Part shown: piece after piece, positions 1 to 64,000 of the stretch
Numbering within the stretch: the first letter of the stretch is position 1
Layout of the letters: the number at the start of each line of letters is the position of its first letter
IMG/VR virus record: IMGVR_UViG_3300023174_000033
Location: 372,001-436,000 of that record
Length of the DNA stretch: 64,000 nt
Reading direction: 5' to 3' (one strand)
The notes under the pieces: generated by a model
Told to the model about the DNA's origin: nothing
The model's input: the letters and a program-made list of their open reading frames with translations, nothing else
Database searches by the model: none
Made by a program: the position numbers and the translations under genes

Positions 1-2
1 CT

Positions 3-3000
3 CAAGGGGATATTGGTTTCCAAGGTGACACTGGACCACAAGGATTGCAAGGTTTATCTGGACCGCAAGGTGTTCAAGGTGTAACAGGACCACAAGGTAG
101 AACAGGGCCTCAAGGTAGAACAGGACCTCAAGGAAGACAAGGTTTAGTAACGACTATTAATCAATCTCCGGTTCAATGGAGATATGAAGGATTGATCGTT
201 GGAACAGGTCCGGCTCAAAGTAAATTTGAGTCTAATACGAATGTTATAAAAAATGTTGCTACATTTAGGTTTAATTACTTTGATGTGAATAATATTGATT
301 ATTCCGGTTGGTTTGCTGATTTGGATACTTATATTGTTAATGGACAAAGTTCTTACATTCAAGTTTATGAAAGTTCTTTAACAACACAAAATGGTTTATA
401 CAAAATTACGGGTGTTAGCACGGCTTCAACGACTCCGGTTTCTTATCAATTAACCGTTACAAATGTTGCTGGTGGTGGTACTTTCAGTGTTGGTAGAACT
501 TATAGTGTTGTTTGGTCATCATTGCCGGTTGGCCCACAAGGAGATAGTGGTCCACAAGGATTAATTGGTGAAACTGGTTATCAAGGTGAGACTGGACCTC
601 AAGGTGAAATTGGTTTACAAGGTGTGCAGGGTGTCCAAGGTGTCCAAGGTGTTTCCGGCCCTCAAGGTATTCAAGGAGCTGTTTTACCACTTTCACAAGC
701 GTTTTCAATTTGGAATTTCAATAGTGCTACATTAAGTACTTTGAGTGAATTCAGTACTAATGATGCTACTCTTCAAAATGTTACAAGTTTTGGAATTTCA
801 TATTATGATATCTACAATATTGACCACACAAATTGGTTTGCACAAATAGAAAACTTCGTTCAAAATAATCAAGTAACATATTTATACGTTATTGAAGAAG
901 GAAATAGCCCGGTTAGAGGTTTATACAGAGTAGACGAAGTTTTTGATAATGGTAGTTTGGGATATGACCTAGGTGTATATCCAATAATATTCGGAGGAAC
1001 CTTCACAAATGGTGTTACTTATTCAATTACTTGGGTTGCTAATGGATCAATGGGTACAACTGGTTCACAAGGTGATATAGGTCCTCAAGGTGATTTCGGA
1101 CCACAAGGTGAGATGGGATTACAAGGGGATATGGGTCCACAAGGTTTCCAAGGTGAAACTGGCCCTCAAGGTTTCCAAGGCGATATGGGACCTCAGGGAG
1201 ACCAAGGTGATATGGGACCTCAAGGTTTCCAAGGAATAATTGGTTTCCAAGGTCAAACTGGACCACAGGGTAGAATGGGTAATACCGGTCTACAGGGTTA
1301 TTCTGGGCCACAAGGTGATACTGGTATTCAAGGTGAAACTGGACCACAAGGTTTCCAAGGTGATTTTGGTTTACAGGGTATGCAAGGTCCTTTAGGAAAC
1401 CCAGCACTTAATATAACTTTCGGACCAACAACTTCAATTTCTGTAACACATAGTAGTTCAGTATATCCTTTGATTCAATTAATTGATACATTTGGAAATA
1501 CTTTCATACCAAACAGCATTATACACACATCTACATCTGAATTTATTTTGAATTTTGCTACTGAATCAAGTGGTACTATAATAATTGGAGGTGGAGCTGG
1601 CCCTCAGGGGGAAATGGGTGTTCAAGGTTATCAAGGGGAAATTGGACCTCAAGGAGACATCGGATTCCAAGGAATTAGCGGACCACAAGGTGAAATGGGT
1701 GTTCAAGGTTATCAAGGAGATATTGGTCCACAAGGTGATATTGGTTTCCAAGGTATTAGTGGTCCACAAGGAGATATGGGACCACAAGGTTATCAAGGTG
1801 ATATGGGTCCACAGGGTAACGAAGGGTTACAAGGTGTTTCTGGACCACAAGGTGACCAAGGTTTGGAAGGTCCACAAGGTGATATGGGTCCACAGGGTGA
1901 CCAAGGTTTTCAAGGTGAAACTGGGCCTCAAGGTTTCCAAGGTTTAGAAGGTCCACAAGGAGATATGGGACCACAGGGTGACCAAGGTTTACAGGGTGTT
2001 TCCGGACCACAAGGCGACCAAGGTTTAGAAGGGCCGCAAGGTGATATGGGGCCTCAAGGCGACCAGGGTCTACAAGGTGTGTCAGGACCACAGGGTGATC
2101 AAGGTTTAGAAGGGCCGCAAGGTGATATGGGACCACAGGGTGATATCGGATTGCAAGGTGTATCTGGGCCTCAGGGTGATCAAGGTTTAGAAGGGCCGCA
2201 AGGTGATATGGGACCACAGGGTGATATCGGATTGCAAGGTGTATCTGGGCCTCAGGGTGATCAAGGTTTAGAAGGGCCGCAAGGCGATATGGGACCTCAA
2301 GGTAATATCGGATTGCAAGGAGTATCTGGACCTCAGGGTGACCAAGGGAATACTGGTCCACAAGGTATACCTGGTGCACAAGGAGATGTAGGTCCTTTGC
2401 CAGATTGGTACTTCCAAGGTAATTGGTTTACATCATCTACAGTTCCCGCATTGGGAGATATTTACACATTCAATGGCAGCACTTGGTATAACGCTGGTGG
2501 TACTGCTACTGGAACACCTTCAATTGCACTTGGTTGGAGTTTACTATCCGAAAGAGGAAATACTGGTTTACAGGGAAGTACTGGACCACAAGGCAGAACA
2601 GGACCTCAAGGAGTTACTGGACCACAAGGTAGAACAGGGCCTCAAGGAAGACAAGGTTTGGTCACAACTATCAATCAAGCTCCGGTTCAATGGAGGTATG
2701 AAGGATTGATCGTTGGTACAGGTCCGGCTCAAAGTAAATTTGAGTCTAATACTAATACAATTAAAAATGTTGCTACATTTAGATTCAATTACTTTGATAT
2801 AAATAACATTGACTATTCTGGTTGGTTTGCTGATTTAGATACTTACATATCCAATGGTCAAAGTTCTTATGTACAGGTTTATGAAACCGCTTTAACGACA
2901 CAGAATGGTTTATATGAAATTACTAGCGTAGGCACAGTTTCTACAACTCCAGTTTCTTATGAACTAACGGTTACAAATATTGCTGGCGGTGGTACATTTA

Positions 3001-4484
3001 GCATAGGTAGAACTTATAGTGTTATGTGGACATCTTTACCAGGTGGTCCTCAAGGGATTAGTGGCCCACAAGGATTAATTGGTGAAACTGGTTTCCAAGG
3101 TGATACTGGACCTCAAGGTGAAATTGGTTTCCAAGGTTTATCTGGCCCACAAGGAGTACAAGGTGTTTCCGGTCCTCAAGGTGTACAAGGAGCAGTTCTT
3201 CCACTTTCACAGGCATTCTCTATCTGGAATTTCAATAGTGCTACATTAAGTACTGTAAATGAATTCAGTACTAATGATGCTACTCTTCAAAATGTTACAA
3301 GTTTTGGAATTTCCTACTATGATATTTACAATGTTGATCACACTGATTGGTTTGCTCAAATACAGAATTTTGTTCAAAATAAACAAATAACCTATCTATA
3401 TGTTATTGAAGAAGGAAATACTCCAACTAGAGGTCTATATAAAGTTGATCAAGTAGAAGATAATGGTGGATTGGGATATGATTTGAGCGTTTCTCCTGTA
3501 ATATTTGGAGGAACCTTTACTAACGGTATAACTTATTCAATTACTTGGGTTGCTAATGGTTCAATGGGTGAAACTGGTTCACAAGGTGTAACTGGTCCAC
3601 AAGGTGATTTTGGCCCACAAGGTCAGATGGGGTTACAAGGTGTAACTGGTCCACAAGGAACTGGTCCACAAGGTGATATGGGTCCACAAGGTGATATGGG
3701 ACCACAAGGTTTCCAAGGAGAAACTGGTCCACAAGGTTTCCAAGGTGACCAAGGACCTCAAGGTGATATGGGTCCACAAGGTGATCAGGGTCTACAAGGT
3801 GTTTCTGGTCCACAGGGTGACCAAGGTTTGGAAGGACCACAAGGTGATATGGGTCCACAAGGTGATCAGGGTCTACAAGGTGTTTCTGGTCCACAGGGTG
3901 ACCAAGGTTTGGAAGGACCACAAGGTGATATGGGCCCACAAGGCGATCAGGGTCTACAAGGTTATTCTGGTCCACAGGGTGACCAAGGTTTGGAAGGACC
4001 ACAAGGTGATATGGGCCCACAAGGCGATCAGGGTCTACAAGGTTATTCTGGGCCACAGGGAGACCAAGGGTTAGAGGGACCACAAGGTGATATGGGCCCA
4101 CAAGGCGACCAAGGTTTACAAGGTGTGTCAGGACCACAAGGCGACCAAGGTTTAGAAGGACCACAAGGTGATATGGGACCTCAAGGTAACGAAGGGCTAC
4201 AGGGTGTGTCAGGACCACAAGGTGACCAAGGTTTAGAAGGACCTCAAGGTGATATGGGACCTCAAGGTGATATCGGACTACAAGGAGTTTCCGGACCACA
4301 AGGCGACCAAGGTTTAGAAGGACCACAAGGTGATATGGGTCCACAAGGCGATCAGGGTCTACAAGGAGTTTCCGGACCACAAGGCGACCAAGGTTTAGAA
4401 GGACCTCAAGGTGATATGGGCCCACAAGGTGATATCGGATTACAAGGAGTTTCCGGACCACAAGGCGACCAAGGTTTAGAATGA
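3..4484 (+). CDS. Collagen-like (Gly-X-Y) virion fibre protein, N-terminal part; 5' end lies outside the window
   Basis: Frame is open from base 3. Long GPQG-rich tracts alternate with repeated globular modules. Ends at TGA 4482-4484 in the middle of a repeat unit. Confidence 0.85.
1840..2340 (+). repeat. Coding tandem repeat, ~81-bp unit ([27 protein letters not shown]), ~6 copies
   Basis: Counted in the translation. Confidence 0.85.
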
Positions 4485-4500
4485 CCACAAGGCGATATGG
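3760..4500 (+). repeat. Coding tandem repeat, ~81-bp unit, ~9 copies
   Basis: Same unit as 1840-2340, counted in the translation. Confidence 0.85.
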
Positions 4501-6074
4501 GACCACAAGGCGATATTGGTTATCAAGGTGTTTCTGGCCCACAGGGATATCAAGGTGAGACTGGCCCACAGGGTGAAACCGGTCCACAAGGTGATATAGG
4601 TTTCCAAGGTGAAAGTGGTCCTCAAGGATATAGTGGTGTGCAAGGTGAAACTGGTCCACAGGGTAGAACTGGTCCACAAGGAATTGGTGGTCCAAAAGGT
4701 AATACCGGAGCTTCTGGTGTGGTTGCAACAGTAACACAAACACCAGTACAGTGGAGATATGAAGGTTTATTCGGAGGTGGCGGGCCGTTCTCGGGTCAAT
4801 TTGAAACTACACCATCTCCTAATTTCTCTAACATTACAGGATTTAGATTTAATGTAAACGACGTTAATAATATCAATTATACAACTTGGTTTAATCAACT
4901 AGAACTATTTGTTAAGAATCAAAACACATCTTATATACAATTGTATGATACAGCTTCTGTAAGTAATGTTGGATTATACCTCGTTACTGGAGCTGCTACA
5001 AGTTCTGGTTTGACTCAAGCTTTCGGTATAAGTGTATCAAGTGTGGCTATAGTTTCAAACGGATCGTTTACAATTGGTAGAACTTATAGCGTAACTTGGA
5101 TTGCATCTGGTCCACAAGGAACTCAAGGAATTCAAGGTATAACCGGCCCACAAGGTGAGACTGGCCCACAGGGTGAAACTGGTCCACAAGGTGAAATTGG
5201 CTTACAAGGTTTCTCTGGACCACAAGGTGAAATTGGCTTACAAGGTAATCTAGGACCACAGGGTGTGCAGGGTGCAGTAGTTCCTTTATCACAAGCAGCT
5301 ACTAGATGGAATTATGTAAGTGGTGGTGTATTGACTCAACAAAATAAATTTATCGCTGATTATGATGATTTATCCCTATTGAGTTGTTTTGAGATAAATT
5401 ACTACGATTCATACAATGTTGAATTTACTAATTGGTTTGTACAACTAGAGAATTTTGTAAGTAATCTACAAACCACTTATCTGTTTGTATCAAATGATGA
5501 TGATCTTACCGTTAGAGGATTTTATAGAATTACTAGTGTATCAAATTCTGGATATGGTTATACTATGAGTGTTATACCATTAGCATTTGGTGGTTCATTT
5601 GTAGATGGTGGAACTTACTCAATTAGTTGGACAGTTGAAGGAACTAAAGGTGAAACTGGTCCACAAGGTGCGTATGGTGGTCCACAGGGTCCACAGGGTC
5701 CTTATCCACTTCCTAACGTGATACAAACATTCTCTAGTGTTCTAACTTATAGTGTAACCCATAATAGCGGAGTTTATCCTTTTGTACAATTGATTGATAA
5801 TATCGGAGAGGTTTTTGTACCAGAAGCGATACTACACACTTCTACGTATTCATTTGACATAACATTCGCTACTGAATCATCTGGTTCTGTGGTTTTAGGT
5901 GGAGCAGTTGGTCCACAAGGTTCAAACGGTGGAGTTCTTGTAGGAACAGTTAGTCCAGCAAATTCTGGTTCAACTGGAACTAAAGGAGAAATTAGAGTTA
6001 ATAATGGTGGTTATATGTATATCCATACAGGTACACAATGGTTGAGATCTTCCACAACTTTCTCTACTTTCTAA
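4497..6074 (+). CDS. In-frame continuation (C-terminal part) of the collagen-like fibre protein
   Basis: Same frame as 45..4484, resuming directly after TGA with CCA CAA GGC GAT ATG. Carries third copies of the globular modules. Confidence 0.8.
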   Translation: MGPQGDIGYQGVSGPQGYQGETGPQGETGPQGDIGFQGESGPQGYSGVQGETGPQGRTGPQGIGGPKGNTGASGVVATVTQTPVQWRYEGLFGGGGPFSGQFETTPSPNFSNITGFRFNVNDVNNINYTTWFNQLELFVKNQNTSYIQLYDTASVSNVGLYLVTGAATSSGLTQAFGISVSSVAIVSNGSFTIGRTYSVTWIASGPQGTQGIQGITGPQGETGPQGETGPQGEIGLQGFSGPQGEIGLQGNLGPQGVQGAVVPLSQAATRWNYVSGGVLTQQNKFIADYDDLSLLSCFEINYYDSYNVEFTNWFVQLENFVSNLQTTYLFVSNDDDLTVRGFYRITSVSNSGYGYTMSVIPLAFGGSFVDGGTYSISWTVEGTKGETGPQGAYGGPQGPQGPYPLPNVIQTFSSVLTYSVTHNSGVYPFVQLIDNIGEVFVPEAILHTSTYSFDITFATESSGSVVLGGAVGPQGSNGGVLVGTVSPANSGSTGTKGEIRVNNGGYMYIHTGTQWLRSSTTFSTF

Positions 6075-6133
6075 TACTTTTCCGAAACATTGGTGTGTTT
6101 TTTATATAAAAGGAAATAAATGAGAAATAAATA

Positions 6134-7090
6134 ATGGAACATATTTTACAAGAAAATAAGGATAGATTCGTAATGTTTCCCTTAAAATATCACGATATTT
6201 GGGAAATGTATAAGACGGCTGAACATTCATTTTGGACAGCAGAAGAAATTGATTTAGCATCAGATTTAGTCGATTGGGATGAAAAGTTAAATAAGGACGA
6301 AAAACATTTTATAAAAATGGTTTTAGCTTTTTTTGCAGCATCCGATGGAATAGTAAATGAAAATCTTGCAGAAAACTTCCTTAAAGAAGTACAATATCCA
6401 GAAGCTAAATCTTTTTATGGATTTCAAATTGCTATGGAAAATGTACATTCTGAAACATATTCTCTTTTAATTGATACTTATATCAAAGATGAAAAGGAGA
6501 AAGGTATGTTGTTCCATGCTATTGATAACTTCCCTTCTATTAAAGAAAAAGCTGATTGGGCATTAAAATGGATTTCTTCCGAATCATTTGCTGAAAGACT
6601 CATTGCATTTGCAGCAGTTGAGGGTATCTTTTTTTCAGGATCCTTTTGTTCTATATTTTGGTTGAAGAAAAGGGGATTAATGCCTGGACTTTCATTTTCA
6701 AATGAATTAATTTCTCGCGACGAAGGATTACATTGTAAATTTGCTTGTTTAATTTATAACAAATACATAAAGAACAAACTTTCAGAAGAAAGAATCAAAG
6801 AAATCATTTGTTCAGCGGTTGATATAGAAAAAGTTTTTATTACAGAATCACTTCCAGTATCACTAATTGGGATGAATTCGGAATTAATGAAACAATATAT
6901 TGAATTTGTTGCTGATTTTTGGTTAAATGAATTAGGATGTTCAAAAGTTTACAATACACAGAATCCTTTTGATTTTATGGATATGATTTCAATTCAGGGC
7001 AAAACCAATTTCTTTGAGAAAAGGGTAGGTGAATATAAAAAGGCTTCTGATAGAACGATTGACTTTGATAATATTGACGTTGATTTTTAA
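6134..7090 (+). CDS. nrdB: Ribonucleotide reductase class Ia beta (R2) subunit
   Basis: [40 protein letters not shown] and RDEGLH di-iron/tyrosyl motifs. Confidence 0.97.
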
Positions 7091-7108
7091 AATAAATAAT
7101 TTTATTTT

Positions 7109-7819
7109 ATGAAAAAAATCTATGTGTTAAATCATCCAGAGGGTAAGGGATTACTCAGGCGGAAATATATGGAGGAATCTCTTTCAAGAGAAAATCTTGA
7201 ATTTGAATTTGTAGATGGATATCATCCTAACGATTTTGATTATGAAAAGTTAATCAAAAACTGGAATATTGTAAATGCTCGTTTTGTAAACAGCCACACT
7301 GGATCCAGATTTGAACCAATATACGTTGAATCAACTAACCATGTCCCATACATAACCTTTCCTACTCATATAGGCAAGGGGTCAATAAGTCTCGTACTCA
7401 AACATAAACATTGTTGGTACGATCAAATATTCAATAAGTACGAATATGTGACTATATTTGAAGATGATTGTGAAATACCAAACAATCTAGAAGACATTTT
7501 AGAGGAGTGTATATCGGAAATGAAAGAAAACCAATATGATATAGTTATGTTGGGTGGTTTACCGGGAATGGTTTCTCCAAATTTTGCAGAAGGGAAAAAA
7601 GTACATTATCATCAACATCAAAAATGTAGATGCACTCATGGATACATTTTAAATTTAGACACTGCTAAAATATTCTTGGAAACCTCTGGAATAATAAACA
7701 ATTCTATTGATATTAAATTGAATGAAATTATACAAATTTTCAATTTAAAAGTTGCTTGGTTAGAGCCAGCATTGATTCCAATATTTGAAGAAAGTTTGAC
7801 AGAAGAAACCGGTAGATAA
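7109..7819 (+). CDS. Glycosyltransferase family 25
   Basis: KIYVLN...R...FEFVDG, SLVLKH, IFEDDC, THGYIL, IDI pattern. Confidence 0.8.
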   Translation: MKKIYVLNHPEGKGLLRRKYMEESLSRENLEFEFVDGYHPNDFDYEKLIKNWNIVNARFVNSHTGSRFEPIYVESTNHVPYITFPTHIGKGSISLVLKHKHCWYDQIFNKYEYVTIFEDDCEIPNNLEDILEECISEMKENQYDIVMLGGLPGMVSPNFAEGKKVHYHQHQKCRCTHGYILNLDTAKIFLETSGIINNSIDIKLNEIIQIFNLKVAWLEPALIPIFEESLTEETGR

Positions 7820-7844
7820 ATAGTTTGTTTTGATTTATATTATT

Positions 7845-7853
7845 TAATATATA
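7845..7853 (+). promoter_or_regulatory. TAATATATA putative late promoter (representative site)
   Basis: Exact motif in the gene-facing orientation at 7845, 17838(-), 24027, 32183, 39028(-), 41903(-), 47133(-), 47610(-), 49384(-), 52280(-), 53927, 56410(-), 62659. Confidence 0.65.
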
Positions 7854-7869
7854 AATCAAAAATTCAACT

Positions 7870-8628
7870 ATGAGCGCCTATTCTTTAGAAGAATTTATTG
7901 ATTTTGTTCAAACTGATGTAACGGTCGGTGGAGCACTTCCAAAAAATTTACCAGACCATTCAATAAGACAATTTATAGAAACAAGGGCTTTACCTTGGTT
8001 CTACCAGAACTATCAATTCGGTGTCAGTAAAATGTATTATTTTGTTGACAAGGCTGCTTTTTCCACAGAAGAGTATACAAGTTATCGTTATATTGAATTA
8101 CCGTGTGAAATTCAATCAGTTACTTGGATATACCAAATAATGAATACTCAACTTTTACAATTAGGTATCAACGTACCTAATTTATCGGTTAATCTTGGTG
8201 TTACTAACCAACCATATCTTTCTTCATATGTGACTACAATTGGTGAATTGGGCATGTATAAGTCTTTGATTGATAACATGGCGGATATGTTAAATCAAAT
8301 GAATTTATATACTGTCAAGTACCATTATAATCAACTGTCTCACAGATTAAATATTCTCACTAATATTCAACATCACTTGGTATTGGAGGCTTATGTGAAT
8401 ATTCCAGCTGAAACTATGTTTACAGATAACTATTTTGTTAAGTATGTTACTGCTTGGGCTAAAATGCAACAAGGAAGATTATTGGGAGCTTTTGATTTCA
8501 GTTTACCAGGTGGTGTTAAGTATAATTCAGCGGATATGGTTAGTCAGGGTAAAGAAGAAATGAAAGAAGTTGAAGATGAAATCAAAGCTATGTCCAATAG
8601 TTCATTTTTTTACCTTGTGAAGAGGTAG
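7870..8628 (+). CDS. T4 gp13-like neck / head-completion protein
   Basis: C-terminal KMQQGRLLGAFDFSLPGGVKYNSADMVSQGKEEMKEVEDEI resembles the QLPGGVTLNG..helix end of gp13-type proteins (recognised by eye). Confidence 0.7.
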   Translation: MSAYSLEEFIDFVQTDVTVGGALPKNLPDHSIRQFIETRALPWFYQNYQFGVSKMYYFVDKAAFSTEEYTSYRYIELPCEIQSVTWIYQIMNTQLLQLGINVPNLSVNLGVTNQPYLSSYVTTIGELGMYKSLIDNMADMLNQMNLYTVKYHYNQLSHRLNILTNIQHHLVLEAYVNIPAETMFTDNYFVKYVTAWAKMQQGRLLGAFDFSLPGGVKYNSADMVSQGKEEMKEVEDEIKAMSNSSFFYLVKR

Positions 8629-8650
8629 GTTGCGATATTTTATATAAATT

Positions 8651-9205
8651 ATGCCAGCAAATTCGGAGAAACAAAGAAGATTTATTTGGGCCAAGAGGCG
8701 TGAATATGGAAAGAAAAAATCCACCCCCAAAAAATGGAAGTGGATTTGGAAACCTGAGTGGGTTGATTTGAAAGAGTCTTTTACACATATATCAACATTC
8801 CAACAGTTCAACGAAGGTTATGGAACACTAACAAAGGATGATATGGAATTAATTGATGACTTATGTGTTAGTCTAACTGATGACTGGGATTTAAAGACTG
8901 AGATTAATGGACCTGTATATAGTGGTTCAGAACCTTGTGATGGTTTTTTAAATCTACAAATGTTTGATAGGTTTCATATTCAGTTCTCTATACAACTATA
9001 TCAAAGATTTGATTGGAATGAGAATGGTGAATCATTTGAAACAGATTTAAGAAATCTTATCAATAAAATAAAAAGATTTGGATATGAAATTCAAGAATTT
9101 GTTTGGAATTCTGAATTTCATGGTACAAGAACTTGGTCTTTCCAAATCTCACATACTGATAAACGGTCTGAGGAAATATTCAAATCTAAACCCACTGAAC
9201 TGTAA
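8651..9205 (+). CDS. Hypothetical protein with basic Trp-rich N-terminus and an internal tag-like segment (THISTFQQFNE)
   Basis: ORF track; TATATAAA directly upstream. Confidence 0.7.
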   Translation: MPANSEKQRRFIWAKRREYGKKKSTPKKWKWIWKPEWVDLKESFTHISTFQQFNEGYGTLTKDDMELIDDLCVSLTDDWDLKTEINGPVYSGSEPCDGFLNLQMFDRFHIQFSIQLYQRFDWNENGESFETDLRNLINKIKRFGYEIQEFVWNSEFHGTRTWSFQISHTDKRSEEIFKSKPTEL

Positions 9206-9731
9206 CAAAAGCATCTAAATCTTTACCACCACCATAAGATATAGAACTTTGTAGACATTCTTCTAGGTATTTCAATCCATCTAAGATAGATTCATTTTTA
9301 AATTCTACCAATGTTTTTCTACCTTCAATTCTATTTGACTTACCAGATTGGAAACTTGAAGCACTACCCCAAAATTCTTTATACTTCTTACCACTAACCT
9401 CTACAATGTGCCCTGGTGAATCATTATAACCAGACATTAAACCACCAGTCATAACCATTGTAGCACCAAGTGCAAGTGATTTAGCGATATCACCTGGGTT
9501 TTTGATACCACCATCAGCAATAATAGGCACATTAGCAACAGTTGCACAATGATAAATAGTTGATGCTTGACAATTTCTTGAACCAAACCCAGTTGATGGG
9601 TATGTTGTACATGCTGAGTTGTGAACAATTATGTGTTCTATATTATATGATTCATCATCTTCAACACTCAAGTCCATAACTTCACCAATATAATTTATTT
9701 TTTCAATATTTTCAATTTCAATAAATTCCAT
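9186..9731 (-). CDS. guaC: GMP reductase C-terminal half fused to split-intein C fragment (IntC, 38 aa, 9618-9731)
   Basis: VMDLSVEDDESYNIEHIIVHN|SACTT intein F/G motif ending His-Asn with Ser+1; then PIIADGGIKNPGDIAKSLALGATMVM and GSAS GMPR/IMPDH motifs. Confidence 0.93.
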   Translation of the reverse strand: MEFIEIENIEKINYIGEVMDLSVEDDESYNIEHIIVHNSACTTYPSTGFGSRNCQASTIYHCATVANVPIIADGGIKNPGDIAKSLALGATMVMTGGLMSGYNDSPGHIVEVSGKKYKEFWGSASSFQSGKSNRIEGRKTLVEFKNESILDGLKYLEECLQSSISYGGGKDLDAFVTVQWV

Positions 9732-9843
9732 AATTTTTTAATATTTTTTTATAATTATCATTTTTAATATCAGTTTCCCAAATAGACAATAATCTGTATT
9801 TTTTTTCAACCACATATTCCAATTTTAAATTATCGAATACCAT
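9718..9843 (-). pseudogene. 41-codon C-terminal remnant of a Vsr-like/DUF559-type homing endonuclease
   Basis: Manual translation MVFDNLKLEYVVEKKYRLLSIWETDIKNDNYKKILKNYGIY matches the D..K......Y..L.IWE.D tail. Lies between the intein halves and overlaps the IntC start. Confidence 0.7.
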
Positions 9844-9848
9844 TCTTC

Positions 9849-10670
9849 CTATTCACACTTTATCAAAAGATGTTTATTTTTATCTAAATCTTTTGCCTTT
9901 ATCCAAAATGCAAATTCTAATAGATTTTCATTATTTACTAAATCTTTTTTTGACTTTTCAATAACATAAAATTCATGTAATTCTGTACAGGGTGGTAAAT
10001 TATTAATTTTTAATAACTCTTGTTCTCCATAATAAATATGTTTATCTATAACCTTCTTGTACCTATTTTTATGTGTTAGAACCGAATCACCGATTAAAAT
10101 ATTTTGCAAAGACTTCAATCCTTCAAGTGTTTTAACCTCTGATGTCGGTATAAAGCACCCAGGGCCAATACCTACCTTAATAGCATCTGCACCCCATTTT
10201 TCAAGTTCAAATACAGACTCAACAGTTGACACATTACCAGCAATGATAAATGTGTTTGGCATTTTCTCTTTTAGGAACTTAATCATATTGTACATTTTAT
10301 TAGAATGACCATGTGCAATATCAATTGTTATGAAATCTACTTTTAGTTCATATTTTGTGATTTTATCAATTAGATCATAAGAATCTTGATTCACACCCAA
10401 AGAAATTGATGTCACTAGATTATTCTTATTCATAATATTTATGAATGATATAATCATTTGGTCTGTAAAGAACCTATGTAGGATATAGAAATAACCATTT
10501 TCAGCTAATTTTCTCGCTAATTCTATATCTAAAACACATTCCATATTAGCAGGAACGATTGGAAGTTTGAAAGTATGACCACAAAACTTAACAGATGTAT
10601 CACACTCGGCCCTTGACCCAACAACACATTTTTTTGGTATTAGGTTGATATCATCAAAGTCAAATCGCAT
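9849..10670 (-). CDS. guaC: GMP reductase N-terminal half fused to split-intein N fragment (IntN, 102 aa, 9852-10157)
   Basis: MRFDFDDINLIPKKCVVGSRAECDTSV..FKLPIVPANM is type-2 GuaC-like. IKVGIGPG|CFIPTSEVKT marks intein block A; CTELHEFYV is block B. ATG at 10670 follows the upstream stop. Confidence 0.93.
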   Translation of the reverse strand: MRFDFDDINLIPKKCVVGSRAECDTSVKFCGHTFKLPIVPANMECVLDIELARKLAENGYFYILHRFFTDQMIISFINIMNKNNLVTSISLGVNQDSYDLIDKITKYELKVDFITIDIAHGHSNKMYNMIKFLKEKMPNTFIIAGNVSTVESVFELEKWGADAIKVGIGPGCFIPTSEVKTLEGLKSLQNILIGDSVLTHKNRYKKVIDKHIYYGEQELLKINNLPPCTELHEFYVIEKSKKDLVNNENLLEFAFWIKAKDLDKNKHLLIKCE

Positions 10671-10671
10671 A

Positions 10672-10977
10672 TTAATAGAAGGAATATTTTTCTTGTTCAA
10701 TAATACAATAGTTATTGATTGGGAAAAGATTTATTCTTTCTTCATTTTCATCAACTACACATCTTAAAATTCCATCAATTACATCCTCGTTGAAGATCTT
10801 TGTGGTTGCATTATTTAAACCTTTGAATACGATAAAAAGTGGGTCATCTTTATCAATTGATAAAGGTGTTAGTTTACCCTTTAGTTTACCGTTGTTTCCG
10901 TTATCAAAATAGCTTTGATCGATAATTGACTTGAGTTGATCTTTGTCTTTGAATTCAATTTTTAATTCGTATTTCAT
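10672..10977 (-). CDS. Hypothetical protein
   Basis: ORF in the co-oriented operon. Confidence 0.7.
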   Translation of the reverse strand: MKYELKIEFKDKDQLKSIIDQSYFDNGNNGKLKGKLTPLSIDKDDPLFIVFKGLNNATTKIFNEDVIDGILRCVVDENEERINLFPINNYCIIEQEKYSFY

Positions 10978-11033
10978 TTTTTATTGATGTTAAAATTTAA
11001 TCACTTCACTAATATAATATTAAGTCAAAAAGT

Positions 11034-12068
11034 TTAAGATATTTCCTTCAATTTTATGAAAAGTTCTCGTTGAGAATCATTTATATTTTTTGGTATGGAA
11101 ACTTTTATTTTCACATAAAGATTGCCAGTTCCATTTGTTTGTCCGTTCTGCATTAGTCTTGGTATTCCCTTGTTTGGAACTGTGTATGTTTTCCCACTTT
11201 CACAACCAGCAAATATTTGCAATATAGATTCACCAAGTGGAGTTTTTATTTTTAAATTTGTACCTAATACGGCATCGTATATACTTATAGTTTCTTCGGA
11301 ATGGAGATCATTTCCCTCTCTTTTAAATTTGTCACTTGGTATTTCTTCAATCATTACCTGTAAATCACCAGGAGTACCTTGTCTAATGTGATTACCATAT
11401 CCTTGCATATTGAATGTCATACCACTAGCAACACCTTTTGGTATATTTACTTCAACTAATTCATCTTTAGAAGAAGTTCCATTTCCATTACAGGTTGAAC
11501 ACCTATTATAAATCGTTCTACCCTCTCCATTACACATATTACAAGGTATTTGTTGGGTTATTGTACCAAAAGGTGTATTTTGAATTACTCTTCTAACTCC
11601 CGATCCATTACATCCTTGACAAGTTCTTTCATCAGTTCCACCTTTTCCATTACAAGGATCACATTTTGTTTGTCTTTTGTATTTTATTTTTTTAATTGAT
11701 CCTTGAATTACCTCTTCTAAAGTTACCTGTACTTGAATTCTCAAATCACCACCCCTACGAGTTCTTTGGTTAGTGAAAGCTCCACCGAAAGGATTTCCAA
11801 AAATATCTCCAAACTGACTGAATATATCATTCATATTGAATCCACCACCACCAAATCTACCTCTATTTGGATCACCACCAAACATATCATACTCCTGTCT
11901 TTTTTGATCATTAGATAATGTTTCATAAGCTTCGGCGGCTTTCTTAAATTTTGTTTCGTCCCCACCTCTGTCAGGATGATATTCTAAAGCTTTCTTTCTA
12001 TAAGCCTTTTTAACATCATCTTGTGATGCAGATTTATCAATCCCTAATATATCGTAATAACTTTCCAT
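11034..12068 (-). CDS. dnaJ: DnaJ chaperone
   Basis: J-domain HPD, G/F-rich region, four CxxCxGxG zinc motifs, C-terminal domain. Confidence 0.97.
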
Positions 12069-12098
12069 ATAAAATATATCTTATTTTTATTTATTTGT

Positions 12099-13785
<1,687 letters not shown>

Positions 13786-13786
13786 A

Positions 13787-14275
13787 TTAATAATTATTGA
13801 AATTTAGTAATTTTTTCACAGCGTTTGTGTTATAAAATTCATAACTTACGTTTTGTACAACTAATTTTGAGATTTCCAGTTCCTTTATATTTTCGGATAA
13901 TTCATCAACGTACTCAATCAAATCTTTCAAAGCATTTGCATAGTTAATTGGTGGTGTCCAATAATCTGGGAACTTCTGAAAAAACTTTTCAATAGCAGTT
14001 TCCAATGATTTTTTCTTAATAAAGAAATTTTCTTTACCTTTTATAGAACGAACTGCCATGAAATGTGTGAGATAATCATTGAATCTGTGAATCAAATTGT
14101 CAGTTTCCATCACTTTTAATAAACCAATAACTATAGCATCTCTTTCAGACAATTCAAATTCAGCATTCTCTTTTAACATTTTTTCAGCTTCCTTCTCTGA
14201 ACCCAAAATATAGTAAGTATAACTATCCCATAGGCAACGTTTCACAATATCCTCAGGCTTTATAATAATTTTCAT
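13787..14275 (-). CDS. Hypothetical protein
   Basis: ORF in operon. Confidence 0.7.
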   Translation of the reverse strand: MKIIIKPEDIVKRCLWDSYTYYILGSEKEAEKMLKENAEFELSERDAIVIGLLKVMETDNLIHRFNDYLTHFMAVRSIKGKENFFIKKKSLETAIEKFFQKFPDYWTPPINYANALKDLIEYVDELSENIKELEISKLVVQNVSYEFYNTNAVKKLLNFNNY

Positions 14276-14321
14276 TAAAATTCTTTATTTTTTTAAATTA
14301 TACTATTTAAGTATAGTAAGT

Positions 14322-14852
14322 TTATTTGGTCTTTTTAGGTTTAAGAGTCATTAACCACCTATCACCATCGTATTTTATTGGGTCTTCAAATTGTGAAATA
14401 TCCATTAAAATTTCATAGAATTTTTCCATCACATTTCTACCTCTTTCAGGCATAGATTTTTGTCTACCCTTTAACCTAACCACACATTTCACTTTATCGC
14501 CATCTTCTAGGAACTCCCTAGCCTTCCTTGCTTTTGTTTGTAAATCATTTATGGCAATCTCGCAACTTAATTGAATCTCTCTCAATTCAATTTTTTGTTG
14601 ACTCTTCTGCTTTAGCTTTTGTGCTTTTTCAAAATCATAGATAAATTTGTTATAATCCTCAATTCTTACGATTGGAGGATCTTGATTTTCATTAATTAAA
14701 ATCAAATCTTTACCCTCTGCTTGAGCTATTTTTGATGCTTCAAATGAGGACATTATCCTTGGTTCTCCTTCACCTACAAGTCTGACTTGTGGGAATCTAA
14801 CCTCGGAATTTAATTTGTGTTTTCTCTCTTTTTGTGGCCTTCTTGGATTCAT
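14322..14852 (-). CDS. infC: Translation initiation factor IF-3
   Basis: NSEVRFPQVRLV, DLILINENQDPPIVRIEDYNKFIY, NDLQTKARKAREFLEDGDKVK, LKGRQ. Confidence 0.93.
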   Translation of the reverse strand: MNPRRPQKERKHKLNSEVRFPQVRLVGEGEPRIMSSFEASKIAQAEGKDLILINENQDPPIVRIEDYNKFIYDFEKAQKLKQKSQQKIELREIQLSCEIAINDLQTKARKAREFLEDGDKVKCVVRLKGRQKSMPERGRNVMEKFYEILMDISQFEDPIKYDGDRWLMTLKPKKTK

Positions 14853-14861
14853 TAAAAAATA

Positions 14862-15077
14862 TTATTGACAATTACACATTGAATCAATCAAACTTGAAAA
14901 TTTATATATTTCACCTGTGTTTTTGTTTTGTATGTATAGATTATAATCGCCATATAAAAATAGTTTAGAAATTTGGTAGTTATTATCAACTACCAAATTT
15001 CTAGCTATCTGTTGTTTCTTTTGATTTGTTTGTTCCTGTATAAAGGATTCAATCATTTGAATGGTTTCGTAATTCAC
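14862..15077 (-). CDS. Hypothetical protein
   Basis: ORF in operon. Confidence 0.55.
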   Translation of the reverse strand: MNYETIQMIESFIQEQTNQKKQQIARNLVVDNNYQISKLFLYGDYNLYIQNKNTGEIYKFSSLIDSMCNCQ

Positions 15078-15079
15078 TA

Positions 15080-17089
15080 TTAGTTAATTCTTATTTCCCT
15101 CCATCTATTGTATTGAGCATCATTGCCACTGATTTCAATAACTCTACCAGTGCGGTTGATTGGGATATTCATACGAACTTTACCACTCGTTGTGGTGAAT
15201 ACTTGAACACCATCAACAAATACTGATAAGCTTAGAATTGGTGAACCCCAAGTTGATCCGGATAAAAATCCAGACCAAACATTAATACTTGGAATGTTCC
15301 TTGAAGCTGACAGAGTACATTGTATCCTTGATGGTCCTGTTGTTACCCATCTTGAATTATTTGTGGCGGTGTCACCATCTCTGATTAATAATGTATCACC
15401 AGCATATCTTGTACCAGTACACTTCCAAACAATTGTGCCAGTTGGAGCCGTGGAAGTTTTAAAAGTAAGCTGTGTGCCATAAGCAGTTCCGCTTGAATTA
15501 GTTGCATAAGCTCTCACATAGTAAGTTGTATTTGAGGTTAGTCCAGTTATTGAGCTCACATAAGAACCAACACCACTTCCGTTTACTGTTTTAGTCGTGA
15601 GTGACACCGTAGGATTCTGTGCGGTTGACCAAACAACTCCCCTAGCAGTAACAGTTGCGCCACCATCCGCAGTTACATTACCACCAGTGGTAACTGAATT
15701 TGTGGTTATATTACCGACCGTAGTTGTTGTAATAGTTGGTAAAACAATACCAGTGGAACAAGCTTGTACAGTAACTTGTGTCGGATAGGAATTACATCCC
15801 GATGGACTACCAGTCGCTGTTCTTGTTTGATATCCGTTAACACAAGGGCCCCAAGGTCCATAAGTCCAAGAGGTGCAAATACCAGTGCCGGTTCCGGGAA
15901 CTGTTGATACATTCAAAGTCTGTTGCATAACAGCGGCACAAGTTGGGTGAAAACCTAATGATAATTTAAGTGTTCCGTTTAAGTGACAATAACTCATAAT
16001 TGTACCACCCAATTTAGGATTCTTTATGGTAGTTCCACAATTATAAGAATTGTAAGTTTCACCACCATAACAAGAATCTAATCTACCAACTCCACCATTT
16101 GGTAAAGGCCAACCACACCATTGAGTATGTTTTGAACCATAAGAGTGACCCTCTTCGTGACTCACTACATAAATAGACCAAGCATAATCATTAGTTATAG
16201 TCAATGTGTTGTAGATACCCGATACTGCGGTATTATAAAGACCACCTCTGCCAACTTGACCTATGTAAGCAATTCCACCATAATTTTTGTTTGTTAGTAA
16301 GTGTTTCAAGTCAACATCTGTCCTTGAGGTATAATCTGTTGTAAATTGAGACAATGCTGAAAATGATGAAAGTATTTTGTAATAATTGGAAGTGTCTGTT
16401 AATATTTGCACTTCTTTTATCTTATTATTGATTCCAATCCTATTATAATAAACCAATTTTGCAGCTTGTAAGTTAGCAACAAAATTCGTAATATTTTGTG
16501 TATTTCTTGCGAAGTTTACATACATATCAAAATCCACCACATAAAGTATATCAGCAACTTTATTACTAATCGCGACAGCTCCTCCAGTCACTGTCTGTCC
16601 CGTAGATGGTGTTTGACCTTCAGTGGGCGAATAATTTAGATTTGGAGTTTTGTAATCAGGGGGTAATGCGGGTTCTTCTGTTTCAAGGGGAATTTGTGTC
16701 TCACTTGGTTGTACTAATCCCTCATCTGTGATGTTTAATCCATCCATTGTGCCCAGTACTCCACTCTCGGTTATTGTTAAAACACCCTCTCTACCATTCT
16801 TGGTAATTTTGAAGTGTTTTGGTTTTTTCACTTTTACTTGTTTTTTACCTTCAGTAACAATAAAGTCAGGTAGTGTGAATTCCTCCGCATCAACGTCAAG
16901 TGTATCAGATAACTTTATTTTAACCTTCTTAAAAGATTTTATCTTCGTGTGGTTCTTTTTGTTAATTTGCTTTTTTGGGGTTCCTTGACTTTTCCCAGAA
17001 TTTACAACTTTCACTTCATAAAGGTCAATGACTTGACCATAGGAAATAAAAGATAAAAACAGAAAAAATAAAAGTAGTAGTTTTTTCAT
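15080..17089 (-). CDS. Secreted reprolysin-like (M12B-type) zinc metallopeptidase with TSP1-like and Fn3-like domains
   Basis: Signal peptide MKKLLLLFFLFLSFISYGQ; VSHEEGHSYGSKHT zinc motif; IMSYCH Met-turn; WTYGPWGPC (TSP1-like); GLTSNTTYYVRAYATNSSGTAYG (Fn3-like). Confidence 0.85.
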   Translation of the reverse strand: MKKLLLLFFLFLSFISYGQVIDLYEVKVVNSGKSQGTPKKQINKKNHTKIKSFKKVKIKLSDTLDVDAEEFTLPDFIVTEGKKQVKVKKPKHFKITKNGREGVLTITESGVLGTMDGLNITDEGLVQPSETQIPLETEEPALPPDYKTPNLNYSPTEGQTPSTGQTVTGGAVAISNKVADILYVVDFDMYVNFARNTQNITNFVANLQAAKLVYYNRIGINNKIKEVQILTDTSNYYKILSSFSALSQFTTDYTSRTDVDLKHLLTNKNYGGIAYIGQVGRGGLYNTAVSGIYNTLTITNDYAWSIYVVSHEEGHSYGSKHTQWCGWPLPNGGVGRLDSCYGGETYNSYNCGTTIKNPKLGGTIMSYCHLNGTLKLSLGFHPTCAAVMQQTLNVSTVPGTGTGICTSWTYGPWGPCVNGYQTRTATGSPSGCNSYPTQVTVQACSTGIVLPTITTTTVGNITTNSVTTGGNVTADGGATVTARGVVWSTAQNPTVSLTTKTVNGSGVGSYVSSITGLTSNTTYYVRAYATNSSGTAYGTQLTFKTSTAPTGTIVWKCTGTRYAGDTLLIRDGDTATNNSRWVTTGPSRIQCTLSASRNIPSINVWSGFLSGSTWGSPILSLSVFVDGVQVFTTTSGKVRMNIPINRTGRVIEISGNDAQYNRWREIRIN

Positions 17090-17160
17090 ATTTGCTTTTA
17101 TTTTTATATATCCGACAAAAACTTTTTCATACTTCCCTTTTTTATTGAAAAAATAAGTGT

Positions 17161-17168
17161 TACCTTTG
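17161..17168 (+). promoter_or_regulatory. Bacteroidota primary-sigma -7 element TAnnTTTG (representative site)
   Basis: Sites just upstream of genes at 17161, 18990(-), 31458(-), 31845(-), 33972(-), 36075, 38181(-), 42893, 44101, 55109(-), 55175, 58441(-), 62653(-). Confidence 0.75.
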
Positions 17169-17187
17169 TATAAACAATAAAAAACTT

Positions 17188-17448
17188 ATGAATTCTATAA
17201 TCAACCTGGTCAAATTCCTTTTGGGAATCTCTCTACTTATTTTCTTAATTTTTTTTCCGCCACTTCTAATTATTGCCCTATTGGTAGTACCTGCTACTTA
17301 CCTTTACTCAAAGGCTAATGGTCAAAGTTATAATTTTACACTTGACCAGTCAGAAACTCTATACAAACTAAATAACCTTGGAATTTGGGCTTGGATTTTA
17401 GGCGGTGGATTTCTACTTATCTTCCTCCTATTGGCAGCATCGGTTTAA
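17188..17448 (+). CDS. Small membrane protein (2 TM)
   Basis: Hydrophobic segments; TAnnTTTG upstream. Confidence 0.7.
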   Translation: MNSIINLVKFLLGISLLIFLIFFPPLLIIALLVVPATYLYSKANGQSYNFTLDQSETLYKLNNLGIWAWILGGGFLLIFLLLAASV

Positions 17449-17813
17449 AATTCACCAAACTTTTTAATTGAATGGGATTCATCAATCCCATTTTCTATTT
17501 CTTTCCAATAAGATTGGATAAAATCTATTATATCATCGTGAAAATCCTCGGTGAATAAATTGAATTGCGCAATTGCAGACCTTACGTCCATACCTGGACT
17601 TGCAGATCCACTAGACATATCAAAAATATAAATCATTTTACTATTTCCCTCAACCTCTATACTTTCAATTTCTGGTGCTGAAAATGGGCTTGATACCAAA
17701 TCTTCCTCCCAAGAAATTTTATTCCTTTCTATAAAATCTCTGTGTAGATTATCTGTAGATATTCCAGAAGAAAACCCATCTTCATATATCTCAACTATAA
17801 AAAATCTTTTCAT
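17445..17813 (-). CDS. Hypothetical protein with tag-like C-terminus (ESHSIKKFGEF)
   Basis: TAATATATA at 17838-17846 upstream. Confidence 0.7.
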   Translation of the reverse strand: MKRFFIVEIYEDGFSSGISTDNLHRDFIERNKISWEEDLVSSPFSAPEIESIEVEGNSKMIYIFDMSSGSASPGMDVRSAIAQFNLFTEDFHDDIIDFIQSYWKEIENGIDESHSIKKFGEF

Positions 17814-17864
17814 TCGTAAAACAAGTATTTAATATTATATATATTAAAAATTTAAAAAATTATT

Positions 17865-18470
17865 ATGTATACGAGAGAACAAATTGAAAAAGCTGTTAAA
17901 ACAAAGGGATATGTTTGGTTCAGCGACAATGATAATCAAACTTTTGATGTAAACATCGTAGGAGTCAGAAACAACGCGCCCTCTGTAGCGGATAAAATAA
18001 CAAATGTTTTCGATGATTTCTTGACAATTTCTTTCAAAGATGAAACAAAACAATGGAAATTCTTTTGCTGGAACGCGACAACAGATCCAGGGAAAAAAGG
18101 TGCACTCCAATTTAGTAATAAAAGAGGAGTAGCAAGATTGATACCAAATCAATACAGAACTGTTTGGAGTATAGATAAACACCAAGGAAAATATGACGCA
18201 TTATGTCAAAGGTTAGGAAATGTTAGTGTTTGGAGAGATGCTAATCGGGACATGGTTTTTGAAGAAAAAGTAGTTGACACGGGCATTTTCGGCATTAATA
18301 TACACAAAGCTGGCCAAGATTCAACTTGGGTAGAAAATTGGTCTGAGGGATGTCAAGTATTCAAAAGAGTTAAAGATTTTGACGTATTTATGTCAATTTG
18401 TAAAAAAGCTGCCAAGATTCACGGTAATAAATTTTCTTATACTTTATTAGAATCAACTGATATATCGTAA
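17865..18470 (+). CDS. YkuD/L,D-transpeptidase-like cell-wall enzyme (candidate lysin)
   Basis: GINIHKAG...WSEGCQVF His/Cys catalytic pattern. Confidence 0.65.
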   Translation: MYTREQIEKAVKTKGYVWFSDNDNQTFDVNIVGVRNNAPSVADKITNVFDDFLTISFKDETKQWKFFCWNATTDPGKKGALQFSNKRGVARLIPNQYRTVWSIDKHQGKYDALCQRLGNVSVWRDANRDMVFEEKVVDTGIFGINIHKAGQDSTWVENWSEGCQVFKRVKDFDVFMSICKKAAKIHGNKFSYTLLESTDIS

Positions 18471-18492
18471 AAAAAGGGGACTTTTAGTCCCC
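18469..18492 (-). terminator. Intrinsic terminator
   Basis: GGGGAC-TTTTA-GTCCCC with a 7-U tract on the minus strand. Confidence 0.75.
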
Positions 18493-18511
18493 AAATTACA
18501 ATTTTGACATT

Positions 18512-18985
18512 TTACCACCAACCGAATAGTTTTTTCCAAGATGGTCTATTGTAAGGTTTATCCATTTGAAAGCCAAAGAAGAAGTGTAATTCACCCTCGG
18601 TAAAAACAAGTCCGCTTCCAGTAATATTTTCAGTAATTTTCAATTCTGTCTCAACAGTGTAGCAACTCTTGTTGAATTTATTTCTCAGTTTTGATGGAAT
18701 CTTATTATAGGTTTTTACAAGATTCGAAACAATATCCTCAACTGTCATGCTATCGATAACATTTGTAAAATGTTTTTCAACAGCTTCAGTACTTGAATTA
18801 TATGGCATCTCATAAGTGGGGAAGTGATATCTAACCGATATACAATTAGAGTTCTTATCACAACAATCCAATTTGCGTAGTGGATCAATTCTTGTGTAGA
18901 ACTTCTTAGCGACACTATCTTTCCAATTTTGTCCAAACAGAGGGAAAGAAATAATAATTGTGAGAATTGTTAGGAACGTTTTCAT
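18512..18985 (-). CDS. Hypothetical exported protein
   Basis: Signal peptide MKTFLTILTIIISFPLFGQ. Confidence 0.7.
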   Translation of the reverse strand: MKTFLTILTIIISFPLFGQNWKDSVAKKFYTRIDPLRKLDCCDKNSNCISVRYHFPTYEMPYNSSTEAVEKHFTNVIDSMTVEDIVSNLVKTYNKIPSKLRNKFNKSCYTVETELKITENITGSGLVFTEGELHFFFGFQMDKPYNRPSWKKLFGWW

Positions 18986-19023
18986 AATACAAATATACTA
19001 TAAAGTTGTAAAAGTTCAAAATA

Positions 19024-19539
19024 TTATTTTAAAAAAATTAAAATATCTGTATATCCATAAAATTCCAAGTAACATTTTATGGTTTCCGAGAAAACTTGTG
19101 GTTTATTTTTCTTTTTACCATTTAAAATCTCAATCCAATACTTGAAAAACCTCTTCAAATTCTTTTTATCTACCAAACCAGTTTGTGAAAGTATTATTAA
19201 TTCGGTCAATCCAGTAAAATAATCATCAAATATCTCTCTGATATATGCTTCTTGTTGTGTAAAGTTCATTTTTTGGTTGTGTGTTTTCAAACCCTCAACT
19301 AAAAACGCATCATCTACAACAACTATTTCGTCATTTATCTCGATTTTAGTTTTATTCCAATCCAATAATTTATGAACCTTTAGAGTAGAAGGGGAATTAT
19401 TGAATTTTTCAATTCTTTCTAAAAGAAATTTATTTTTTTCAAACTTTCTACTTTGTGAATATTCCCAAACCCATCTTATAGTTGTCACCAAACCGGCGAT
19501 AACCACAAAATTATCTTGAATCCAATTAAGCAAATTCAT
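19024..19539 (-). CDS. Hypothetical protein with N-terminal TM helix
   Basis: ORF track. Confidence 0.7.
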   Translation of the reverse strand: MNLLNWIQDNFVVIAGLVTTIRWVWEYSQSRKFEKNKFLLERIEKFNNSPSTLKVHKLLDWNKTKIEINDEIVVVDDAFLVEGLKTHNQKMNFTQQEAYIREIFDDYFTGLTELIILSQTGLVDKKNLKRFFKYWIEILNGKKKNKPQVFSETIKCYLEFYGYTDILIFLK

Positions 19540-19542
19540 AAA

Positions 19543-20139
19543 TTACTTCAAAAAATCTTTGAAATTAGTTATCCTCTTACTCTCTTGTTTTTTTAAAAAC
19601 TCTTTTTCTTCATCAGCTAAAGAATCATACCCAGAATCATTTATTTTATCTAGGATATCATCAATGTTCATTTGAGGTTCTTTCGAGTAAGTTTTCTGTC
19701 TTAATTGCTCAATTTCATCATCCTCATCTTCATCCTCTGTTGGAGCAGCTAGTTCACCTTCCTCCTCTTCATATGGCCAATTTGAATCATCTTCAGCCCA
19801 TTCGAAATCATCTTCATCTTCTTCGTAGTCAATACCCATTTTAGCTATGATTATGGCTAAATCATTTTTAACTTTATCCATCATTTTGAAATCAAACCAA
19901 TCAGTATTCTCTTCCAAGTAATCTAAGAATCTAACAAAATCATCAGATATCTCTCCTTTGTCATCAACTGAGAAAATGTCCAATAATTCATCATGGTTTA
20001 GAGCATCGCCTCTATCCTTTTCCATATCTTCTACGAATAATTCGAATTGTTCGTGTAGATCGTCTACTTGGTGGTCTTCTAATTCAAATTTTGCAACTGG
20101 AATGTTCTCAAAATTTTCAAATTTCATTAAGTGTTTCAT
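19543..20139 (-). CDS. Acidic hypothetical protein, tagged at both ends, with DUF6576-like helix pair
   Basis: MKHLMKFENF start, IDDILDKINDSGYDSLADEEKEFL, and KRITNFKDFLK end. Confidence 0.75.
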   Translation of the reverse strand: MKHLMKFENFENIPVAKFELEDHQVDDLHEQFELFVEDMEKDRGDALNHDELLDIFSVDDKGEISDDFVRFLDYLEENTDWFDFKMMDKVKNDLAIIIAKMGIDYEEDEDDFEWAEDDSNWPYEEEEGELAAPTEDEDEDDEIEQLRQKTYSKEPQMNIDDILDKINDSGYDSLADEEKEFLKKQESKRITNFKDFLK

Positions 20140-21818
20140 AGTTTATTTATAAAGTTTATGTATTGGTCAAAATTTGATAACATATCAGGTATATCATAAT
20201 TCATAATGCTATTTAAATATCTTAGTGGTTGATCTACATCACTAGCTTCTAAATAATAATTTACATTACTAGCTCTTTGACATTTTTTAAATATTGGACT
20301 ATTCCTATAACTATCCCTCATATTTCTTATTTTATTATAAAGGATAAGAGCATCTTCTATAGTTTCCAATGGAGCATCTTGAATTTTCTTAACTATTGTT
20401 TTATTTACTTCTATTAATTTATTAACAAGTTTGGTATGATCTTCATCTGGAGAATTCGTTATTAGATAATCAAGATTTTTCTTCATATTGTTATTATACT
20501 CTATATTTGCTTCCATTCTTTCTTTGACATATCTAGCTGCTCTATCTACATAACGCTGTTTGTCATAACTATCTGCAGTCATAGAATTCAAAATACTATC
20601 AAATATTTCTTCCATTGCACTAAAGTTAAGACCTTGTAGAATATAATGACCAGCATAACCAAATCCAAAAACCCTTTGGAATATCCTTCTCAAACTAGAA
20701 ATATCATCAGTTATTTTGATATTCTGAGATATTTGTTTAATATATCTTTCAAAGTTAGCAGATTTAATATCATTCGGTAATTTTAGGGCTAATGCTCCTT
20801 CTCTAGATTCTTGTCTCTTAGCTTTCGTAATTCCAGTGTCAGTGATACTACCACTGGCACTACCACTACTCATCAGTTTCTTCATCTTAACATAATCTAA
20901 AACCAAAGCGAAGTGACCTTGCTTTAAATATTCTTCAACATCTGTAGAATTGCCTAAAGTCATTCTCCTTATTTCAAGTGGAGCATTCCATGTGTATGGA
21001 TCTGGTTTAACTTCTTCTTCTTCAACACTTTCCTCTACTTTTAGTTTGAGTTTTTTCAAATTAGTGGATCCCCTAATATCACCTGGTGATGAAACAACCC
21101 AAGAATATTTTGCAATTTTTTTCCAATTAGTACCATTTGGAGCACTTCCTGATGATTTATTTTGGAGCATGTAATTCAATCTACCCTCTCTATATAACAT
21201 AGCAACTCTCCAACCATCATCACTACCATCACTTGGTCTAAAATAGAATATATCACCTGTGTTATAATCATTTAAGTCAGAATATGTTAAATTCTCTTTT
21301 TCTACTTCGTACTTATCTATATTATCATCTAATGTTCCAGTAACACCAATACCCTGAGATCTTATTTTACCATCAGTGGCTGTTGTGTTTACATATTTAC
21401 CATCTTTATCAAACCAAAATTTAACCCATTTTATAGGGAAACTAGTTTTTGGTTTAATACCAGTTCCTTTACAAACATCACATTTAACCCTTCTTCTACC
21501 TTTACCCCAAGTTCTCAAAACAGTTCCTTGGTTTTCATCACCAGTTGGTCCAGAACACATCTCACCAGGTATAGTATCAGATTCATTATCACATGGTTCA
21601 TCTTCCATATTTGCAGCTAATGACAAAGCTTTATTATAAGGTAGATATTGAAATAAATCATCAGACAATTTAGACATAGGGAAGTTCATCTTACCACAAA
21701 ACTCTTCCAAAATTGTCTTGAATTGTCCTCTTTGACTTTTGTTCACATAGTTAAAAACCTTAGTTAAGGTTTTGGATTCAAAAGCTTCAAATAGTTTTAA
21801 ATATTGTAGATTTTTCAT
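20136..21818 (-). CDS. Hypothetical protein with N-tag (YLKLFEAF) and one CxxCxGxG motif
   Basis: 560 aa ORF, stop/start overlap. Confidence 0.8.
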   Translation of the reverse strand: MKNLQYLKLFEAFESKTLTKVFNYVNKSQRGQFKTILEEFCGKMNFPMSKLSDDLFQYLPYNKALSLAANMEDEPCDNESDTIPGEMCSGPTGDENQGTVLRTWGKGRRRVKCDVCKGTGIKPKTSFPIKWVKFWFDKDGKYVNTTATDGKIRSQGIGVTGTLDDNIDKYEVEKENLTYSDLNDYNTGDIFYFRPSDGSDDGWRVAMLYREGRLNYMLQNKSSGSAPNGTNWKKIAKYSWVVSSPGDIRGSTNLKKLKLKVEESVEEEEVKPDPYTWNAPLEIRRMTLGNSTDVEEYLKQGHFALVLDYVKMKKLMSSGSASGSITDTGITKAKRQESREGALALKLPNDIKSANFERYIKQISQNIKITDDISSLRRIFQRVFGFGYAGHYILQGLNFSAMEEIFDSILNSMTADSYDKQRYVDRAARYVKERMEANIEYNNNMKKNLDYLITNSPDEDHTKLVNKLIEVNKTIVKKIQDAPLETIEDALILYNKIRNMRDSYRNSPIFKKCQRASNVNYYLEASDVDQPLRYLNSIMNYDIPDMLSNFDQYINFINKL

Positions 21819-23482
21819 AATACTGGTCCAATTATTTCTATTTTCACACCTTGTTTTTTAAGGTCATTTATATAAGATTTGTTTTCAGATAAAGATAACA
21901 AATCACCTGAAATAACTAATTTTTTCATCTTTAATCCTCTAATAGAAGGAATAAAATCCTCATCATTCAAAGTATAAACTAAGTGCAATTCTCCTATATT
22001 TCCCATCTTGGATAAATCTAATCTCGTTGTATCACAAGAAATAATTTGTAACTTATTAATATCTTCTGGTAGACTACCCAAAACATCGCCACGAAACTCA
22101 CACTTATCAAATGCATATGAATCACTTTTTAGATTTTTGAAAACTGAAAGGTCTTTCAATGTTAAAAACTTAAATTTAATCCAATCTGGCTGCATTGGTA
22201 TATTTAATAATCCATCAGGTAATACTGATGATTGAATAATAATTTCTTTTAACTTAGCCTTTGGTGACACTTTTATATTAGACCAATCGATATTAGGAGT
22301 TAAAGTAATACTTTTTGTGTTAACACCAATATATCTTTTTGTATCAATGCTTAATCTATCCATATAAGGACTATCAATATTACCAGCAGCATCCTCAGGT
22401 AAGTCAGGTGTGAAATAGTATGTATCTCCTCTTCCACTAACTGAAGACATTTGAGTATGTTTCTCAACAATTTTATCCATAGAATCTTTACATCTATCAG
22501 GATAACATCTATCAAAAAATATTTTAGAATCTTTTGGGTCAAATGCTTCTAAGTTTCTAATCATCATTCTACAAAGTGGTAATTGTTCAGAAATAACTTC
22601 ACCCTTCCATTTGATTGGTGTGTTGAATATAACAAAAGCTGGTACTGTATTTGGATCAAAAACATTTCCAATTACTTTACCTCTATACATGCCAGTATAT
22701 AAGTGCTGACAAGAAGAATAATACTTGGAAATAGACATATTTAAAATATCTTTTGGATTATGTTTAATGTATAAATACATATCCTTTGAGAAGGGATTAT
22801 AATCTACTTCATAAGAACCTCCACTCAGGTCCTCAGCGGCAATATTTACAACATCTCTTACATATCCAGAGGAAAATATAGTAGCATCTACTTTTGTAGT
22901 TGGGAAACAATCATTGTAATCAGAAAGAAAAGTATTGATATTAACTAAGTTTTTTGAAAAAATAACTTCACCAGCTTCTTTAGTTCTTTTAATTATTTTA
23001 TTATCTTCATCTTTTAATGGAACTCCATTTTCATCCCTAGAAATTACTTCAGTAGCTTTTGTTTCACCAACAGAAATCTTTCTGAAAATTGGTTTTGCCA
23101 AAATAGTTATTGAATCAATAGAAGGAAATTGAATATTGAAATCTTCAAGAATTGATTCATATCTATCTTTATCAGGGCCAGCAAATAAGTCGATTTTAAT
23201 AGAATCTCCTAATACAGTTTTAAAATGGTCAGGTAAAGCTTGAAATTGTTTATACATTTCTTTTAAGTCTGTATTAAAAAACTCTGATAAGATAGCCATC
23301 TTATCATCATGGTCTAACTTCCAAACACCTTGTTGTATTCTATCAGTTGGTTCTATCTCTTCATATTCGAGATATTCTGAACCCCATTTATCTTCCACCT
23401 CTTTTGCCTGTCTCGGAAGGATAACATCCTTTATCTTGGCTTCTTCGAGAAGGAACTTTTCTCTTTTTGATAAAAATTTCAT
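21815..23482 (-). CDS. Hypothetical protein with LRR-like C-terminus
   Basis: 555 aa ORF. Confidence 0.8.
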   Translation of the reverse strand: MKFLSKREKFLLEEAKIKDVILPRQAKEVEDKWGSEYLEYEEIEPTDRIQQGVWKLDHDDKMAILSEFFNTDLKEMYKQFQALPDHFKTVLGDSIKIDLFAGPDKDRYESILEDFNIQFPSIDSITILAKPIFRKISVGETKATEVISRDENGVPLKDEDNKIIKRTKEAGEVIFSKNLVNINTFLSDYNDCFPTTKVDATIFSSGYVRDVVNIAAEDLSGGSYEVDYNPFSKDMYLYIKHNPKDILNMSISKYYSSCQHLYTGMYRGKVIGNVFDPNTVPAFVIFNTPIKWKGEVISEQLPLCRMMIRNLEAFDPKDSKIFFDRCYPDRCKDSMDKIVEKHTQMSSVSGRGDTYYFTPDLPEDAAGNIDSPYMDRLSIDTKRYIGVNTKSITLTPNIDWSNIKVSPKAKLKEIIIQSSVLPDGLLNIPMQPDWIKFKFLTLKDLSVFKNLKSDSYAFDKCEFRGDVLGSLPEDINKLQIISCDTTRLDLSKMGNIGELHLVYTLNDEDFIPSIRGLKMKKLVISGDLLSLSENKSYINDLKKQGVKIEIIGPVL

Positions 23483-23526
23483 ATACTATATATATTTTGA
23501 CCCATTATATATTAAGTATATCAAAC

Positions 23527-23553
23527 AAAAAATCCCCTTTCGGGGATTTTTTT
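23527..23553. terminator. Bidirectional intrinsic terminator
   Basis: AAAAAATCCCC-TTTC-GGGGATTTTTT. Confidence 0.85.
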
Positions 23554-23866
23554 ATTGTTCAGCAGCTTTGATTTTATCTCTCAATTCAGCAGCTTTTTCG
23601 TAATCCTCACTATCAACTGCTCTTTTTAATTGTCTTTTCAGTAAATCAACATTTACCCTTTTTTTGATTTCGGAGGTGAGTCGTTCCATTCTTATCCCCC
23701 CATCTTTAGAAACCCAAATTTCTTTTTTTACAATGTGGTGTTTAGTCTCTGATGTCTCAATAGTTTTTGACCAATTTGGATCATCGTCTGCTGGGAAATT
23801 TAAGGATGATTCAGAACTTTGGGCGAACATATCCCCACCAAGAAGAAGTGCAAATAAATCTTTCAT
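23552..23866 (-). CDS. UvrB/UvrC-motif protein
   Basis: LKRQLKRAVDSEDYEKAAELRDKIK; likely start MKDLF at 23866. Confidence 0.8.
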   Translation of the reverse strand: MKDLFALLLGGDMFAQSSESSLNFPADDDPNWSKTIETSETKHHIVKKEIWVSKDGGIRMERLTSEIKKRVNVDLLKRQLKRAVDSEDYEKAAELRDKIKAAEQ

Positions 23867-24054
23867 ATACTTATTATTATTTTTATTATACATATTTTAC
23901 AATTACTATACCAATTTTAATTTTATGTCAAATTGACATTTTTGTGAATGAATAATCACCTTTATCCTTCATACTACAAAGATAGTAGTATTTATATAAA
24001 AAGTCAAGCCCTTCCAGAAAAAATTTAATATATAACTAAAATTCAAAAATCCAT

Positions 24055-24714
24055 ATGAATAAGTTTTCAGAAATAATAAATGAGTCGCAAAGTTTTGAAG
24101 AATTAGAAGACCACTTCATTCCTATATACGACACTTTGGGACAACCAAGTATATCAAATCTAAAATTCGGAGAAAAACAAGGTTATATTTTCAAATGGAA
24201 TCTTAATTTTGAAATAGAAAATTACAACGGAAATAAAGAAATAGGGGAAATTCTAAAAATATTTGAATGTATAAAAACCATATCCCAATCTACAAAAAGG
24301 ATTTTAGAGTTTGATGTTGATTTCAAAATCCAATCAGATTCACTATATGTGAGGTTGACTCCACAAAGTAATGATTCTGATGCTGAATATAAATTCATAG
24401 TTAAGCAAGAATGGAGGCAGATTATCTTGGACTATGGTCAGATATCTAAATTTTTCAAAGACAATGGTTATTCTATCAGAAATACCAAGGTGGACGATAA
24501 TGAATACGAAGAAACTTCTGGAATTTATATCATTACCGATGCACCAGATTATATTACATCAAAATTTGAAGATCTTTTTCTATCAGAATTTAACTATGAA
24601 TACATTGACGAGGAAAGTATAAATAGAAAAATTAGTTGTACTGCTCAAGGAAACATGGTTTATATATTTCCGGAGGAGGAAAAAACATTTGTTATATTAA
24701 ATCAAGAGGTATGA
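24055..24714 (+). CDS. Hypothetical protein (MNKFSEIINES tag variant)
   Basis: TAATATATA at 24027. Confidence 0.75.
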   Translation: MNKFSEIINESQSFEELEDHFIPIYDTLGQPSISNLKFGEKQGYIFKWNLNFEIENYNGNKEIGEILKIFECIKTISQSTKRILEFDVDFKIQSDSLYVRLTPQSNDSDAEYKFIVKQEWRQIILDYGQISKFFKDNGYSIRNTKVDDNEYEETSGIYIITDAPDYITSKFEDLFLSEFNYEYIDEESINRKISCTAQGNMVYIFPEEEKTFVILNQEV

Positions 24715-25526
24715 TAATTAGAAAACTAGGAGGGTTTAAGCCGAATATTATTATATTCCAAGGATCTCCAAGAAGTGAAAACTCTTGTGCCGGTCAAAAA
24801 AGTAAATCGGAAAAGGTTTGTGAATATTTACTTGATAAATGGTCTCCATTTGTAAACTTTGAATACATAGATTTGAGCGTAGGTAAAGTAAAAATACAAC
24901 CTTGTAAGGGTTGTGTTTCAACAGCAAATGGGATGCACTGTCATTGGAAATGTACTTGTTATTCAAAAGGTTCTGAAAAATCACCAGATCTTATGTATGA
25001 AGCTGATATCTATGATAAATTACAAAATTGTCATGGGTTTATGGTAATTAGTCCGATAAATTGGTATGCAGTTTCTACCCAAGTAAAAGCTATGTTTGAT
25101 AGATTAGTTTGTGCAAATCAAACTATTACAAAAGAACAAGCTATTGAAATATTTGGGGATGGAAATATAAAAATGGCAGATTTTACTGGACAAGCTGAAC
25201 TTGAAGGTGAATACAAACACTTACTAAAAAACCATTTAGAAGGAAAATGGGCTTCGTTTTTAGTACATGGTGATGATGGGGCGAACGATTATGATGGAAA
25301 CCAACCTTTTACAGGTGATTTATCTTGGGATGTGAGGAATTCAGTAATGCCACTTGTATATCAGTGTAGATATTCGGGGTTAAATTGTCCTGATGATTTA
25401 GTAGAATCTTTCTACATAAACAAAGGACTTGATTACTTTGAAGCAAATTTACAACCAAATAAAGAACTATTTGATAGGGCGGACAATCTAATGGATAAAC
25501 TTATCAGTTATCTCGATCATCCGTAA
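24711..25526 (+). CDS. Flavodoxin-fold NAD(P)H-dependent FMN reductase / iron-sulfur flavoprotein-like
   Basis: FQGSPRS, IQPCKGC...C...C, SPINWYAVSTQVKAMFDRL; ATG overlaps the upstream TGA. Confidence 0.8.
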   Translation: MIIRKLGGFKPNIIIFQGSPRSENSCAGQKSKSEKVCEYLLDKWSPFVNFEYIDLSVGKVKIQPCKGCVSTANGMHCHWKCTCYSKGSEKSPDLMYEADIYDKLQNCHGFMVISPINWYAVSTQVKAMFDRLVCANQTITKEQAIEIFGDGNIKMADFTGQAELEGEYKHLLKNHLEGKWASFLVHGDDGANDYDGNQPFTGDLSWDVRNSVMPLVYQCRYSGLNCPDDLVESFYINKGLDYFEANLQPNKELFDRADNLMDKLISYLDHP

Positions 25527-25701
25527 ATGAAAATCTATCTCTCATCCACTCAACATAAACGGTCATTGGAAAGGATAAAATTATAGAAAGTATCACTTCA
25601 ATTGTCGTCAAATTAGAATTGTGTGTGTAGAAAAGAAACGAACTGAAAATCAGACAAAGTATAAATGTTACGACAGTGCTAATATCTGCTGTAATTTTCA
25701 T
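25504..25701 (-). CDS. Small membrane protein
   Basis: Two hydrophobic helices. Confidence 0.55.
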   Translation of the reverse strand: MKITADISTVVTFILCLIFSSFLFYTHNSNLTTIEVILSIILSFPMTVYVEWMRDRFSFTDDRDN

Positions 25702-25736
25702 GATGATAGAATTATTTTTTCGTAAGGTATATATAC

Positions 25737-25768
25737 AAAAAAAGTCCCCAAGTTTGGGGACTTTTTTT
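25737..25768. terminator. Bidirectional intrinsic terminator
   Basis: AAAAAAAGTCCCCA-AGTT-TGGGGACTTTTTTT. Confidence 0.85.
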
Positions 25769-25785
25769 ATTACTCGTAAATAGTG

Positions 25786-28700
25786 TTATTCAACAATGAG
25801 TGTTTTAGTCACACAAGTTTTTGGAGTTTCAACTTTGATAAAGTATTGTCCTTTTTGTGTTGGTTTTGAAACCTTCACAGTATTAGATTTGAAAAATCCA
25901 TTGGATACTACTCTACCCATTACATCGGTGACAACAATTTTAACACTACCAGATTTCTCAGGTACTCTTACTGTGATGTTATCAGATTTTACTGGGTTTG
26001 GATAAACACTTACAAAATCATTTTTGTTAAGGTCATTAACACTTGTCAATGCATTTGTGAAAATGATTTCAAATCTATCATTGAATTCACCAGATTGGGA
26101 ATAAAAACTAATTGTGTTCCCAGTGATTTCGGTGATAATACCATTGTAATTATCTTTTAGATACATTTTATTATATCCATTCACAAGATTAATACCATCA
26201 AATTGGAATCCGTAAGTGCCAGAGTTTCTAACAGTGAATCCAAGTGGAATGTTCATTGTTTCATCTGTACCAGGCATTGCGTTGATTGCCAATTTCTCAT
26301 TACCAACCATCGTATAAACGTTAAGGTCAGGATTCATCAATTTACTAGCGTCGAGTGAAGTTTCATATCCACTCTCGGAACCTTCCACGAATTGGAAAAG
26401 AGATGCATCAATATGACTGTTTTCATCTTTCAATCTGATTTCAAGCGCATTTTGTTGATTATCAGTAGCAGTTCTGAAAAATGAACCACTAGATAGAGCT
26501 TTAGCAGTCTGTGGAATAGTCAATGTAGAAGCTGATGTACACTTTACAAAGAAAGCTTGACCTGAAGCGATTGGAGAAATAGAACTGTTCAGAGTAACAC
26601 CAGTCAATCCACCAACAGTACCTTGATATTCGTATTGATTAGTGATTGGATTCCAAATAACAACTACTTGTTGAACACCCGCTCCCCAAGAAAATCCAGA
26701 TGTATTTACAGCGGAAAGGTGTGGGTTCATTACAAGGTTCCAACCAGGATAGCTTGAAGATCCATTGTAATTAAGAGTAATTGCACTTGGGTTCATACCG
26801 TAAGTGCCAGTATTGTCAAGAGTTCTGCCAGATTTGATATAAACTCTATATCCTTTATATTGGTCGATATTAGAAGTGACTGGCACAATCCAACCTTTTG
26901 TGGTAGTACTACTGTAAGGTACTGCATCATTATTATTTTGGTCATACTCATAAATCATAGAGGTAAAATACCCTGGGTTTGGAGTATGAACACCTGGCAT
27001 AGGTCCTTGTGTTTCAGCACCTGGTAGGTCATCACGCCAGTCGCTAAGTGATTGACCAGACATAACAGTTCCGGTAAAGTGCCAACCATCATTAGCAACA
27101 TATCTTTCGGATGTAATGTTTCCAGATATTGTCCCAGTAGAATTAGCTATTCTCGCAGTCGAACTGCCAGTAGATTTTAAAATAATTACACCATTTGAGT
27201 TGAGTGTGCCAGATGTCACAGTCAAAGAACCAAATACATCAATCTTAGAAGCCGGTGTTAGGGTAACAGACGTACCTTGACCAGCAGTGATATCAGTAAG
27301 TAAGTTTCCTACTTGAATATTACCATTTATTCCAGTTGAGATGCCACAAGAATAACCAGCAGTTGTGTTATTATTTCTTGCATAAATTGTTCCTCCAACA
27401 GTTAAATTACCATTGACTGTTAGTGTACCACCTCTCTGACCAGTAGCAGCTCCATCAAAGCCATCAAGAGCAAAATCAGTAGTTGCATCAGACATATTTA
27501 GTGTTTTACCCTCCATTACAGTGGTATTGAGGACTGAGTTATCTACGTTTGAATATATACCAGCACCTCCAGTAAACCTAACATTAACATTTGAGTTAAT
27601 GAAAAGTGATGTTTGTTGGTTAATAACAGTATTTTTCCTCATACGACCAATATCTGTTGTACCATTACCTTTGATAAAGATGGTGTTTCCTTCAAGGCCA
27701 AAACAAATTGGGTTATAAGTAGCACCAGTTCCAATAACACCATTGTTGCTGATATCACCATTGATATAAAGAAACTTGTTATCAGCAGTTGTAGTTCCGG
27801 TTGCAATCAAAGTACCACCTTGATTTACAATTAGTTCTCTACAAGTAACTGCAGATCCACTCTGTGATAGTTGAACAACATCACCATTTTGAATAACAAG
27901 ACCTCTAGCAGTATTCATACCACCAATTGCAGCTAGTGTAGATGGTGTTCCTGTTGGGGAAAGTGACCAAATAGCATCAGTGTGAGAAAGACCAGAACCC
28001 CTTGAATAGATGTTTACAAGAGTTGGAGTAGCAGTTACCTCAACACCAGGACTATATTGAGATCCGAACTTTACAAAAATCTTGAAATAGTAAAGTTGGT
28101 TAAGTGTAAGACCAGTAATAACTTGTGGTGAAGCAGTACCAGTATAAACTACACGACCACCACCAATAAAAGCGGGAGCGGCTGCGTAGTTAGTATTACC
28201 AAAATATGTACCACTTGGAGTACCGGTGATTGAAGATGTATGTGCTACAATAACAATTTGAGATACACAAGCTGGGTTTGTCCAAGAAAGTTGAACAGTT
28301 GGTTGACCACCAACAGCATTTGGTGAAGCAACATCATCTAAAACACCAGCAGAAGTTGTAACAGTAGAACCAGCACTTGGTGTTCCTACTTTTACAGAAA
28401 GAGGATTACTATAAGTAATACTAGTAAGTGATGTAGATGTGATGTTGATTGAGTTACCAACAGATGCACAACCACTTACAGAAGCAACTACAAAAAGATA
28501 TCTTGTTGTTCCAACTGGGATATTCTGTCCAATACCAGTGAATGCCAAAGTCTGACCAGCACCAGTACTTGTTGAGATTGTAGAAAGAACTGGGTCAGTA
28601 ACATCATAAGTACCATCAGTAGAAAGTACCAATTTGAAACTTGTGAAGTCAGAAGATGCGTAAGAACCAGCAGTTTTTACAGTTATACCAGTTAAAAGAG

Positions 28701-30828
28701 CATTACCATCAGCAACATCTAATTGAACACTATAAATAGGTTGTGATGTTCCTTGAGCAGCACTTGAAACAGGTGTTGTGAAAGTGTGAGTGATTGTAGG
28801 TGTTGGTACATTTACAGGAGCAAATGATACACCTTTAAAAAGAACCTGTGTTGAAGCAGGTGATGTAATGATTGGAGAACCAGAAGCTGTAATGATATCA
28901 GAACCTGAACTTGTAATATTAGCAGTTACTGCTGAATTATCAGTAAACTTATAGATTTCATTAGCAGGTGATGTGGTTGATCCAAGACAGATATAGAGAA
29001 CTCTATTTCCACCTACAACTTGAACACCAATACCGTGCACAGTTCTACCAGTTGGATTTGGAAGATTTCCTCTTTTTGTCCAAACACCACCAGTATTTGA
29101 GAACTTAACAACACCTTGAGTTGCTGTTGCATTAGCATCAGCTACATACATAACATCAGGTGTTCCATTATCATCAACATCAGCGAAAACAAAACCTCTT
29201 GGGTCAAGTAGTTCTGTATTTGATGTAGTTCCACTCAAAATTGTGTGTGTATTTCCTGTGGTTGTTGGAAGACCAGCACCAACTGTTGAAATACCAATGT
29301 TCACAGATTGAGCACTTGAATAAAGTTGTGAGTTGTAAATAGCAGTTCCCCTAGTATTCACAGTAGTTGTTGAAACTTGGGTAGAAGTAGAAGCACCAAG
29401 TGCAACATATCTTGTACCACCACCAGTTCCAGCACCTCCTGTCCAGAATGCACTACCATCAACAGTAGCAGCTGAACGAATTGAGTTACCATCATAACCA
29501 TCACTAATACGAGTTGAAGTATTGATTGTACCATTTTGAGTAACCCTAGCAACAATCCTATTTGTTCCAGTAGCAGTACTTGAACTAATACCAATAACAC
29601 CTGGGATGTTATCATACCCACCAAAAGTAAGATATTGACCATCAGGTGAAAGGTTAAGGAAACCTTCGGTTGTAGAAGTACCACTCATAGTGAACTTCCT
29701 ATTTGAACCACTTGTTACAAATGGCATTGGTACACTTTGTACTAAAGTACCTGTGGTGGTGTATTCATCAATGAACACAGGTGCTGAATTTGTTGATAAA
29801 GTTGTACCACCAACTTCACCAACACGAAGAGTTAGGATATTACCAGCAGTGAAAGCAGAACCACCAGAATAAATCTGACCAGTTACAGCCCTTGAAATAG
29901 TTGGTGCTGGTGAAGATACAAAATCAACATTTCCAGTATATGTACCAACGGATGCTGATGTAGTAAGTTTAGCAAAAACTGTGGTTGCTGATACATTACC
30001 ACCAGATTGGTTTAGTGTTAAACTAGATGAAAAAGGACCAGTTGATGAAGTTGAGAATTCATATCCAGAAAGTGTACCCACGGTGATGTTGTTGGTTAGG
30101 TTATTACCACTTACTGATACCGATTGAACTTCTGAACCAAGACCAGAATTTCCATAAAACTTAGCAAATGTTCCAGTAACAGTGACTGTAGGCACAGGTA
30201 AAAAACCAGTTAGAGTAATATCATCAAGTCTAGTTGATGCAGTACCAGCTTTTAACCACCTAAGTTTTAGTCCATTGATTTGACCAGCAACTGGGATGGA
30301 GATTGCAGGTGATTGATACCAAGCAACAGCCGCAGTAGCTGTTTGAGAAAAGGTAAATGGAATATTTACCCAAGCAGTACCATTCCAATAATCTACTGTT
30401 AGTGTAGGTAATACTGTTGCACTTTCTTTTCTATATCCAAATTGGAGTGATAGAGAAGTGTAGGCAGATGCGTTTATACCCTCAATTGCAAAACCATACT
30501 GACCACTAGTGGAAGTTAAGAATACATTACCACCAGCCGAAGCACCAGTGTAACCGGTTGAAGTACTGGTGTTTCTGATATCACCAGGAGTTGTTGCTCC
30601 ACCACTTGTCATAGTAAGAGCAGTGTTTGTGAAACCGTTAGCTGTTTCATGAGCAGCAATTGTAGTAGTTGCAGAAGGTGTACCCATGGTTTCTTGAGTA
30701 ATAACGGGGGATTGCCCAAACACAGTAGGGGCACAAAAAAGTCCTGAGATCAGGACAGCGCAGAAAAGGGACAATACGTTACTAAATCCTGTTCGGAAAT
30801 TAGTACAAAAATTGTAAAGGTGTGACAT
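25786..30828 (-). CDS. Large secreted multidomain protein with T9SS type-A C-terminal sorting domain
   Basis: N-terminal signal peptide; Thr/Ser/Gly-rich beta domains; GWNLVMNP; C-terminal SVYPNPVKSDNITV...DVMGRVV...KGQYFIKV. Confidence 0.85.
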   Translation of the reverse strand: MSHLYNFCTNFRTGFSNVLSLFCAVLISGLFCAPTVFGQSPVITQETMGTPSATTTIAAHETANGFTNTALTMTSGGATTPGDIRNTSTSTGYTGASAGGNVFLTSTSGQYGFAIEGINASAYTSLSLQFGYRKESATVLPTLTVDYWNGTAWVNIPFTFSQTATAAVAWYQSPAISIPVAGQINGLKLRWLKAGTASTRLDDITLTGFLPVPTVTVTGTFAKFYGNSGLGSEVQSVSVSGNNLTNNITVGTLSGYEFSTSSTGPFSSSLTLNQSGGNVSATTVFAKLTTSASVGTYTGNVDFVSSPAPTISRAVTGQIYSGGSAFTAGNILTLRVGEVGGTTLSTNSAPVFIDEYTTTGTLVQSVPMPFVTSGSNRKFTMSGTSTTEGFLNLSPDGQYLTFGGYDNIPGVIGISSSTATGTNRIVARVTQNGTINTSTRISDGYDGNSIRSAATVDGSAFWTGGAGTGGGTRYVALGASTSTQVSTTTVNTRGTAIYNSQLYSSAQSVNIGISTVGAGLPTTTGNTHTILSGTTSNTELLDPRGFVFADVDDNGTPDVMYVADANATATQGVVKFSNTGGVWTKRGNLPNPTGRTVHGIGVQVVGGNRVLYICLGSTTSPANEIYKFTDNSAVTANITSSGSDIITASGSPIITSPASTQVLFKGVSFAPVNVPTPTITHTFTTPVSSAAQGTSQPIYSVQLDVADGNALLTGITVKTAGSYASSDFTSFKLVLSTDGTYDVTDPVLSTISTSTGAGQTLAFTGIGQNIPVGTTRYLFVVASVSGCASVGNSINITSTSLTSITYSNPLSVKVGTPSAGSTVTTSAGVLDDVASPNAVGGQPTVQLSWTNPACVSQIVIVAHTSSITGTPSGTYFGNTNYAAAPAFIGGGRVVYTGTASPQVITGLTLNQLYYFKIFVKFGSQYSPGVEVTATPTLVNIYSRGSGLSHTDAIWSLSPTGTPSTLAAIGGMNTARGLVIQNGDVVQLSQSGSAVTCRELIVNQGGTLIATGTTTADNKFLYINGDISNNGVIGTGATYNPICFGLEGNTIFIKGNGTTDIGRMRKNTVINQQTSLFINSNVNVRFTGGAGIYSNVDNSVLNTTVMEGKTLNMSDATTDFALDGFDGAATGQRGGTLTVNGNLTVGGTIYARNNNTTAGYSCGISTGINGNIQVGNLLTDITAGQGTSVTLTPASKIDVFGSLTVTSGTLNSNGVIILKSTGSSTARIANSTGTISGNITSERYVANDGWHFTGTVMSGQSLSDWRDDLPGAETQGPMPGVHTPNPGYFTSMIYEYDQNNNDAVPYSSTTTKGWIVPVTSNIDQYKGYRVYIKSGRTLDNTGTYGMNPSAITLNYNGSSSYPGWNLVMNPHLSAVNTSGFSWGAGVQQVVVIWNPITNQYEYQGTVGGLTGVTLNSSISPIASGQAFFVKCTSASTLTIPQTAKALSSGSFFRTATDNQQNALEIRLKDENSHIDASLFQFVEGSESGYETSLDASKLMNPDLNVYTMVGNEKLAINAMPGTDETMNIPLGFTVRNSGTYGFQFDGINLVNGYNKMYLKDNYNGIITEITGNTISFYSQSGEFNDRFEIIFTNALTSVNDLNKNDFVSVYPNPVKSDNITVRVPEKSGSVKIVVTDVMGRVVSNGFFKSNTVKVSKPTQKGQYFIKVETPKTCVTKTLIVE

Positions 30829-31040
30829 AAAGTTTTTTTTGTTTTTGTAAAGTTATTTTTTTTTAAGTTTTGTGATTAATTCGGCAGAACCAAAACTACT
30901 AACATTTTGCCGAATGAATCTTTACTTTTAACACAAATTAGCACCACCAAAATTTGCGACATGGCTTAGACTCAAAACCAAAATATATATCGCCCAAAAA
31001 AGGTTTAGTTTAGAAAACCTGGATTTATTATCCATACGAA

Positions 31041-31319
31041 TTAAAGGCCTAATAATTTAGACTTTAGAACAGCTTGAAAAACATTTTTCACTTCGTACTT
31101 TTCTACCGAATCCTTCCGATATTCTTTTTCAGAATTATTGAACTCATTAATCTCACCTATGTAAGCAACTACCATTTCTGAATTGTTATTTTCTACTTGG
31201 TTGTGATAAGTGTTGTAACTCGACCAAGTTTTAATTCTTGAAATAGTATAACCCTCCTTAATAAGGAAATTTATCATTTCATCGTCTGTAAAATATAAAT
31301 TAATCATACTCATAATCAT
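31041..31319 (-). CDS. Hypothetical protein
   Basis: Start reassigned to the ATG overlapping the stop of 31316..31453. Confidence 0.6.
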   Translation of the reverse strand: MIMSMINLYFTDDEMINFLIKEGYTISRIKTWSSYNTYHNQVENNNSEMVVAYIGEINEFNNSEKEYRKDSVEKYEVKNVFQAVLKSKLLGL

Positions 31320-31453
31320 AGAAATAAAGATAATATAATGCCCAAAGAAGTTAAAAATACAATAGATATGGCCATTATTCCAATTAGCAATGAACATCCT
31401 GTAACCGAAATCATTAATAAGTCACCAAGTAAATTTTTCCTCCCATCATTCAT
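31316..31453 (-). CDS. 45-aa membrane peptide (below the ORF-track cutoff)
   Basis: MNDGRKNLLGDLLMISVTGCSLLIGIMAISIVFLTSLGIILSLFL; TATATTTG 5 nt upstream. Confidence 0.6.
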   Translation of the reverse strand: MNDGRKNLLGDLLMISVTGCSLLIGIMAISIVFLTSLGIILSLFL

Positions 31454-31500
31454 AATGCAAATATAGTTAAAGTTTTTACTCTAAAAAATAAAATAAAATA

Positions 31501-31531
31501 AAAAAACCCAACCGAGCTAAAGTTGGGTTTT
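31501..31531 (-). terminator. Intrinsic terminator downstream of the candidate ncRNA
   Basis: AAAAAACCCAAC-loop-GTTGGGTTTTT. Confidence 0.8.
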
Positions 31532-31539
31532 TAATTAAA

Positions 31540-31840
31540 AGTTGAGAGAGATTTAATTAAGATTGCGGTCTCAACACCATCAATCTCTAACTCCGACTTT
31601 CCCAAATCCGCAAATTTGGTTTGTCTACACCTGGATTTGTGTGTGATGCTTTAGGTGTTTCAGCATCAGACCCTACGGGTGATAGGTTTGGTGACCCACA
31701 ACATCTACTAAATGTTGCTCCTTGTTTCATCCATATTAGTAGTTATGGACTTATCTGGACTTGTGTGATCTATATTTGGTTCCTAACATAAATCAAGTTA
31801 GATCCTTTCGGTTAGTCGGCTCTCGCAGCTCCCGTTGGAC
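31540..31840 (-). ncRNA. Candidate ~300-nt structured ncRNA, family unidentified
   Basis: No ORF, higher GC than its flanks, TACCTTTG at 31845-31852, terminator downstream, several hairpins and a pseudoknot-compatible pairing. Confidence 0.6.
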
Positions 31841-31862
31841 AATACAAAGGTAAGGCGATTTT

Positions 31863-32180
31863 TTAGGATTCCAAAATATTTTTCAATTTTTTTTCTCTTA
31901 AATAATAAATTAATTTTTCCTCAGCCCATAAGAATATCTTAAGTCTTGGAATTAAGTATTCATCACTCCATCTTGTATGTTTTATATAACCTCTCAACTC
32001 CTCAATAGTTCTTTGAACCGAATCTAAATCATGGAAAAAATTTCCAGAAGAACCATAATACAAAAAAACTACCTTAGTATCATTTTCTAGTATCTTATGT
32101 CCATAAACCTCTGGTTCATATTCATCTATTATGAAATAATCATTCTTACAAAGGTCAGTAAATATTTTAAGCTGAGACAT
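31863..32180 (-). CDS. Hypothetical protein with C-tag (REKKLKNIL)
   Basis: ORF track. Confidence 0.7.
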   Translation of the reverse strand: MSQLKIFTDLCKNDYFIIDEYEPEVYGHKILENDTKVVFLYYGSSGNFFHDLDSVQRTIEELRGYIKHTRWSDEYLIPRLKIFLWAEEKLIYYLREKKLKNILES

Positions 32181-32196
32181 AGTAATATATACTTAT

Positions 32197-32721
32197 GTGA
32201 AATTCATTAAAAGTTATAAAATTTTTGAGGCAGATGGTACTTTTATGTATGACCCATCAATTGAAAGTATATTACCAGAATATATTAAGATAATTAAGGG
32301 GAATCCAAAAAACCCACTTAGATTAGCTTATAAAAAAGGTATATCAAGACACCTAGGACCAGAAGTTCAAATACCATATGAAACGATGGATAAGAATGGT
32401 GGTAGGGAAAATCCAGACACTTTAGAATTTGACATATATTGGAACTACGATACAAATACTAGTAGTTTAAATATAAATGTCGAAGTAAATTATGGTGATT
32501 TAACTGCTTGTCAATTCTCCATAGAAGCTCCTAATAAAGTTGATGTGATAGTATATACCTCATTACACTCAAAAGATGACCCATCAAATACCGTGTTTGC
32601 AATAGACGATGAAAGTTTGCAATCATTCTGTAATTACATCAACAAATGGGATCATGGTATCCATATAAATCGCGAAGATTTGAAGTTTATGGACAAGTAC
32701 GATAATTACTTACCTACTTGA
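32197..32721 (+). CDS. Hypothetical protein with N-tag variant (KFIKSYKIFEA)
   Basis: GTG start; TAATATATA at 32183. Confidence 0.7.
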   Translation: MKFIKSYKIFEADGTFMYDPSIESILPEYIKIIKGNPKNPLRLAYKKGISRHLGPEVQIPYETMDKNGGRENPDTLEFDIYWNYDTNTSSLNINVEVNYGDLTACQFSIEAPNKVDVIVYTSLHSKDDPSNTVFAIDDESLQSFCNYINKWDHGIHINREDLKFMDKYDNYLPT

Positions 32722-33956
32722 TTTCTATCCCAAGTTTCAATTCCAAGAATGTGATACACTTTATCACTTGGATCCTCTACTAAATCCTTCCTAATGGCCA
32801 ATTCCATAAGTAACAATTCCATTTCGTCGTTCAAATCATGGGATTCCAAATCATAGTTCTCAAGTATCTTTATACCTATAAGTGGGTCTTTTTGAAACTT
32901 TGATATAATCATATCAAATATTTCAATTTGTTTTGACAGAGACTTACCCCGCAAGTTCCTTGAGGAATTAGGTGCATGGTTTACCAACTTTGACAGTTTC
33001 TCTATATTAACGTTTTTTGGGTTTACGTCAAAATATCCATTGAAAGTTAAAGAAGAATCAATTATAGGGTGTAATTTGTACCAAGCTTTTTCATAGTCTT
33101 TCTTATGAAGAATATTTCTCATATAATAAAGATAATCCTTTGAAAGATGAAGTCCACTTATATCATCTTTCTTGTATTTATCACTATCCACTTTTGATTC
33201 TAAAGACCAGATATGATCACTTGACCCATAATTTGAGAGTAAGTAAACTTCCAAATCTTTTTCTCTAACCAATTTGAACCTTGATTTTAGGTCAGATTGA
33301 TATTTTTTGAACATTTTAGCATATCTGTCTTTGAATCTATACTTATGACTATCGATAAAACACCTACTTCCAATAATAGTAGCAATCAAATCCAATTCTA
33401 TCTCTGGTAAAGTAGCTTCCAAATCATACTTTTTCTTTACTAATCTGATAGCAGAGTGTGGTGGTGAACTTAAATTACAAAGACGCAACTCACCAGTTTT
33501 CAAAAATTCCTCAAAATCTTTTGTCCAAATAAATTGATCAGTTTCAATATCGTATCCAAGTTGACAAGAGTTTATATCAAATGAATCTAGTACTAGAGAT
33601 TTATCATCCGTGGTGGAAAAATATTCAATATTGTTATAAATACCATCTACAGACACTTTCTCAATAGTGTAGTAACCCTTTTGTTGATATCCTATATTAA
33701 GACCGGTGTAATCTTCATAAACCCATTTTTCATTTCTAATAAAATGTTGCTTTGATTTTAACTCTCTATTTGTAAAATCCTTTTTGACACCAATCAGATG
33801 ATAGATATCTAAATCATTCACTGGTGCATTCTTACCAGATATTATATTCCATACCACATTTCCGATTGATCCTCCTGCTAGAAAACCAGATTTTGGAAGT
33901 TCCCATTTTGATTTGATTTGGTCAAGTGCTTGACGAAAGATTTCTTGATATTTCAT
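32706..33956 (-). CDS. Pol-beta-superfamily nucleotidyltransferase-like protein
   Basis: GFLAGGS...NDLDIY and VLDSFDINSCQLG resemble the CCA/poly(A) polymerase head domain. Confidence 0.55.
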   Translation of the reverse strand: MKYQEIFRQALDQIKSKWELPKSGFLAGGSIGNVVWNIISGKNAPVNDLDIYHLIGVKKDFTNRELKSKQHFIRNEKWVYEDYTGLNIGYQQKGYYTIEKVSVDGIYNNIEYFSTTDDKSLVLDSFDINSCQLGYDIETDQFIWTKDFEEFLKTGELRLCNLSSPPHSAIRLVKKKYDLEATLPEIELDLIATIIGSRCFIDSHKYRFKDRYAKMFKKYQSDLKSRFKLVREKDLEVYLLSNYGSSDHIWSLESKVDSDKYKKDDISGLHLSKDYLYYMRNILHKKDYEKAWYKLHPIIDSSLTFNGYFDVNPKNVNIEKLSKLVNHAPNSSRNLRGKSLSKQIEIFDMIISKFQKDPLIGIKILENYDLESHDLNDEMELLLMELAIRKDLVEDPSDKVYHILGIETWDRNQVGK

Positions 33957-34036
33957 AATAATTTATTAGCACAAAAATATTAAATTTTTTTCAAAAAACA
34001 AAGATTTTATATTTTAAATCTTATATATAATTGTAT

Positions 34037-34189
34037 ATGAAAAAGGAAAAAAAGTGGAGTAAGAATTGGAAATATTTAGGCATAGGTTTGTTATTTTTAG
34101 CTATACCTGGTTCAACTTTTTTACTACCAGCGTTGTTGGCAAAAAAAATTCATGATAATAAGGATACAAACGATATTTTGGGCATATAA
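34037..34189 (+). CDS. 50-aa membrane peptide
   Basis: MKKEKKWSKNWKYLGIGLLFLAIPGSTFLLPALLAKKIHDNKDTNDILGI (manual translation). Confidence 0.55.
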   Translation: MKKEKKWSKNWKYLGIGLLFLAIPGSTFLLPALLAKKIHDNKDTNDILGI

Positions 34190-34211
34190 TGTTTAACTAA
34201 TTATACATTAC

Positions 34212-35309
34212 ATGGACAAAACATTTCTATTAACATTTATCATAGGTGGTTCTTTGGTTTATTTCAAACAATTTTTTTTGTTTTTATTTGAAAACATAAA
34301 AAATTTATTTATAACGAGCTTAAAAATTGAAGAATCTTCCTATTTTTTCTACTCATTCCAAAATTTTATACTTAATGAGTATAATAATAAGGTAAACAAT
34401 TTCTACTACAGGAACTTCTTTGATGATTGGATCGGTAAAGAATCAAACTTGAACTTATTTTACTCCTCGGGTTTTATCATAGTAAAATTTGAAGGTACAA
34501 AATTCCTAATTCTGAAAGCACAGAATAACATACAGAATTCTTTCAACCCATTCAAAGACACTAAACAATCTTTTCAAATTTATTGTTTCAATAAGAACAA
34601 ATTGAATAAATTAATTGAATATGTAGATAAATCATATGGCAGTAATTATATCAAATCTTATTATAACTTTAATGGTGAAGTAAAATGTTCAGGTAGAGTC
34701 ATAAATAAAACCTTTGAAAATATCTATCTTGATAATGGTATCGTTGAAGATTTGAAAAAAGATTTAGATCTTTTCGCATCATCAAAATCCATATACGATG
34801 AATATGGAATTAGATATAAAAGAACTTATCTTTTCTATGGACCTCCTGGAACTGGTAAGTCATCTTTATCTCTGGGAATCTCCAATTATACAAAAAGGGA
34901 TATACTTTCAATCAATATGTCCAAAGATATCACAGATGCTAATTTGATAAGTTTAATTGCTAATAGACCTACAAAATCCATAGTATTATTTGAAGATATT
35001 GATTGCTTATTGGATGATATTAATAGAAATGAAGAGACAAAAGATAAAGAAGTGAAAATTTCACTTTCATGTATACTGAACATACTTGATGGAATATATA
35101 CTCCTAACGATGTTATTTTCATAATAACAACGAATAATTTGGATAAAATTGACGATGCTATTAAAAGAAAAGGTAGAACCGATGTTTTATTGGAAGTCAA
35201 GAAACCAAATAAATACTTTATGGATGAATTGAAAGATAGGTTCAATATAAAAACCGAAAAGGATATTGATAATATTTCTCAACTTTATGAGGAAATAATA
35301 AATAATTAG
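34212..35309 (+). CDS. BCS1-like AAA+ ATPase with N-terminal TM anchor
   Basis: RTYLFYGPPGTGKSS Walker A, VLFEDID Walker B, SCILNILDG, ITTN, RKGRTD. Confidence 0.85.
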   Translation: MDKTFLLTFIIGGSLVYFKQFFLFLFENIKNLFITSLKIEESSYFFYSFQNFILNEYNNKVNNFYYRNFFDDWIGKESNLNLFYSSGFIIVKFEGTKFLILKAQNNIQNSFNPFKDTKQSFQIYCFNKNKLNKLIEYVDKSYGSNYIKSYYNFNGEVKCSGRVINKTFENIYLDNGIVEDLKKDLDLFASSKSIYDEYGIRYKRTYLFYGPPGTGKSSLSLGISNYTKRDILSINMSKDITDANLISLIANRPTKSIVLFEDIDCLLDDINRNEETKDKEVKISLSCILNILDGIYTPNDVIFIITTNNLDKIDDAIKRKGRTDVLLEVKKPNKYFMDELKDRFNIKTEKDIDNISQLYEEIINN

Positions 35310-35313
35310 TGTT

Positions 35314-35820
35314 ATGAAAACTACAAAAGAATGGTTTGAAACCCTAGACAAACAATACAGAGACAAAGCTCTGAAAAACATGACTAGCCCGAATACTAAA
35401 CATTTTAGTTTACTAGGAGCAATTTCCAATGGATTTGATTGGAAAAATTCAATCGAAGGCCTTAACTATTGGAAAAAGGTTTTTAGAGAAATCAAAACTG
35501 GTGTAAAACAAGAAGATGATTTTCTTGAAGATGAAATTCAGTCAATTTTACAACCGGTAGAAACAAAGGTAAATTTGATTCAAGAATATAAATCTCAAGT
35601 TTCTCAACAAATTCAATTAGAAGAGAAAATTCAAAAAGTGGAAAAAGTGGAAAAACCACTTGAAAAAGAAGTTGTAAGTGAGGAAAAAGAAACTCCACCA
35701 ACTACACCGGAAAATTATGTGCCAAGAATTGATAAACATCCCTTGATGGACGCCTACAAAAAACAACAAGAAGTTGGAATTCAAATTGAAAACGCCGAGA
35801 TCTTAACAGAAAAAAATTAA
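35314..35820 (+). CDS. Hypothetical protein (EWFExL module plus acidic coil)
   Basis: N-terminal ~60 aa paralogous to 35831..36055. Confidence 0.7.
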   Translation: MKTTKEWFETLDKQYRDKALKNMTSPNTKHFSLLGAISNGFDWKNSIEGLNYWKKVFREIKTGVKQEDDFLEDEIQSILQPVETKVNLIQEYKSQVSQQIQLEEKIQKVEKVEKPLEKEVVSEEKETPPTTPENYVPRIDKHPLMDAYKKQQEVGIQIENAEILTEKN

Positions 35821-35830
35821 GTTTGTTTAT

Positions 35831-36055
35831 ATGAAGAAAATTAGAGAATGGTTTGAATTACTACCAGAAGAGCATAAAGATAAAGCTCTAAAAAGTATGG
35901 TAAATGGAGAAAGCGAACAAGAATCTATGGTATCCGCACTATCAAATGGACTAATTTGGCAACATACCCCAGAGGGTAAAGAATATTGGTCCAAAGTATT
36001 TGATAAGTATTTACAAAAACTTATCATAAAAGATATAAAGGCAGAAAAAGTTTGA
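35831..36055 (+). CDS. Hypothetical protein (EWFExL module)
   Basis: Paralog of the previous N-terminus. Confidence 0.7.
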   Translation: MKKIREWFELLPEEHKDKALKSMVNGESEQESMVSALSNGLIWQHTPEGKEYWSKVFDKYLQKLIIKDIKAEKV

Positions 36056-36086
36056 TTTTATCAAACTTTTTTTTTACCTTTGTATT

Positions 36087-36584
36087 ATGTTCACACAAGA
36101 TATCACAACCGAAAAATCCAAAGTTATACTTTTGGTTGGCCCGCCTTTGAGTGGTAAGGATACTTTCTTGAAATCACAAGATATAACTGACTTTACAGTA
36201 ATTAGTAGAGACGATATTCTTATGTCTTTACATGATAATTCCTCTTATTCAGAAGCTTTTGATAAAGTAGATCAAAAAGAAGTAGATAGATTATTGAATA
36301 AAAAAATTCAAGATTCAATATCCAAGAAAGAGAATGTTATAATCAATATGACAAATCTTTCACCGAAATCAAGAAATAAGCATCTTTGCAAATTCGCAAA
36401 CACTGATTATTACAAAATTGCCATAGTCTTTCCAAAATTAGATTTGACCGATTATATAAATAGAAATGAGGGTAGGTCAATAAGTGAAAATAAGTTTATT
36501 CCTCTGCCTGTTATCAAAAATATGCTTGATAATTGGACTGATATTACAGATAGTGAAGGATTTGACACAATAATAAAACTTTAA
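36087..36584 (+). CDS. P-loop kinase, polynucleotide-kinase (AAA_33)-like
   Basis: LLVGPPLSGKDT, VISRDDI, VIINMTNLSPKSR, RN..R lid. Confidence 0.75.
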   Translation: MFTQDITTEKSKVILLVGPPLSGKDTFLKSQDITDFTVISRDDILMSLHDNSSYSEAFDKVDQKEVDRLLNKKIQDSISKKENVIINMTNLSPKSRNKHLCKFANTDYYKIAIVFPKLDLTDYINRNEGRSISENKFIPLPVIKNMLDNWTDITDSEGFDTIIKL

Positions 36585-36589
36585 AATAT

Positions 36590-37075
36590 ATGCCAAACTG
36601 GGTTAAAAACAAATTATTTATTCACGGACCATCTGATAAGGTTAAAAAATGCACACTTGATATCGCAAGTGATAGTGAGCACATTTCCTTTGAGAAAATC
36701 CTACCAAGACCAAAGGATATTGGTGATGGTTGGTACGATTGGAGTGTAGAAAATTGGGGTACTAAATGGGACGCCGCAGATACCTATGAAGATGATGAAG
36801 GATACATCTGTTTTGATACTGCTTGGTCCACTCCACATGAATTAATGGGTACACTTTCAGAGAGATATTCAGATTTACTTTTTGAGGTTAAGTTTGCGGA
36901 CGAAGATTTAGGTAATAATTGTGGAATGTATCAATTTAAAGATGGTGATGAAATTGAATTTATGTCCTATGGAATCGAGGAGGCTTGTGATATTTGGGGA
37001 TATGATATTGAGGAAATTTTCCCCGATATCAAACGAGACAGGCAAATCGACAGAATTATAGGTGATGACGAATGA
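36590..37075 (+). CDS. Api92/YubB-type ferredoxin-like domain protein with C-tag (RDRQIDRII)
   Basis: WYDWSVENWGTKWDA, FDTAWSTP, FADEDLGNNCG. Confidence 0.7.
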   Translation: MPNWVKNKLFIHGPSDKVKKCTLDIASDSEHISFEKILPRPKDIGDGWYDWSVENWGTKWDAADTYEDDEGYICFDTAWSTPHELMGTLSERYSDLLFEVKFADEDLGNNCGMYQFKDGDEIEFMSYGIEEACDIWGYDIEEIFPDIKRDRQIDRIIGDDE

Positions 37076-37581
37076 AGATTTTTGTCCTAACCCTTTTGTT
37101 TCTATTATTCAGTACTTTTGGGTTTGGGCAAAGAGTAGGTACAGAAGTGCCAATTTTTGGAGTTGATAAGTTCAACAGTTTATCAAATGATGGAATTTTA
37201 ACTTTTGAGATAGATTGTAGAATGGCGGATTGTATATCTTATGTACAAATAATCGATATTGAAAAAATAAAAAAAAAGAAAAGCATTTGGGATAAAATTT
37301 ACGATTGGTGGTGGTTTAAGATTGTCAAAAGATTTGATTTCCAAACTGCTAAAAAATTCAATAAAGAAATCACCCAAGATGAATATTTTCTAAAAGATTT
37401 AGATGATGGTAAAGAACACATTTATATGAAATGTGAACTTATTACCTTAAAATCTTTATTTGGAAGAAAATCCTTGAAAAAAGGAATAAGAATAAACGTA
37501 ATTTCCATGTCGGGAAAGAAAATATACACAAGGGACTTTACACTGGACAAGTCAAAATTGATAGAATCTTTAGAACAATAG
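37072..37581 (+). CDS. Hypothetical exported protein
   Basis: Signal peptide MKIFVLTLLFLLFSTFGFGQ. Confidence 0.7.
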   Translation: MKIFVLTLLFLLFSTFGFGQRVGTEVPIFGVDKFNSLSNDGILTFEIDCRMADCISYVQIIDIEKIKKKKSIWDKIYDWWWFKIVKRFDFQTAKKFNKEITQDEYFLKDLDDGKEHIYMKCELITLKSLFGRKSLKKGIRINVISMSGKKIYTRDFTLDKSKLIESLEQ

Positions 37582-37603
37582 TCAAATAAATCATAGAACT
37601 ACC

Positions 37604-37948
37604 GTGTATAACAAATTAATAATTGCGCTGATTCTTCTAACAATTGGTCAAATTCTAGCTTATTTCCAACTACAAGGTCAGTTCATGTCAAATTGGTTTA
37701 AAAACAATCCTTTAATGGTTAGTTTATTGGGATTTCCAATTTCTTACATTTTAATAAAATCAACTCAATATTGTGCTGAAAGTTTCAATGGTCAAGTATG
37801 GCCTGGTAGACTAATTGGGTTTTCAATTGGAGCAATAGTTTTTGCTTTACTTTCTAAATTTCTCATGAATGAGGAATTAAATACAAAAACTGTGGTTTGT
37901 TTAGGACTCGCATCCCTAATTTTAATTATTCAGTTTTTTTGGAAATGA
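37604..37948 (+). CDS. Small 4-TM membrane protein (SMR/DMT-like topology)
   Basis: Four hydrophobic helices; GTG start. Confidence 0.6.
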   Translation: MYNKLIIALILLTIGQILAYFQLQGQFMSNWFKNNPLMVSLLGFPISYILIKSTQYCAESFNGQVWPGRLIGFSIGAIVFALLSKFLMNEELNTKTVVCLGLASLILIIQFFWK

Positions 37949-38176
37949 TTAAATAACTTCCCAAAGTTCCTTTGTGTCCATATTTAATTTGGACATATCA
38001 TTATTCAAAAGTTTTAAAAGGTTTTCCATTTTTGATTCAAATAAAGGATATTCTTTATCCTTTACAATTTTTGAGAATCTACCATCATGTTGGATACCAT
38101 CAAATGGAAAATGAAATTCACCTTTCAAAAAAAATATTTGTGTACAAAGCTTCTCGAATTTTTCTATTTGATTCAT
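37949..38176 (-). CDS. Hypothetical protein
   Basis: TATCTTTG 5 nt upstream of the ATG at 38176. Confidence 0.6.
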   Translation of the reverse strand: MNQIEKFEKLCTQIFFLKGEFHFPFDGIQHDGRFSKIVKDKEYPLFESKMENLLKLLNNDMSKLNMDTKELWEVI

Positions 38177-38191
38177 AATACAAAGATACAA

Positions 38192-39022
38192 TTATAAATC
38201 TGAAATTACAATAGTTTTTACAACTTTTATTCCAACGTCTCCAGGCAGTATTGTAATCACTAAAATTTCATTGTTATTGTTTTTCATAATACCATCTACA
38301 TCAATCACAATAATAATAGAAACATTATACTCTTCAAAATAAAATGAATATCTACCAGATACTAAAATTTCCTTTCCAATCATTGATGGGAATATCTTAT
38401 CTAAAAACCTTTTGAATATCCCATTGAAATGTTTTATTGATTGAAATGAACTTCTTTCAGCAATTCTTTTAGTTAAGTCATGTTCTGATGTATTATACCA
38501 CTTTACTTTGAATAATAACTTTTTACCATTCCACCTTTGTTTACAAGTATGCTGACTTACAAGTTTAACATCTGGTTCAGCTGGTGGTGGATTTAATTCT
38601 TTTGGTAGGTCTTTTATTAGATCAGCTAGTCTTGCTTCATTAACTTCAAGTGTGTCACTTAACATTTGTTTAACACCGTCCAACCCATCACACTTATAAT
38701 AATAACTATCAAATGTATTTTGATTGTAATCTTCAATAAAATACCAATCGTCATCATAGTGGAAAATGAAAATGACTTGATCTTTATTTATTGAAGTGTG
38801 GTAATATTCACTTGTGTTTGTTTGATAAATTTGTACTTTTGGCCAGTCTGGTGTTTTGTTGGATGGATCAAATATTTTTTTGAACAATCTTTCCAATCTT
38901 AATCTTTCTGATTCATTTACCCCATCATATTTAATTTTTGATGTTATATCACTGAATTTTCCCCTAGTAATTTTCTCATATTCACCACTACCAAATACAT
39001 CAAAACTTTCCAAATATTTCAT
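38192..39022 (-). CDS. N-tag family protein (two-domain)
   Basis: MKYLESF; DDDWYFI...YYKCDGLDG family motifs; TAATATATA at 39028. Confidence 0.75.
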   Translation of the reverse strand: MKYLESFDVFGSGEYEKITRGKFSDITSKIKYDGVNESERLRLERLFKKIFDPSNKTPDWPKVQIYQTNTSEYYHTSINKDQVIFIFHYDDDWYFIEDYNQNTFDSYYYKCDGLDGVKQMLSDTLEVNEARLADLIKDLPKELNPPPAEPDVKLVSQHTCKQRWNGKKLLFKVKWYNTSEHDLTKRIAERSSFQSIKHFNGIFKRFLDKIFPSMIGKEILVSGRYSFYFEEYNVSIIIVIDVDGIMKNNNNEILVITILPGDVGIKVVKTIVISDL

Positions 39023-39038
39023 CAGTTTATATATTAAA

Positions 39039-39066
39039 AAAACCCTCTGATTTCTCAGAGGGTTTT
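39039..39066. terminator. Intrinsic terminator
   Basis: AAAACCCTCTGA-TTTC-TCAGAGGGTTTT. Confidence 0.85.
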
Positions 39067-39068
39067 GA

Positions 39069-39581
39069 TTATTTATATCCTATTCCAAAGGCGACGACTT
39101 TGTCTTTTATAGATATTTGTTCTTGTTTGGAAAAATCCCATTCAATAACATAAGTGCCACTCTTACTAGCCAAAAAATCAAAGGTCTTTTTATTCTTGTC
39201 ACCTTTGTTTGATAAGAATAGTTTTCCATCGGCATCATATAAATTTATAGTCACAGGATGGGTGAACCCTGTTGATAAATCAACAATTCTGTATGGCTCA
39301 TTTGAATAAAGATCAAATGTAGCTTTTACAATAGCTTTATCCTTAAATTTACTATAGTCCTGTGATACAGAAGATTCATACTTATACTCACCTAACTTTT
39401 TTATACAATCATATTTTATAGTTCTACCACCATCAATTTGGTAAAAATCCATAAAAGAAGCAGAAATCTGAAATTCCTGATTCACAACATTCTCAAATTT
39501 GGGATCACTTACCCTAAACTGACTGTAGATGGATGTAACAATTAGAGTCACCAAGGCCATCAAAAACGAATTGTTTTTCAT
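39069..39581 (-). CDS. Hypothetical exported protein
   Basis: Signal-peptide-like N-terminus. Confidence 0.65.
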   Translation of the reverse strand: MKNNSFLMALVTLIVTSIYSQFRVSDPKFENVVNQEFQISASFMDFYQIDGGRTIKYDCIKKLGEYKYESSVSQDYSKFKDKAIVKATFDLYSNEPYRIVDLSTGFTHPVTINLYDADGKLFLSNKGDKNKKTFDFLASKSGTYVIEWDFSKQEQISIKDKVVAFGIGYK

Positions 39582-39714
39582 AACTTTAATTTTCTTTTTA
39601 GTCCAATAAATAATATGGGATATACTATATATTTTAGCTATGCGTCGGTAAAAAATCTACCCTCCACTAATTTTTAAAATTAGCAATATGAGTAAAAAAA
39701 TAAATTAAAATAAA

Positions 39715-40155
39715 CTAAAAATTTTCCTTTAAACACTCCTCAACACCTTCGATAGTATCACAAACCCACATTCTTGAATTTACATTTCTTGAACCAGGTG
39801 TCTCTGGTATAAAACATTCAATCAACCATATATCATCTTCCAGTTTTTGAATAACCAGATCGCATTTAAAAGGTATATCTAAATCAAAAACATATTCCCT
39901 TCTGTAATCAGTTAAACCTTCTCTATGAGTCATTTCATACTTTTGTTTATCTACATGAGCTAATGGAAATCCTTTGGATCTAATATACTCCTCTACAAAT
40001 CTATCTAAATTTTTATCTTCTTTTGGTGTTATATCATCTTGGTGACCCCAATATTCTAATTGTTCATAACTATGGGCAGTTAATCTATTATAGATCTTTC
40101 CTTCTAATTTATCATATGCTGATAGATTTTCATTAAATCTTTTTAAGTATTTCAT
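39715..40155 (-). CDS. N-tag paralog family protein
   Basis: MKYLKRFNE; EDDIWLI; WVCDTIEG. Confidence 0.75.
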   Translation of the reverse strand: MKYLKRFNENLSAYDKLEGKIYNRLTAHSYEQLEYWGHQDDITPKEDKNLDRFVEEYIRSKGFPLAHVDKQKYEMTHREGLTDYRREYVFDLDIPFKCDLVIQKLEDDIWLIECFIPETPGSRNVNSRMWVCDTIEGVEECLKENF

Positions 40156-40589
40156 AACCACTTATCAAGTAATATTTTAAGTGAATCAAATTCATCACAT
40201 TCATAGTATTCAGAAAATCCATCAATTGTAGTTTCTTCATCAAAAATATCATCACCTTGAAATATACGAACATAATACCAATCATCCTTATTTTTGTAAC
40301 AATCAAAACAAATTAAATTAGCATTTCCACCATTTGAATACATATAAATAACAAAATTATCTGGAAGTTCTTTTTTATCCGAAGTGAATCTGTTGTAGAT
40401 AAAACTAGAACGATTATTATATTCCACATCTTCTATTTTTCTACTCTTATCAAATACAGATTCTAAATATAAAAGTTCTTTTTCAGTAAAATAATCTCTT
40501 GTCTTTTTTTCTGGATAAAAATCTTCATAGGAAATATTTTTAGGTTCAGCAGGTCCAAACATATTTTCAAATAACTTTAGATATTTCAT
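40152..40589 (-). CDS. N-tag paralog family protein
   Basis: MKYLKLFEN; KDDWYYV; YYECDEFDSL. Confidence 0.78.
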   Translation of the reverse strand: MKYLKLFENMFGPAEPKNISYEDFYPEKKTRDYFTEKELLYLESVFDKSRKIEDVEYNNRSSFIYNRFTSDKKELPDNFVIYMYSNGGNANLICFDCYKNKDDWYYVRIFQGDDIFDEETTIDGFSEYYECDEFDSLKILLDKWL

Positions 40590-41035
40590 TTAAGTTTAGC
40601 TTCTTTTTTTAAAAGATTTAATAAACAATCAAACCCATCACATTCATAATATTCTTCATAACCTTCAAAATATCCTTCATCACTATCCCAATTATCTTGA
40701 TAAAAACTTACTAAAAACCATTCATCTTTACATTTTTGGACATGAACTTCAAATGGATATGGATTGCCTTCATCATAAGTTGGTAGATAAAAAGTTAAAT
40801 AAGTAAGACCAATTCTGTAATAATCAACTTTTTCACTTAATCCAAGATTATCCCATTCTTCTTCTTCCATATGGCAACGGTCACTATCTTCCATTAAATT
40901 AACAAGGGTTTCCATTTCAGATTTACTGAAAAACTCCTTACCCAAAGATTTTAAAAGTCTTGACCATTCACTATTGGTGATTTTTTTTGGTTCAGCAGCT
41001 CCAAATATGCTTTCAAATCTTTTTAAGTATTTCAT
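40586..41035 (-). CDS. N-tag paralog family protein
   Basis: MKYLKRFES; KDEWFLV; YYECDGFD. Confidence 0.78.
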   Translation of the reverse strand: MKYLKRFESIFGAAEPKKITNSEWSRLLKSLGKEFFSKSEMETLVNLMEDSDRCHMEEEEWDNLGLSEKVDYYRIGLTYLTFYLPTYDEGNPYPFEVHVQKCKDEWFLVSFYQDNWDSDEGYFEGYEEYYECDGFDCLLNLLKKEAKLK

Positions 41036-41469
41036 AGGTTTAAAAGTTCTTCTAATTTTTCTATTAAGTCTTCAAATGTGCTACATTCGAACTTTCTAAC
41101 AACCTCATCACCACCTTTTTCATCAAATTCAGCATAACCCAAATAAAACCAATCAGGATCATCCACCTTATCCCTTTTTGAAATTTCAATTGCTTTTACA
41201 ATATATTTCCCCCTTGGGTAGTTACTGGTTTTCTCTACTTTTCTAAAATCATTAATAGTATAATGGGTCTTATCATAATTTAATTCCAATAACCTATCAT
41301 ATTCTAAACTCAATTCATACCTTCTTATAAAATCAGACATCTGTTCTATTTCAGAAGTGGTGAATTCTGATAAAGTAACTGACCTTGAATTCACCCTTCT
41401 CCACCAATCATCGAAGTCGAGTTCAGTTGAACCAGAATAAAAGTTTTCAAATCTTTTTAAGTATTTCAT
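41032..41469 (-). CDS. N-tag paralog family protein
   Basis: MKYLKRFEN; PDWFYL; FECSTFEDL. Confidence 0.78.
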   Translation of the reverse strand: MKYLKRFENFYSGSTELDFDDWWRRVNSRSVTLSEFTTSEIEQMSDFIRRYELSLEYDRLLELNYDKTHYTINDFRKVEKTSNYPRGKYIVKAIEISKRDKVDDPDWFYLGYAEFDEKGGDEVVRKFECSTFEDLIEKLEELLNL

Positions 41470-41472
41470 AGT

Positions 41473-41898
41473 TTATTGTATTTTTAATAAGTTCAAAACA
41501 GAATCAAACCCATCACATTCATAATATTCTTCATACTCATAGTAAACTTCCCCTTCTTCATCTTGATACTCATCTTGATAAAAACTAACCATAAACCATT
41601 CATCTGGACACTTTTGTATATGAACCTCTATTGGTAGAGGATTAACATCACCACCTCCAATATAATAAGTTAGATAAGTAAGACCAATAACAAAATTATC
41701 TAACTTTTCACTCCAACCAAGATTATCCCATACTACTTGTTCTCGACCACTACTTTCCATTAAGTCAATCAAAGTTTTATGCTCTGATTTGGTAAAGAAA
41801 TCTTTTCCAGATTTAATTTTAATTGACCATTGACGTTCACTTATCTGTTTAGCTTCAGCAGGTCCAAACATAGATTCAAATAATTTCAGATATTTCAT
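41473..41898 (-). CDS. N-tag paralog family protein (first of a 5-gene array)
   Basis: MKYLKLFES at 41898; TAATATATA at 41903. Confidence 0.78.
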   Translation of the reverse strand: MKYLKLFESMFGPAEAKQISERQWSIKIKSGKDFFTKSEHKTLIDLMESSGREQVVWDNLGWSEKLDNFVIGLTYLTYYIGGGDVNPLPIEVHIQKCPDEWFMVSFYQDEYQDEEGEVYYEYEEYYECDGFDSVLNLLKIQ

Positions 41899-41962
41899 TA
41901 AGTATATATTAAAATTTTTTATATTTTGCAAAACATTAGAAATAACAAGAATATAAGGTGAT

Positions 41963-42265
41963 ATGTTAAATTTTTATATTTTTTTCGTTTGTTTGATTGT
42001 ATCGAGTAGTATCTATTCCCTAAAGGATTGGAGAATATACCATTACGCTTATATCAATTTAAAGTTTTATAAGTTTGAAAATTTATTCAAAATGAAAATT
42101 GCCAATGATGGTGCAAAAAATGAATTTATAGTTTTTTCCGATTTTAACTATAAAATCAATTATGAAACCTATCTTCAATTTGATATTTGGACTTTATTAG
42201 ATTTTCACAAACTCTATTGGATTTTTAAATTCAGATCCAGAGCTAAAGACATGGGATTAGTATGA
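41963..42265 (+). CDS. Hypothetical membrane-anchored protein
   Basis: ORF track. Confidence 0.6.
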   Translation: MLNFYIFFVCLIVSSSIYSLKDWRIYHYAYINLKFYKFENLFKMKIANDGAKNEFIVFSDFNYKINYETYLQFDIWTLLDFHKLYWIFKFRSRAKDMGLV

Positions 42266-42588
42266 TTAATGCAGTAAGTATAATTAACTTTCTACTATTC
42301 ATTTGGTTTAATACAGATGCATTCACTGTATATTTTAAACATCTTGCCTTCTTAAAAATCAAAGAATATAAAGATTACATTAAAATAAACCCAAGGATAA
42401 ACTATCCAAATTGGATTTTTCTACAAACCCCAAACTTTTTGACAAAGCTTCTCAGTTGTAAACCGTGTCTTTGTTTCTTTTTTTGTTTATTCAGTCATAT
42501 TTATTTTAATTACGATTTTTTTGGGTTCATTCAAACTTATTTAATCTCATATATAAGTTATAGAACCCTTGATAAATATGTCTATTAG
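42262..42588 (+). CDS. Hypothetical membrane protein with CxxC
   Basis: LLSCKPCLCFF. Confidence 0.6.
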   Translation: MINAVSIINFLLFIWFNTDAFTVYFKHLAFLKIKEYKDYIKINPRINYPNWIFLQTPNFLTKLLSCKPCLCFFFCLFSHIYFNYDFFGFIQTYLISYISYRTLDKYVY

Positions 42589-42880
42589 TGCTAAAATAAC
42601 TAGAACTCTGATAATTGATACCCCAAATAAACTTTATCAGATTCTAGACGAACATAAAGATTTGGTTGAAAAATCAATAGAATTGAAAGTTTTCATGGAC
42701 CAAATGAATCTATCAATTCAAGGTTGTGATTGTGATTCATTTGAATATGTAGGTGGTGCGATAAGTATTTATCTTGATTTGGGTAAAATAAAAGAGGAAG
42801 ATAAAGTTCTTCTAAAATATAAAATCGGTTGTGATAAAATAATTTTCAAAATGAAAGATCAAATTTTATTTGAATATTAA
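42578..42880 (+). CDS. Hypothetical protein
   Basis: ORF track; first ATG used. Confidence 0.6.
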   Translation: MSISAKITRTLIIDTPNKLYQILDEHKDLVEKSIELKVFMDQMNLSIQGCDCDSFEYVGGAISIYLDLGKIKEEDKVLLKYKIGCDKIIFKMKDQILFEY

Positions 42881-42908
42881 AAAAAAAATTATTACCTTTG
42901 TGAAAGAT

Positions 42909-43139
42909 ATGACAAACACGGAATTAGCAAGACACATTTACTTCTACTCAAAGAGTTGTAAATCTGAACTACCATCTGGCCAGACTTGGAGTGATCATGA
43001 TGATAAACTGGCAATTAATTACATAGCGAATCTTATGGAACTGCATTTTGAACCACAAAATCATCTCGGTTCAAAAGGGTTTGAGTCCATACCTACTAGA
43101 AATAATAATAATGAAAATTCTCCTATCTTCGGTTGTTAA
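42909..43139 (+). CDS. Hypothetical protein
   Basis: TACCTTTG at 42893 precedes the ATG at 42909. Confidence 0.55.
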   Translation: MTNTELARHIYFYSKSCKSELPSGQTWSDHDDKLAINYIANLMELHFEPQNHLGSKGFESIPTRNNNNENSPIFGC

Positions 43140-43153
43140 AAAAAAATACTATT

Positions 43154-43366
43154 ATGTCAGATAAACTAAAGTACTCTCTTAATTCTTACGCAGTTTGGTG
43201 TCTTGTTGGTTACCTCCTTATGGCTTTTTTCAATTGGGATTTTAATGCCGGAAATTGGCCAGTTGGTTTTAGGTTCGTTTATATCTTATTTGGACCAGTA
43301 TTAGGTGTTTTTATCGGAATTATTATATTCCTCTGGGATAAATTTGAAGAAGAATTCTCTAAATAA
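43154..43366 (+). CDS. Small membrane protein
   Basis: Two TM helices. Confidence 0.6.
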   Translation: MSDKLKYSLNSYAVWCLVGYLLMAFFNWDFNAGNWPVGFRFVYILFGPVLGVFIGIIIFLWDKFEEEFSK

Positions 43367-44074
43367 TAAAACACTCTCCTTTAGTAACTTAACAAATTTG
43401 GTTTGGAAGTCTTTAGCGTCTTGCTTGTATCCTGACTTTGTTTCATCTTTAACATCATCAGTCCACTGATAAGACCAAAATAATTGAGGTGGGGTTTTGA
43501 ATCCAAAAAAATTCAAGACCTCTTTTTCATGTTTTACAGCTTCTGCGCCATTCCAGTTGTGTCCAACCGAAATAACTCCACATTCAATGTCCTTTAGTAT
43601 ATTTGACTCTCCTAAAGTAGCATGTCTGTTTTCTAACCAAGTCAACCTTTCAATCAATTTGGAGTAAACAGCATTCATTTTGCCCCATCTAATTGACCCG
43701 AAGAATATAACCGCATCGGATTCTAATAAATCATTGACAACTTTATATAATTCGTCGTCTTTGTGGTTATACGAAGCCCAACATCTATGTACACCGGTTT
43801 TATCTTTACCATTTTTCAGTAAAGCTCCTTTCAAACCACAATTATTCCCATCTTTATGACTTACATTACCCTCACACTCATAAATCTTCAATTTTGAAAC
43901 GTCTATTATAGTGACTTTATTTGGTCCTAACTTTTCTTGTAAAAGATAAGCTAATTGTGAAGATTTTGGAATATCATCACTGTGTCCATCCCACCGGTTT
44001 GAGGTCAATAAGAAAAGACATTTTTCTTTATCCTTTAAGTAATTGAGGGTTTTATTGAATTTTTCTTTAGACAT
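43301..44074 (-). CDS. Second flavodoxin-fold FMN reductase / iron-sulfur flavoprotein-like protein
   Basis: LLTSNR, KIYECEGNVS...C...HRC, SDAVIFFGSIRWGKMNAVYSKLIERL. Confidence 0.75.
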   Translation of the reverse strand: MSKEKFNKTLNYLKDKEKCLFLLTSNRWDGHSDDIPKSSQLAYLLQEKLGPNKVTIIDVSKLKIYECEGNVSHKDGNNCGLKGALLKNGKDKTGVHRCWASYNHKDDELYKVVNDLLESDAVIFFGSIRWGKMNAVYSKLIERLTWLENRHATLGESNILKDIECGVISVGHNWNGAEAVKHEKEVLNFFGFKTPPQLFWSYQWTDDVKDETKSGYKQDAKDFQTKFVKLLKESVLLFREFFFKFIPEEYNNSDKNT

Positions 44075-44116
44075 ATATTGTATATATAAAGTATATTTTA
44101 TATCTTTGTATTAATT

Positions 44117-44308
44117 ATGGAATTGAGCATAGATCAGAAAATCGCCATCAACAAGTTGCTTCGTAAATACGATGGCACGAACACATTTATACTATCTTTA
44201 CAAAAACAACTAAAGTCAGCAAAAGCTCTTAAAGTTGAAGTAAATGGTAAAATGGTAAAAATTCTTTCAGACAAACAATACTTAACAGCAGAAACAATAC
44301 TAAAATAA
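44117..44308 (+). CDS. Hypothetical protein
   Basis: TATCTTTG at 44101. Confidence 0.65.
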   Translation: MELSIDQKIAINKLLRKYDGTNTFILSLQKQLKSAKALKVEVNGKMVKILSDKQYLTAETILK

Positions 44309-44309
44309 T

Positions 44310-44747
44310 ATGAATCAATTCAATCAAGATAATCTAATTTGTATTCACCTCAATATCTTTTCAACTTTTGATTTGATCGCAAGGATGTGTAAGGACAATA
44401 ATTTGGAAGTTAATCCCAAGTATCTTTGGGACTTTAAAGTAAGTGGATATCATAAAGTGTGGTTGGATAAAAATTCCTATGAGTTAATTTTTTGGACCGA
44501 ATCCTCAAATAAAAGACTCATTTGCTTGAATCAACAATACATTCAATATTTAAGGGATTTGAAATCACTAGTCCACATTAAAACTGAAAAACCACTTGAT
44601 CAAGAATATGAGACTAAACATCCTATGAAGTCTAAAAATGAAGTTAATCAAACAATAATTGATATTATATTGGATAAGATTTCTTCAAGTGGACTGGACT
44701 CATTGAGTGAACGCGAAAGAGAATTTCTAGATAAATATTCTGGTTAA
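44310..44747 (+). CDS. Hypothetical protein with C-terminal DUF6576-like helix pair
   Basis: IDIILDKISSSGLDSLSEREREFLDK. Confidence 0.7.
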   Translation: MNQFNQDNLICIHLNIFSTFDLIARMCKDNNLEVNPKYLWDFKVSGYHKVWLDKNSYELIFWTESSNKRLICLNQQYIQYLRDLKSLVHIKTEKPLDQEYETKHPMKSKNEVNQTIIDIILDKISSSGLDSLSEREREFLDKYSG

Positions 44748-44974
44748 TTTTCCCTTTTATATTTGTTTTTATATTGCAAACTATTATAATATAAATATCT
44801 TTTTTTATTTTCTTGACCATTTGGTTTAACGACCCTTTTAAATTGGTCAAATTCCGTAGGACTAGGTTTGGATAAAACATCCATATAGTCCTTTTTTGTT
44901 TTACAAGAAATTAAAAATAAAAATAAAAATAAAAATACCCACCCCATATAGGGTATATATTTTATAAAGATCAA
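44744..44974 (-). CDS. Putative lipoprotein
   Basis: Hydrophobic stretch followed by LISC lipobox. Confidence 0.55.
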   Translation of the reverse strand: MIFIKYIPYMGWVFLFLFLFLISCKTKKDYMDVLSKPSPTEFDQFKRVVKPNGQENKKRYLYYNSLQYKNKYKREN

Positions 44975-45669
44975 ATATAATCTTCCTCTCTAGCGACCCT
45001 AGAATCAATTGATTTTCTCAATGAAGAATAATCCACCCAACCATTATTATTAGAAACAAGAATATCGTGACAGAATAATTGGGGCCATGTTGCAAAGGAT
45101 TTTCTTTGCTGCTGAATGTTGGTAACAAAATGTCTATCAATTTCCATAGGGAATGATTCATTATATAAATCCACCATTTCCCGCATCAATGTAGGACTGG
45201 GTGAGTAAGAATAAAGTCCCCATAAGTTTTTAGAACTAATCAAGTTAGGAGCAAAGTGTTGTCCATCAATTACACCATAACTCCACATTGAACAATCGTC
45301 AGTCAATGGAATCCAACCCAAATAAAGTAAATCATAGTCCTCAGGTATTTGTTGTGAGAACACTGAGAATAGTTCTTGTATATTTTTGTGTGGTTTTACA
45401 TCATCTTCTAAAATTAGGATTCTTTTGAAACCTCTTGATAACGCATCATTGTAAATCGAAAGGTGTGAAATTGAACAGGCAACGTAATTTTGTGTGGTGA
45501 AGTTAGAGTTGTCTAATTTTTTCCATAAATGGTTTATGACTTGACCATCACAAGCATCAAAAAATTCAAAATCGATTCCAACTTTACCCAATCTTTCTGT
45601 AATTAAGGACCTTCTATCTGAATTCCTTTTCAAAGAAAGAACGTAAATCTTATCAAAATATTCGTTCAT
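44971..45669 (-). CDS. Glycosyltransferase family 25 (second copy)
   Basis: KIYVLSLKRNSDRR, FEFFDACDG, ACSISH, ILILEDDV, LLYLG, EIDRHF. Confidence 0.88.
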   Translation of the reverse strand: MNEYFDKIYVLSLKRNSDRRSLITERLGKVGIDFEFFDACDGQVINHLWKKLDNSNFTTQNYVACSISHLSIYNDALSRGFKRILILEDDVKPHKNIQELFSVFSQQIPEDYDLLYLGWIPLTDDCSMWSYGVIDGQHFAPNLISSKNLWGLYSYSPSPTLMREMVDLYNESFPMEIDRHFVTNIQQQRKSFATWPQLFCHDILVSNNNGWVDYSSLRKSIDSRVAREEDYI

Positions 45670-45721
45670 ATTATCATTTATATTATTAAACTATAAAATG
45701 TTAAGTGAGTATAACATTATT

Positions 45722-46762
45722 ATGAATATTGAACTACAATACTTAGAACTCCTTAAAGATATATTAGAAAATGGTTGTTCAAAAGGTGATAGAACTGGAA
45801 CAGGAACTATCTCAGTCTTTGGAAGACAAATCAGGCACAAAATGTCAGAAGGATTTCCACTTCTCACAACTAAAAAAATGTATTTCAAAGGGGTTATTAC
45901 TGAACTTCTGTGGTTTTTGCGCGGAGATACAAATATTAAATATCTTTTGGACAATGATTGTCATATCTGGGATGGTGATGCTTGGGCTAACTATTCCAAA
46001 AAAGTGATTGCAAACAATTTACAACTTATTCCTGCAACGGATTTACCCAAAACAAAAGAACAATTCATTGAAAAAATCAAAACTGATCAGGATTTCGCTA
46101 ATACGTGGGGTGAATTGGGTAAAGTTTATGGACATGGTTGGCGTAATTGGAATGATAGTATTGACCAAATAGCAAACCTAATCAAAGATCTTAAGACAAA
46201 TCCAGACTCTCGTAGACTTATGGTATCCGCCTGGAATCCCTCAGATTTACCAAATCAAGTTTTACCACCTTGTCATTATGGGTTTCAAGTTTATACAAGG
46301 GAATTAAGCCTTCCTGAAAGAATGGAACTTTGGGAAAAACTTCCTAATAAAGATGTTATGGATTTTCCTATTGGCCAATTAACAGATGAACAATATCATA
46401 AAGTTTTAACAGATATTGGCGTACCTGAAAGATCTATATCTTTAATGTGGTCACAAAGATCGATTGATAGTTTGCTCGGCTTGCCGTTTAATATAGCTTC
46501 TTATGCCACACTATTAGAAATTTTAGCAAAAGAAGTTAATATGGTACCAGATGAACTTATTGGAAATCTTGGTGATTGTCACATTTATAGTAACCACATT
46601 GAACAAGTAAAAGAACAGATTTCAAGAACACCATATAAATTACCAACCCTAAAATTTGAAGTTACAAATCTACTTGAAAATTTAATGGATTGGAAACCAT
46701 CAGATTTTTCAATCTTAAATTATGAATCTCACCCAGCTATAAAAGCTCCTCTGAGTAACTAA
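45722..46762 (+). CDS. thyA: Thymidylate synthase
   Basis: DRTGTGT, GFPLLTTKKM, ELLWFL, SRRLMVSAWNP, LPPCH, QRSID, GLPFNIASY, GDCHIYSNH. Confidence 0.97.
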   Translation: MNIELQYLELLKDILENGCSKGDRTGTGTISVFGRQIRHKMSEGFPLLTTKKMYFKGVITELLWFLRGDTNIKYLLDNDCHIWDGDAWANYSKKVIANNLQLIPATDLPKTKEQFIEKIKTDQDFANTWGELGKVYGHGWRNWNDSIDQIANLIKDLKTNPDSRRLMVSAWNPSDLPNQVLPPCHYGFQVYTRELSLPERMELWEKLPNKDVMDFPIGQLTDEQYHKVLTDIGVPERSISLMWSQRSIDSLLGLPFNIASYATLLEILAKEVNMVPDELIGNLGDCHIYSNHIEQVKEQISRTPYKLPTLKFEVTNLLENLMDWKPSDFSILNYESHPAIKAPLSN

Positions 46763-46765
46763 AAT

Positions 46766-46793
46766 AAAAAACCCACCAAATAGGTGGGTTTTT
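46766..46793. terminator. Bidirectional intrinsic terminator
   Basis: AAAAAACCCACC-AAATA-GGTGGGTTTTT between convergent genes. Confidence 0.85.
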
Positions 46794-46796
46794 CCA

Positions 46797-47105
46797 TCAT
46801 CCTTTCATTTCTGATATTTTATCATCAACCATTGAGTGAATTTCGTCCTCTTTCTTGTCTCTACAAGAATATTCTAACATATCAAATAGTCTGTCAGATT
46901 CGGCTTGTGTGATTTGACCATCATCAACCTTACTTACTAAATAATCATTTAGTACATCGGCGGTATTTCCGAAAAACTTTCCAATTTTTCTAAATATCTT
47001 ATCTGCTGTTTTGGAACCGATTCCACCACCTTCTCCTTTGGAACTGTATCCGTGGAAAAGTTCCTCATTTTTTCCGAATTCTTCAAATCTAGCAATCTTA
47101 CTCAT
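46797..47105 (-). CDS. Hypothetical protein with N-tag variant (MSKIARFEEF)
   Basis: TAATATATA at 47133. Confidence 0.7.
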   Translation of the reverse strand: MSKIARFEEFGKNEELFHGYSSKGEGGGIGSKTADKIFRKIGKFFGNTADVLNDYLVSKVDDGQITQAESDRLFDMLEYSCRDKKEDEIHSMVDDKISEMKG

Positions 47106-47158
47106 CTTTAAATACTTTAATTTATGTAATTGTATATATTAAATGTAAAAACTCTTTT

Positions 47159-47605
47159 TTACATTTTCCAATATTCCAATTTGTAAGCAAAAGTTTTTAA
47201 TATTTTAGGTAAATATTTCATTCTAACATCTTGCCAAATGAATATTTCATTCCCACCAGTTAAACCATCCATCCTAATAAAGAATTCAATAAATCCACCT
47301 TCCCATTGTTCCCAAGGATTCATTTTCCAACTCGGGTAGTGGTTTATTTTCATACCACATTTGATTGCAGTTGGTGCTTTGTGTATAACTTCATCAAATT
47401 TCAATTTTGACTCTCTCCTAGCCATACCACTGAGTTCTTCAACTCTCTCATATTCACAAAGTTTATGACCCAATCTCATAAAATCTTCATTGAACTTTTC
47501 ATCAATCACTTCAATTTGCAGAGGATGATGGACATTCATAGCCTGATGAGCTACTGAATAATCAATAAACTTTTTGAAATCGGTGTCCAAAATAACAGTT
47601 TGCAT
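47159..47605 (-). CDS. Hypothetical protein
   Basis: TAATATATA at 47610. Confidence 0.7.
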   Translation of the reverse strand: MQTVILDTDFKKFIDYSVAHQAMNVHHPLQIEVIDEKFNEDFMRLGHKLCEYERVEELSGMARRESKLKFDEVIHKAPTAIKCGMKINHYPSWKMNPWEQWEGGFIEFFIRMDGLTGGNEIFIWQDVRMKYLPKILKTFAYKLEYWKM

Positions 47606-47620
47606 ACTTTATATATTAGT

Positions 47621-48100
47621 TTAAACCATTGGATTTAAAATATTTAAAATGTATTCAGCTCTTGGATAAAAACCATCAACTAAATCACCTTTGTACGATT
47701 TTGTTTTGAATCCATTTTGAGTAAAATCACCCCAATACTGATTGTTTGTTGTTTCTACCCAATAATAAAGTGTATCTGAATAGTAAGTATAGTCAAGTAA
47801 ATATTCCCTCGCATCAGTAATAAACTGTAAAAATTCTGAATCTGTCAACTGACTTCTCATATAAGATGTAACTACATCTACTTTTTGTTGTCTATTTTCT
47901 GGATTTAGTGGTGGAGTATATTCCATTGATGGGAGTGTATTAACCCACTGAAAATCTGAATTAACACATCCTGAAACTTCTTGGCCTGATATGAACCAAT
48001 CACCGTTTATATCTTGTACTGGATTAAAATAAGATGCTGGTGCAAATAATTGACCAACAAGTAAATCCTTTTGTTCTATTGTTAATTTATATAATATCAT
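47621..48100 (-). CDS. Tail-fibre-associated protein (last gene of the fibre cluster)
   Basis: Position; YFNPVQDINGDWFIS segment. Confidence 0.5.
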   Translation of the reverse strand: MILYKLTIEQKDLLVGQLFAPASYFNPVQDINGDWFISGQEVSGCVNSDFQWVNTLPSMEYTPPLNPENRQQKVDVVTSYMRSQLTDSEFLQFITDAREYLLDYTYYSDTLYYWVETTNNQYWGDFTQNGFKTKSYKGDLVDGFYPRAEYILNILNPMV

Positions 48101-48951
48101 ACTTGTCTAGCTAATGTTGTTTGAAAATTTTGTACTATTGTATATAGCGTTGCAACTTCTGTATCTGTTAAATCATACCCAATACTACAAAATGCACATT
48201 CTTTATCAGAAAATTGAGTAGCGGCACCATTTGAATTATTTCTAGCACCTATGTATAGGGGAAAATTTCCAAGAAAAGTTGTTACACTTGTTACATTTTG
48301 ACCTTCCCTTACACCATTTTTATAAGCTCTTCTATCAGCAAATGAAACTTTATTACCAACCCAAAATCCTTGACCACCTGAAGTGCTAGTAAATTGAGCT
48401 GCTTGAGCACCCCCACCAGAATAAAACTGAGAAGCTACCATAAGTTGTATGAATGAGGTAGCATTATTGGATCCAACTTCCGATCTAGTAGCATTTAATG
48501 TATTGGTCCTTGAATAGTATGAAATGTGGTGTCTTTCTTGTGGTATGTTATCCAGTGTATTAACATAAGTATTAGCAAAGGTGTTTGTAGCGTTGGGTAA
48601 AATACCGTTTGAAGAGTGTGTCCAACCCCCAGAAAATGTTAACCTAAAAGCTGTATCAGCATCTCTTGGGTCTTTCAAATTATATTGGTGTGCAGTAGCA
48701 TTTCCACCAACAAAGGGGTAGACAGCTAACATTTTATTCATTAATCCCGTATTAACCAAATCATAAGATAGTTGATTTATAGCAGCTTGTTGATTAGAAA
48801 CAGTTATACCAGTAATTGATATAAAATTTACAGCATAAGTGTTATAGTTACCTAATTGTCCAATTGGCATAGTTGGAAAGCTAGATGGTATGGATACTGT
48901 TCCAATAGAACCCATTCCAAAATTAAGTCTTTGTGTAAATCCTGCAAACAT
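48097..48951 (-). CDS. Putative tail/fibre beta-sandwich (LamG-like) protein
   Basis: AVYPFVGG..HQYNLKDPRD..FRLTFSGGWTHS, LYIGARN; Thr/Asn/Gly-rich. Confidence 0.55.
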   Translation of the reverse strand: MFAGFTQRLNFGMGSIGTVSIPSSFPTMPIGQLGNYNTYAVNFISITGITVSNQQAAINQLSYDLVNTGLMNKMLAVYPFVGGNATAHQYNLKDPRDADTAFRLTFSGGWTHSSNGILPNATNTFANTYVNTLDNIPQERHHISYYSRTNTLNATRSEVGSNNATSFIQLMVASQFYSGGGAQAAQFTSTSGGQGFWVGNKVSFADRRAYKNGVREGQNVTSVTTFLGNFPLYIGARNNSNGAATQFSDKECAFCSIGYDLTDTEVATLYTIVQNFQTTLARQV

Positions 48952-48957
48952 AACTTT

Positions 48958-49377
48958 TTAAAAATCTCCTCCTGATGCCCAAACTGTTAATGATTGTGTT
49001 GAAGCATTTATACTAGAACTCACCCATATAGATTGACCAGGCATTAATTGTAAATCAGTGTATGTATTTATTACCCTTGCAGAAACTGCAGTAGTTGATG
49101 GTGTTGTTGCGGTAAAAAGTAATTCATCATACAATCTAGCACTTGCACTAGAACCAGTTGTATCTGTTACATAAATATAAACCAAACCAGCTGGATTACT
49201 ATTAGTATATTTACCACCTATTTGTGTTACTTTTGTTCCAGAAAAACCAGAACCACTTGTACCTGTGATTAAAAGGAAAGAATTAGCTGTGGAGGATGTT
49301 CTTGAACCACCAGTTGAATTATTTACTGTGACTAACCTATATTGAGGAGTTGATGCGAATTGTGGATTTGCTGCCAT
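48958..49377 (-). CDS. Putative small virion protein
   Basis: Ser/Thr-rich beta protein ending GGDF; TAATATATA at 49384. Confidence 0.55.
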   Translation of the reverse strand: MAANPQFASTPQYRLVTVNNSTGGSRTSSTANSFLLITGTSGSGFSGTKVTQIGGKYTNSNPAGLVYIYVTDTTGSSASARLYDELLFTATTPSTTAVSARVINTYTDLQLMPGQSIWVSSSINASTQSLTVWASGGDF

Positions 49378-49397
49378 AGAATTTATATATTATTTTT

Positions 49398-52262
49398 TTA
49401 ATAGTTGTAGAACAAAAATAAATTTATTGCTGGATTATTTACACCAGTAGCACCTATTGGACCTTGATTTCCTTGTATACCAGTTGGTCCTTGAACTCCT
49501 TGTGGTCCACCAGCAGGACCAGTAGCCCCTTGTGGCCCAATAATACCATCTATTTTAGAAATTGTAATCCTTGAGTTTGGTTCATTTTGTAACCATCCAG
49601 AACCGTTTATTGTAACAGTACCAGCTTGGTCAGAATTTAAATAAGCTCTTATATCAAAGTAATCATTTTGAGCAAGTGTTATGATGAAAGAAAACATCAC
49701 AGGTTGTCCATAACTATCACTCAATAAAATACTATTTGACGAATACCTATTATTTGAGTTTGTACTTTGACCATTTTTTACACCATATACCTGTAATGAT
49801 GTTGCAAAATCATTAGCACCAAAAGTGGAAATAAAACCAGAAACAGCTACTGTGATAGTAGATGTGTTTATGTTTGTAAATGAATAAGAAGCTCCACTAT
49901 AAGTTACACCCAGAGATCCAATAGTATTTGATGTATCTATGTTTGGCCAAGGTATTATCCCCTCTGTATTGGGTGATATTGATGTGGCATTTGTTTGGTC
50001 TCCAAATCTACCTATACTTGCAAAACTTGTTCCTGCAGTTGGACCTTGAACACCTATAGCTCCTTGTGGTCCAGTATTTCCTTGTAGACCAGTTACACCT
50101 TGTGGACCAGTTACACCTTGGACTCCTTGAAAACCTTGAGGACCTTGCAGACCTTGAAATCCTTGTGGACCAGTTGTACCAGTTCCAGCACTAACTATAA
50201 ATAATGCTAAGTTATTATTATTAGAAAAGTTATGGGTTGCACTTAATAAACTAACTTTCACCTCAACATAACCAGTTTGTATAGAAGCATCCGTAGTCAC
50301 TACCCATTTTTGATAATTATTTGAATTTCCTTGGTCCTGTAAGATTAATATATCATTAACTTTTATCAAAGCCAATATAAAATCTATATCTATATTATCA
50401 TTTGTTATATGTGATATATTTAGTTGTGTTGCTGATGTCTGTGTAGCATTATCCCATAGAATATATTGACTACCAGGGTTACCACTTGTTAATGTTGTTT
50501 TGGCCTTATATAAGAAAGTATTGGTTGAACCACCAGCTGGACCTTGGTCACCTTGTGGACCTTGGTCTCCTTGAAATCCTTGTGGTCCATCAAAACCCTG
50601 AGGTCCCATATCTCCTTGTGGACCTTGGTCTCCTTGAAATCCTTGTGGTCCATCAAAACCTTGCGGACCATCAAATCCTTGCGGACCATCAAATCCTTGC
50701 GGACCATCAAATCCTTGCGGACCATCAAATCCTTGCGGACCTGGATCACCCTGTGGACCTGGATCACCCTGTGGACCTGGATCACCCTGTGGACCTGGAT
50801 CGCCCTGTGGACCTGGATCGCCCTGTGGACCTGGATCGCCCTGTGGACCTGGATCGCCCTGTGGACCTGGATCACCCTGTGGACCTGTGTTACCTTGAAC
50901 ACCCTGGAATCCTTGTGGACCAGTATTACCTTGAAAACCCTGAGGTCCAGTAAATCCTTGTGAACCAGTAAGTCCTTGATTCCCCTGTGGACCTTGTAAA
51001 CCTTGGAATCCTTGGAATCCTTGTGGACCTGTAAATCCCTGAGGTCCTTCTATACCAATAGACAATGGTACAAAAATCATATCGTGTCCATTAGTAAATG
51101 AATAACCACCATTAACATAAGTAACTGGTATTGAAACATAACTATTAGGTGTAATACTAGTTGTCCCACTAACTGTCCATTTTTGATAGTTATTTGAGTT
51201 ATTCTCATCTTGGAGTATTAAACTATCACCAGTTTTAATCAATGCTAAAAATACATCTATATCTACACCATCTCTTGTTAAGTGAGAAACATATAATATA
51301 GTTGAGCTTATTTGCGTGGCATTATTCCACACAATCTGTGAGTTATTTGGTGGAGGTGATTGTGTATTTGTTCTAGCATTATATTTGTAATAAGATACTG
51401 ATACACCATCAGCACCAGCAGCACCAGTTCCACCTTGAATACCTTGTACACCTTGAAATCCTTGTGGGCCTGTATAACCTTGAAATCCTTGTACACCTTG
51501 AAATCCTTGTGGGCCTGTATAACCTTGAAATCCTTGTGGACCAGTAGTTCCCTGACTACCAGTTGAACCTTGATTTCCAGTAGTTCCCTGACTACCAGTT
51601 GAACCTTGAGGACCAGTATTACCTTGAGCACCAGTACCACCAAAAGCACCCCCTTGAATACCTTGAAATCCTTGAGGACCAGTATTACCTTGGTTTCCAG
51701 TACCTCCACCAAGTGGTCCCTGAGCACCAGTATTTCCCTGAGGACCAGTATTACCTTGATTACCAGTACCACCACCTAAACCACCTTGAACACCCTGTGG
51801 TCCAGTATAACCTTGAAATCCTTGTGGACCTTGGATTCCTTGTACACCAGTAAAACCTTGGGGTCCCTCTGTGCCGGCACCTGTTATGACAAGACCACTG
51901 GTGGTGGTAGCAAAAATCAGTGTATAATCATCAGTACTATTATGTGTTAAAGTATATGTTGTTATTTCTTGGAAACTACCATCCAATACTTGAACTACCG
52001 GATAATATCCAAAACTATGTGTTATTGTTAATGTATCAGAAGAACTAAAAGTGCTATTTAAAATGGAGGGAACCCCACCAGATCCTTGTGGACCTTGTTG
52101 ACCTTGTGATCCAGTCTCACCATTAGCCCCTATAACACCATTTCCCCCAGAAATTTCCAAAAGATTTCCATCACCATCATAAAATTGACCATCGATATAT
52201 TGGACCATCACTGGCAATTTTTCGAAGGTTAATTGAAATATTTTATTTGGTAAATCTGCCAA
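49398..52262 (-). CDS. Second collagen-like fibre protein
   Basis: GPQG tracts, two copies of a YK..WxNATQ..ISH..D.D domain, and a module shared with 3..6074. Confidence 0.85.
50650..50885 (-). repeat. 18-bp coding tandem repeats (GPQGDP x8, GPQGFD x5)
   Basis: GGACCTGGATCRCCCTGT and GGACCATCAAATCCTTGC units on the + strand. Confidence 0.9.
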
Positions 52263-52322
52263 ACTATTTGCTTTATTTTTATATATTAATACCGACAGAA
52301 CTCAAAAAAAATTTTAATTATT

Positions 52323-52541
52323 ATGATTGGATTTGTTAGTTACCCAACACCAAATAAAACCTATAAACATTACAAGGGAGGTTTGTATAAAGTTCTTTTT
52401 TTATCCAAACATACCGAAACGGATGAAATATTAGTAAATTACCAATCAATTCTTTTTGGTTCTTATTATTCAAGACCACTAGAATCTTGGAATTCTACAA
52501 CAGAAAGAGGTGAACCACGTTTTAAAGAAGTTATACAATGA
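52323..52541 (+). CDS. DUF1653-family protein
   Basis: YKHYKGGLYKV...HTETDEILVNYQS...YSRPLESW. Confidence 0.8.
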   Translation: MIGFVSYPTPNKTYKHYKGGLYKVLFLSKHTETDEILVNYQSILFGSYYSRPLESWNSTTERGEPRFKEVIQ

Positions 52542-52972
52542 TTAAGGAAAAAGAATTTATCCTGAATAAAATAAAAATTGAAGGTGATGCAAAAGAATGG
52601 AACTATACTTGTAAAAATGGTATAGAATTCAAATGTTATATTCGTAGAGTTCCAAGAAGCGGACACCTTTGTGGTTATGTGCACCTAACACCTGATAACG
52701 ATTACTTTGGTTATGAATATGATCATATACCAGTAGATTGCCATGGTGGATTGACCTATAGTTCTGACCATGATGGTGAGTGGGTTATTGGATTTGATTG
52801 TGCTCACTTTGGTGATAATAAACCATTTTATTCCGATATGGAAATCTATGGGAATGATGGTACTTATAGAGATATGGAATATCTTACTAAAGAATGTGAA
52901 TCTATTTGTGAACAATTATCAACTAAAAGTAAATCACATTATAGAACAAAAAAATTAAATGAAATATTATGA
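52538..52972 (+). CDS. Conserved phage protein (HGGLTY..GFDCxH) with C-tag (RTKKLNEIL)
   Basis: GHLCGYV, CHGGLTYS, IGFDCAHFGD. Confidence 0.75.
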   Translation: MIKEKEFILNKIKIEGDAKEWNYTCKNGIEFKCYIRRVPRSGHLCGYVHLTPDNDYFGYEYDHIPVDCHGGLTYSSDHDGEWVIGFDCAHFGDNKPFYSDMEIYGNDGTYRDMEYLTKECESICEQLSTKSKSHYRTKKLNEIL

Positions 52973-53145
52973 AACAATTTTTTTACGTATTAATGATTTT
53001 AAGCCTTTTAACCACAGCTTTTTTTGTATTTATTGGTCTTAAATTAGCTGAATCCGCAGTTCAAGAAGCATCTGCTGCTGGATTCGCTTGTGTATTTGGA
53101 ATTATAAGTAGAATTCTACAAGCAGAAGCACATAAGTCTGAATAA
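52969..53145 (+). CDS. 58-aa membrane peptide
   Basis: MKQFFYVLMILSLLTTAFFVFIGLKL...; ATG overlaps the upstream stop. Confidence 0.6.
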   Translation: MKQFFYVLMILSLLTTAFFVFIGLKLAESAVQEASAAGFACVFGIISRILQAEAHKSE

Positions 53146-53166
53146 TCAAAATAAATATATACTTCG

Positions 53167-53577
53167 ATGGAGTATATAAAATTATTTGAAAGTTTTTTTA
53201 GTGGTGGAATGCCTGAAGAAATCACCAGTGAACAATGGAATGAATTGCAAATAACAGAAAAAGATGAATATGGAGAAATAATCAAAAACTCTCCAATACC
53301 ACCTTATCTTTTTAGAGAAATTGTTGCAATTGGTGGTGCGGAAAGATACTTACCAACTAGAGAAGGTGGATCTATTCAGATGCACGGCAGAAGACCAAAC
53401 ACTAAACATTTATATGTTGTGTATTTTACACCCAAAGATGATGCTCCTTTTTATTTAATAAGATTTTCAACAGATAATAACCCACCAGAAAGAGTACAAA
53501 AGGAAAAGGGTTTTGTCAAGCTTTATGTAGCTGATGATTTTGAACAAGTGAAAAACTTTTGTAAAGAAAATCTATAA
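53167..53577 (+). CDS. N-tag paralog family protein
   Basis: MEYIKLFESF; YVADDFEQV. Confidence 0.72.
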   Translation: MEYIKLFESFFSGGMPEEITSEQWNELQITEKDEYGEIIKNSPIPPYLFREIVAIGGAERYLPTREGGSIQMHGRRPNTKHLYVVYFTPKDDAPFYLIRFSTDNNPPERVQKEKGFVKLYVADDFEQVKNFCKENL

Positions 53578-53584
53578 AAGTTTT

Positions 53585-53929
53585 ATGGAAAAGAAAAATA
53601 CTATCTTTTGTGATATAGATGGAACTATATTTGTTTACAGGAAATTTGAAACCTATACACAAACCAAACCTGAAGTTATACCATCAACAGTTAAATATCT
53701 CAAAGAGCAAGCCGATTTAGGGCATATGATTGTCCTTACTACCGCTAGGCCGGAACATTTAGAAACACACACTATTAGAGAGTTACTTGAGACTAGAATA
53801 CCATATCACAAATTAATTATGGGAATAGAAAGAGGTCCAAGATATTTAATTAACGATATGGATCCACAAAATGAAGGATTGAGAGCTTATGCTATCAATC
53901 TCGAAAGAGATAAAGGATTCACAGAATAA
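53585..53929 (+). CDS. Small HAD-superfamily phosphatase-like protein
   Basis: IFCDIDGTI motif I, VLTTARP motif II, YLINDM motif IV. Confidence 0.75.
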   Translation: MEKKNTIFCDIDGTIFVYRKFETYTQTKPEVIPSTVKYLKEQADLGHMIVLTTARPEHLETHTIRELLETRIPYHKLIMGIERGPRYLINDMDPQNEGLRAYAINLERDKGFTE

Positions 53930-53942
53930 TATATAAGTTTTT

Positions 53943-54024
53943 ACCGGTGGCTTAAGTGTCACATTTTAGGACCGGTTATAGTTTAGGCTATAAGGAAACC
54001 AAGAACTCGCTACTCTTGGTTTTC
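53943..54024 (+). ncRNA. Candidate ~80-nt three-hairpin small RNA ending in a terminator
   Basis: TAATATATA at 53927-53935, then ACCGGT/ACCGGT, TTATAG/CTATAA and GAAACCAAGA/TCTTGGTTTT stems; no ORF. Confidence 0.45.
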
Positions 54025-54053
54025 ACTTTTTATATGGAAATAAAAAAGGTGTC

Positions 54054-54281
54054 TTAATTGACACCTAATTCATTTGAGAACTTTTCAATCAGTTCGTCAA
54101 TCACCAACATCACATCTTTTGAATCAGTTAGGATTTCAATTTGTCCCCTGAGTTCTTCCATCACCTGTGGATGTTCTCCAATTCCTGCGGCATTTGTTAG
54201 ATAAACTTTGATAGTTTCCTCTGCTTCTGCTGCCTTTGCTTCATAGTGAAGTCTTGCTGCTTTTAATCTTGATAATTTCAT
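54054..54281 (-). CDS. Conserved phage hypothetical protein (GIGEHP motif)
   Basis: YLTNAAGIGEHPQVMEEL. Confidence 0.75.
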   Translation of the reverse strand: MKLSRLKAARLHYEAKAAEAEETIKVYLTNAAGIGEHPQVMEELRGQIEILTDSKDVMLVIDELIEKFSNELGVN

Positions 54282-54359
54282 TGTTTTATTATAGTTCTTA
54301 ATATGTTTTTGTTTTCGGTAAAAAATACAACTTTGCTAATTTAAATATATAATATAATT

Positions 54360-54500
54360 ATGGAAGAAAAGAAATGTGTTTGGTGTAAAAAACCATTCAA
54401 AAATGAAACTCCCGAAACTCACTATTGTCTTGTGAAAAAGAAGGTAGATGATTGGGAAGCTAAACAACGTGAGAAAGGTCAACTCAAACGAGTAAAGTGA
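54360..54500 (+). CDS. 46-aa CxxC..HxC zinc-finger-like peptide
   Basis: MEEKKCVWCKKPFKNETPETHYCLVKKKVDDWEAKQREKGQLKRVK; AATATATA upstream. Confidence 0.55.
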   Translation: MEEKKCVWCKKPFKNETPETHYCLVKKKVDDWEAKQREKGQLKRVK

Positions 54501-55078
54501 TCACAAAGTTTTGTAAGGTCTTTGTTAATTAATTCCAACTTTGTCTGTTTAGTCTTTTCCAAACGCTTTTCGTTTTCCTCATTAAAGGAATTGATGAAAA
54601 ATTCAGCCAATTTATCCTTGATAGTTACTTCATAAAGGTAAGACCTTTGATTATTTATATTAAAAATAGTTAAAAGATAATCAACTTCATTCATACGGTT
54701 TAGACAAAGTAGAAAATTAGTATTTTCAAGGTGTATGTCTTTCGTAATTAGACTACTTGTGAATTTAGTCTTTGGATCTTTCAATAAAGATGTCCAAAGT
54801 TTTTTTGATTTCCAATGAATTGGAGTTTCTTCATAGTTAGATTTTGTTTGCTTTCTGATAAAAGTAGTAATATCACTTTTGATTGATACATATCTTCTTA
54901 ACATAAAAAATTTGAGCCGGTTTGTATTTTTTAATTTTGATTTATACACCACAAAACCCACAATACCCATTGATAGGGTATAAAGATACAAAAACAATTT
55001 ACTCTCGTAGATGCCATTCAACAGATTCGGTGCTAAAAATAAAATAGAAGTGAAGAGAAGGTAAGGAATAGTTTTCAT
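54479..55078 (-). CDS. Hypothetical membrane-anchored protein
   Basis: Likely start MKTIPY at 55078; TATCTTTG at 55109. Confidence 0.65.
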   Translation of the reverse strand: MKTIPYLLFTSILFLAPNLLNGIYESKLFLYLYTLSMGIVGFVVYKSKLKNTNRLKFFMLRRYVSIKSDITTFIRKQTKSNYEETPIHWKSKKLWTSLLKDPKTKFTSSLITKDIHLENTNFLLCLNRMNEVDYLLTIFNINNQRSYLYEVTIKDKLAEFFINSFNEENEKRLEKTKQTKLELINKDLTKLCDHFTRLS

Positions 55079-55192
55079 AGTGATTTGTTGTTGTGAAGTA
55101 TTATATGACAAAGATACTATAATCGTTTGGTAAAAAAAATAAAAAAAATTGTTGGTCTTTTCGATAATTCACCATATATTTGTAGTAGAAAC

Positions 55193-55266
55193 AGACAGGT
55201 GGCGCAATCGGTGAGCGCAGGACTCTTATACGGTCAAGGTTGTGGGTTCAAGTCCCATCCTGTCAA
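55193..55266 (+). tRNA. tRNA-Ile (anticodon UAU)
   Basis: Manual fold: acceptor GACAGG/CCTGTC (1:72 mismatch), D stem GCGC/GCGC, anticodon loop CT-TAT-AC, T arm GTGGG-TTCAAGT-CCCAT; CCA not encoded. Confidence 0.8.
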
Positions 55267-55323
55267 CAAATAAAATCTGTAAACAAAGAGGGCTAATAAT
55301 ATAAAATATTAAGATATATAAAA

Positions 55324-55397
55324 GGGCTCTTAACTCAGTAGGTCAGAGTGTCGGTCTCATAAACCGGAAGTCGTTGGTTCAAACCCAACAGGGCCCA
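55324..55397 (+). tRNA. tRNA with CAU anticodon (elongator Met or lysidine Ile2; not initiator)
   Basis: GGGCTCT/AGGGCCC acceptor, ACTC/GAGT D stem, loop CT-CAT-AA, GTTGG-TTCAAAC-CCAAC T arm. Confidence 0.88.
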
Positions 55398-55430
55398 CAC
55401 TTTTTTATTAAAAAAAACTAATTAACTAAC

Positions 55431-55673
55431 TTGTTCAAGAGTTCAGACTATTTCAACGTCGTATGTATCGAAAATTGTAAATCTACCAAAGAATTCTGGC
55501 CAATAACAATTGGTAAGCATTATCAAATCAAAAGTGGTTGGAAAACTTCAAATATTGCCTTCTATAACATAATAGCTGATGATGGAAAAGAATGGATAAT
55601 ACCATCTACTTTTTTCAAATATGTAGATGAAGTAAGAGAGATAAAGATAGAGGAAATCCTTACTGTAAATTAA
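55431..55673 (+). CDS. Small CI..GKxY family protein with C-tag
   Basis: VVCIE..ITIGKHYQI..FKYVDEVREIKIEEIL. Confidence 0.7.
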   Translation: MFKSSDYFNVVCIENCKSTKEFWPITIGKHYQIKSGWKTSNIAFYNIIADDGKEWIIPSTFFKYVDEVREIKIEEILTVN

Positions 55674-56401
55674 CCAGCTTTCCTCCTGCCAAGTGAATCT
55701 ATACTCCCATCATGCTTGAACTCACTAACCATTCCAGAAAGATAAATAGTTCCAAAATGGTAATCATCTTTCGGGTCAAATAAATAGTAATCATAACCCG
55801 TGAATATCTTATTATAGTCACTCATAAGTGTTCTCCACTCATTAGTTCTTCTTCCCACCGCCCATATATTCTTCGAATTTTTATAGTCATTGATGGGTAC
55901 ACTTAACAAATCATAATTATTTCCCTGTTTATATGGACTTGACTGTAACCAATCCTCAAATCCATCCCAACCATCAACTAACCACCAGTCTTTGACAAAA
56001 TAAATATCTTTGGTTCCTTTCAAAGTAAGGTGACTTGCATCTACTGGTAGTTCAGTTTGAATTAAAAAATAATCATCTTGGTATTTAGCTAGACTCATAT
56101 CTTTCCTAAATCCATTTGGAATTTCAACTTTCCAATTTACTTGATTGATTTTTCCTGAAGTACCAGTTGCTGGATAGAGTGATCGACTAACAAGTTGTAG
56201 ACCAGTTAGTTCTGGTTTTAAATATTTAGTAAATAACTTTTCAATTTGTAATAAATCACTTGAATTTAGTTCTTCTGTGCCCGGACTCTTTTCCATATCG
56301 AAGAAAAGGTCATTGAAAAGGTCTTGACCTAAATTTACATAGGTTGAACTTTTCAAATACTTTTCGTGTCTTGACTCATTGAATTTCCTTAAATATCTCA
56401 T
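55670..56401 (-). CDS. N-tag family protein (two-domain)
   Basis: MRYLRKFNES; QDDYFLI; TAATATATA at 56410. Confidence 0.75.
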   Translation of the reverse strand: MRYLRKFNESRHEKYLKSSTYVNLGQDLFNDLFFDMEKSPGTEELNSSDLLQIEKLFTKYLKPELTGLQLVSRSLYPATGTSGKINQVNWKVEIPNGFRKDMSLAKYQDDYFLIQTELPVDASHLTLKGTKDIYFVKDWWLVDGWDGFEDWLQSSPYKQGNNYDLLSVPINDYKNSKNIWAVGRRTNEWRTLMSDYNKIFTGYDYYLFDPKDDYHFGTIYLSGMVSEFKHDGSIDSLGRRKAG

Positions 56402-56419
56402 AGATAGTGTATATATTAA

Positions 56420-56641
56420 CTATCCGAGCAATATATTCAATTTATCATTTCTATGTTCATTTAAACGCTTGAACATTTTTATAGGATAGTGTCCCATTCT
56501 ATCATAGTCATTTACAACCCAACACAAATCAATATCATTAGTCAAAGTTAGATCGTATACTTTACCTATTACGAATGGACCTTCAATTATGGAATCCTCC
56601 CAATAGGTATTGTCTATACAGACTGCTTTTATTTTTTCCAT
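56420..56641 (-). CDS. Small CI..GKxY family protein with C-tag
   Basis: AVCID..IGKVYDL..FKRLNEHRNDKLNILL. Confidence 0.75.
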   Translation of the reverse strand: MEKIKAVCIDNTYWEDSIIEGPFVIGKVYDLTLTNDIDLCWVVNDYDRMGHYPIKMFKRLNEHRNDKLNILLG

Positions 56642-56642
56642 A

Positions 56643-56966
56643 TTAAAGAGTTTTAATCCATTCTATAAGTAGTAATGATACTTTATATCCACAGAATGCT
56701 CCAAGTGCGGATGGAATTGGAAATACAATTAATTTACCTAAATCAGTAACATATTTAGGTCTATTAACAATTTTCCCCATAAAAAAGTAATAAGCTAAAT
56801 AACCAAGTAAAACAGCAATATCTGTTTTAGTAGCTATAAAAACCACAAGAGTTGCACCAATAAAACCAAAAGTAAAGTTATCTCTTACACCCTCCCATAC
56901 TTCATATGGTGTTGCTTCATTAATTTCTTTAATTATCTTCTTATGTAGTTCTTTAGTCTTTCTCAT
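56643..56966 (-). CDS. Membrane protein
   Basis: Three hydrophobic helices; ATG overlaps the MTase stop. Confidence 0.7.
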   Translation of the reverse strand: MRKTKELHKKIIKEINEATPYEVWEGVRDNFTFGFIGATLVVFIATKTDIAVLLGYLAYYFFMGKIVNRPKYVTDLGKLIVFPIPSALGAFCGYKVSLLLIEWIKTL

Positions 56967-57712
56967 TTTTGTTTTTTCCATTCTTCAAAGTGATCGATTT
57001 GTGGTTGTGATAATTCAGATCCTATATAACTCATTCCCCTTTCAATACAAGCTTTAGCAGTAGTTCCAATTCCCATAAAACTATCATATACAAGTGAGTT
57101 GGGTTTAGCATAAATATCCATTAACTTAGTAATAAGTTCAGTAGAAAAAGTAGCTTTGTTTAGGGGATTAGAACCATCATTATTTCTAGCTTCAATAAAG
57201 TTATAGATATTCTCATAGTTAGCTTGCCCAGTTCTTTCAATTCTACCAGTTATTTTCTTATTAGCATCAAAGGTTTTGAATTCATTTTTCCTAGAAAAGA
57301 CAAAGATATATTCAACTATTCTTGTAAGTTTATTCTTACTCACATTATTTGGAATAGCATTTGATTTTTTCCAAACGATACAATCTGCTGTAATAAAGTT
57401 AGTTCTTCTAATAATATCAGCGATAACTAACCAAATTAAATGTGTTTTCTCACTTGAATAAGACATATTGTAAAGAACACAACCATTTGGTTTTAATATT
57501 TTATCATAACCATTAAAGACATCACAAGTCCAGTCAATATATTCTTGGTCTGTTTTGAAGTCTTGGAATATGTCATACCTACTGGAATATTTATCTGCTG
57601 CGCCAACTCTGGATGTATTATATGGTGGTGATGTAATGACCATATCAACCTGTCCTTGAAGTTCAGGTCTATTCATTGTATCAAAGCAGGATTCGTTATA
57701 AATTATATTCAT
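56963..57712 (-). CDS. Orphan DNA methyltransferase, beta class (N4-C/N6-A)
   Basis: ITSPPYN motif IV precedes VYDSFMGIGTT motif I. Confidence 0.92.
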   Translation of the reverse strand: MNIIYNESCFDTMNRPELQGQVDMVITSPPYNTSRVGAADKYSSRYDIFQDFKTDQEYIDWTCDVFNGYDKILKPNGCVLYNMSYSSEKTHLIWLVIADIIRRTNFITADCIVWKKSNAIPNNVSKNKLTRIVEYIFVFSRKNEFKTFDANKKITGRIERTGQANYENIYNFIEARNNDGSNPLNKATFSTELITKLMDIYAKPNSLVYDSFMGIGTTAKACIERGMSYIGSELSQPQIDHFEEWKKQK

Positions 57713-58098
57713 TTTAGTAGTTGTTCTATTCTTTGGTTTCTTTTTTCTTGTGGTTTTAAAACTGGATTATACTTGAAGTATCTATCAAACTTTAGTAACC
57801 AATATAGTGAATAAGGGTCAAAGTAAGTGATTAAGTTTCTATTCAAATAAACATTTTTTTGTAGCTCATAATGTCCATTTCTCCATCTATAAAACTTTCC
57901 TGTTATGTATAGGTTTTCATCTTCAGTTATTGTATTTCCATCAACACTTTCCCAAAGGTAAAACTTTTTATTAGGAAGGTCGTCATATACCTTTTTATAG
58001 TATTTCCATTTATTAAAGTTAGTCATAATAGAAGCAAACACAAATGGAATGAAACTAGCAATGACTACAACAAAAATATTAAAATGTAATGTAATCAT
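57709..58098 (-). CDS. Membrane-anchored hypothetical protein with C-tag (RNQRIEQLL)
   Basis: ORF track. Confidence 0.7.
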   Translation of the reverse strand: MITLHFNIFVVVIASFIPFVFASIMTNFNKWKYYKKVYDDLPNKKFYLWESVDGNTITEDENLYITGKFYRWRNGHYELQKNVYLNRNLITYFDPYSLYWLLKFDRYFKYNPVLKPQEKRNQRIEQLLK

Positions 58099-58101
58099 TT
58101 T

Positions 58102-58422
58102 TTAGATAAGGTCTTTATCCTTTAGACGTTTTAGATAGGAAGTAGCACCAGTATCGCCAGACATATACCATTCAAGTTCTTTTGCTCTGAATGCGCAGTT
58201 GTTTAGGTCTTTGATTAGTTTATGAACTTCATTTAAGATAAGTTCTCTTTCTTCTGGTGTTGCGTCACCAATTCTATCATACTCTACCATAGGTCTTTTA
58301 CCAAAACCATTGTGGGTATAATCCTCACCTTCATATTTGCCATCATTAACAAACATATTTTCAATTTCATCAGCCAACATTTGGACTTTGAAATAACCAT
58401 AATCAAATGAACCTCCCGACAT
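58102..58422 (-). CDS. Conserved phage hypothetical protein
   Basis: MSGGSFDY...ELEWYMSGDTG; TATCTTTG at 58441. Confidence 0.75.
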   Translation of the reverse strand: MSGGSFDYGYFKVQMLADEIENMFVNDGKYEGEDYTHNGFGKRPMVEYDRIGDATPEERELILNEVHKLIKDLNNCAFRAKELEWYMSGDTGATSYLKRLKDKDLI

Positions 58423-58459
58423 AACTTTTATATTTTTTTACAAAGATAAGGGATTAAGT

Positions 58460-58675
58460 TTAATTCTCCAAAATCTTTTGTAAAAAGTATTCTCTAATGA
58501 TTGACTTATCCCAAAAATATTTAGCTGGTATATCTACTCGTCTCCCAAGATTATCAATGGTTAAATAAAGAACACCATGTTCCATTTTTACTTCAACCAA
58601 TTCATATTCATCACCTAACTTTATATTAGCGTGATTTGCTGGTGAATAGTGTTCCTTAATACATTTGATTATCAT
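58460..58675 (-). CDS. Array gene 17: small CI family protein with C-tag
   Basis: IKCIK..LGDEYEL..REYFLQKIL. Confidence 0.7.
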   Translation of the reverse strand: MIIKCIKEHYSPANHANIKLGDEYELVEVKMEHGVLYLTIDNLGRRVDIPAKYFWDKSIIREYFLQKILEN

Positions 58676-58995
58676 AGGTTTAATATCTCATCTATATCAT
58701 CATCCCGTTTTTGTTCTTTGGATGGTAGTGCCACATCTACTAAATATACTTTGAAGTTAAGGATTTCTTCTTGGATACTACCATCTTTCATATCATAAAA
58801 CTCTTTATAAACAAACTTACCTTGGTAATCATTTGGATATTTACTATTATCTGGCACAAAATCAACAAACTCACCCCTTTGTCTTGGTACACCGCAATAA
58901 TCATCAAGATATTCTCTGATGTATTTGAGGGTTGGACCAACACAGATTGGTGTACCATCTTGTAATACCACATGGGAAAATTTTACTACTTTCAT
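58672..58995 (-). CDS. Array gene 16: unrelated body with C-tag
   Basis: ..RDDDIDEIL. Confidence 0.7.
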   Translation of the reverse strand: MKVVKFSHVVLQDGTPICVGPTLKYIREYLDDYCGVPRQRGEFVDFVPDNSKYPNDYQGKFVYKEFYDMKDGSIQEEILNFKVYLVDVALPSKEQKRDDDIDEILNL

Positions 58996-58996
58996 T

Positions 58997-59272
58997 TTAC
59001 AAAGATAATATATTTTCTATTTTTTCCTCTCTAATTTCTTCAATTGTTTTGAACTCTGAAATAGGGTAGTAGTATTTGGTTGTTCCCTTATCAGATTTTT
59101 CAATCAAATAATATCTTTTATCATCGTTTATTTTGGATGAAATATGACTACCAAACCAAACATAAGGATTTGTGTAAGGAGCCAAGGTATCTTCTCTTGG
59201 TAAGGCATTATACACTTTACCATCAGTTAATTCATCCCACTCAACATCAGTTTTGATTTTAATAACTTTCAT
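58997..59272 (-). CDS. Array gene 15: T.GKxY family with C-tag
   Basis: LTDGKVYNA..REEKIENIL. Confidence 0.72.
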   Translation of the reverse strand: MKVIKIKTDVEWDELTDGKVYNALPREDTLAPYTNPYVWFGSHISSKINDDKRYYLIEKSDKGTTKYYYPISEFKTIEEIREEKIENILSL

Positions 59273-59508
59273 TCTAATATTTTTTCTATTTGTTTTTCTC
59301 TGAATTCTATTATATCAATAAAGTATTCGTCAAATGTTATTTTACCAATAGAAAATCTATGTCTGCCAGTATTCACATCATATAGTTCAACTTTTACAGG
59401 TGGTCCAAATCCTTCATTACCATCATAGTTTAGGAAATAAGTAAAAGTATCTCCCTTTTCTACTGGTGTTTCTTTCATTGGTGATTTAATGCAAATACAT
59501 TTATTCAT
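59269..59508 (-). CDS. Array gene 14
   Basis: CICIK..KGDTF..REKQIEKIL. Confidence 0.72.
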   Translation of the reverse strand: MNKCICIKSPMKETPVEKGDTFTYFLNYDGNEGFGPPVKVELYDVNTGRHRFSIGKITFDEYFIDIIEFREKQIEKILE

Positions 59509-59735
59509 TTTAATATTTCATCTAATTGTTGTTGTCTCCATTTAGTTACTTCTACCATCTTAAACCTATCAGTATTAAGCATCCATTCACTAAATTGTTT
59601 TACTTTTAATTTATCATTTTTGGAAAAATAATTACCACTAACAAAAAGAACATTATATATTTTACCAGGTGTGAAATAGTGACACCTTGAATATTCATAT
59701 GGGTCGTTTTTAATACAGATATATTTTAGGTTCAT
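59505..59735 (-). CDS. Array gene 13
   Basis: YICIK..FTPGKIYNV..RQQQLDEIL. Confidence 0.72.
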   Translation of the reverse strand: MNLKYICIKNDPYEYSRCHYFTPGKIYNVLFVSGNYFSKNDKLKVKQFSEWMLNTDRFKMVEVTKWRQQQLDEILK

Positions 59736-59977
59736 TTTAATAGTTCATCTATTTGTTTTTCTCTGTATTCTTCTATAAAATCAAAATCTTCTATTGGCCA
59801 ATAGGAAAACTGGTCTCTATCATCTTCAACAATATAAGACATAATAACTTTATCTTTACCCGCTAAATAAATGTATTGACCTGAACCATATAAAGGTAGT
59901 GCTTCATATATTTTTCCATAAGTCAATCTTTCCCAGAAAGGTTCATTACCTGGTTTTCTTTTATACCTCAACTTCAT
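59732..59977 (-). CDS. Array gene 12
   Basis: LTYGKIYEA..REKQIDELL. Confidence 0.72.
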   Translation of the reverse strand: MKLRYKRKPGNEPFWERLTYGKIYEALPLYGSGQYIYLAGKDKVIMSYIVEDDRDQFSYWPIEDFDFIEEYREKQIDELLK

Positions 59978-60225
59978 TTTAATAGTTCATCTATTTGTTT
60001 TTGTCTAAAATCTTGTATATCCTCAAAATGACTTTTGAAATGTTTTTCTATTAGACCAAAGTCATACATACCATCTTTAACATCATAAAGATGAAAAGTT
60101 ATTTGGCGATTTCCAAGTGTATCACCAATTTTATCTACTTCATACCAGAACTTATCACCCTTTCTAACAGGTGTTCTTTTTCCTAAAAATTTCCTATCTT
60201 TTATACACACACAATAATTTCTCAT
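59974..60225 (-). CDS. Array gene 11
   Basis: CVCIK..KGDKF..RQKQIDELL. Confidence 0.72.
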   Translation of the reverse strand: MRNYCVCIKDRKFLGKRTPVRKGDKFWYEVDKIGDTLGNRQITFHLYDVKDGMYDFGLIEKHFKSHFEDIQDFRQKQIDELLK

Positions 60226-60578
60226 TCTAAAATCTTTTTTATTTTTATTTCTCTAATTGTTTCTTTACTGGCATACCTTTCTATAATAGATTTTTTTGGG
60301 TTGAAAGTCATAGGAGTAACTTGAAAACAAGATGGTTCAGATAGTAATTGGTCTATGGTTTCTTGTCTATATTCGTCAAGTGGTTTGAAATGTTCCAAAA
60401 AAATATCTGATGGAAGTCCAAGTATATAACGCAACCCACTCACATGGTGGTCTGATTTTTGATAAAGGTTCCATTGTAGTTCTTTTTTCATAGGTGGTAA
60501 AACCAAAAAAACATCACCTATTTTTGGTTTATGTTGAGTATAATACTGCCTATTTTTTATACAAATGTATTGTGTCAT
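60222..60578 (-). CDS. Array gene 10 (two C-tags)
   Basis: YICIK..RQETIDQLL..REIKIKKIL. Confidence 0.72.
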   Translation of the reverse strand: MTQYICIKNRQYYTQHKPKIGDVFLVLPPMKKELQWNLYQKSDHHVSGLRYILGLPSDIFLEHFKPLDEYRQETIDQLLSEPSCFQVTPMTFNPKKSIIERYASKETIREIKIKKILE

Positions 60579-60805
60579 TCTAAAAACTTTTCTATTTGTT
60601 CTTGTCTAAATTCATCAATCAATTTGAAATAATATTCTGGTACTACAATTGGGTGTCCTGTATCCGCAGTGACACCATATTGACTATCAAAATGAAAACT
60701 CCCATAATGTTTAACTTCATAAACCTTTCCAATAGTTAGTATTGCATTTCTACCATTTTTTTGTGGAGTATCCCAGTTTTTATTTCTTATACAAATTGCT
60801 TTCAT
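60575..60805 (-). CDS. Array gene 9
   Basis: AICIR..LTIGKVYEV..RQEQIEKFL. Confidence 0.72.
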   Translation of the reverse strand: MKAICIRNKNWDTPQKNGRNAILTIGKVYEVKHYGSFHFDSQYGVTADTGHPIVVPEYYFKLIDEFRQEQIEKFLE

Positions 60806-61005
60806 TTAAGTAACTCTTCTAATCTTATATTTCTCAATTCTGTAAGTGGTGTGAACATTTTTTCAATATAATGTTCTTTGGCTCCACCATCATCAACAAT
60901 ATAAATCCATACTACACTATTCCTATGGACTTCATAAATCTTACCTGGTGTGATATTAAATTGGATACCATTGGGTGTGATATTGGTTTTACAAACTACT
61001 TTCAT
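60802..61005 (-). CDS. Array gene 8
   Basis: VVCK..ITPGKIYEV..RNIRLEELL. Confidence 0.72.
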   Translation of the reverse strand: MKVVCKTNITPNGIQFNITPGKIYEVHRNSVVWIYIVDDGGAKEHYIEKMFTPLTELRNIRLEELLK

Positions 61006-61217
61006 TTTCCTAAAATATCATCAATGTTTTTATCCCTTTTATCAGCCTCATAGTTTTCCATAAAGTATTTTATCTGCTCTACTATATTCTTATCATTTTT
61101 TTCATTATTTTTAATCCTATCTTGTAGAGCAAAAAGTAAGGAATGTATTTGCTCCTTGAAATCTTCTTTTACAAAGAGTTTTTCCAACTTTTCTCTGAAT
61201 TCTGGGTCCAAGTTCAT
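61002..61217 (-). CDS. Array gene 7: helical unrelated body with C-tag
   Basis: ..RDKNIDDIL. Confidence 0.7.
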   Translation of the reverse strand: MNLDPEFREKLEKLFVKEDFKEQIHSLLFALQDRIKNNEKNDKNIVEQIKYFMENYEADKRDKNIDDILGK

Positions 61218-61444
61218 TTTAGTAGTTCTTCTAGTTTTTCTAATCTAACTTCATCAAGGGGTTTAAACCTACCTCTTCTTAAAGCAACCTCAATCCCATC
61301 ATTACCTATTATATAATATACACCATTATCATTAAATGTTGAATTCAGCCTATCTGTAACTTGGTAGATTTTACCAGAAGTCACAAAATCCATACCCAAT
61401 GCCTCATTAGTAACACCAGTATCATCTATACACACAACTTTCAT
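61214..61444 (-). CDS. Array gene 6
   Basis: VVCID..VTSGKIYQV..RLEKLEELL. Confidence 0.72.
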   Translation of the reverse strand: MKVVCIDDTGVTNEALGMDFVTSGKIYQVTDRLNSTFNDNGVYYIIGNDGIEVALRRGRFKPLDEVRLEKLEELLK

Positions 61445-61650
61445 TTTATTAATTGATTTATCTTATCTTGTCTTATTGATTGGAGTGGTTTAAACATATA
61501 TTCTGTATATTCACTATATTTGATTTTATATCCTTTATCATCTATGATATATTTAGCAAAGAAATAGTCATGAGGTGCTGTTATTACTTCATAGATTTTA
61601 CCTTCAGTAAAATTAAATATTTTGGTATTTATATTACAAACTATTTTCAT
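61441..61650 (-). CDS. Array gene 5
   Basis: IVCN..FTEGKIYEV..RQDKINQLI. Confidence 0.72.
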   Translation of the reverse strand: MKIVCNINTKIFNFTEGKIYEVITAPHDYFFAKYIIDDKGYKIKYSEYTEYMFKPLQSIRQDKINQLIK

Positions 61651-61874
61651 TTTAATAATTCGTCTAACTTTTCTTGTCTATATTGTTCTAACTCAATAAA
61701 TCTCCTTTTTGATAAAATCACTATTTTTCCACTATCATCATACAACTTATATGATTGTTCAGAACCATCATCAATTAACTCATATACTCTACCCAAAGTT
61801 AAAAAGATTTCTATTTTATCTGGGTTTTTACCCATCTTAGGAAAGGGATAATCATCTATACATACTACTTTCAT
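61647..61874 (-). CDS. Array gene 4
   Basis: MKVVCID at 61874..LTLGRVYEL..RQEKLDELL. Confidence 0.72.
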   Translation of the reverse strand: MKVVCIDDYPFPKMGKNPDKIEIFLTLGRVYELIDDGSEQSYKLYDDSGKIVILSKRRFIELEQYRQEKLDELLK

Positions 61875-62086
61875 AACAAAGTTTTTTCTAATTGCATTTC
61901 TCTCCATTCATCCAAAGATACAAATGATTTTGGACTTGTATAAATTGTTTCTCCAATATCATTTGTTATTTTCATAGCCAGTTTATCCTTGTTGGATTTC
62001 CAAATAGGGTTCCAAGAGTCAAGTGCTTCATATTGTTTCCCATATGTAAGATTGGGACAATTTTCTTTGATAAAAATAACTTTCAT
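61871..62086 (-). CDS. Array gene 3
   Basis: LTYGKQYEA..REMQLEKTL. Confidence 0.72.
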   Translation of the reverse strand: MKVIFIKENCPNLTYGKQYEALDSWNPIWKSNKDKLAMKITNDIGETIYTSPKSFVSLDEWREMQLEKTLL

Positions 62087-62325
62087 TTTAATAATTCGTC
62101 TAACTTTTCTAATCTAACTTCATCAAGTGGTTTGAACCTGTCCATCCTTAGTGATACTTCTTTACCATTATCACTGATAATATTTACCATATGAATACCT
62201 GATGGTTTATGTATACCACCTTTATTTGGATGGGAAATCATTTCATATACTTTTCCCTCTGTAATATGTTCATGTGGGGAAACCCCACCTTCTCTGATTT
62301 TATTGTTTATACAAACTAGTTTCAT
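62083..62325 (-). CDS. Array gene 2
   Basis: LVCIN..ITEGKVYEM..RLEKLDELL. Confidence 0.72.
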   Translation of the reverse strand: MKLVCINNKIREGGVSPHEHITEGKVYEMISHPNKGGIHKPSGIHMVNIISDNGKEVSLRMDRFKPLDEVRLEKLDELLK

Positions 62326-62648
62326 AGGATTTCTTCTATTTTTTTATTCCTAACTTCTTGGATGTTTTCACTATCAACCCATTTATTAAAATCTTCAACT
62401 GCGTTTTCTGAAGCATGTTGGTGGTAATACTCTTGATGTTTCACAAGTGATGGGTCAAGAGTTCCACCTTTCCCATCTGAATATGGAATAGGAACTGGAC
62501 TTACTTTATCTTGGATAAGACCAGGATAATGTTTTGTATATCCACAAGGTTTGCAAATAAAACGAATGCATCTATCATAAGAATCGTCTTTGATTTTTCC
62601 ACCACATTTTGGGCAAGGTTTTAAGTATTGTTCGCTATAACTTCCCAT
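62322..62648 (-). CDS. Array gene 1: zinc-ribbon protein with C-tag
   Basis: PCPKCGG..CKPCG..RNKKIEEIL; TATTTTTG at 62653-62660 upstream. Confidence 0.72.
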   Translation of the reverse strand: MGSYSEQYLKPCPKCGGKIKDDSYDRCIRFICKPCGYTKHYPGLIQDKVSPVPIPYSDGKGGTLDPSLVKHQEYYHQHASENAVEDFNKWVDSENIQEVRNKKIEEIL

Positions 62649-62671
62649 ACCACAAAAATAATATATAATCT

Positions 62672-63043
62672 ATGAAATACCTAAAAATATTTGAAAGTTT
62701 TAATCAAGGGAAATATTATTGGCCAATAACTGCAACTGAGTTCAATAAGTATGTAGAAACATTTGAATTTACAGAACAAGAAATTGAAGCAATAAAAAGT
62801 ATCTGTGATAAAAGATTTACTGAAATGGATTTTGAATTTTATACAAGCTGGGATATACCACCAACTGGTTCAATAAATTTGGAGACAAATACAGGTGGTC
62901 AAAACTTATATACTATAAGAACAAGAATAGACAAAGAAAATGACGAATATTTCGCAGTCGCATATAATATTGATAGGACACCAGAATATTACAAAGCAGA
63001 CCAATTGGAGGGTCTAATAAAACTTTTGGAAGATATCTTATGA
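62672..63043 (+). CDS. N-tag paralog family protein
   Basis: MKYLKIFESF; NDEYFAV; YYKADQLEG; TAATATATA at 62659. Confidence 0.78.
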   Translation: MKYLKIFESFNQGKYYWPITATEFNKYVETFEFTEQEIEAIKSICDKRFTEMDFEFYTSWDIPPTGSINLETNTGGQNLYTIRTRIDKENDEYFAVAYNIDRTPEYYKADQLEGLIKLLEDIL

Positions 63044-63486
63044 AATACCTAAAAATATTTGAAGAGTTTTCTGATTTCTATAAAAAAATACGAAATGACG
63101 ATATCAATCCTAAAAAAATCATTGATATTGATTTAGGTATACAGAATATGATAGAATCAAGATTAAAGCACAAATCTACTTTTTCATATTCCATATACCA
63201 ACCATACATGGGTAGTATGTTGAGAGGAAATCAAAGGAAATTAAAGATTGAAACAGATATAATCGTTACACATGGTTCTCCAGATAAAATGGTAAAACCC
63301 TTAATCAAAAAACACAATACTATGATTGTTGAGATGGAAGATGAGTGGTTTATAGTTTCTAACCAGACAAGATTTGATGGTGGTGGTTCTTGGGCTACTC
63401 CAAAGTCATTGGATATTGAATTATATGAATGTGACCAAGAAGAAGGACTTTTGGAGTTATTAAAGAAATTAGATATAATAAAATGA
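63040..63486 (+). CDS. N-tag paralog family protein
   Basis: MKYLKIFEEF; EDEWFIV; YECDQEEG. Confidence 0.78.
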   Translation: MKYLKIFEEFSDFYKKIRNDDINPKKIIDIDLGIQNMIESRLKHKSTFSYSIYQPYMGSMLRGNQRKLKIETDIIVTHGSPDKMVKPLIKKHNTMIVEMEDEWFIVSNQTRFDGGGSWATPKSLDIELYECDQEEGLLELLKKLDIIK

Positions 63487-63917
63487 AATACCTAAAAATA
63501 TTTGAAGGTAGTGAAAGTTTTTTTGGAACCTCCAACTATGGTGATTTTGAAATAAATAAACCCGCCCATAAAGTCATATTCAATATGTTCATATGTGATT
63601 ATGAATCACCAAATTGGAAAGAAAATGTTGAAATCCTAAAAGGTATAAACTTCCCAACAAGTATAGAAAAATCAAAAGGTTATCATAAAGGTTTATCTAT
63701 TCAAGTTTTACTTGATATGGACATCCAATCAGCAAAAGAGTTCTCTGATGAAATCGTCAATATGTTTTTAGATAAACCACTTATCGTTATTGCTGAGGTA
63801 GATGTAATAATGAAAAAACAACCAATAGGTTATTACTTTGATAAAGACCTATGGGAACCTGGTAGATATTTTGATAAACTAATTGAAAGTGGTGAAAAAG
63901 GAGTATTTATACATTAA
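63483..63917 (+). CDS. N-tagged protein with an unrelated body
   Basis: MKYLKIFEGS. Confidence 0.75.
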   Translation: MKYLKIFEGSESFFGTSNYGDFEINKPAHKVIFNMFICDYESPNWKENVEILKGINFPTSIEKSKGYHKGLSIQVLLDMDIQSAKEFSDEIVNMFLDKPLIVIAEVDVIMKKQPIGYYFDKDLWEPGRYFDKLIESGEKGVFIH

Positions 63918-64000
63918 TTCTATCAATAATTTTTGGTCTTAGAAATGTTTTGATGCTTTTTTCATTTTGTTCTAATATATTTGGTATTGCTGCCATTGAA
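63907..64000 (-). CDS. 3' end of a gene that starts beyond the window
   Basis: ..SMAAIPNILEQNEKSIKTFLRPKIIDRINV*. Confidence 0.45.
   Translation of the reverse strand, partial: SMAAIPNILEQNEKSIKTFLRPKIIDRINV

What the first reader, a model, noticed from the sequence alone, without database searches (positions are those of the whole stretch)
25786..30828. 1680-aa T9SS cargo protein encoded by a phage
Seen: Sec signal plus a type-A C-terminal sorting domain (YPNP..G.Y), with propeller-like and Fn3-like beta domains and no recognisable catalytic site. It has its own ATATATA element and terminator. Known: CTD proteins are exported only by the Bacteroidota type IX secretion system and are often anchored to the surface. 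Inference: the phage uses the host T9SS to display or release a large adhesin-like protein, for receptor masking, aggregation or grazer defence. It also points to a T9SS-positive host.
Basis: partly seen in the sequence, partly recalled or inferred. Interest (0 to 1): 0.65.

Follow-up and report, generated by a model that had tools for sequence, protein, structure and literature searches.

The report
Megaphage-encoded host-derived T9SS surface protein
A 464-kb phage of Bacteroidota carries a 1680-residue gene, copied long ago from its hosts, for a non-enzymatic binding protein that carries the address tag of the host's type IX secretion system, so infected cells probably display it on their surface; one published case of phage-encoded cargo of this kind already exists.

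Summary
Window 25786-30828 (-) is one 1680-aa ORF with a Sec signal peptide and a type-A T9SS sorting domain (TIGR04183 38.4 bits, cut-off 23). AlphaFold models (pLDDT 84) show a six-bladed propeller, Ig/Fn3-like sandwiches and a parallel beta-helix. No enzyme family matches.

The genome is a 464,605-bp virus record (CheckV 98%). Its terminase is 63-64% identical to the 634-642 kb 'Mahaphage' genomes, which are predicted to infect Bacteroidetes.

It is not a chimera. Five independent assemblies carry the gene at the same phage locus, and its GC3 (0.19) is phage-like.

New points:
- About 30 phage copies form one clade (SH-aLRT 100) among bacterial copies from Cytophagales, Chitinophaga and other Bacteroidota.
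- The bacterial copies sit in a conserved cluster with an LTD protein, a phytase-like propeller and an OprO/P-type porin.
- Its modules recur in ExeM/NucH-type extracellular nucleases.
- The last ~380 residues match the Flavobacterium adhesins RemA and RemZ.
- The phage has three more CTD genes.
- The four published 634-735 kb phages carry one to three each.

Export through the host T9SS is well supported. The purpose is inferred: I favour surface capture of extracellular nucleic acid or organophosphate over receptor masking. Phage-encoded T9SS cargo was already reported for 'Cryophage' in 2020, so this is a new member of a known kind.

The parts
25786..30828 (-). Whole 1680-aa ORF (P0001), including the stop codon
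   Evidence: about 55 full-length homologues at 40-85% identity
30715..30828 (-). Sec signal peptide, aa 1-38. Predicted SPase I cleavage is at ...VFG|Q, with Gln at +1.
   Evidence: Read from the sequence. The G|Q junction is conserved in phage and bacterial copies.
30199..30714 (-). N-terminal jelly-roll beta-sandwich 'tip' domain, aa 39-210. It is replaced by other domain types in some phage copies.
   Evidence: AF2 model. It is 54% identical to the N-terminus of Hymenobacter T9SS proteins. Atlas leads point to F5/8-C, Cleaved_Adhesin and MAM. Tip swapping is seen. The domain also occurs in an EEP-family hydrolase, P0080.
29869..30189 (-). Ig-like beta-sandwich, aa 214-320
   Evidence: AF2 model pLDDT above 90; repeated in the nuclease-annotated P0083
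28807..29850 (-). Six-bladed beta-propeller, aa 327-674
   Evidence: VIA-align: 1npe Z 22.8, LDLR/LRP YWTD, TolB, NHL. It is 40% identical to the N-terminal propeller of an ExeM/NucH nuclease and 42% identical to Hymenobacter T9SS proteins.
28345..28797 (-). Beta-sandwich domain, aa 678-828. This is the most conserved part of the family.
28015..28293 (-). Fn3-like domain, aa 846-938
   Evidence: AF2 secondary structure; aligned to Fn3-bearing proteins P0063 and P0078; Foldseek hits to Fn3 receptors
27064..28014 (-). Right-handed parallel beta-helix, aa 939-1255, with no invariant acidic residues
   Evidence: VIA-align: Vag8 7akv Z 14.8, SRRP 5nxk Z 14.4, tailspikes and polygalacturonases Z about 13; invariant columns
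26056..26955 (-). Two beta-sandwich domains before the CTD, aa 1292-1591 (RemA/RemZ-like C-terminal region)
   Evidence: Family profile against PDB sequences: RemZ 8gl8_D E 8.7e-46, RemA 8gl6_D E 1.9e-42. The same module occurs in many T9SS proteins with other N-termini.
25789..26007 (-). T9SS type-A C-terminal sorting domain, aa 1608-1680
25735..25770 (-). Intrinsic terminator hairpin (A-run, 16-bp stem, T-run), 16 nt after the stop codon
   Evidence: -21.9 kcal/mol, z -6.0; sequence
30983..30990 (-). ATATATAT element 155 nt upstream of the ATG. It is a copy of the genome-wide promoter-like motif, at an atypical distance.
30891..30898 (-). TAGTTTTG, which matches the Bacteroidota -7 promoter consensus TAnnTTTG, 62 nt upstream of the ATG. 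It may be a chance match.
   Evidence: Sequence. I estimate about 0.1 chance matches per 200 nt. The consensus is recalled from the literature and was not tested here.
39069..39581 (-). Second CTD-bearing ORF in the window (170 aa, with a signal peptide)
   Evidence: TIGR04183 23.5-24.8 bits; N-terminus

Best explanation
The gene is a host-derived auxiliary gene fixed in a lineage of Bacteroidota-infecting megaphages.

Route. The protein is made in the infected cell and crosses the inner membrane by Sec. Signal peptidase I cuts it before Gln39. Its type-A C-terminal domain then hands it to the host's T9SS translocon (PorV/SprA). It probably stays on the cell surface through a C-terminal region homologous to the Flavobacterium adhesins RemA and RemZ.

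What it is. The exposed part is a non-catalytic chain of binding modules: a jelly-roll tip, an Ig-like domain, a six-bladed propeller, a beta-sandwich, an Fn3-like domain and a beta-helix.

Likely role. Because it keeps the full architecture and the invariant residues of its bacterial orthologues, it most likely does the same job as they do. Those orthologues lie in a conserved cluster with a lamin-tail-domain protein, a phytase-like propeller and an OprO/P-type porin. Their modules recur in ExeM/NucH-type extracellular nucleases. I therefore favour capture of extracellular nucleic acid or another organophosphate polymer at the surface. That would help supply phosphorus and nucleotides to a phage that must replicate 464 kb per virion.

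Shown: gene, signal peptide, CTD, folds, phage origin, single phage clade, bacterial gene neighbourhood, module sharing.
Inferred: T9SS export, surface retention, ligand, benefit to the phage.
My confidence is about 0.9 for export by the host T9SS and about 0.4 for the scavenging role.
For: - CTD: it scores above the curated cut-offs and has the CTD fold.
- Signal peptide: the G|Q junction is conserved.
- No phage T9SS parts: the phage genome has no PorV, SprA or PorU.
- Phage identity: virus record, CheckV 98%, TerL 83 bits. TerL is 63-64% identical to LR756502 and LR745206, which are Mahaphages predicted to infect Bacteroidetes (PMC7162821).
- Same phage locus in independent assemblies: P0002, P0020, P0026 and P0043, with 14 flanking phage ORFs matched in L004.
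- Native composition: GC3 is 0.189 against a phage median of 0.246.
- Single origin: the phage copies form one clade with SH-aLRT 100 among Cytophagales, Chitinophaga and other Bacteroidota clades.
- Bacterial neighbourhood: the LTD, SdiA-regulated/phytase-like and Porin_O_P genes lie next to the orthologue, in full or in part, in at least nine loci from several families.
- A second captured gene: the phage's 437-aa Calx-beta CTD protein is about 42% identical to the gene adjacent to the orthologue in L006 (40% in L007). The bacterial protein weakly matches the ExeM/NucH N-terminus.
- Module sharing with nucleases: the propeller, tip and Ig modules co-occur with EEP (PF03372) and Endonuclease_NS (PF01223) catalytic domains in other proteins.
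- RemA/RemZ homology of the C-terminal region.
- Precedent in Flavobacterium johnsoniae: OprP, an LTD nuclease and T9SS proteins belong to the low-phosphate response (PMC8115612).
- Nucleotide genes nearby: purA and thyA lie in the window, and phoH lies elsewhere in the genome.
Against:
- The phosphate link rests on family names: Porin_O_P is a broad family, and NCBIfam gave only a weak hit to a different porin. The rest is guilt by association.
- No Pho box was tested.
- The phage carries none of the porin, LTD or phytase-like genes and no pstS.
- The tip domain is swapped among phage variants. That also fits an arms-race or adhesin role.
- The pre-CTD module is shared by many unrelated T9SS cargos, so homology to RemA does not by itself show surface retention.
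- The promoter is not identified.
Confidence: 0.4

Rival explanations
1. Surface remodelling for the phage's own protection or spread. The displayed protein masks or displaces receptors to exclude superinfecting phages, or makes infected cells stick to particles or other cells.
For: - Export route and surface location are the same as in the best explanation.
- The beta-helix resembles autotransporter and serine-rich adhesins (Vag8, SRRP, pertactin, HMW1).
- The tip domain is exchanged among phage variants and with bacterial copies, as expected for a specificity or arms-race domain.
- The huge-phage paper suggests that phage-encoded surface proteins may affect superinfection (PMC7162821). Bellas et al. 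propose the same for Cryophage cargo.
Against: - The core of the protein evolves no faster than neighbouring phage genes: 66.8% identity against 37-78% for the flanking ORFs in L004.
- It keeps every domain and the invariant residues of the bacterial orthologues. This argues for the ancestral function rather than a new masking role.
- In my experience, known exclusion proteins are usually small.
- Nothing was tested directly.
Confidence: 0.3
2. A RemA-like mobile gliding adhesin. The phage gives the host a new motility adhesin that rides the gliding track and changes where infected cells move or attach.
For: - The C-terminal ~380-540 residues are homologous to RemA and RemZ of F. johnsoniae (E 1e-42 to 1e-46).
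- RemA is a T9SS-secreted mobile adhesin, and adhesins are proposed to stay on carrier proteins that are driven by the track (PMC10994853).
Against: - Homology is limited to the pre-CTD module and the CTD. That module is also found in peptidases, amylases and LTD proteins.
- No lectin domain like RemA's is found.
- The bacterial orthologues are linked to a porin cluster, not to motility genes.
Confidence: 0.1
3. A passenger gene with no role for the phage, or a decaying remnant of captured host DNA.
For: Huge phages carry many host-like genes. No functional data exist for this one.
Against: - The 5-kb frame is intact in about 30 phage-clade clusters spanning 48-85% identity.
- It sits at a conserved locus in several of them.
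- Its codon third positions are phage-like, and it has its own terminator.
Confidence: 0.05
4. A virion tailspike or depolymerase, because of the beta-helix.
For: The beta-helix matches phage tailspikes at Z 12-14.
Against: - An N-terminal Sec signal and a T9SS CTD would send the protein out of the cytoplasm, where virions assemble.
- The helix has no invariant acidic residues.
- The homologues are chromosomal bacterial surface proteins.
- No match was found in 50,697 phage records.
Confidence: 0.03
5. An assembly chimera or host contamination inside the phage contig.
For: Local GC is higher than in the flanks (0.38 against 0.30). Read mapping could not be done.
Against: - Both junctions recur in independent assemblies from other samples.
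- The extra GC is in codon positions 1 and 2, from a Thr/Gly/Ser/Ala-rich composition. GC3 (0.189) is lower than the phage median.
Confidence: 0.02

Closest known systems
T9SS type-A cargo proteins of Bacteroidota (TIGR04183 / PF18962; for example RgpB, mirolase, RemA)
   Same: It has a Sec signal peptide, a C-terminal ~75-residue sorting domain above the curated cut-offs, the CTD beta-sandwich fold and the conserved terminal Lys.
   Different: It is encoded by a phage genome that has no T9SS components of its own.
T9SS cargo genes of 'Cryophage', a 76-kb Bacteroidetes phage (Bellas et al. 2020, PMC7468147)
   Same: Both are phage-encoded proteins with type-A sorting domains that are presumed to hijack the host T9SS.
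   Different: The Cryophage cargos are an endoglucanase, a GH39 enzyme and a PA14 protein, and they lie in hypervariable islands. This one is a 1680-aa non-enzymatic protein that is conserved at one locus across a megaphage lineage and has clear bacterial orthologues.
RemA and RemZ of Flavobacterium johnsoniae (gliding adhesin and its homologue; PDB 8gl6 and 8gl8 chain D)
   Same: The last ~380-540 residues (two beta-sandwich domains plus the CTD) are homologous at profile E 1e-42 to 1e-46.
   Different: The N-terminal 1200 residues are unrelated, there is no lectin domain, and there is no evidence of movement on the cell surface.
ExeM/NucH-family and other extracellular nucleases
   Same: They share the six-bladed propeller (about 40% identity). 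The tip and Ig modules also occur next to EEP or Endonuclease_NS catalytic domains.
   Different: P0001 has no catalytic nuclease domain and no LTD.
Phosphate-related auxiliary metabolic genes of phages (for example pstS and phoA of cyanophages; recalled from the literature)
   Same: If the favoured role is right, this is a host-derived gene that props up nutrient supply during infection.
   Different: It would act outside the cell, after export by a phylum-specific secretion system. The role is inferred, not shown.
Beta-helix adhesins (pertactin, Vag8, SRRP) and phage tailspikes
   Same: They share the right-handed parallel beta-helix fold (Z 12-15).
   Different: There is no sequence relationship, a different secretion route, and no conserved catalytic residues.

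Membership tests
T9SS type-A cargo | C-terminal domain matches TIGR04183 / PF18962 above the curated cut-off | tested here: met
   38.4 bits against a cut-off of 23, and 35.2 bits against 27; 45.7 bits in the six-frame search
T9SS type-A cargo | The CTD adopts the Ig-like beta-sandwich fold of solved CTDs | tested here: met
   Mirolase CTD 8qb1: Z 11.5, rmsd 1.7 A, 75 aligned; RgpB CTD 7pq4: TMt 0.56
T9SS type-A cargo | N-terminal Sec signal peptide | tested here: met
   The n, h and c regions can be read from the sequence. The ...FG|Q junction is conserved in the family. No dedicated predictor was available.
T9SS type-A cargo | The producing cell has a T9SS | tested here: inconclusive
   The host was not identified. 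The terminase relatives are phages of Bacteroidota or phages predicted to infect Bacteroidetes. All close bacterial homologues are from Bacteroidota.
T9SS type-A cargo | Secretion depends on the T9SS and the CTD is removed | not testable with these tools
   This needs expression in wild-type and T9SS-mutant cells.
RemA-like gliding adhesins | Homology to the C-terminal region of RemA/RemZ | tested here: met
   Profile E 1.9e-42 (RemA) and 8.7e-46 (RemZ)
RemA-like gliding adhesins | Lectin domain and RemA-like N-terminal repeats | tested here: not met
   There is no Pfam hit other than the CTD. Homology does not extend upstream of profile position ~194.
RemA-like gliding adhesins | Movement along the cell surface and a role in gliding | not testable with these tools
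   This needs live-cell imaging.
ExeM/NucH extracellular nucleases | Endonuclease/exonuclease/phosphatase catalytic domain (NF033681 / PF03372) | tested here: not met
   No hit at E up to 1 in Pfam or NCBIfam
ExeM/NucH extracellular nucleases | Shared accessory modules | tested here: met
   The propeller is 40% identical to P0067 residues 181-517.
Phage tailspike / depolymerase | A cytoplasmic virion protein with a catalytic beta-helix | tested here: not met
   It has a signal peptide plus a CTD, the helix has no invariant acidic residues, and there is no homologue in 50,697 phage records.
Host-derived auxiliary gene of a phage | The phage copies nest within bacterial homologues | tested here: met
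   There is one phage clade (SH-aLRT 100) among several bacterial clades. The root is not fixed, so the direction of transfer is inferred.
Host-derived auxiliary gene of a phage | A defined metabolic or physiological function that benefits infection | tested here: inconclusive
   Only gene neighbourhood and module co-occurrence are available.

The most novel reading that the evidence does not exclude
Megaphages of Bacteroidota routinely load the host's type IX secretion system with their own cargo. This 1680-aa protein, together with the phage's 437-aa OB-fold/Calx-beta CTD protein, would rebuild on the infected cell a host-type surface device that captures extracellular DNA or organophosphate. 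That would make it the first auxiliary 'metabolic' function of a phage that works outside the cell through a phylum-specific secretion pathway.
Probability: 0.25. Interest if true: 0.7.

Novelty: new member of a known kind. Interest (0 to 1): 0.5.

Why it matters
Phage-encoded cargo for the type IX secretion system has been reported once, and was called unique at the time.

Here the same principle appears in a near-complete 464-kb phage with four such genes, and in all four of the largest published phage genomes. It may therefore be a regular trait of megaphages that infect Bacteroidota.

This protein also has clear bacterial orthologues in a conserved gene cluster. Its function can therefore be studied in cultured bacteria and then tested for its effect on infection. 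If the scavenging role holds, it extends the idea of auxiliary metabolic genes to the cell surface. If the masking role holds, it gives a handle on superinfection exclusion in a phylum where little is known.

The sorting domain and the Gln after the signal-peptide cut are also practical markers for assigning uncultured phages to Bacteroidota hosts.

Tried and rejected
- Related viral contigs: the search for related loci in viral contigs returned no relative.
- Phage collection: blastn and tblastn against it found nothing.
- Giant eukaryotic virus: considered because of the collagen repeats, DnaJ and size. The NCLDV capsid search was negative, but no control rang either, so that result is uninformative. 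The terminase and its relatives settle the question.
- Foldseek on the whole multi-domain models: it gave only generic receptor-like matches.
- Profile of the N-terminal 900 residues against PDB sequences: no hit.
- pstS: absent. phoH is present, but it is common in phages and not diagnostic.
- PorV, SprA and PorU: the searches were negative in the phage genome. The control genomes contain no T9SS organism, so the negatives are only weakly validated.
- NF052644 hit: the weak match of a bacterial neighbour to the T9SS surface endonuclease family (27.9 bits against a cut-off of 260) is probably driven by its CTD, so I did not use it as evidence.
- dN/dS: not attempted, because synonymous sites are saturated at 63-67% protein identity.
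- Complex prediction (CTD with PorV): not run. The host PorV is unknown and a pass would not have changed my odds.
- The costly representative-protein search: not used, because the word search had already found the family.
Full report
**1. What is in the sequence**

Window 25786-30828 on the minus strand is a single ATG-initiated ORF of 1680 residues, P0001.

Only one family model matches it, the T9SS type-A sorting domain at aa 1608-1679:
- TIGR04183 scores 38.4 bits (cut-off 23).
- PF18962 scores 35.2 bits (cut-off 27).

The N-terminus has a basic residue, an ~18-residue hydrophobic core and the junction ...VFG|Q. This junction, with Gln right after the predicted cut, is conserved in nearly all relatives, both phage and bacterial. 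From my own knowledge, it fits the 'Q-rule' described for signal peptidase I substrates of Bacteroidota.

Sixteen nucleotides after the stop codon lies a hairpin flanked by A- and T-runs (25735-25770; -21.9 kcal/mol, z -6.0).

The motif is real genome-wide:
- 135 of its 168 copies lie in the 6% of the genome that is non-coding.
- A T-rich stretch followed by AATATATAA usually sits 10-35 nt before the first gene of a block. It is 19 nt before the terminase gene.

At this gene, however, the motif is 155 nt upstream, so assigning it as the promoter is tentative. A TAGTTTTG box (30891-30898) resembles the Bacteroidota -7 consensus but could be a chance match.

**2. Is it a phage, and is the contig sound?**

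The window belongs to a single 464,605-bp contig. The tool identifies it as an IMG/VR virus record with CheckV completeness 98%. It has 32% GC and 7 tRNAs, and its ends fall inside a collagen-like repeat.

It encodes a large terminase (Terminase_6N, 83 bits). This protein is:
- 63-64% identical to the 642-kb and 635-kb genomes LR756502 and LR745206;
- 40-42% identical to the 636-kb and 735-kb genomes;
- about 33% identical to Tenacibaculum phage PTm1.

The four large genomes are the largest 'Mahaphage' genomes of Al-Shayeb et al. [quoted passage not shown]

Three other lines exclude a chimera:
- The same gene lies between the same phage genes in independent assemblies from other samples: P0002 (85% identity, 170-kb contig), P0020, P0026 and P0043.
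- In L004, 14 phage ORFs flanking the gene are matched in order.
- The locally raised GC comes from codon positions 1 and 2, reflecting a Thr/Gly/Ser/Ala-rich protein. GC3 is 0.189, below the phage median of 0.246.

**3. Architecture**

I folded two halves of the protein, each with an alignment of 30-31 homologues. Both gave pLDDT 84-85.

| Residues | Module | Evidence |
|---|---|---|
| 39-210 | Jelly-roll 'tip' | Leads to discoidin, cleaved-adhesin and MAM domains, score 0.89, lead only |
| 214-320 | Ig-like | |
| 327-674 | Six-bladed propeller | Nidogen 1npe Z 22.8; YWTD, TolB and NHL types; Bacillus phytase Z 17.6 |
| 678-828 | Beta-sandwich | |
| 846-938 | Fn3-like | |
| ~939-1255 | Right-handed parallel beta-helix | Vag8 Z 14.8, SRRP Z 14.4, tailspikes and polygalacturonases Z about 13 |
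| 1292-1591 | Two beta-sandwiches | |
| 1608-1680 | CTD | Mirolase CTD Z 11.5, rmsd 1.7 A |

No enzymatic family matches in Pfam, NCBIfam or PDB sequences. The invariant columns of the beta-helix are almost all glycines.

**4. Relatives**

The word search found about 55 full-length homologues at 40-85% identity, nearly all from metagenomes.

Their contexts split into two groups:
- Copies at or above 61-63% identity, plus the long-branched P0043, lie on phage or phage-like contigs.
- P0037 (a Catalimonadaceae MAG), P0038 and P0053 lie on bacterial contigs with ribosomal-protein and RNase P genes.

The species-genome scan found further bacterial copies in Hymenobacteraceae, Spirosoma, Chitinophaga and other Bacteroidota MAGs, mostly from lakes.

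In an IQ-TREE of 44 sequences, the 16 rows I labelled as phage form one clade (SH-aLRT 100). Seven of these were verified by their gene context, and the rest were labelled by clade membership. The clade sits in a polytomy with several bacterial clades. The simplest reading is one old bacterium-to-phage transfer followed by vertical descent. The root is not fixed, so the direction of transfer is inferred.

Conservation is highest from the propeller to the start of the beta-helix, and lowest in the tip and the CTD. Within the phage clade the tip has been exchanged at least twice for other domain types that also occur in bacterial copies.

**5. What the bacterial orthologues suggest**

Next to the bacterial orthologues there is a conserved set of genes:
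- a lamin-tail-domain (LTD) protein;
- an SdiA-regulated/phytase-like propeller;
- a Porin_O_P-family porin;
- often a small PID-CTERM protein and a Calx-beta CTD protein.

The set, in full or in part, appears in L001, L002/L003, L006/L009, L007, L008, L010, L014, L015 and L039. It also lies near more distant relatives in two or three Flavobacterium genomes (L026, L029; partly in L027).

The phage has no LTD, phytase-like or porin gene. It does carry a 437-aa CTD protein about 42% identical to the Calx-beta neighbour in L006 (40% in L007). The N-domain of that phage protein is duplicated in the bacterial protein, and one of the two copies weakly matches the N-terminal part of ExeM/NucH nucleases.

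Three modules of P0001 recur in proteins that carry nuclease catalytic domains of two unrelated families:
- The propeller occurs in P0062, P0067 (ExeM/NucH), P0071 (PF03372) and P0072 (PF01223).
- The tip occurs in P0080 (PF03372).
- The Ig module occurs in P0083 (PF01223).

In F. johnsoniae, OprP, an LTD-bearing nuclease and T9SS proteins are part of the low-phosphate response (PMC8115612).

Together this points to surface capture of extracellular nucleic acid or organophosphate. It is an inference from association, not a test.

**6. The C-terminal region**

A profile of the C-terminal half matches the full-length sequences deposited for the T9SS translocon structures:
- RemZ (8gl8_D): E 8.7e-46, covering aa ~1300-1676.
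- RemA (8gl6_D): E 1.9e-42.

RemA is the mobile gliding adhesin of F. johnsoniae, and RemZ is its homologue (PMC10994853). The same pre-CTD module occurs in many T9SS proteins with other N-termini, including peptidases, an amylase and LTD proteins. It therefore marks a class of T9SS cargo rather than a gliding function. I take it as weak support for retention on the cell surface.

**7. The wider phage picture**

The genome holds four ORFs with a type-A CTD above the cut-off:
- this one;
- a 170-aa ORF at window 39069-39581;
- a 541-aa discoidin-domain protein and the 437-aa Calx-beta protein, both just beyond the window.

It also encodes two further proteases. One is a reprolysin-like protease with a signal peptide ending in ...YG|Q. 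The other is an M43-like metalloprotease with a weak match to a lipoprotein metalloproteinase family.

It has no PorV, SprA or PorU, so the cargo must use the host machine.

The four published 634-735 kb phages each carry one to three ORFs above the TIGR04183 cut-off. Tenacibaculum phage PTm1 has none. The main text of the huge-phage paper does not mention secretion or the T9SS.

**8. Novelty**

Phage-encoded T9SS cargo was described for the 76-kb 'Cryophage', where three hypervariable cargo genes were called a unique occurrence (PMC7468147). My other full-text searches for T9SS cargo in jumbo or huge phages found no other such report.

This finding is therefore a new member of a known kind. 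What is new is:
- the size and non-enzymatic nature of the protein;
- its clear bacterial orthologues;
- its stable inheritance across a megaphage lineage;
- the recurrence of CTD genes in the largest known phages.

**9. Verdict**

Export by a Bacteroidota T9SS is very likely (about 0.9). The purpose is open. I favour nutrient or nucleic-acid capture that mirrors the host orthologue (about 0.4) over receptor masking or adhesion (about 0.3).

Noticed in passing
G000 contig ends; window 3-4484 (+) and 4497-6074 (+), 49398-52262 (-): Both ends of the 464-kb contig lie inside a collagen-like Gly-X-Y repeat, so the assembly probably broke in a repeat of a circular or permuted genome. The window holds several very long collagen-repeat ORFs; the one crossing the window start is 2227 aa in the genome. 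They match PHROG tail-fibre families through the repeat only.
   Followed up: partly
Whole genome; for example window 25721-25728 and 30983-30990: A promoter-like motif, a T-rich stretch followed by AATATATAA, lies 10-35 nt before the start codon of about a quarter of the ORFs, including the terminase gene. It recalls the T4 late promoter TATAAATA. Its class (early or late) was not determined.
   Followed up: partly
L047 (G000 436001-448000): 4096-5721 (-), 6381-7694 (-), 2534-3508 (-); window 15080-17089 (-): The phage encodes a small set of exported proteins: a discoidin-domain CTD protein, an OB-fold-like/Calx-beta CTD protein that is homologous to the neighbour of the bacterial orthologue, an M43-like metalloprotease, and a 669-aa reprolysin-like metalloprotease with a signal peptide ending in ...YG|Q.
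   Followed up: partly
Records LR756502.1, LR745206.1, LR756504.1, LR756501.1: Each of the four largest published phage genomes (634-735 kb) carries one to three ORFs (140-522 aa) with a T9SS type-A sorting domain above the curated cut-off. The main text of the paper describing them does not mention secretion or the T9SS.
   Followed up: partly
P0011, P0012, P0029; P0026, P0028 (homologues of the window ORF): Within the phage clade, the N-terminal tip domain is replaced by two other domain types that also occur in bacterial copies (P0052/P0053 and P0047). This implies recombination between phage and host genes at the distal end of the protein.
   Followed up: partly
window 32706-33956 (-): A 416-aa nucleotidyltransferase-like ORF is conserved next to the cargo gene in related phages. 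The precomputed Pfam hits on its homologues name Gad2 (weak), which I recall as an anti-Gabija family, and NTP_transf_6. It may be an anti-defence gene.
   Followed up: no
window 40152-41931 (-): Three of the five tandem ORFs of about 145-152 aa at 39715-41931 are paralogues of each other (30-60% identity). Two of them also match the 276-aa ORF at 38192-39022 more weakly. No family was found.
   Followed up: partly
window 11034-13334 (-), 45698-46762 (+), 55193-55397 (+): Host-like housekeeping genes lie in the window: a full DnaJ, adenylosuccinate synthetase (purA) and thymidylate synthase, plus tRNA-Ile(TAT) and tRNA-Met. phoH lies elsewhere, at G000 182576-183226.
   Followed up: no
window 31041-31397 (-): The 118-aa ORF directly upstream of the cargo gene is conserved in related phages (60% identity in L004). 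It scores exactly at the Pfam cut-off for Pho88 (25.0 bits), which is probably a chance match.
   Followed up: no
Bacterial loci L002, L001, L014, L039: A ~75-aa ORF with a PID-CTERM sorting domain lies immediately downstream of the large CTD protein in several bacterial genomes. The phage has no counterpart.
   Followed up: no

What the first reader, a model, noticed from the sequence alone, without database searches (positions are those of the whole stretch)
31863..62648. A portable C-terminal RxxKIxxIL tag on 23 mostly early-type proteins
Seen: the pattern R-x-x-[KQRx]-[IL]-x-x-[ILF]-[LI], within about 3 residues of the stop, ends all 17 genes of 58460-62648 plus 31863, 36590, 52538, 55431, 56420 and 57709; 60222 has it twice. 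The bodies include clearly unrelated folds: a small beta family, a zinc ribbon, an Api92-like ferredoxin domain, an HGG/GFDC protein, a membrane protein and a helical protein. It is absent from the metabolic, structural and N-tag proteins in this window. Inference: an amphipathic helix acting as a shared address or docking signal, for example recruitment to one hub or compartment, hetero-oligomerisation, export, or a timed degron. I know of no description of such a system; it is the best candidate for a new one here.
Basis: partly seen in the sequence, partly recalled or inferred. Interest (0 to 1): 0.85.

Follow-up and report, generated by a model that had tools for sequence, protein, structure and literature searches.

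The report
Shared C-terminal tag on phage proteins
Twenty-three small proteins of this huge phage, and hundreds of unrelated small proteins in many uncultivated phages, end in the same ten-residue peptide, which behaves like a transferable address label whose reader is still unknown.

Summary
In the window, 23 of 102 ORFs end in R-x-x-x-[IL]-x-x-[ILF]-[LI] within 4 residues of the stop; shuffles predict 0.08.

Sixteen of the 23 are paralogs of one SH3-like family, in which this helix is the ancestral C-terminus. Seven have unrelated bodies.

For two of those bodies (Api92-like and 'HGG/GFDC'), about 60 orthologs each keep the tag, with the Arg invariant. Their distant homologs end just before it. 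The tag was therefore grafted on and then kept by selection.

Conservation is at the peptide level: third codon positions are free.

The tag is not private to this phage. A variant, R-[DE]-x-K-L-[KN]-E-L-G-I-stop, ends 20 of 24 genes on one 7-kb contig. It ends 584 of 1355 genes in 120 metagenomic loci, on at least 215 unrelated body clusters. Of 371 strict matches, none is internal.

Tags are commoner before ATGA stop/start overlaps, but genes at the ends of operons keep perfect tags.

I found no description in the searchable literature, and none in the GenBank phages, IMG/VR or cultured genomes that I queried.

Most likely it is a handle at the chain end, read in the finished protein by a single reader.

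The parts
58460..62648 (-). Array of 17 head-to-tail genes, each ending in the tag. Thirteen are SH3-like paralogs, plus the divergent member 60222, the Zn-ribbon protein 62322, the helical protein 61002 and the orphan 58672.
   Evidence: Fifteen of the 16 junctions are ATGA overlaps; the other (58995/58997) is a 1-nt gap.
62322..62648 (-). Zn-ribbon protein (weak Lar-like similarity), body not SH3-like. Tag R-N-K-K-I-E-E-I-L at nt 62325-62351, followed directly by the stop.
62083..62325 (-). SH3-like paralog; tag at nt 62089-62115.
   Evidence: The AF2 model has five strands plus helix 67-79. SH3 domains are the top Foldseek hits.
61871..62086 (-). SH3-like paralog with a degenerate tag (Thr at the eighth place), nt 61877-61903.
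61647..61874 (-). SH3-like paralog (start corrected to 61874); tag at nt 61653-61679.
61441..61650 (-). SH3-like paralog; tag at nt 61447-61473.
61214..61444 (-). SH3-like paralog; tag at nt 61220-61246.
61002..61217 (-). Small helical protein, body not SH3-like; tag R-D-K-N-I-D-D-I-L at nt 61011-61037.
60802..61005 (-). SH3-like paralog; tag at nt 60808-60834.
60575..60805 (-). SH3-like paralog; tag at nt 60581-60607 (Phe at the eighth place).
60222..60578 (-). Divergent SH3-like paralog with two tags: an internal one at nt 60342-60368, then a Pro-rich spacer and a terminal one at nt 60228-60254.
   Evidence: The second module recurs on orthologs of two different paralogs.
59974..60225 (-). 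SH3-like paralog; tag at nt 59980-60006.
59732..59977 (-). SH3-like paralog; tag at nt 59738-59764.
59505..59735 (-). SH3-like paralog; tag at nt 59511-59537.
59269..59508 (-). SH3-like paralog; tag at nt 59275-59301.
58997..59272 (-). SH3-like paralog; tag at nt 59006-59032.
58672..58995 (-). 107-aa orphan, body not SH3-like by HMM. Pro/Ser/Lys linker, then tag R-D-D-D-I-D-E-I-L at nt 58681-58707.
58460..58675 (-). SH3-like paralog, last gene of the array. It ends in a TAA stop and is followed by a promoter-like site rather than an overlapping gene. Tag at nt 58469-58495.
57709..58098 (-). Membrane-anchored protein: an N-terminal hydrophobic segment, then a Lys-rich stretch. Pro-containing linker, then tag at nt 57715-57741.
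56420..56641 (-). Dispersed SH3-like paralog with a TAG stop; tag at nt 56426-56452.
55431..55673 (+). Dispersed SH3-like paralog (TTG start) on the other strand, convergent with 55670-56401, so it has no downstream gene. Tag at nt 55635-55661.
   Evidence: ortholog P0125 keeps it
52538..52972 (+). 'HGG/GFDC' protein. Ser/Lys linker, then tag R-T-K-K-L-N-E-I-L at nt 52943-52969. The tag is a lineage-specific extension.
36590..37075 (+). Api92-like (DUF1281_C) protein; tag R-D-R-Q-I-D-R-I-I at nt 37034-37060, followed by G-D-D-E. The tag is a lineage-specific extension.
31863..32180 (-). 105-aa orphan; tag R-E-K-K-L-K-N-I-L at nt 31872-31898. TAA stop, and no called gene for 132 nt downstream.

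Best explanation
The tag is a modular recognition peptide specific to the C-terminus. It began as the C-terminal helix of a very large family of about 70-aa SH3-like phage proteins. It has been grafted, usually through a short Pro/Ser/Lys linker, onto hundreds of unrelated small, mostly soluble, cytoplasmic accessory proteins.

On a helical wheel the conserved residues fall within a 100-degree arc: Arg at position 0, aliphatic at +4 and +7, and aliphatic at +8 (or Gly +8, Ile +9). Lys or Arg is usual at +3. So the tag presents one small binding face with a buried charge.

I propose that this face is read in the finished protein by a single trans-acting reader that needs the motif at the chain end. 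That would give a whole class of accessory proteins one common fate.

Shown: modularity, selection on the peptide, predicted helix, strict terminal position, independence from a downstream gene, and spread across many phages.

Inferred: that a reader exists and what it does. My ranking of outcomes is: (i) hand-over to a machine that reads C-termini, such as a ClpX-type AAA+ unfoldase/protease, which would set the lifetime of the class (about 0.25 overall); (ii) recruitment to a phage assembly or the virion (about 0.1); (iii) another hub.
For: Enrichment: 23 tagged ORFs against 0.08 expected.

Unrelated bodies: seven in the window, 14 of 20 on L010, and at least 215 body clusters in 120 loci.

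Grafting followed by purifying selection: 57 Api92-like orthologs at 40-94% identity keep R149 and I153 at 100% and I156 at 91%, while homologs at 30-50% identity stop before the tag. Sixty-six 'HGG' orthologs keep R136 at 100%, K139 at 95% and the aliphatic positions at 95-100%, while Burkholderia and Ralstonia-type homologs lack the extension. T5-family homologs of L010:429-803 align only up to residue 107 of 124.

Peptide-level constraint: information sits in codon positions 1 and 2, and Arg, Leu and Gly codons vary freely.

Separable and terminal: multi-repeat proteins carry the beta domain without the tag between repeats, and two-domain proteins have it only at the very end. Of 371 strict L-G-I matches, 337 are at the last residue, 34 within 3 of it and none internal.

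Helix: AF2 gives helix 67-79 at pLDDT about 90 in an SH3-like member. In the Api92-like protein it gives helix 145-158 at pLDDT 75-82 after Pro145, against 95 or more for the body.

No downstream gene needed: 14 clean operon-terminal genes, 10 of them convergent, keep consensus tags, and so does window gene 55431.

Cytoplasmic location.

The L-L and L-G-I forms occur together in 40 of 64 loci, which is consistent with one reader.
Against: No reader was identified. No untagged gene co-occurs with the arrays in more than 8 of 120 loci.

A tag on 43-85% of the genes in an array is an unusually high load for a docking site.

Tags are significantly commoner where the next gene overlaps by ATGA: 85% against 48% for array-terminal genes, OR 5.9, p 8e-9. 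This hints at a link with translational coupling or with cassette history.

Mini-proteins of 35-39 aa that are little more than a tag exist.

The residues after the motif vary in the L-L form (0-4 in the window, up to about 8 elsewhere), so a free carboxylate in fixed register cannot be universally required.

I could not inspect model coordinates, so I cannot say whether the helix packs on the SH3-like barrel.
Confidence: 0.5

Rival explanations
1. Self-association handle. The helices of co-expressed tagged proteins bundle with each other, or dock onto the SH3-like domains that always accompany them. This would build mixed assemblies that a tagged membrane protein could anchor.
For: SH3-like paralogs occur with the other tagged bodies in the window, L010, L021 and L022. 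Both the window array region and L010 include a membrane protein carrying the same tag. Natural double-tag proteins suggest that valency matters. Some eukaryotic SH3 domains bind R-x-x-K peptides (own knowledge).
Against: Nine or ten residues is short for a stable bundle. Lys at +3 is only 50-75% conserved. Self-association does not explain the total absence of internal copies. The co-occurrence is partly built in, because most loci were found through the SH3-like family or the tag itself.
Confidence: 0.15
2. Co-translational signal. As the last ten residues in the ribosomal tunnel at the stop codon, the peptide modulates termination or ribosome release. That would favour re-initiation at the overlapping start of the next gene in hosts that do not use Shine-Dalgarno pairing.
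For: The position is strictly terminal (337 of 371 exactly at the end). The tag is indifferent to the protein body. It is present on most genes of polycistronic arrays. It is enriched before ATGA overlaps (OR 5.9). The probable Bacteroidota host initiates translation without SD pairing (own knowledge).
Against: Perfect tags persist on genes with no downstream gene (window 55431, 31863). The distance to the stop varies in the L-L form. The conserved residues follow helical periodicity and lack the Pro/Trp features usual in known arrest peptides. Orthologs of dispersed genes keep the tag over long divergence.
Confidence: 0.12
3. Generic intramolecular cap. A cheap C-terminal helix that stabilises or solubilises fast-evolving small proteins, or protects their ends from host proteases, with no external partner.
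For: Tagged bodies are mostly orphans; 115 of 119 representatives have no Pfam match. The helix is confidently predicted in the SH3-like family.
Against: An invariant Arg on the same face as the aliphatic residues, across unrelated folds, argues for one common partner surface. Flexible Pro/Ser/Lys linkers separate the tag from well-folded bodies. The Api92-like and 'HGG' families fold without it elsewhere.
Confidence: 0.1
4. Nucleic-acid element or recombination scar. The conserved 3' end is the translation-initiation region of the next gene, or a cassette boundary used in gene shuffling, and the peptide is a by-product.
For: 18 of 23 tagged window genes overlap the next start by ATGA. Codons ending in A are somewhat over-used in the tag, for example ATA 67% against 35% background. 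Junctions on L010 share 9-12 nt microhomology.
Against: Third codon positions carry little information. On L010 all six Leu codons, four Arg codons and three Gly codons are used. Tags occur before TAA and TAG stops followed by gaps and at operon ends. There is no Rfam match. Microhomology may explain how tags spread, but not why Arg, Ile and Leu are kept.
Confidence: 0.04

Closest known systems
T4 capsid targeting sequence (CTS) of internal proteins
   Same: A peptide of about 10 residues is the only feature shared by a highly diverse, fast-evolving set of small phage proteins, several of them anti-defence. It serves as their common address (PMC3012670).
   Different: The CTS is N-terminal, is removed by the prohead protease and marks a handful of proteins. 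This tag is C-terminal, has a different sequence and marks up to 85% of the genes in an array. Packaging was not tested. The window's separate N-terminal M-K-Y-L-K-x-F-E tag looks more like a CTS than this one does.
Encapsulin cargo-loading peptides and microcompartment encapsulation peptides (own knowledge)
   Same: Short terminal peptides or helices, joined by a flexible linker, that send unrelated cargo proteins to one protein shell. Encapsulation peptides have an h-x-x-h-h-x-x-h-h type pattern.
   Different: The consensus is different. I saw no shell gene linked to the arrays, and there are far more tagged proteins per genome.
C-terminal degrons read by ClpX (ssrA tag, MuA C-terminus) (own knowledge)
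   Same: They act only at the chain end, are transferable to any protein, and are read by a host machine. The MuA end combines basic residues with a final A-I, which loosely resembles K-x-x-L-G-I.
   Different: The sequences do not match known ClpX motifs. The L-L form tolerates variable tails. Degradation was not tested.
Helical docking motifs such as the L-x-x-L-L box, and R-x-x-K ligands of SH3 domains (own knowledge)
   Same: Two or three turns of helix present a few aliphatic residues and a charge to a groove on a hub protein.
   Different: Those motifs work at internal positions too. This one is never internal.
DUF6501 / DUF7244 standalone SH3-like phage proteins; B. subtilis SPbeta YorP (2heq)
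   Same: The body of the founding family is a five-stranded SH3-like barrel.
   Different: The Pfam models end before the helix, and their multi-repeat members lack it. No function is known for them either.

Membership tests
SH3-like small beta family (Pfam DUF6501 PF20111 / DUF7244 PF23896) | Match to the family HMM above the curated cut-off | tested here: inconclusive
   Window members fall below the cut-off (best: DUF7244, E 0.094). Relatives found with the window profile pass it: P0010, P0145, P0121 and P0129 match DUF6501 at 25-73 bits against a cut-off of 23.8.
SH3-like small beta family (Pfam DUF6501 PF20111 / DUF7244 PF23896) | Five-stranded SH3-type barrel | tested here: met
   AF2 gives pLDDT 82.9 and five strands. 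The top Foldseek PDB hits are SH3 domains (probability 0.99, E 0.07) and YorP. The Atlas structure neighbours are DUF6501 and SH3.
Api92-like DUF1281_C (gene 36590) | Pfam match above cut-off and the same fold as Api92 | tested here: met
   PF18406 at 61.3 bits against a cut-off of 22.8. The model has pLDDT 92.3. Foldseek matches 2ijr at probability 1.00.
T4-type capsid targeting sequence | N-terminal position on the precursor | tested here: not met
   The tag is exclusively C-terminal.
T4-type capsid targeting sequence | Tagged proteins are packaged into the prohead and the tag is removed by the prohead protease | not testable with these tools
   No virion proteome exists for this uncultivated lineage.
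ClpX-type C-terminal degron | Motif at the extreme C-terminus with a free carboxylate in fixed register | tested here: inconclusive
   In the L-G-I form, 337 of 371 matches are exactly terminal. In the L-L form of the window, 0-4 variable residues follow the motif.
ClpX-type C-terminal degron | Tag shortens the half-life in a ClpXP-dependent way | not testable with these tools
   Needs an experiment.
Nascent-chain arrest or termination peptide | Fixed distance from the stop codon | tested here: inconclusive
   The distance is fixed in the L-G-I form and variable in the L-L form.
Nascent-chain arrest or termination peptide | Function tied to a downstream coupled gene | tested here: not met
   14 operon-terminal genes keep consensus tags, although tags are enriched before ATGA overlaps.
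Integron-like cassette boundary or conserved RNA/DNA element | Conservation at the nucleotide level, or a conserved structure | tested here: not met
   Third codon positions are free. There is no Rfam family. Terminator and promoter scans over the array are at chance level.
Encapsulin or microcompartment targeting peptide | A shell gene linked to the cargo genes | not tested
   No shell family appeared in the Pfam scans I ran on a subset of window ORFs. I made no dedicated search.

The most novel reading that the evidence does not exclude
The tag is a label carried by much of the accessory proteome of a large, uncultivated group of phages, probably infecting Bacteroidota. It is read only at the chain end by a dedicated and so far unknown reader. 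That would be either a new class-wide sorting or turnover pathway for phage accessory proteins, or a peptide that acts at translation termination. Either way, one ten-residue peptide would control the fate of hundreds of otherwise unrelated orphan proteins, and it could be reused as a portable handle.
Probability: 0.35. Interest if true: 0.9.

Novelty: new variant of a known kind. Interest (0 to 1): 0.8.

Why it matters
Small orphan genes make up most of the unexplained content of phage genomes. Here a single ten-residue peptide links hundreds of them, across phages of 23-51% GC, into one functional class. That class can be probed with one experiment: tag fusion, pull-down or half-life measurement.

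If a reader exists, finding it would expose a hub that these phages depend on. It would also give a way to enumerate accessory and host-takeover proteins from sequence alone, and would provide a compact transferable handle.

The tag also shows how a piece of one protein family can become a general module. And it offers a marker for a widespread freshwater and marine phage group that was absent from the cultured genomes and phage records I queried.

Tried and rejected
**Known families.** Pfam and PHROGs scans of the tagged proteins gave no informative family apart from Api92-like and weak Lar/Zn-ribbon similarity.

**Solved structures.** A sequence search of the PDB gave nothing significant.

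**GenBank phages.** Megablast of 12 kb of the window found no match. tblastn with two SH3-like members found no match. Api92-like and T5-family homologs in cultured phages lack the tag.

**IMG/VR.** The profile scan confirmed no relative. A DNA pattern for the tag gave only 4 chance hits.

**GTDB genomes.** There were 12 pattern hits. Only two are real, and both are small contigs in MAG bins.

**tmRNA link.** I asked whether the tag mimics a phage tmRNA tag, because SmpB lies next to tagged genes in L001 and L002. No tmRNA was found.

**Other checks.**
- RNA families: tRNAs only.
- Sigma-70 promoter and terminator scans over the array: at chance level.
- Linked reader gene: none is common to the loci.
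- Amphipathicity by hydrophobic moment: not raised, because the Arg sits on the aliphatic face.
- Literature: six searches, including motif strings, found no description.

**Limits.** I could not inspect model coordinates or run complex predictions, so helix packing and tag-reader docking remain untested.

Full report
**What the window is.** The window is AT-rich (about 30% GC over most of its length) and densely packed with genes. These include ribonucleotide reductase, thymidylate synthase, adenylosuccinate synthetase, a full DnaJ, an M12 peptidase, a DNA methylase and collagen-repeat proteins, plus two tRNAs. One tagged protein is identical to a protein recorded on a 464,605-bp contig, and a close paralog lies on that contig and on a 295,671-bp contig. 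Those contigs encode SmpB, PRPP synthetase and an integrase. The window therefore comes from a huge uncultivated phage. A Bacteroidota-type promoter pattern (TTTG, 17-23 nt, TAnnTTTG) occurs 17 times against 6.3 +/- 2.5 expected, often just upstream of genes. A related locus encodes a protein with a type IX secretion CHU_C domain. Both point to a Bacteroidota host. That assignment is an inference.

**The observation.** Twenty-three of 102 ORFs match the pattern within 4 residues of the stop, against 0.08 expected from 2000 shuffles. Internal matches (2) are no more than chance. The minor corrections are listed in the observation check. A scan of every stop-to-stop frame found no additional tagged gene.

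**One family plus seven grafts.** Sixteen tagged proteins align as one family: M-K-v-V-C-I-x-N ... G-K-x-Y-E ... D-D-x-G ... F-K-P-L-x-E-h-R-x-x-K-L-x-E-L-L-K. AF2 with 121 sequences gives five strands and a C-terminal helix (pLDDT 82.9). The best structural matches are SH3 domains and the SPbeta protein YorP, and relatives match DUF6501 and DUF7244. An exhaustive profile search found 3056 representative clusters at E <= 0.001. Of the 129 single-domain representatives listed, 125 carry the tag. The tag is nevertheless separable from the barrel. Multi-repeat proteins string 3-12 barrels together without any tag between them, and two-domain proteins carry it only at the very end. An HMM of the barrels alone does not recognise the other seven tagged window proteins (E > 0.9). 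One of those seven is a confirmed Api92-like protein.

**Grafting and selection.** Among 57 Api92-like orthologs (40-94% identical), the extension P-[DE]-I-[KY]-R-D-x-x-I-[DN]-x-[IL]-[IL] is always present. R149 and I153 are invariant and I156 is 91% conserved, as well kept as the core of the domain. More distant homologs end right after the last conserved body motif with an acidic tail and have no tag. The 'HGG/GFDC' protein 52538 shows the same picture. Sixty-six orthologs keep S-K-S-K-S-H-x-R-x-x-K-[IL]-N-x-[IL]-[IL], with R 100%, K 95% and aliphatic positions 95-100%. Burkholderia and Ralstonia-type homologs stop at the end of the body helix. On non-family bodies only the nine or ten core residues are shared, and a Pro/Ser/Lys-rich linker precedes them.

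**Peptide, not nucleic acid.** In the window's 23 tags, information lies in codon positions 1 and 2 of the Arg and aliphatic codons. Third positions are nearly free, apart from a mild excess of A-ending codons. On the 48.6%-GC contig L010, the same peptide is written with four Arg, six Leu and three Gly codons and is followed by TGA, TAA or TAG. There is no Rfam match.

**The tag is widespread.** L010 was found through a family member ending in L-G-I. Twenty of its 24 genes end in R-[DE]-x-[KR]-L-[KN]-[ED]-L-G-I (0.008 expected). Six are SH3-like and 14 have other bodies, including a membrane protein, a Zn-ribbon-like protein, a 35-aa mini-protein and a member of a family present, untagged, in T5. 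In their 540 kb, 584 of 1355 crude genes are tagged. Of these, 157 are SH3-like and 427 are not, and the tagged bodies form 259 BLAST clusters, of which 215 contain no SH3-like member. Only 4 of 119 representatives of the non-SH3 bodies match any Pfam family. Another contig (L004, 23% GC) carries more than 55 tandem SH3-like copies. Both tag forms occur in the same loci. The tag was not found in the GenBank phages I queried, in IMG/VR by pattern, or in cultured bacterial genomes.

**Constraints on mechanism.**
- The position is absolute. Of 371 strict L-G-I matches in 153,082 residues, 337 are the last residues, 34 lie within 3 of the end and none is internal.
- On a helix, R0, h+4, h+7 and h+8 sit at 0, 40, 340 and 80 degrees. 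That places a buried charge inside a small aliphatic patch, which explains the unremarkable hydrophobic moment.
- About 95% of tagged proteins lack a hydrophobic segment. In single-pass ones, positive charge follows the segment, so the tag faces the cytoplasm.
- Among genes that are themselves coupled to an upstream gene, 85% of those followed by an ATGA overlap are tagged, against 48% of array-terminal ones (seed matches excluded; OR 5.9, p 8e-9). Even so, 14 clean operon-terminal genes, ten with a convergent neighbour, keep consensus tags, as does window gene 55431.
- No untagged gene accompanies the arrays in more than 8 of 120 loci.

**Interpretation.** The evidence fits a transferable handle, specific to the chain end, that is read in the finished protein by one reader (confidence about 0.5). 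The outcome is open. A C-terminus-reading AAA+ machine that sets the lifetime of the whole class is my first guess, and recruitment to an assembly or the virion my second. The rivals are self-association, possibly with the SH3-like domains as receptors (0.15); a termination-linked nascent-peptide effect (0.12); a generic stabilising cap (0.1); and a nucleic-acid element or recombination scar (0.04). The association with ATGA overlaps may also reflect how tags spread, through cassette exchange at junctions with short microhomology.

**Comparison and novelty.** The logic matches the T4 capsid targeting sequence, in which a short peptide is the only shared feature of a diverse set of small phage proteins (PMC3012670). 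It also matches encapsulation and cargo-loading peptides and C-terminal degrons (own knowledge). It fails the defining features of each that could be tested: position for the CTS, consensus for the others. Six literature searches found no description. I rate it a new variant of a known kind (shared terminal address peptides), of unusual scale and with an unknown reader.

Noticed in passing
window 19543-23482, 38192-41898, 53167-53577, 55670-56401, 62672-63917: Thirteen proteins of 123-560 aa start with M-[KRE]-[YHN]-[LI]-[KRQ]-x-[FL]-[EN] (the 'N-tag'). None carries the C-tag. The same start occurs on unrelated proteins in other loci (P0253, L084, L032). It resembles the T4 capsid targeting sequence in position, length and flavour, so these may be packaged proteins. 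Several N-tag paralogs also end in an L-x-x-L-L-type helix that lacks the Arg.
   Followed up: partly
L004 3630-15068 (ENA contig of 45.6 kb, 23% GC): More than 55 head-to-tail SH3-like genes of 63-71 aa, many overlapping by 11 nt, so that the tail E-D-E-S-stop of one gene is read as M-K-V-K of the next. This is an extreme tandem amplification of one small gene.
   Followed up: partly
window, 17 sites, e.g. 58441-58472(-), 36051-36082(+), 33972-34002(-), 42869-42900(+): The Bacteroidota-type promoter pattern TTTG-N17-23-TAnnTTTG is enriched (17 against 6.3 expected) and often ends only 5-20 nt before a start codon. A TAnnTTTG also abuts the first gene of the tagged array (about 62655-62662, minus strand). 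This suggests host-RNAP transcription with very short or no leaders.
   Followed up: partly
L001 10001-11184; L002 6581-7764: In the 296-kb and 465-kb relatives, three tagged genes lie directly upstream of a phage SmpB gene. No tmRNA was found in these stretches.
   Followed up: partly
window 12099-13334 and 11034-12068: A full-length adenylosuccinate synthetase (Pfam E 1e-166) and a complete class-A DnaJ (J domain, Zn finger, C-terminal domain) are encoded side by side in a phage. I did not test whether the synthetase is a PurA or a PurZ-type enzyme.
   Followed up: no
window 1050-6074 and 49398-52208: Very long collagen-repeat (G-x-y) proteins. The first pair (1050-4484 and 4497-6074) is separated by only 12 nt, so it could be one gene interrupted by a stop. 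GC rises to 41-44% in these repeats.
   Followed up: no
window 34212-35309: A membrane-anchored AAA ATPase (phrog_7485, E 6e-57) lies 1.3 kb upstream of the tagged Api92-like gene. It is a conceivable reader or translocase, but I have no evidence linking the two.
   Followed up: no
window 47621-48100: Ends in R-A-E-Y-I-L-N-I-L-N-P-M-V, which fits the regex but has atypical polar positions.
   Followed up: partly
window 55193-55398: tRNA-Ile(TAT) and tRNA-Met(CAT) lie immediately upstream of the lone plus-strand tagged gene 55431-55673, which starts with TTG.
   Followed up: no
L087 3261-6389: A 1042-aa protein with GEVED, Ig/PKD and type IX secretion CHU_C domains sits on a 59-kb contig that carries tagged genes. 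This hints that the hosts are Bacteroidota.
   Followed up: partly

What the first reader, a model, noticed from the sequence alone, without database searches (positions are those of the whole stretch)
58460..62648. 17-gene translationally coupled array of hypervariable mini-proteins
Seen: 67-118-aa ORFs, nearly all joined by 4-bp ATGA overlaps, behind one TAnnTTTG element. 14 of them (plus 55431 and 56420) share MK[VL][VI]CI..[LIF]T.GK.Y.[VA]..F, with unalignable loops in between; three unrelated genes are interleaved but keep the tag. Inference: a gene accordion of small SH3-like barrels forming a variable effector library made in near-equal amounts.
Basis: partly seen in the sequence, partly recalled or inferred. 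Interest (0 to 1): 0.7.

Follow-up and report, generated by a model that had tools for sequence, protein, structure and literature searches.

The report
Phage SH3-like mini-gene cassette array
A 465-kb lake phage of Bacteroidota carries a run of 17 overlapping mini-genes, 14 of them variants of one small SH3-like barrel; related phages gain, lose and swap these genes at a shared junction, which also encodes a C-terminal tag found on dozens of unrelated proteins, and what any of them does is unknown.

Summary
On the minus strand, 62648 to 58460 holds 17 ORFs of 67-118 aa. Fifteen of the 16 junctions are ATGA overlaps. Fourteen ORFs, plus 55431 and 56420, belong to one family. The predicted fold is an SH3-like barrel with a C-terminal helix (pLDDT 91).

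The window lies in a 464,605-bp freshwater phage record with Bacteroidota-type promoters. The family has about 25 copies in this genome, 19-21 in a distant 642-kb phage, and more than 3,000 clusters in metagenomes.

Eight syntenic loci from relatives keep the flanking genes at 95-100% identity and the cassette order. They hold about 30 different cassettes in different subsets, and homology blocks end at the junctions.

The junction has three roles:
- It encodes the terminal helix motif R..K[IL]..[IL]L.
- It gives an A-rich, unstructured stretch before the next start codon.
- It supplies short homology for recombination.

The motif is not confined to the array. It ends 26 ORFs here and 39 in the 642-kb phage, and most of those are not SH3-like.

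Orthologues are mostly under purifying selection. The loops differ between paralogues but do not evolve faster than the core between orthologues.

The "effector library" function and the "equal amounts" claim remain untested.

The parts
62653..62660 (-). TAnnTTTG box (TATTTTTG) 4 nt before the ATG of gene 1. It is a Bacteroidota sigma-A -7 box placed so that transcription would start at the A of the ATG, giving a leaderless mRNA.
   Evidence: The box position of -12 to -5 is taken from PMC9723704. The same geometry occurs at 25 sites in the genome.
62322..62648 (-). Gene 1, 108 aa. CxxC...CxxC zinc ribbon, not SH3-like, ends ...VRNKKIEEIL (tag). Absent from some relatives.
   Evidence: weak Lar_restr_allev match, E 0.016, below cut-off; joint 62325>62651
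62083..62325 (-). Gene 2, SH3-like family member, 80 aa
61871..62086 (-). Gene 3, family member, 71 aa
61647..61874 (-). Gene 4, family member, 75 aa when started at the ATGA overlap
61441..61650 (-). Gene 5, family member, 69 aa. It has a 93% identical DNA copy at genome 6581-6794.
61214..61444 (-). Gene 6, family member, 76 aa. Cut out exactly in contigs of two lake metagenomes.
   Evidence: joint 61212>61440
61002..61217 (-). Gene 7, 71 aa, lacks the family's MKVVCI/GK.Y signature and fails its profile (its sequence reads as mostly helical); ends KRDKNIDDILGK (tag)
60802..61005 (-). Gene 8, the smallest family member at 67 aa. This is the protein that was folded.
60575..60805 (-). Gene 9, family member, 76 aa
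60222..60578 (-). Gene 10, family member, 118 aa. It has an in-frame 38-aa extension that carries a second tag. In relatives the same extension sits on gene-11-like proteins.
   Evidence: (P0010, P0018, P0045)
59974..60225 (-). Gene 11, family member, 83 aa (KGD.F.Y subtype)
59732..59977 (-). Gene 12, family member, 81 aa. It is flanked by identical 25-nt junctions.
59505..59735 (-). Gene 13, family member, 76 aa
59269..59508 (-). Gene 14, family member, 79 aa (KGD.F.Y subtype)
58997..59272 (-). Gene 15, family member, 91 aa. Its last codons contain a second TAnnTTTG box (59000-59007), 4 nt before the ATG of gene 16.
58672..58995 (-). Gene 16, 107 aa, not SH3-like. A low-confidence alpha/beta model shows a terminal helix that is the tag, QKRDDDIDEILNL.
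58460..58675 (-). Gene 17, family member, 71 aa, the last of the overlapping run. Present in nearly all relatives.
56420..56641 (-). Further family member, 73 aa, further down the same strand run
55431..55673 (+). Further family member, 80 aa, on the other strand
57709..58098 (-). 129-aa ORF with an N-terminal hydrophobic stretch and the same C-terminal tag (KRNQRIEQLLK). It overlaps by ATGA the N6/N4 DNA methyltransferase gene at 56963-57712.
52538..52972 (+). 144-aa ORF of phrog_2164, unrelated to SH3, ending YRTKKLNEIL. An example of the tag outside any array.

Best explanation
This is a cassette array in the variable early region of a huge phage of Bacteroidota.

The proteins. Fourteen of the 17 genes encode stand-alone SH3-like barrels. 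Three parts are constant: the core, the first strand (MKVVCI) and the last helix. The two loops that bind ligands in classical SH3 domains (RT-like and n-Src-like) differ in length and sequence from one paralogue to the next.

The junction. Each cassette ends in a conserved junction of about 40-70 nt: the codons of the terminal helix (R..K[IL]..[IL]L), then ATGA, then the codons of MKVVCI. It works at three levels.
1. Protein. It gives every product a C-terminal motif that this phage lineage also places on dozens of unrelated small proteins.
2. mRNA. It is A-rich and unstructured right before the next start codon. In a host whose ribosomes ignore Shine-Dalgarno sequences, the ribosome that terminates at TGA can then restart at the overlapping ATG. 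The first gene is probably read from a leaderless transcript made by host RNA polymerase.
3. DNA. It provides short homology at which cassettes are deleted, inserted and swapped, so relatives hold different subsets in the same order.

Shown and inferred. Shown: the anatomy, the fold class, the family size, the cassette turnover with breakpoints at the junctions, purifying selection, and the C-terminal position and codon bias of the motif. Inferred: leaderless transcription, coupled translation, early timing, and that the products are cytoplasmic binders with different targets (host takeover or counter-defence).
For: Anatomy. 17 ORFs, 15 of 16 joined by ATGA.

Fold. pLDDT 91, five strands plus a helix. 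All top matches are SH3 domains (PDB Foldseek TM 0.5-0.6; VIA Z 5-6). Phage DUF7244/YorP-type proteins and DUF6501 (TM 0.70-0.79) also match.

Family.
- 25 copies in the genome.
- 3,137 representatives at E<=1e-3.
- C5, T19, G21, K22, Y24, D39, F51 and R58 are 92-100% conserved. Positions 9-17, 28-33 and 40-45 are free, with insertions after 11 and 30.

Turnover.
- Flanks are 95-100% identical while array content differs.
- About 30 cassette clusters occur over 8 loci in collinear order.
- 47 of 64 homology-block ends lie within -18 to +45 nt of a cassette start, against 24% expected (p 2e-16).
- Metagenome contigs join tag to tag in frame (59525>60243, 717 nt). They also remove exactly gene 6 (227 nt) or gene 1.

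Selection. dN/dS is 0.07-0.7 for most orthologue pairs.

mRNA level.
- Junctions fold no better than shuffles.
- Ile/Leu codons in the motif end in A in 75% of cases against 44% elsewhere (p 7e-9). The 642-kb phage gives 73% against 55%.
- The bias is stronger where a gene start follows within 15 nt: 79% against 63%.

Promoter. TAnnTTTG plus 4 nt plus ATG occurs at 25 sites. The box sits at -12 to -5 in flavobacteria (PMC9723704). Bacteroidia ribosomes do not use SD (PMC6847099).

Host. The genome encodes four ORFs with T9SS Por_Secre_tail.
Against: - No function is known for any relative; all hits are hypothetical proteins.
- No match to defence or counter-defence models.
- Between orthologues the loops do not change faster than the core (11.6% against 7.8%, p 0.09), so there is no sign of an ongoing arms race in the loops.
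- Several polar residues are almost invariant (T19, K22, D39, R58). This fits a shared partner or ligand as well as it fits a mere scaffold.
- The motif also ends genes that have no coupled downstream gene and more than 30 non-SH3 ORFs in a distant phage. Recombination and reinitiation alone do not explain it.
- Transcription is not shown. The one RNA library holds matching contigs, but DNA carry-over cannot be excluded.
Confidence: 0.55

Rival explanations
1. The C-terminal motif is an address tag. It docks dozens of unrelated small proteins, the SH3-like family among them, onto one common partner. That partner could be the prohead (for co-injection), a protease (for timed removal) or another hub. 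On this view the array is a set of cargoes or adaptors, and the DNA and mRNA roles of the junction are secondary.
For: - The motif is almost only C-terminal: 26 of 30 matches lie within 3 residues of the end against 0.45 expected. In the 642-kb phage it is 39 of 57 against 1.4 expected.
- About 10 tagged ORFs here and about 33 there are not SH3-like. They include a putative membrane protein and a phrog_2164 protein.
- It is present where no downstream gene is coupled.
- In gene 16 the motif is a helix after a low-confidence linker.
- A second terminal motif, N-terminal MKYLKLFE-like, marks another 25 and 37 ORFs and never the same ones.
- Short terminal targeting peptides on diverse cargo are known from T4 (PMC9026906).
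Against: - No partner has been identified.
- In the SH3-like family the helix is modelled with pLDDT about 90 as part of the domain. It may simply be structural there.
- The codon bias shows a constraint at the nucleotide level too.
- No virion proteome exists for this uncultured phage.
Confidence: 0.25
2. The products are subunits of one hetero-oligomeric assembly or virion structure. On this view, overlapping genes serve to keep their amounts matched.
For: - Overlapping stop and start codons are common in operons for complexes (established knowledge).
- All members share the same terminal helix, which could be a common assembly element.
Against: - Close relatives with 95-100% identical flanks lack or replace many members. 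That is not expected for subunits of one structure.
- The homodimer prediction gave no verdict.
- The pI values range from 4.7 to 9.3 with no pattern.
Confidence: 0.07
3. They are small nucleic-acid-binding proteins in the manner of Sso7d or chromo-like barrels (a barrel plus a C-terminal helix) that coat or mark DNA or RNA.
For: - The topology of barrel plus terminal helix, and conserved K22, Y24 and R58.
- Integrase C-terminal domains and KOW domains are among the structural matches.
Against: - The median pI of the family is 6.2 and only 30% of members are above pI 8.
- The best matches are peptide-binding SH3 domains, and no Sso7d-type chain is among the top 50.
Confidence: 0.06
4. The ORFs are decaying or selfish filler without protein function, kept only because the repeated junctions keep duplicating them.
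For: - High turnover between relatives.
- Two orthologue pairs have dN/dS above 1, at very low dS.
Against: - Most pairs have dN/dS of 0.07-0.7.
- Frames are intact in all eight loci.
- Eight positions are 92-100% conserved over 122 distant members.
- The fold is confident.
Confidence: 0.04

Closest known systems
Hyperplastic regions of T4-type phages with PeSL-mediated modular shuffling (PMC2839356, PMC4122927)
   Same: - Runs of small early ORFs of unknown function.
- Close relatives differ by insertion, deletion and replacement of single ORFs.
- The exchange points are short conserved sequences that flank each ORF.
   Different: - In T4-type phages the repeated element is intergenic: an early promoter plus a stem-loop.
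- Here there is no intergenic space. The repeat is coding (last helix, ATGA, first strand), unstructured and without a promoter at most junctions.
- Here most cassettes are also paralogues of one fold.
Integron gene-cassette arrays
   Same: - Promoterless small cassettes in one orientation behind one promoter.
- Each cassette has a conserved 3' element.
- Content varies between relatives.
   Different: - No integrase at the array; the only match is a fragment about 417 kb away.
- The 3' element forms no attC-like hairpin, and it is translated.
Stand-alone phage SH3-clan proteins: Pfam DUF7244 and DUF6501, B. subtilis SPbeta YorP (PDB 2heq)
   Same: - Same fold class and size.
- Multi-repeat relatives of this family pass the DUF6501 cut-off.
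- No member of these families has a tested function. DUF7244 was recently noted next to lysis genes in T1-like phages (PMC13164509).
   Different: - The window's own members stay below both Pfam cut-offs.
- They carry a conserved terminal helix that the DUF6501 model does not cover.
- They come as arrays of 14 or more paralogues.
- They are not next to lysis genes.
T4 internal proteins and their capsid targeting sequence (PMC9026906)
   Same: - A short terminal peptide shared by otherwise unrelated, fast-changing small proteins of a large phage.
- A variable locus thought to serve against host defences.
   Different: - The T4 signal is N-terminal, 10 residues long and cleaved by the prohead protease, and it has been tested.
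- Here the array's motif is C-terminal, and neither its partner nor any processing is known.
Poxvirus gene accordions
   Same: Copy number of a tandem family expands and contracts between close relatives.
   Different: - Accordions are recent, near-identical copies of one gene that arise under selection.
- Here the paralogues are old (17-47% identity), and the turnover is of distinct cassettes.

Membership tests
SH3-like barrel (SH3 clan) | Five-stranded small barrel with RT-, n-Src- and distal-type loops | tested here: met
   AF2 model with pLDDT 91 and strands at 2-5, 23-28, 33-37, 43-47 and 51-53. All top PDB matches are SH3 domains, with TM 0.5-0.6 and Z 5-6. These scores are moderate: they support the fold class, not homology to eukaryotic SH3.
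Pfam DUF6501 / DUF7244 | Score above the curated gathering cut-off | tested here: not met
   The best match of the window's own members is 17.0 bits against a cut-off of 23.8. Tandem-repeat relatives that match this family's profile at E 1e-25 do pass DUF6501, at 73 bits. The link is therefore indirect.
Integron cassette array | IntI-type tyrosine recombinase and attI next to the array | tested here: not met
   The only Phage_integrase matches are at genome 13.6-14.7 kb. The array is at 430-435 kb.
Integron cassette array | attC: an imperfect palindrome that folds as a single strand at each cassette's 3' end | tested here: not met
   Six junctions folded as single-stranded DNA gave z-scores of -0.5 to +1.2 against shuffles.
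PeSL-type shuffling (T4-type phages) | Intergenic early promoter plus stem-loop between the shuffled ORFs | tested here: not met
   15 of 16 junctions are 4-nt overlaps with no intergenic DNA. No terminator-like hairpins lie on the minus strand within the array.
PeSL-type shuffling (T4-type phages) | Insertions, deletions and replacements between close relatives bounded by the repeated element | tested here: met
   47 of 64 homology-block ends fall at junctions. Metagenome contigs show cassette-precise joints.
Gene accordion | Recent tandem amplification, seen as near-identical neighbouring copies | tested here: not met
   Paralogues within the array are 17-47% identical. The only near-identical copy, of gene 5, lies in the second mini-array at genome 6.5 kb, far from this array in the record's coordinates.
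Diversity-generating retroelement | Reverse transcriptase with a template/variable repeat pair | tested here: not met
   No RVT_1 match in the genome.
Translationally coupled operon | Stop codon of one gene overlaps the start codon of the next | tested here: met
   ATGA at 15 of 16 junctions.
Translationally coupled operon | Downstream translation depends on upstream translation | not testable with these tools
   This needs reporter fusions or ribosome profiling in a host, and the phage is uncultured.
Terminal targeting peptide (T4 CTS type) | The short terminal peptide is sufficient to bring a protein to a defined place | not testable with these tools
   Only the positional bias of the motif is shown.

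The most novel reading that the evidence does not exclude
Huge phages of Bacteroidota may use two short terminal address tags. One is C-terminal, h-R-[DEN]-x-K-[IL]-x-x-[IL]-L. The other is N-terminal, MK[YH]LK.FE. The two never occur together, and between them they mark about 8-9% of all genes. They would route dozens of unrelated small proteins to common destinations such as the prohead for co-injection, or a shared hub or protease. On this reading the SH3-like array is an exchangeable cargo or adaptor library for that route.
Probability: 0.2. Interest if true: 0.85.

Novelty: new variant of a known kind. Interest (0 to 1): 0.62.

Why it matters
Huge phages are known almost only from metagenomes, and most of their genes have no assigned role. 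This locus offers three openings.

- It defines a very large family of mini-proteins that Pfam does not describe as such. The family has a confident fold and a clear split into constant and variable parts.
- It shows a way of shuffling genes in which the recombination site, the translation restart site and the protein's last helix are one and the same sequence.
- It exposes two terminal motifs that together mark roughly one gene in eleven or twelve in two distant huge phages. If these are sorting signals, they would label whole functional classes of unknown genes at once. They could also be used to load proteins of choice.

Tried and rejected
- Homodimer prediction of gene 8, to test whether the terminal helix pairs: no verdict, score 0.11. 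This is neither for nor against.
- Scans of IMG/VR for relatives: the alignment was too diverse, and a single protein found none apart from the window's own record.
- tblastn of a typical member against 50,697 phage records: no match. DNA search of the array against the same records: one 276-nt match, to the gene-1 region, in LR756502.1.
- PHROGs: only weak hits, E about 0.003, to families of unknown function.
- PADLOC: nothing.
- PDB by sequence: nothing credible.
- Homologues of gene 1: close relatives only, all unnamed.
- Literature searches for the motif strings found nothing relevant.
- T4-type prohead protease (PF03420): not found, but the control genomes did not ring either, so this is uninformative.
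- Diversifying selection in the loops: not significant.
- Transcription: a metatranscriptome holds contigs with 0-2 mismatches to parts of the array (60579-60746, 61124-61405, 61652-61809). Contigs carry no strand, and DNA carry-over cannot be excluded.
- The idea that the motif exists only as the upstream region of the next gene: rejected. 21 of 65 tagged genes have no closely following gene.
- The idea that the tag on unrelated genes is only a by-product of recombination inside this array: weakened. The distant 642-kb phage has more than 30 tagged non-family ORFs spread over the whole genome.

Full report
**Where the window lies.** The window is bases 372001-436000 of a 464,605-bp virus record that is rated 98% complete. 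Runs holding the array come from lake and other freshwater metagenomes. GC content is about 30%. The genome carries many TAnnTTTG boxes and four ORFs with the type IX secretion C-terminal domain. Both point to a Bacteroidota host. The only match of the array among 50,697 phage records is a 276-nt stretch of gene 1 in LR756502.1, an uncultured 642-kb phage.

**The observation.** On the minus strand, 62648 to 58460 holds 17 ORFs of 67-118 aa.
- Fifteen of the 16 junctions are ATGA overlaps. The gene 15/16 junction is TAAAATG.
- Gene 4 fits both the family alignment and the overlap only if it starts at 61874.
- In a rough gene set of the whole genome, 55 of 353 same-strand junctions are -4 overlaps, and 15 of those are in this array.
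- Fourteen ORFs, plus 55431-55673(+) and 56420-56641(-), align as one family (A1). A profile built from 122 metagenomic members finds the same 14.
- Genes 1, 7 and 16 are not members, yet they end in the same motif.

**Fold.** Gene 8 (67 aa) was folded with a 74-row alignment and gave pLDDT 91: five strands and a helix at 54-66.
- Foldseek against the PDB returns only SH3 domains at the top (TM 0.5-0.6), along with YorP of prophage SPbeta.
- An independent aligner gives Z 5-6, again SH3 domains, with a few KOW and integrase C-terminal domains.
- Viral and Atlas libraries return phage proteins of unknown function, DUF7244 and DUF6501.
- The window's own members stay below the Pfam cut-offs. Tandem-repeat relatives pass DUF6501.
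- The fold class is therefore supported. Family membership in those Pfam entries is indirect.

**Size and shape of the family.**
- The profile finds 25 copies in this genome. Among them are a second mini-array at genome 6.5-7.3 kb, copies just beyond the window's end, and the C-terminal domain of a 293-aa ORF.
- It finds 19-21 copies in the 642-kb phage.
- It finds 3,137 representatives at E<=0.001 in a 1.84-billion-protein library. Most are 62-90 aa with the same ends, and a few carry up to 13 tandem repeats. Atlas neighbours are all viral.
- Over 122 members, C5, T19, G21, K22, Y24, D39, F51 and R58 are 92-100% conserved.
- Positions 9-17, 28-33 and 40-45 are nearly free, and insertions fall after positions 11 and 30. 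These stretches correspond to the RT-type and n-Src-type loops and the distal hairpin.

**Turnover.** Eight syntenic loci were recovered from other freshwater samples.
- The genes after the array are 95-100% identical in protein, while shared cassettes range from 50 to 97% and many are present in only some loci.
- Clustering at 60% identity gives about 30 cassette types between gene 1 and gene 17. They keep a collinear order, and only a handful occur in nearly all loci.
- DNA homology blocks between the window and these loci end at the junctions. Of 64 block ends, 47 lie within -18 to +45 nt of a cassette start, against 24% expected (p 2e-16).
- Contigs of other runs join 60243 to 59525, tag to tag and in frame (717 nt). 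Others remove exactly gene 6 (227 nt, with 7-9 nt of shared letters) or gene 1.
- Gene 10 carries a 38-aa extension with a second tag. In relatives the same extension sits on gene-11-like proteins, or is absent.
- Gene 5 has a 93% identical DNA copy in the second mini-array, at genome 6.5 kb.
- The content is thus not fixed among relatives, and the junctions are the exchange points.

**Selection.** Orthologue pairs give dN/dS of 0.07-0.7 for most cassettes. Two pairs lie above 1 at very low dS. The flanking genes give 0-0.15. The cassettes are therefore coding and constrained, but looser than their neighbours. Between orthologues, loop positions differ in 11.6% of residues and core positions in 7.8% (p 0.09). 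The loop variety is old paralogue divergence, not visible ongoing diversification.

**The junction as mRNA.** Six junctions fold no better than shuffled sequence.
- Within the motif, Ile and Leu codons end in A in 75% of cases against 44% in gene bodies and 45% in the last 12 codons of untagged genes (p about 1e-8). The 642-kb phage gives 73% against 55-58%.
- The bias is stronger where a gene start follows within 15 nt: 79% against 63% (p 0.02).
- Bacteroidia ribosomes do not use Shine-Dalgarno pairing, and initiation depends on open mRNA and particular upstream bases (PMC6847099).
- An A-rich, open stretch before each overlapping ATG therefore fits reinitiation. This step is inferred.

**Promoters.** TATTTTTG lies 4 nt before the ATG of gene 1. 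Across the genome, TAnnTTTG followed by exactly 4 nt and a start codon occurs 25 times, against 1-8 at any other spacing. In flavobacteria the box occupies -12 to -5 (PMC9723704). This geometry would start the transcript at the A of the ATG, giving a leaderless mRNA made by host RNA polymerase. A second box of the same geometry is written into the last codons of gene 15, before gene 16. The strand run continues past gene 17 through a tagged putative membrane protein, an N6/N4 DNA methyltransferase and another family member, as far as 55670.

**The motif beyond the array.**
- In this genome the pattern R..[KQERD][ILVM]..[ILFT][LI] occurs 30 times in 561 ORFs. Twenty-six of those lie within 3 residues of the C-terminus, against 0.45 expected.
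- About ten of the tagged ORFs are not SH3-like.
- Seven tagged genes have no closely following gene.
- In the 642-kb phage, 39 of 57 matches are C-terminal against 1.4 expected. Only about six of those are family members.
- The motif is therefore a lineage-wide C-terminal feature that is defined at the protein level, since several synonymous codons are used. A nucleotide bias is laid on top of it.
- Its role is open. In the SH3-like family it may simply be the last helix of the domain. On other proteins it looks appended, as in gene 16, where it follows a low-confidence linker.

**What it most likely is.** This is a cassette array of SH3-like mini-proteins in a variable early region, with a junction that serves protein, mRNA and DNA at once. 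The products are most likely cytoplasmic binders with different targets. That last step is inference from the fold, the placement of the variable loops, the promoter type and the company of a DNA methyltransferase. No relative has a tested function.

The main rival is that the motif is an address tag for a common partner, which would make the array a cargo or adaptor set. I give this about one chance in four. Subunits of one assembly, nucleic-acid binders and functionless filler are less likely, for the reasons given under each rival.

**Comparison with known systems.**
- The closest in behaviour are the hyperplastic regions of T4-type phages, where small ORFs are shuffled at repeated promoter-stem-loop elements (PMC2839356, PMC4122927). 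Here the repeated element is coding and there is no intergenic DNA.
- Integrons share the architecture, but not the integrase or the attC hairpin.
- A gene accordion in the strict sense, and a diversity-generating retroelement, are both excluded.
- T4 internal proteins share the idea of a terminal peptide on varied small proteins (PMC9026906).
- I rate the finding a new variant of a known kind. The terminal motifs are the part that could prove to be new in kind.

Noticed in passing
window 62672-63043, 63040-63486, 63483-63917 (+) and 55670-56401 (-); 25 ORFs genome-wide: An N-terminal motif MK[YH][LI][KR].F[EN] opens 25 otherwise unrelated ORFs (123-553 aa) in this genome and 37 in the 642-kb phage LR756502.1. 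It never occurs on an ORF that carries the C-terminal motif. In form it resembles the T4 capsid targeting sequence (PMC9026906). No paper mentions these strings.
   Followed up: partly
25 sites in the genome; in the window 62653-62660 and 59000-59007 (-): TAnnTTTG followed by exactly 4 nt and a start codon is strongly over-represented (25 sites, against 1-8 at any other spacing). This implies many leaderless transcripts. Leaderless mRNAs are only about 5% in a flavobacterial host (PMC9723704).
   Followed up: partly
window 3-4484 and 4497-6074 (+): Two collagen-triple-helix repeat ORFs, of at least 1,493 aa (open at the window's start) and 525 aa. They account for the GC-rich first 6 kb, at 41-44% against about 30% elsewhere. 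A ribonucleotide reductase small chain follows at 6134-7090.
   Followed up: partly
window 55193-55267 and 55324-55398 (+): tRNA-Ile (anticodon TAT) and tRNA-Met genes lie between the strand runs.
   Followed up: no
genome 6572-7292 (+), outside the window (L002, L007): A second mini-array of three family members joined by ATGA. Its first gene is a 93% identical DNA copy of array gene 5.
   Followed up: partly
genome 343113-343994 (-), outside the window: A 293-aa ORF whose last 65 residues are a family domain with the motif, behind a leaderless-type promoter. It is the only fusion of the domain to a larger protein in this genome, and the N-terminal part was not scanned against any family library.
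   Followed up: partly
P0092 (metagenomic relative, 460 aa): SH3-like repeats fused to a C-terminal Lar-like restriction-alleviation zinc ribbon (Pfam E 4.7e-8; phrog_599). Array gene 1 is a zinc ribbon with a weak Lar match, E 0.016. This is a hint of a link to restriction evasion and no more than that.
   Followed up: partly
genome 397792-398007, 440105-440293 and two weaker sites: Phage ORFs of 195-1,688 aa end in the Bacteroidota type IX secretion sorting domain, Por_Secre_tail.
   Followed up: no
window 56963-57712 (-): An N6/N4 DNA methyltransferase gene sits in the same strand run and is conserved next to the array in all relatives.
   Followed up: no
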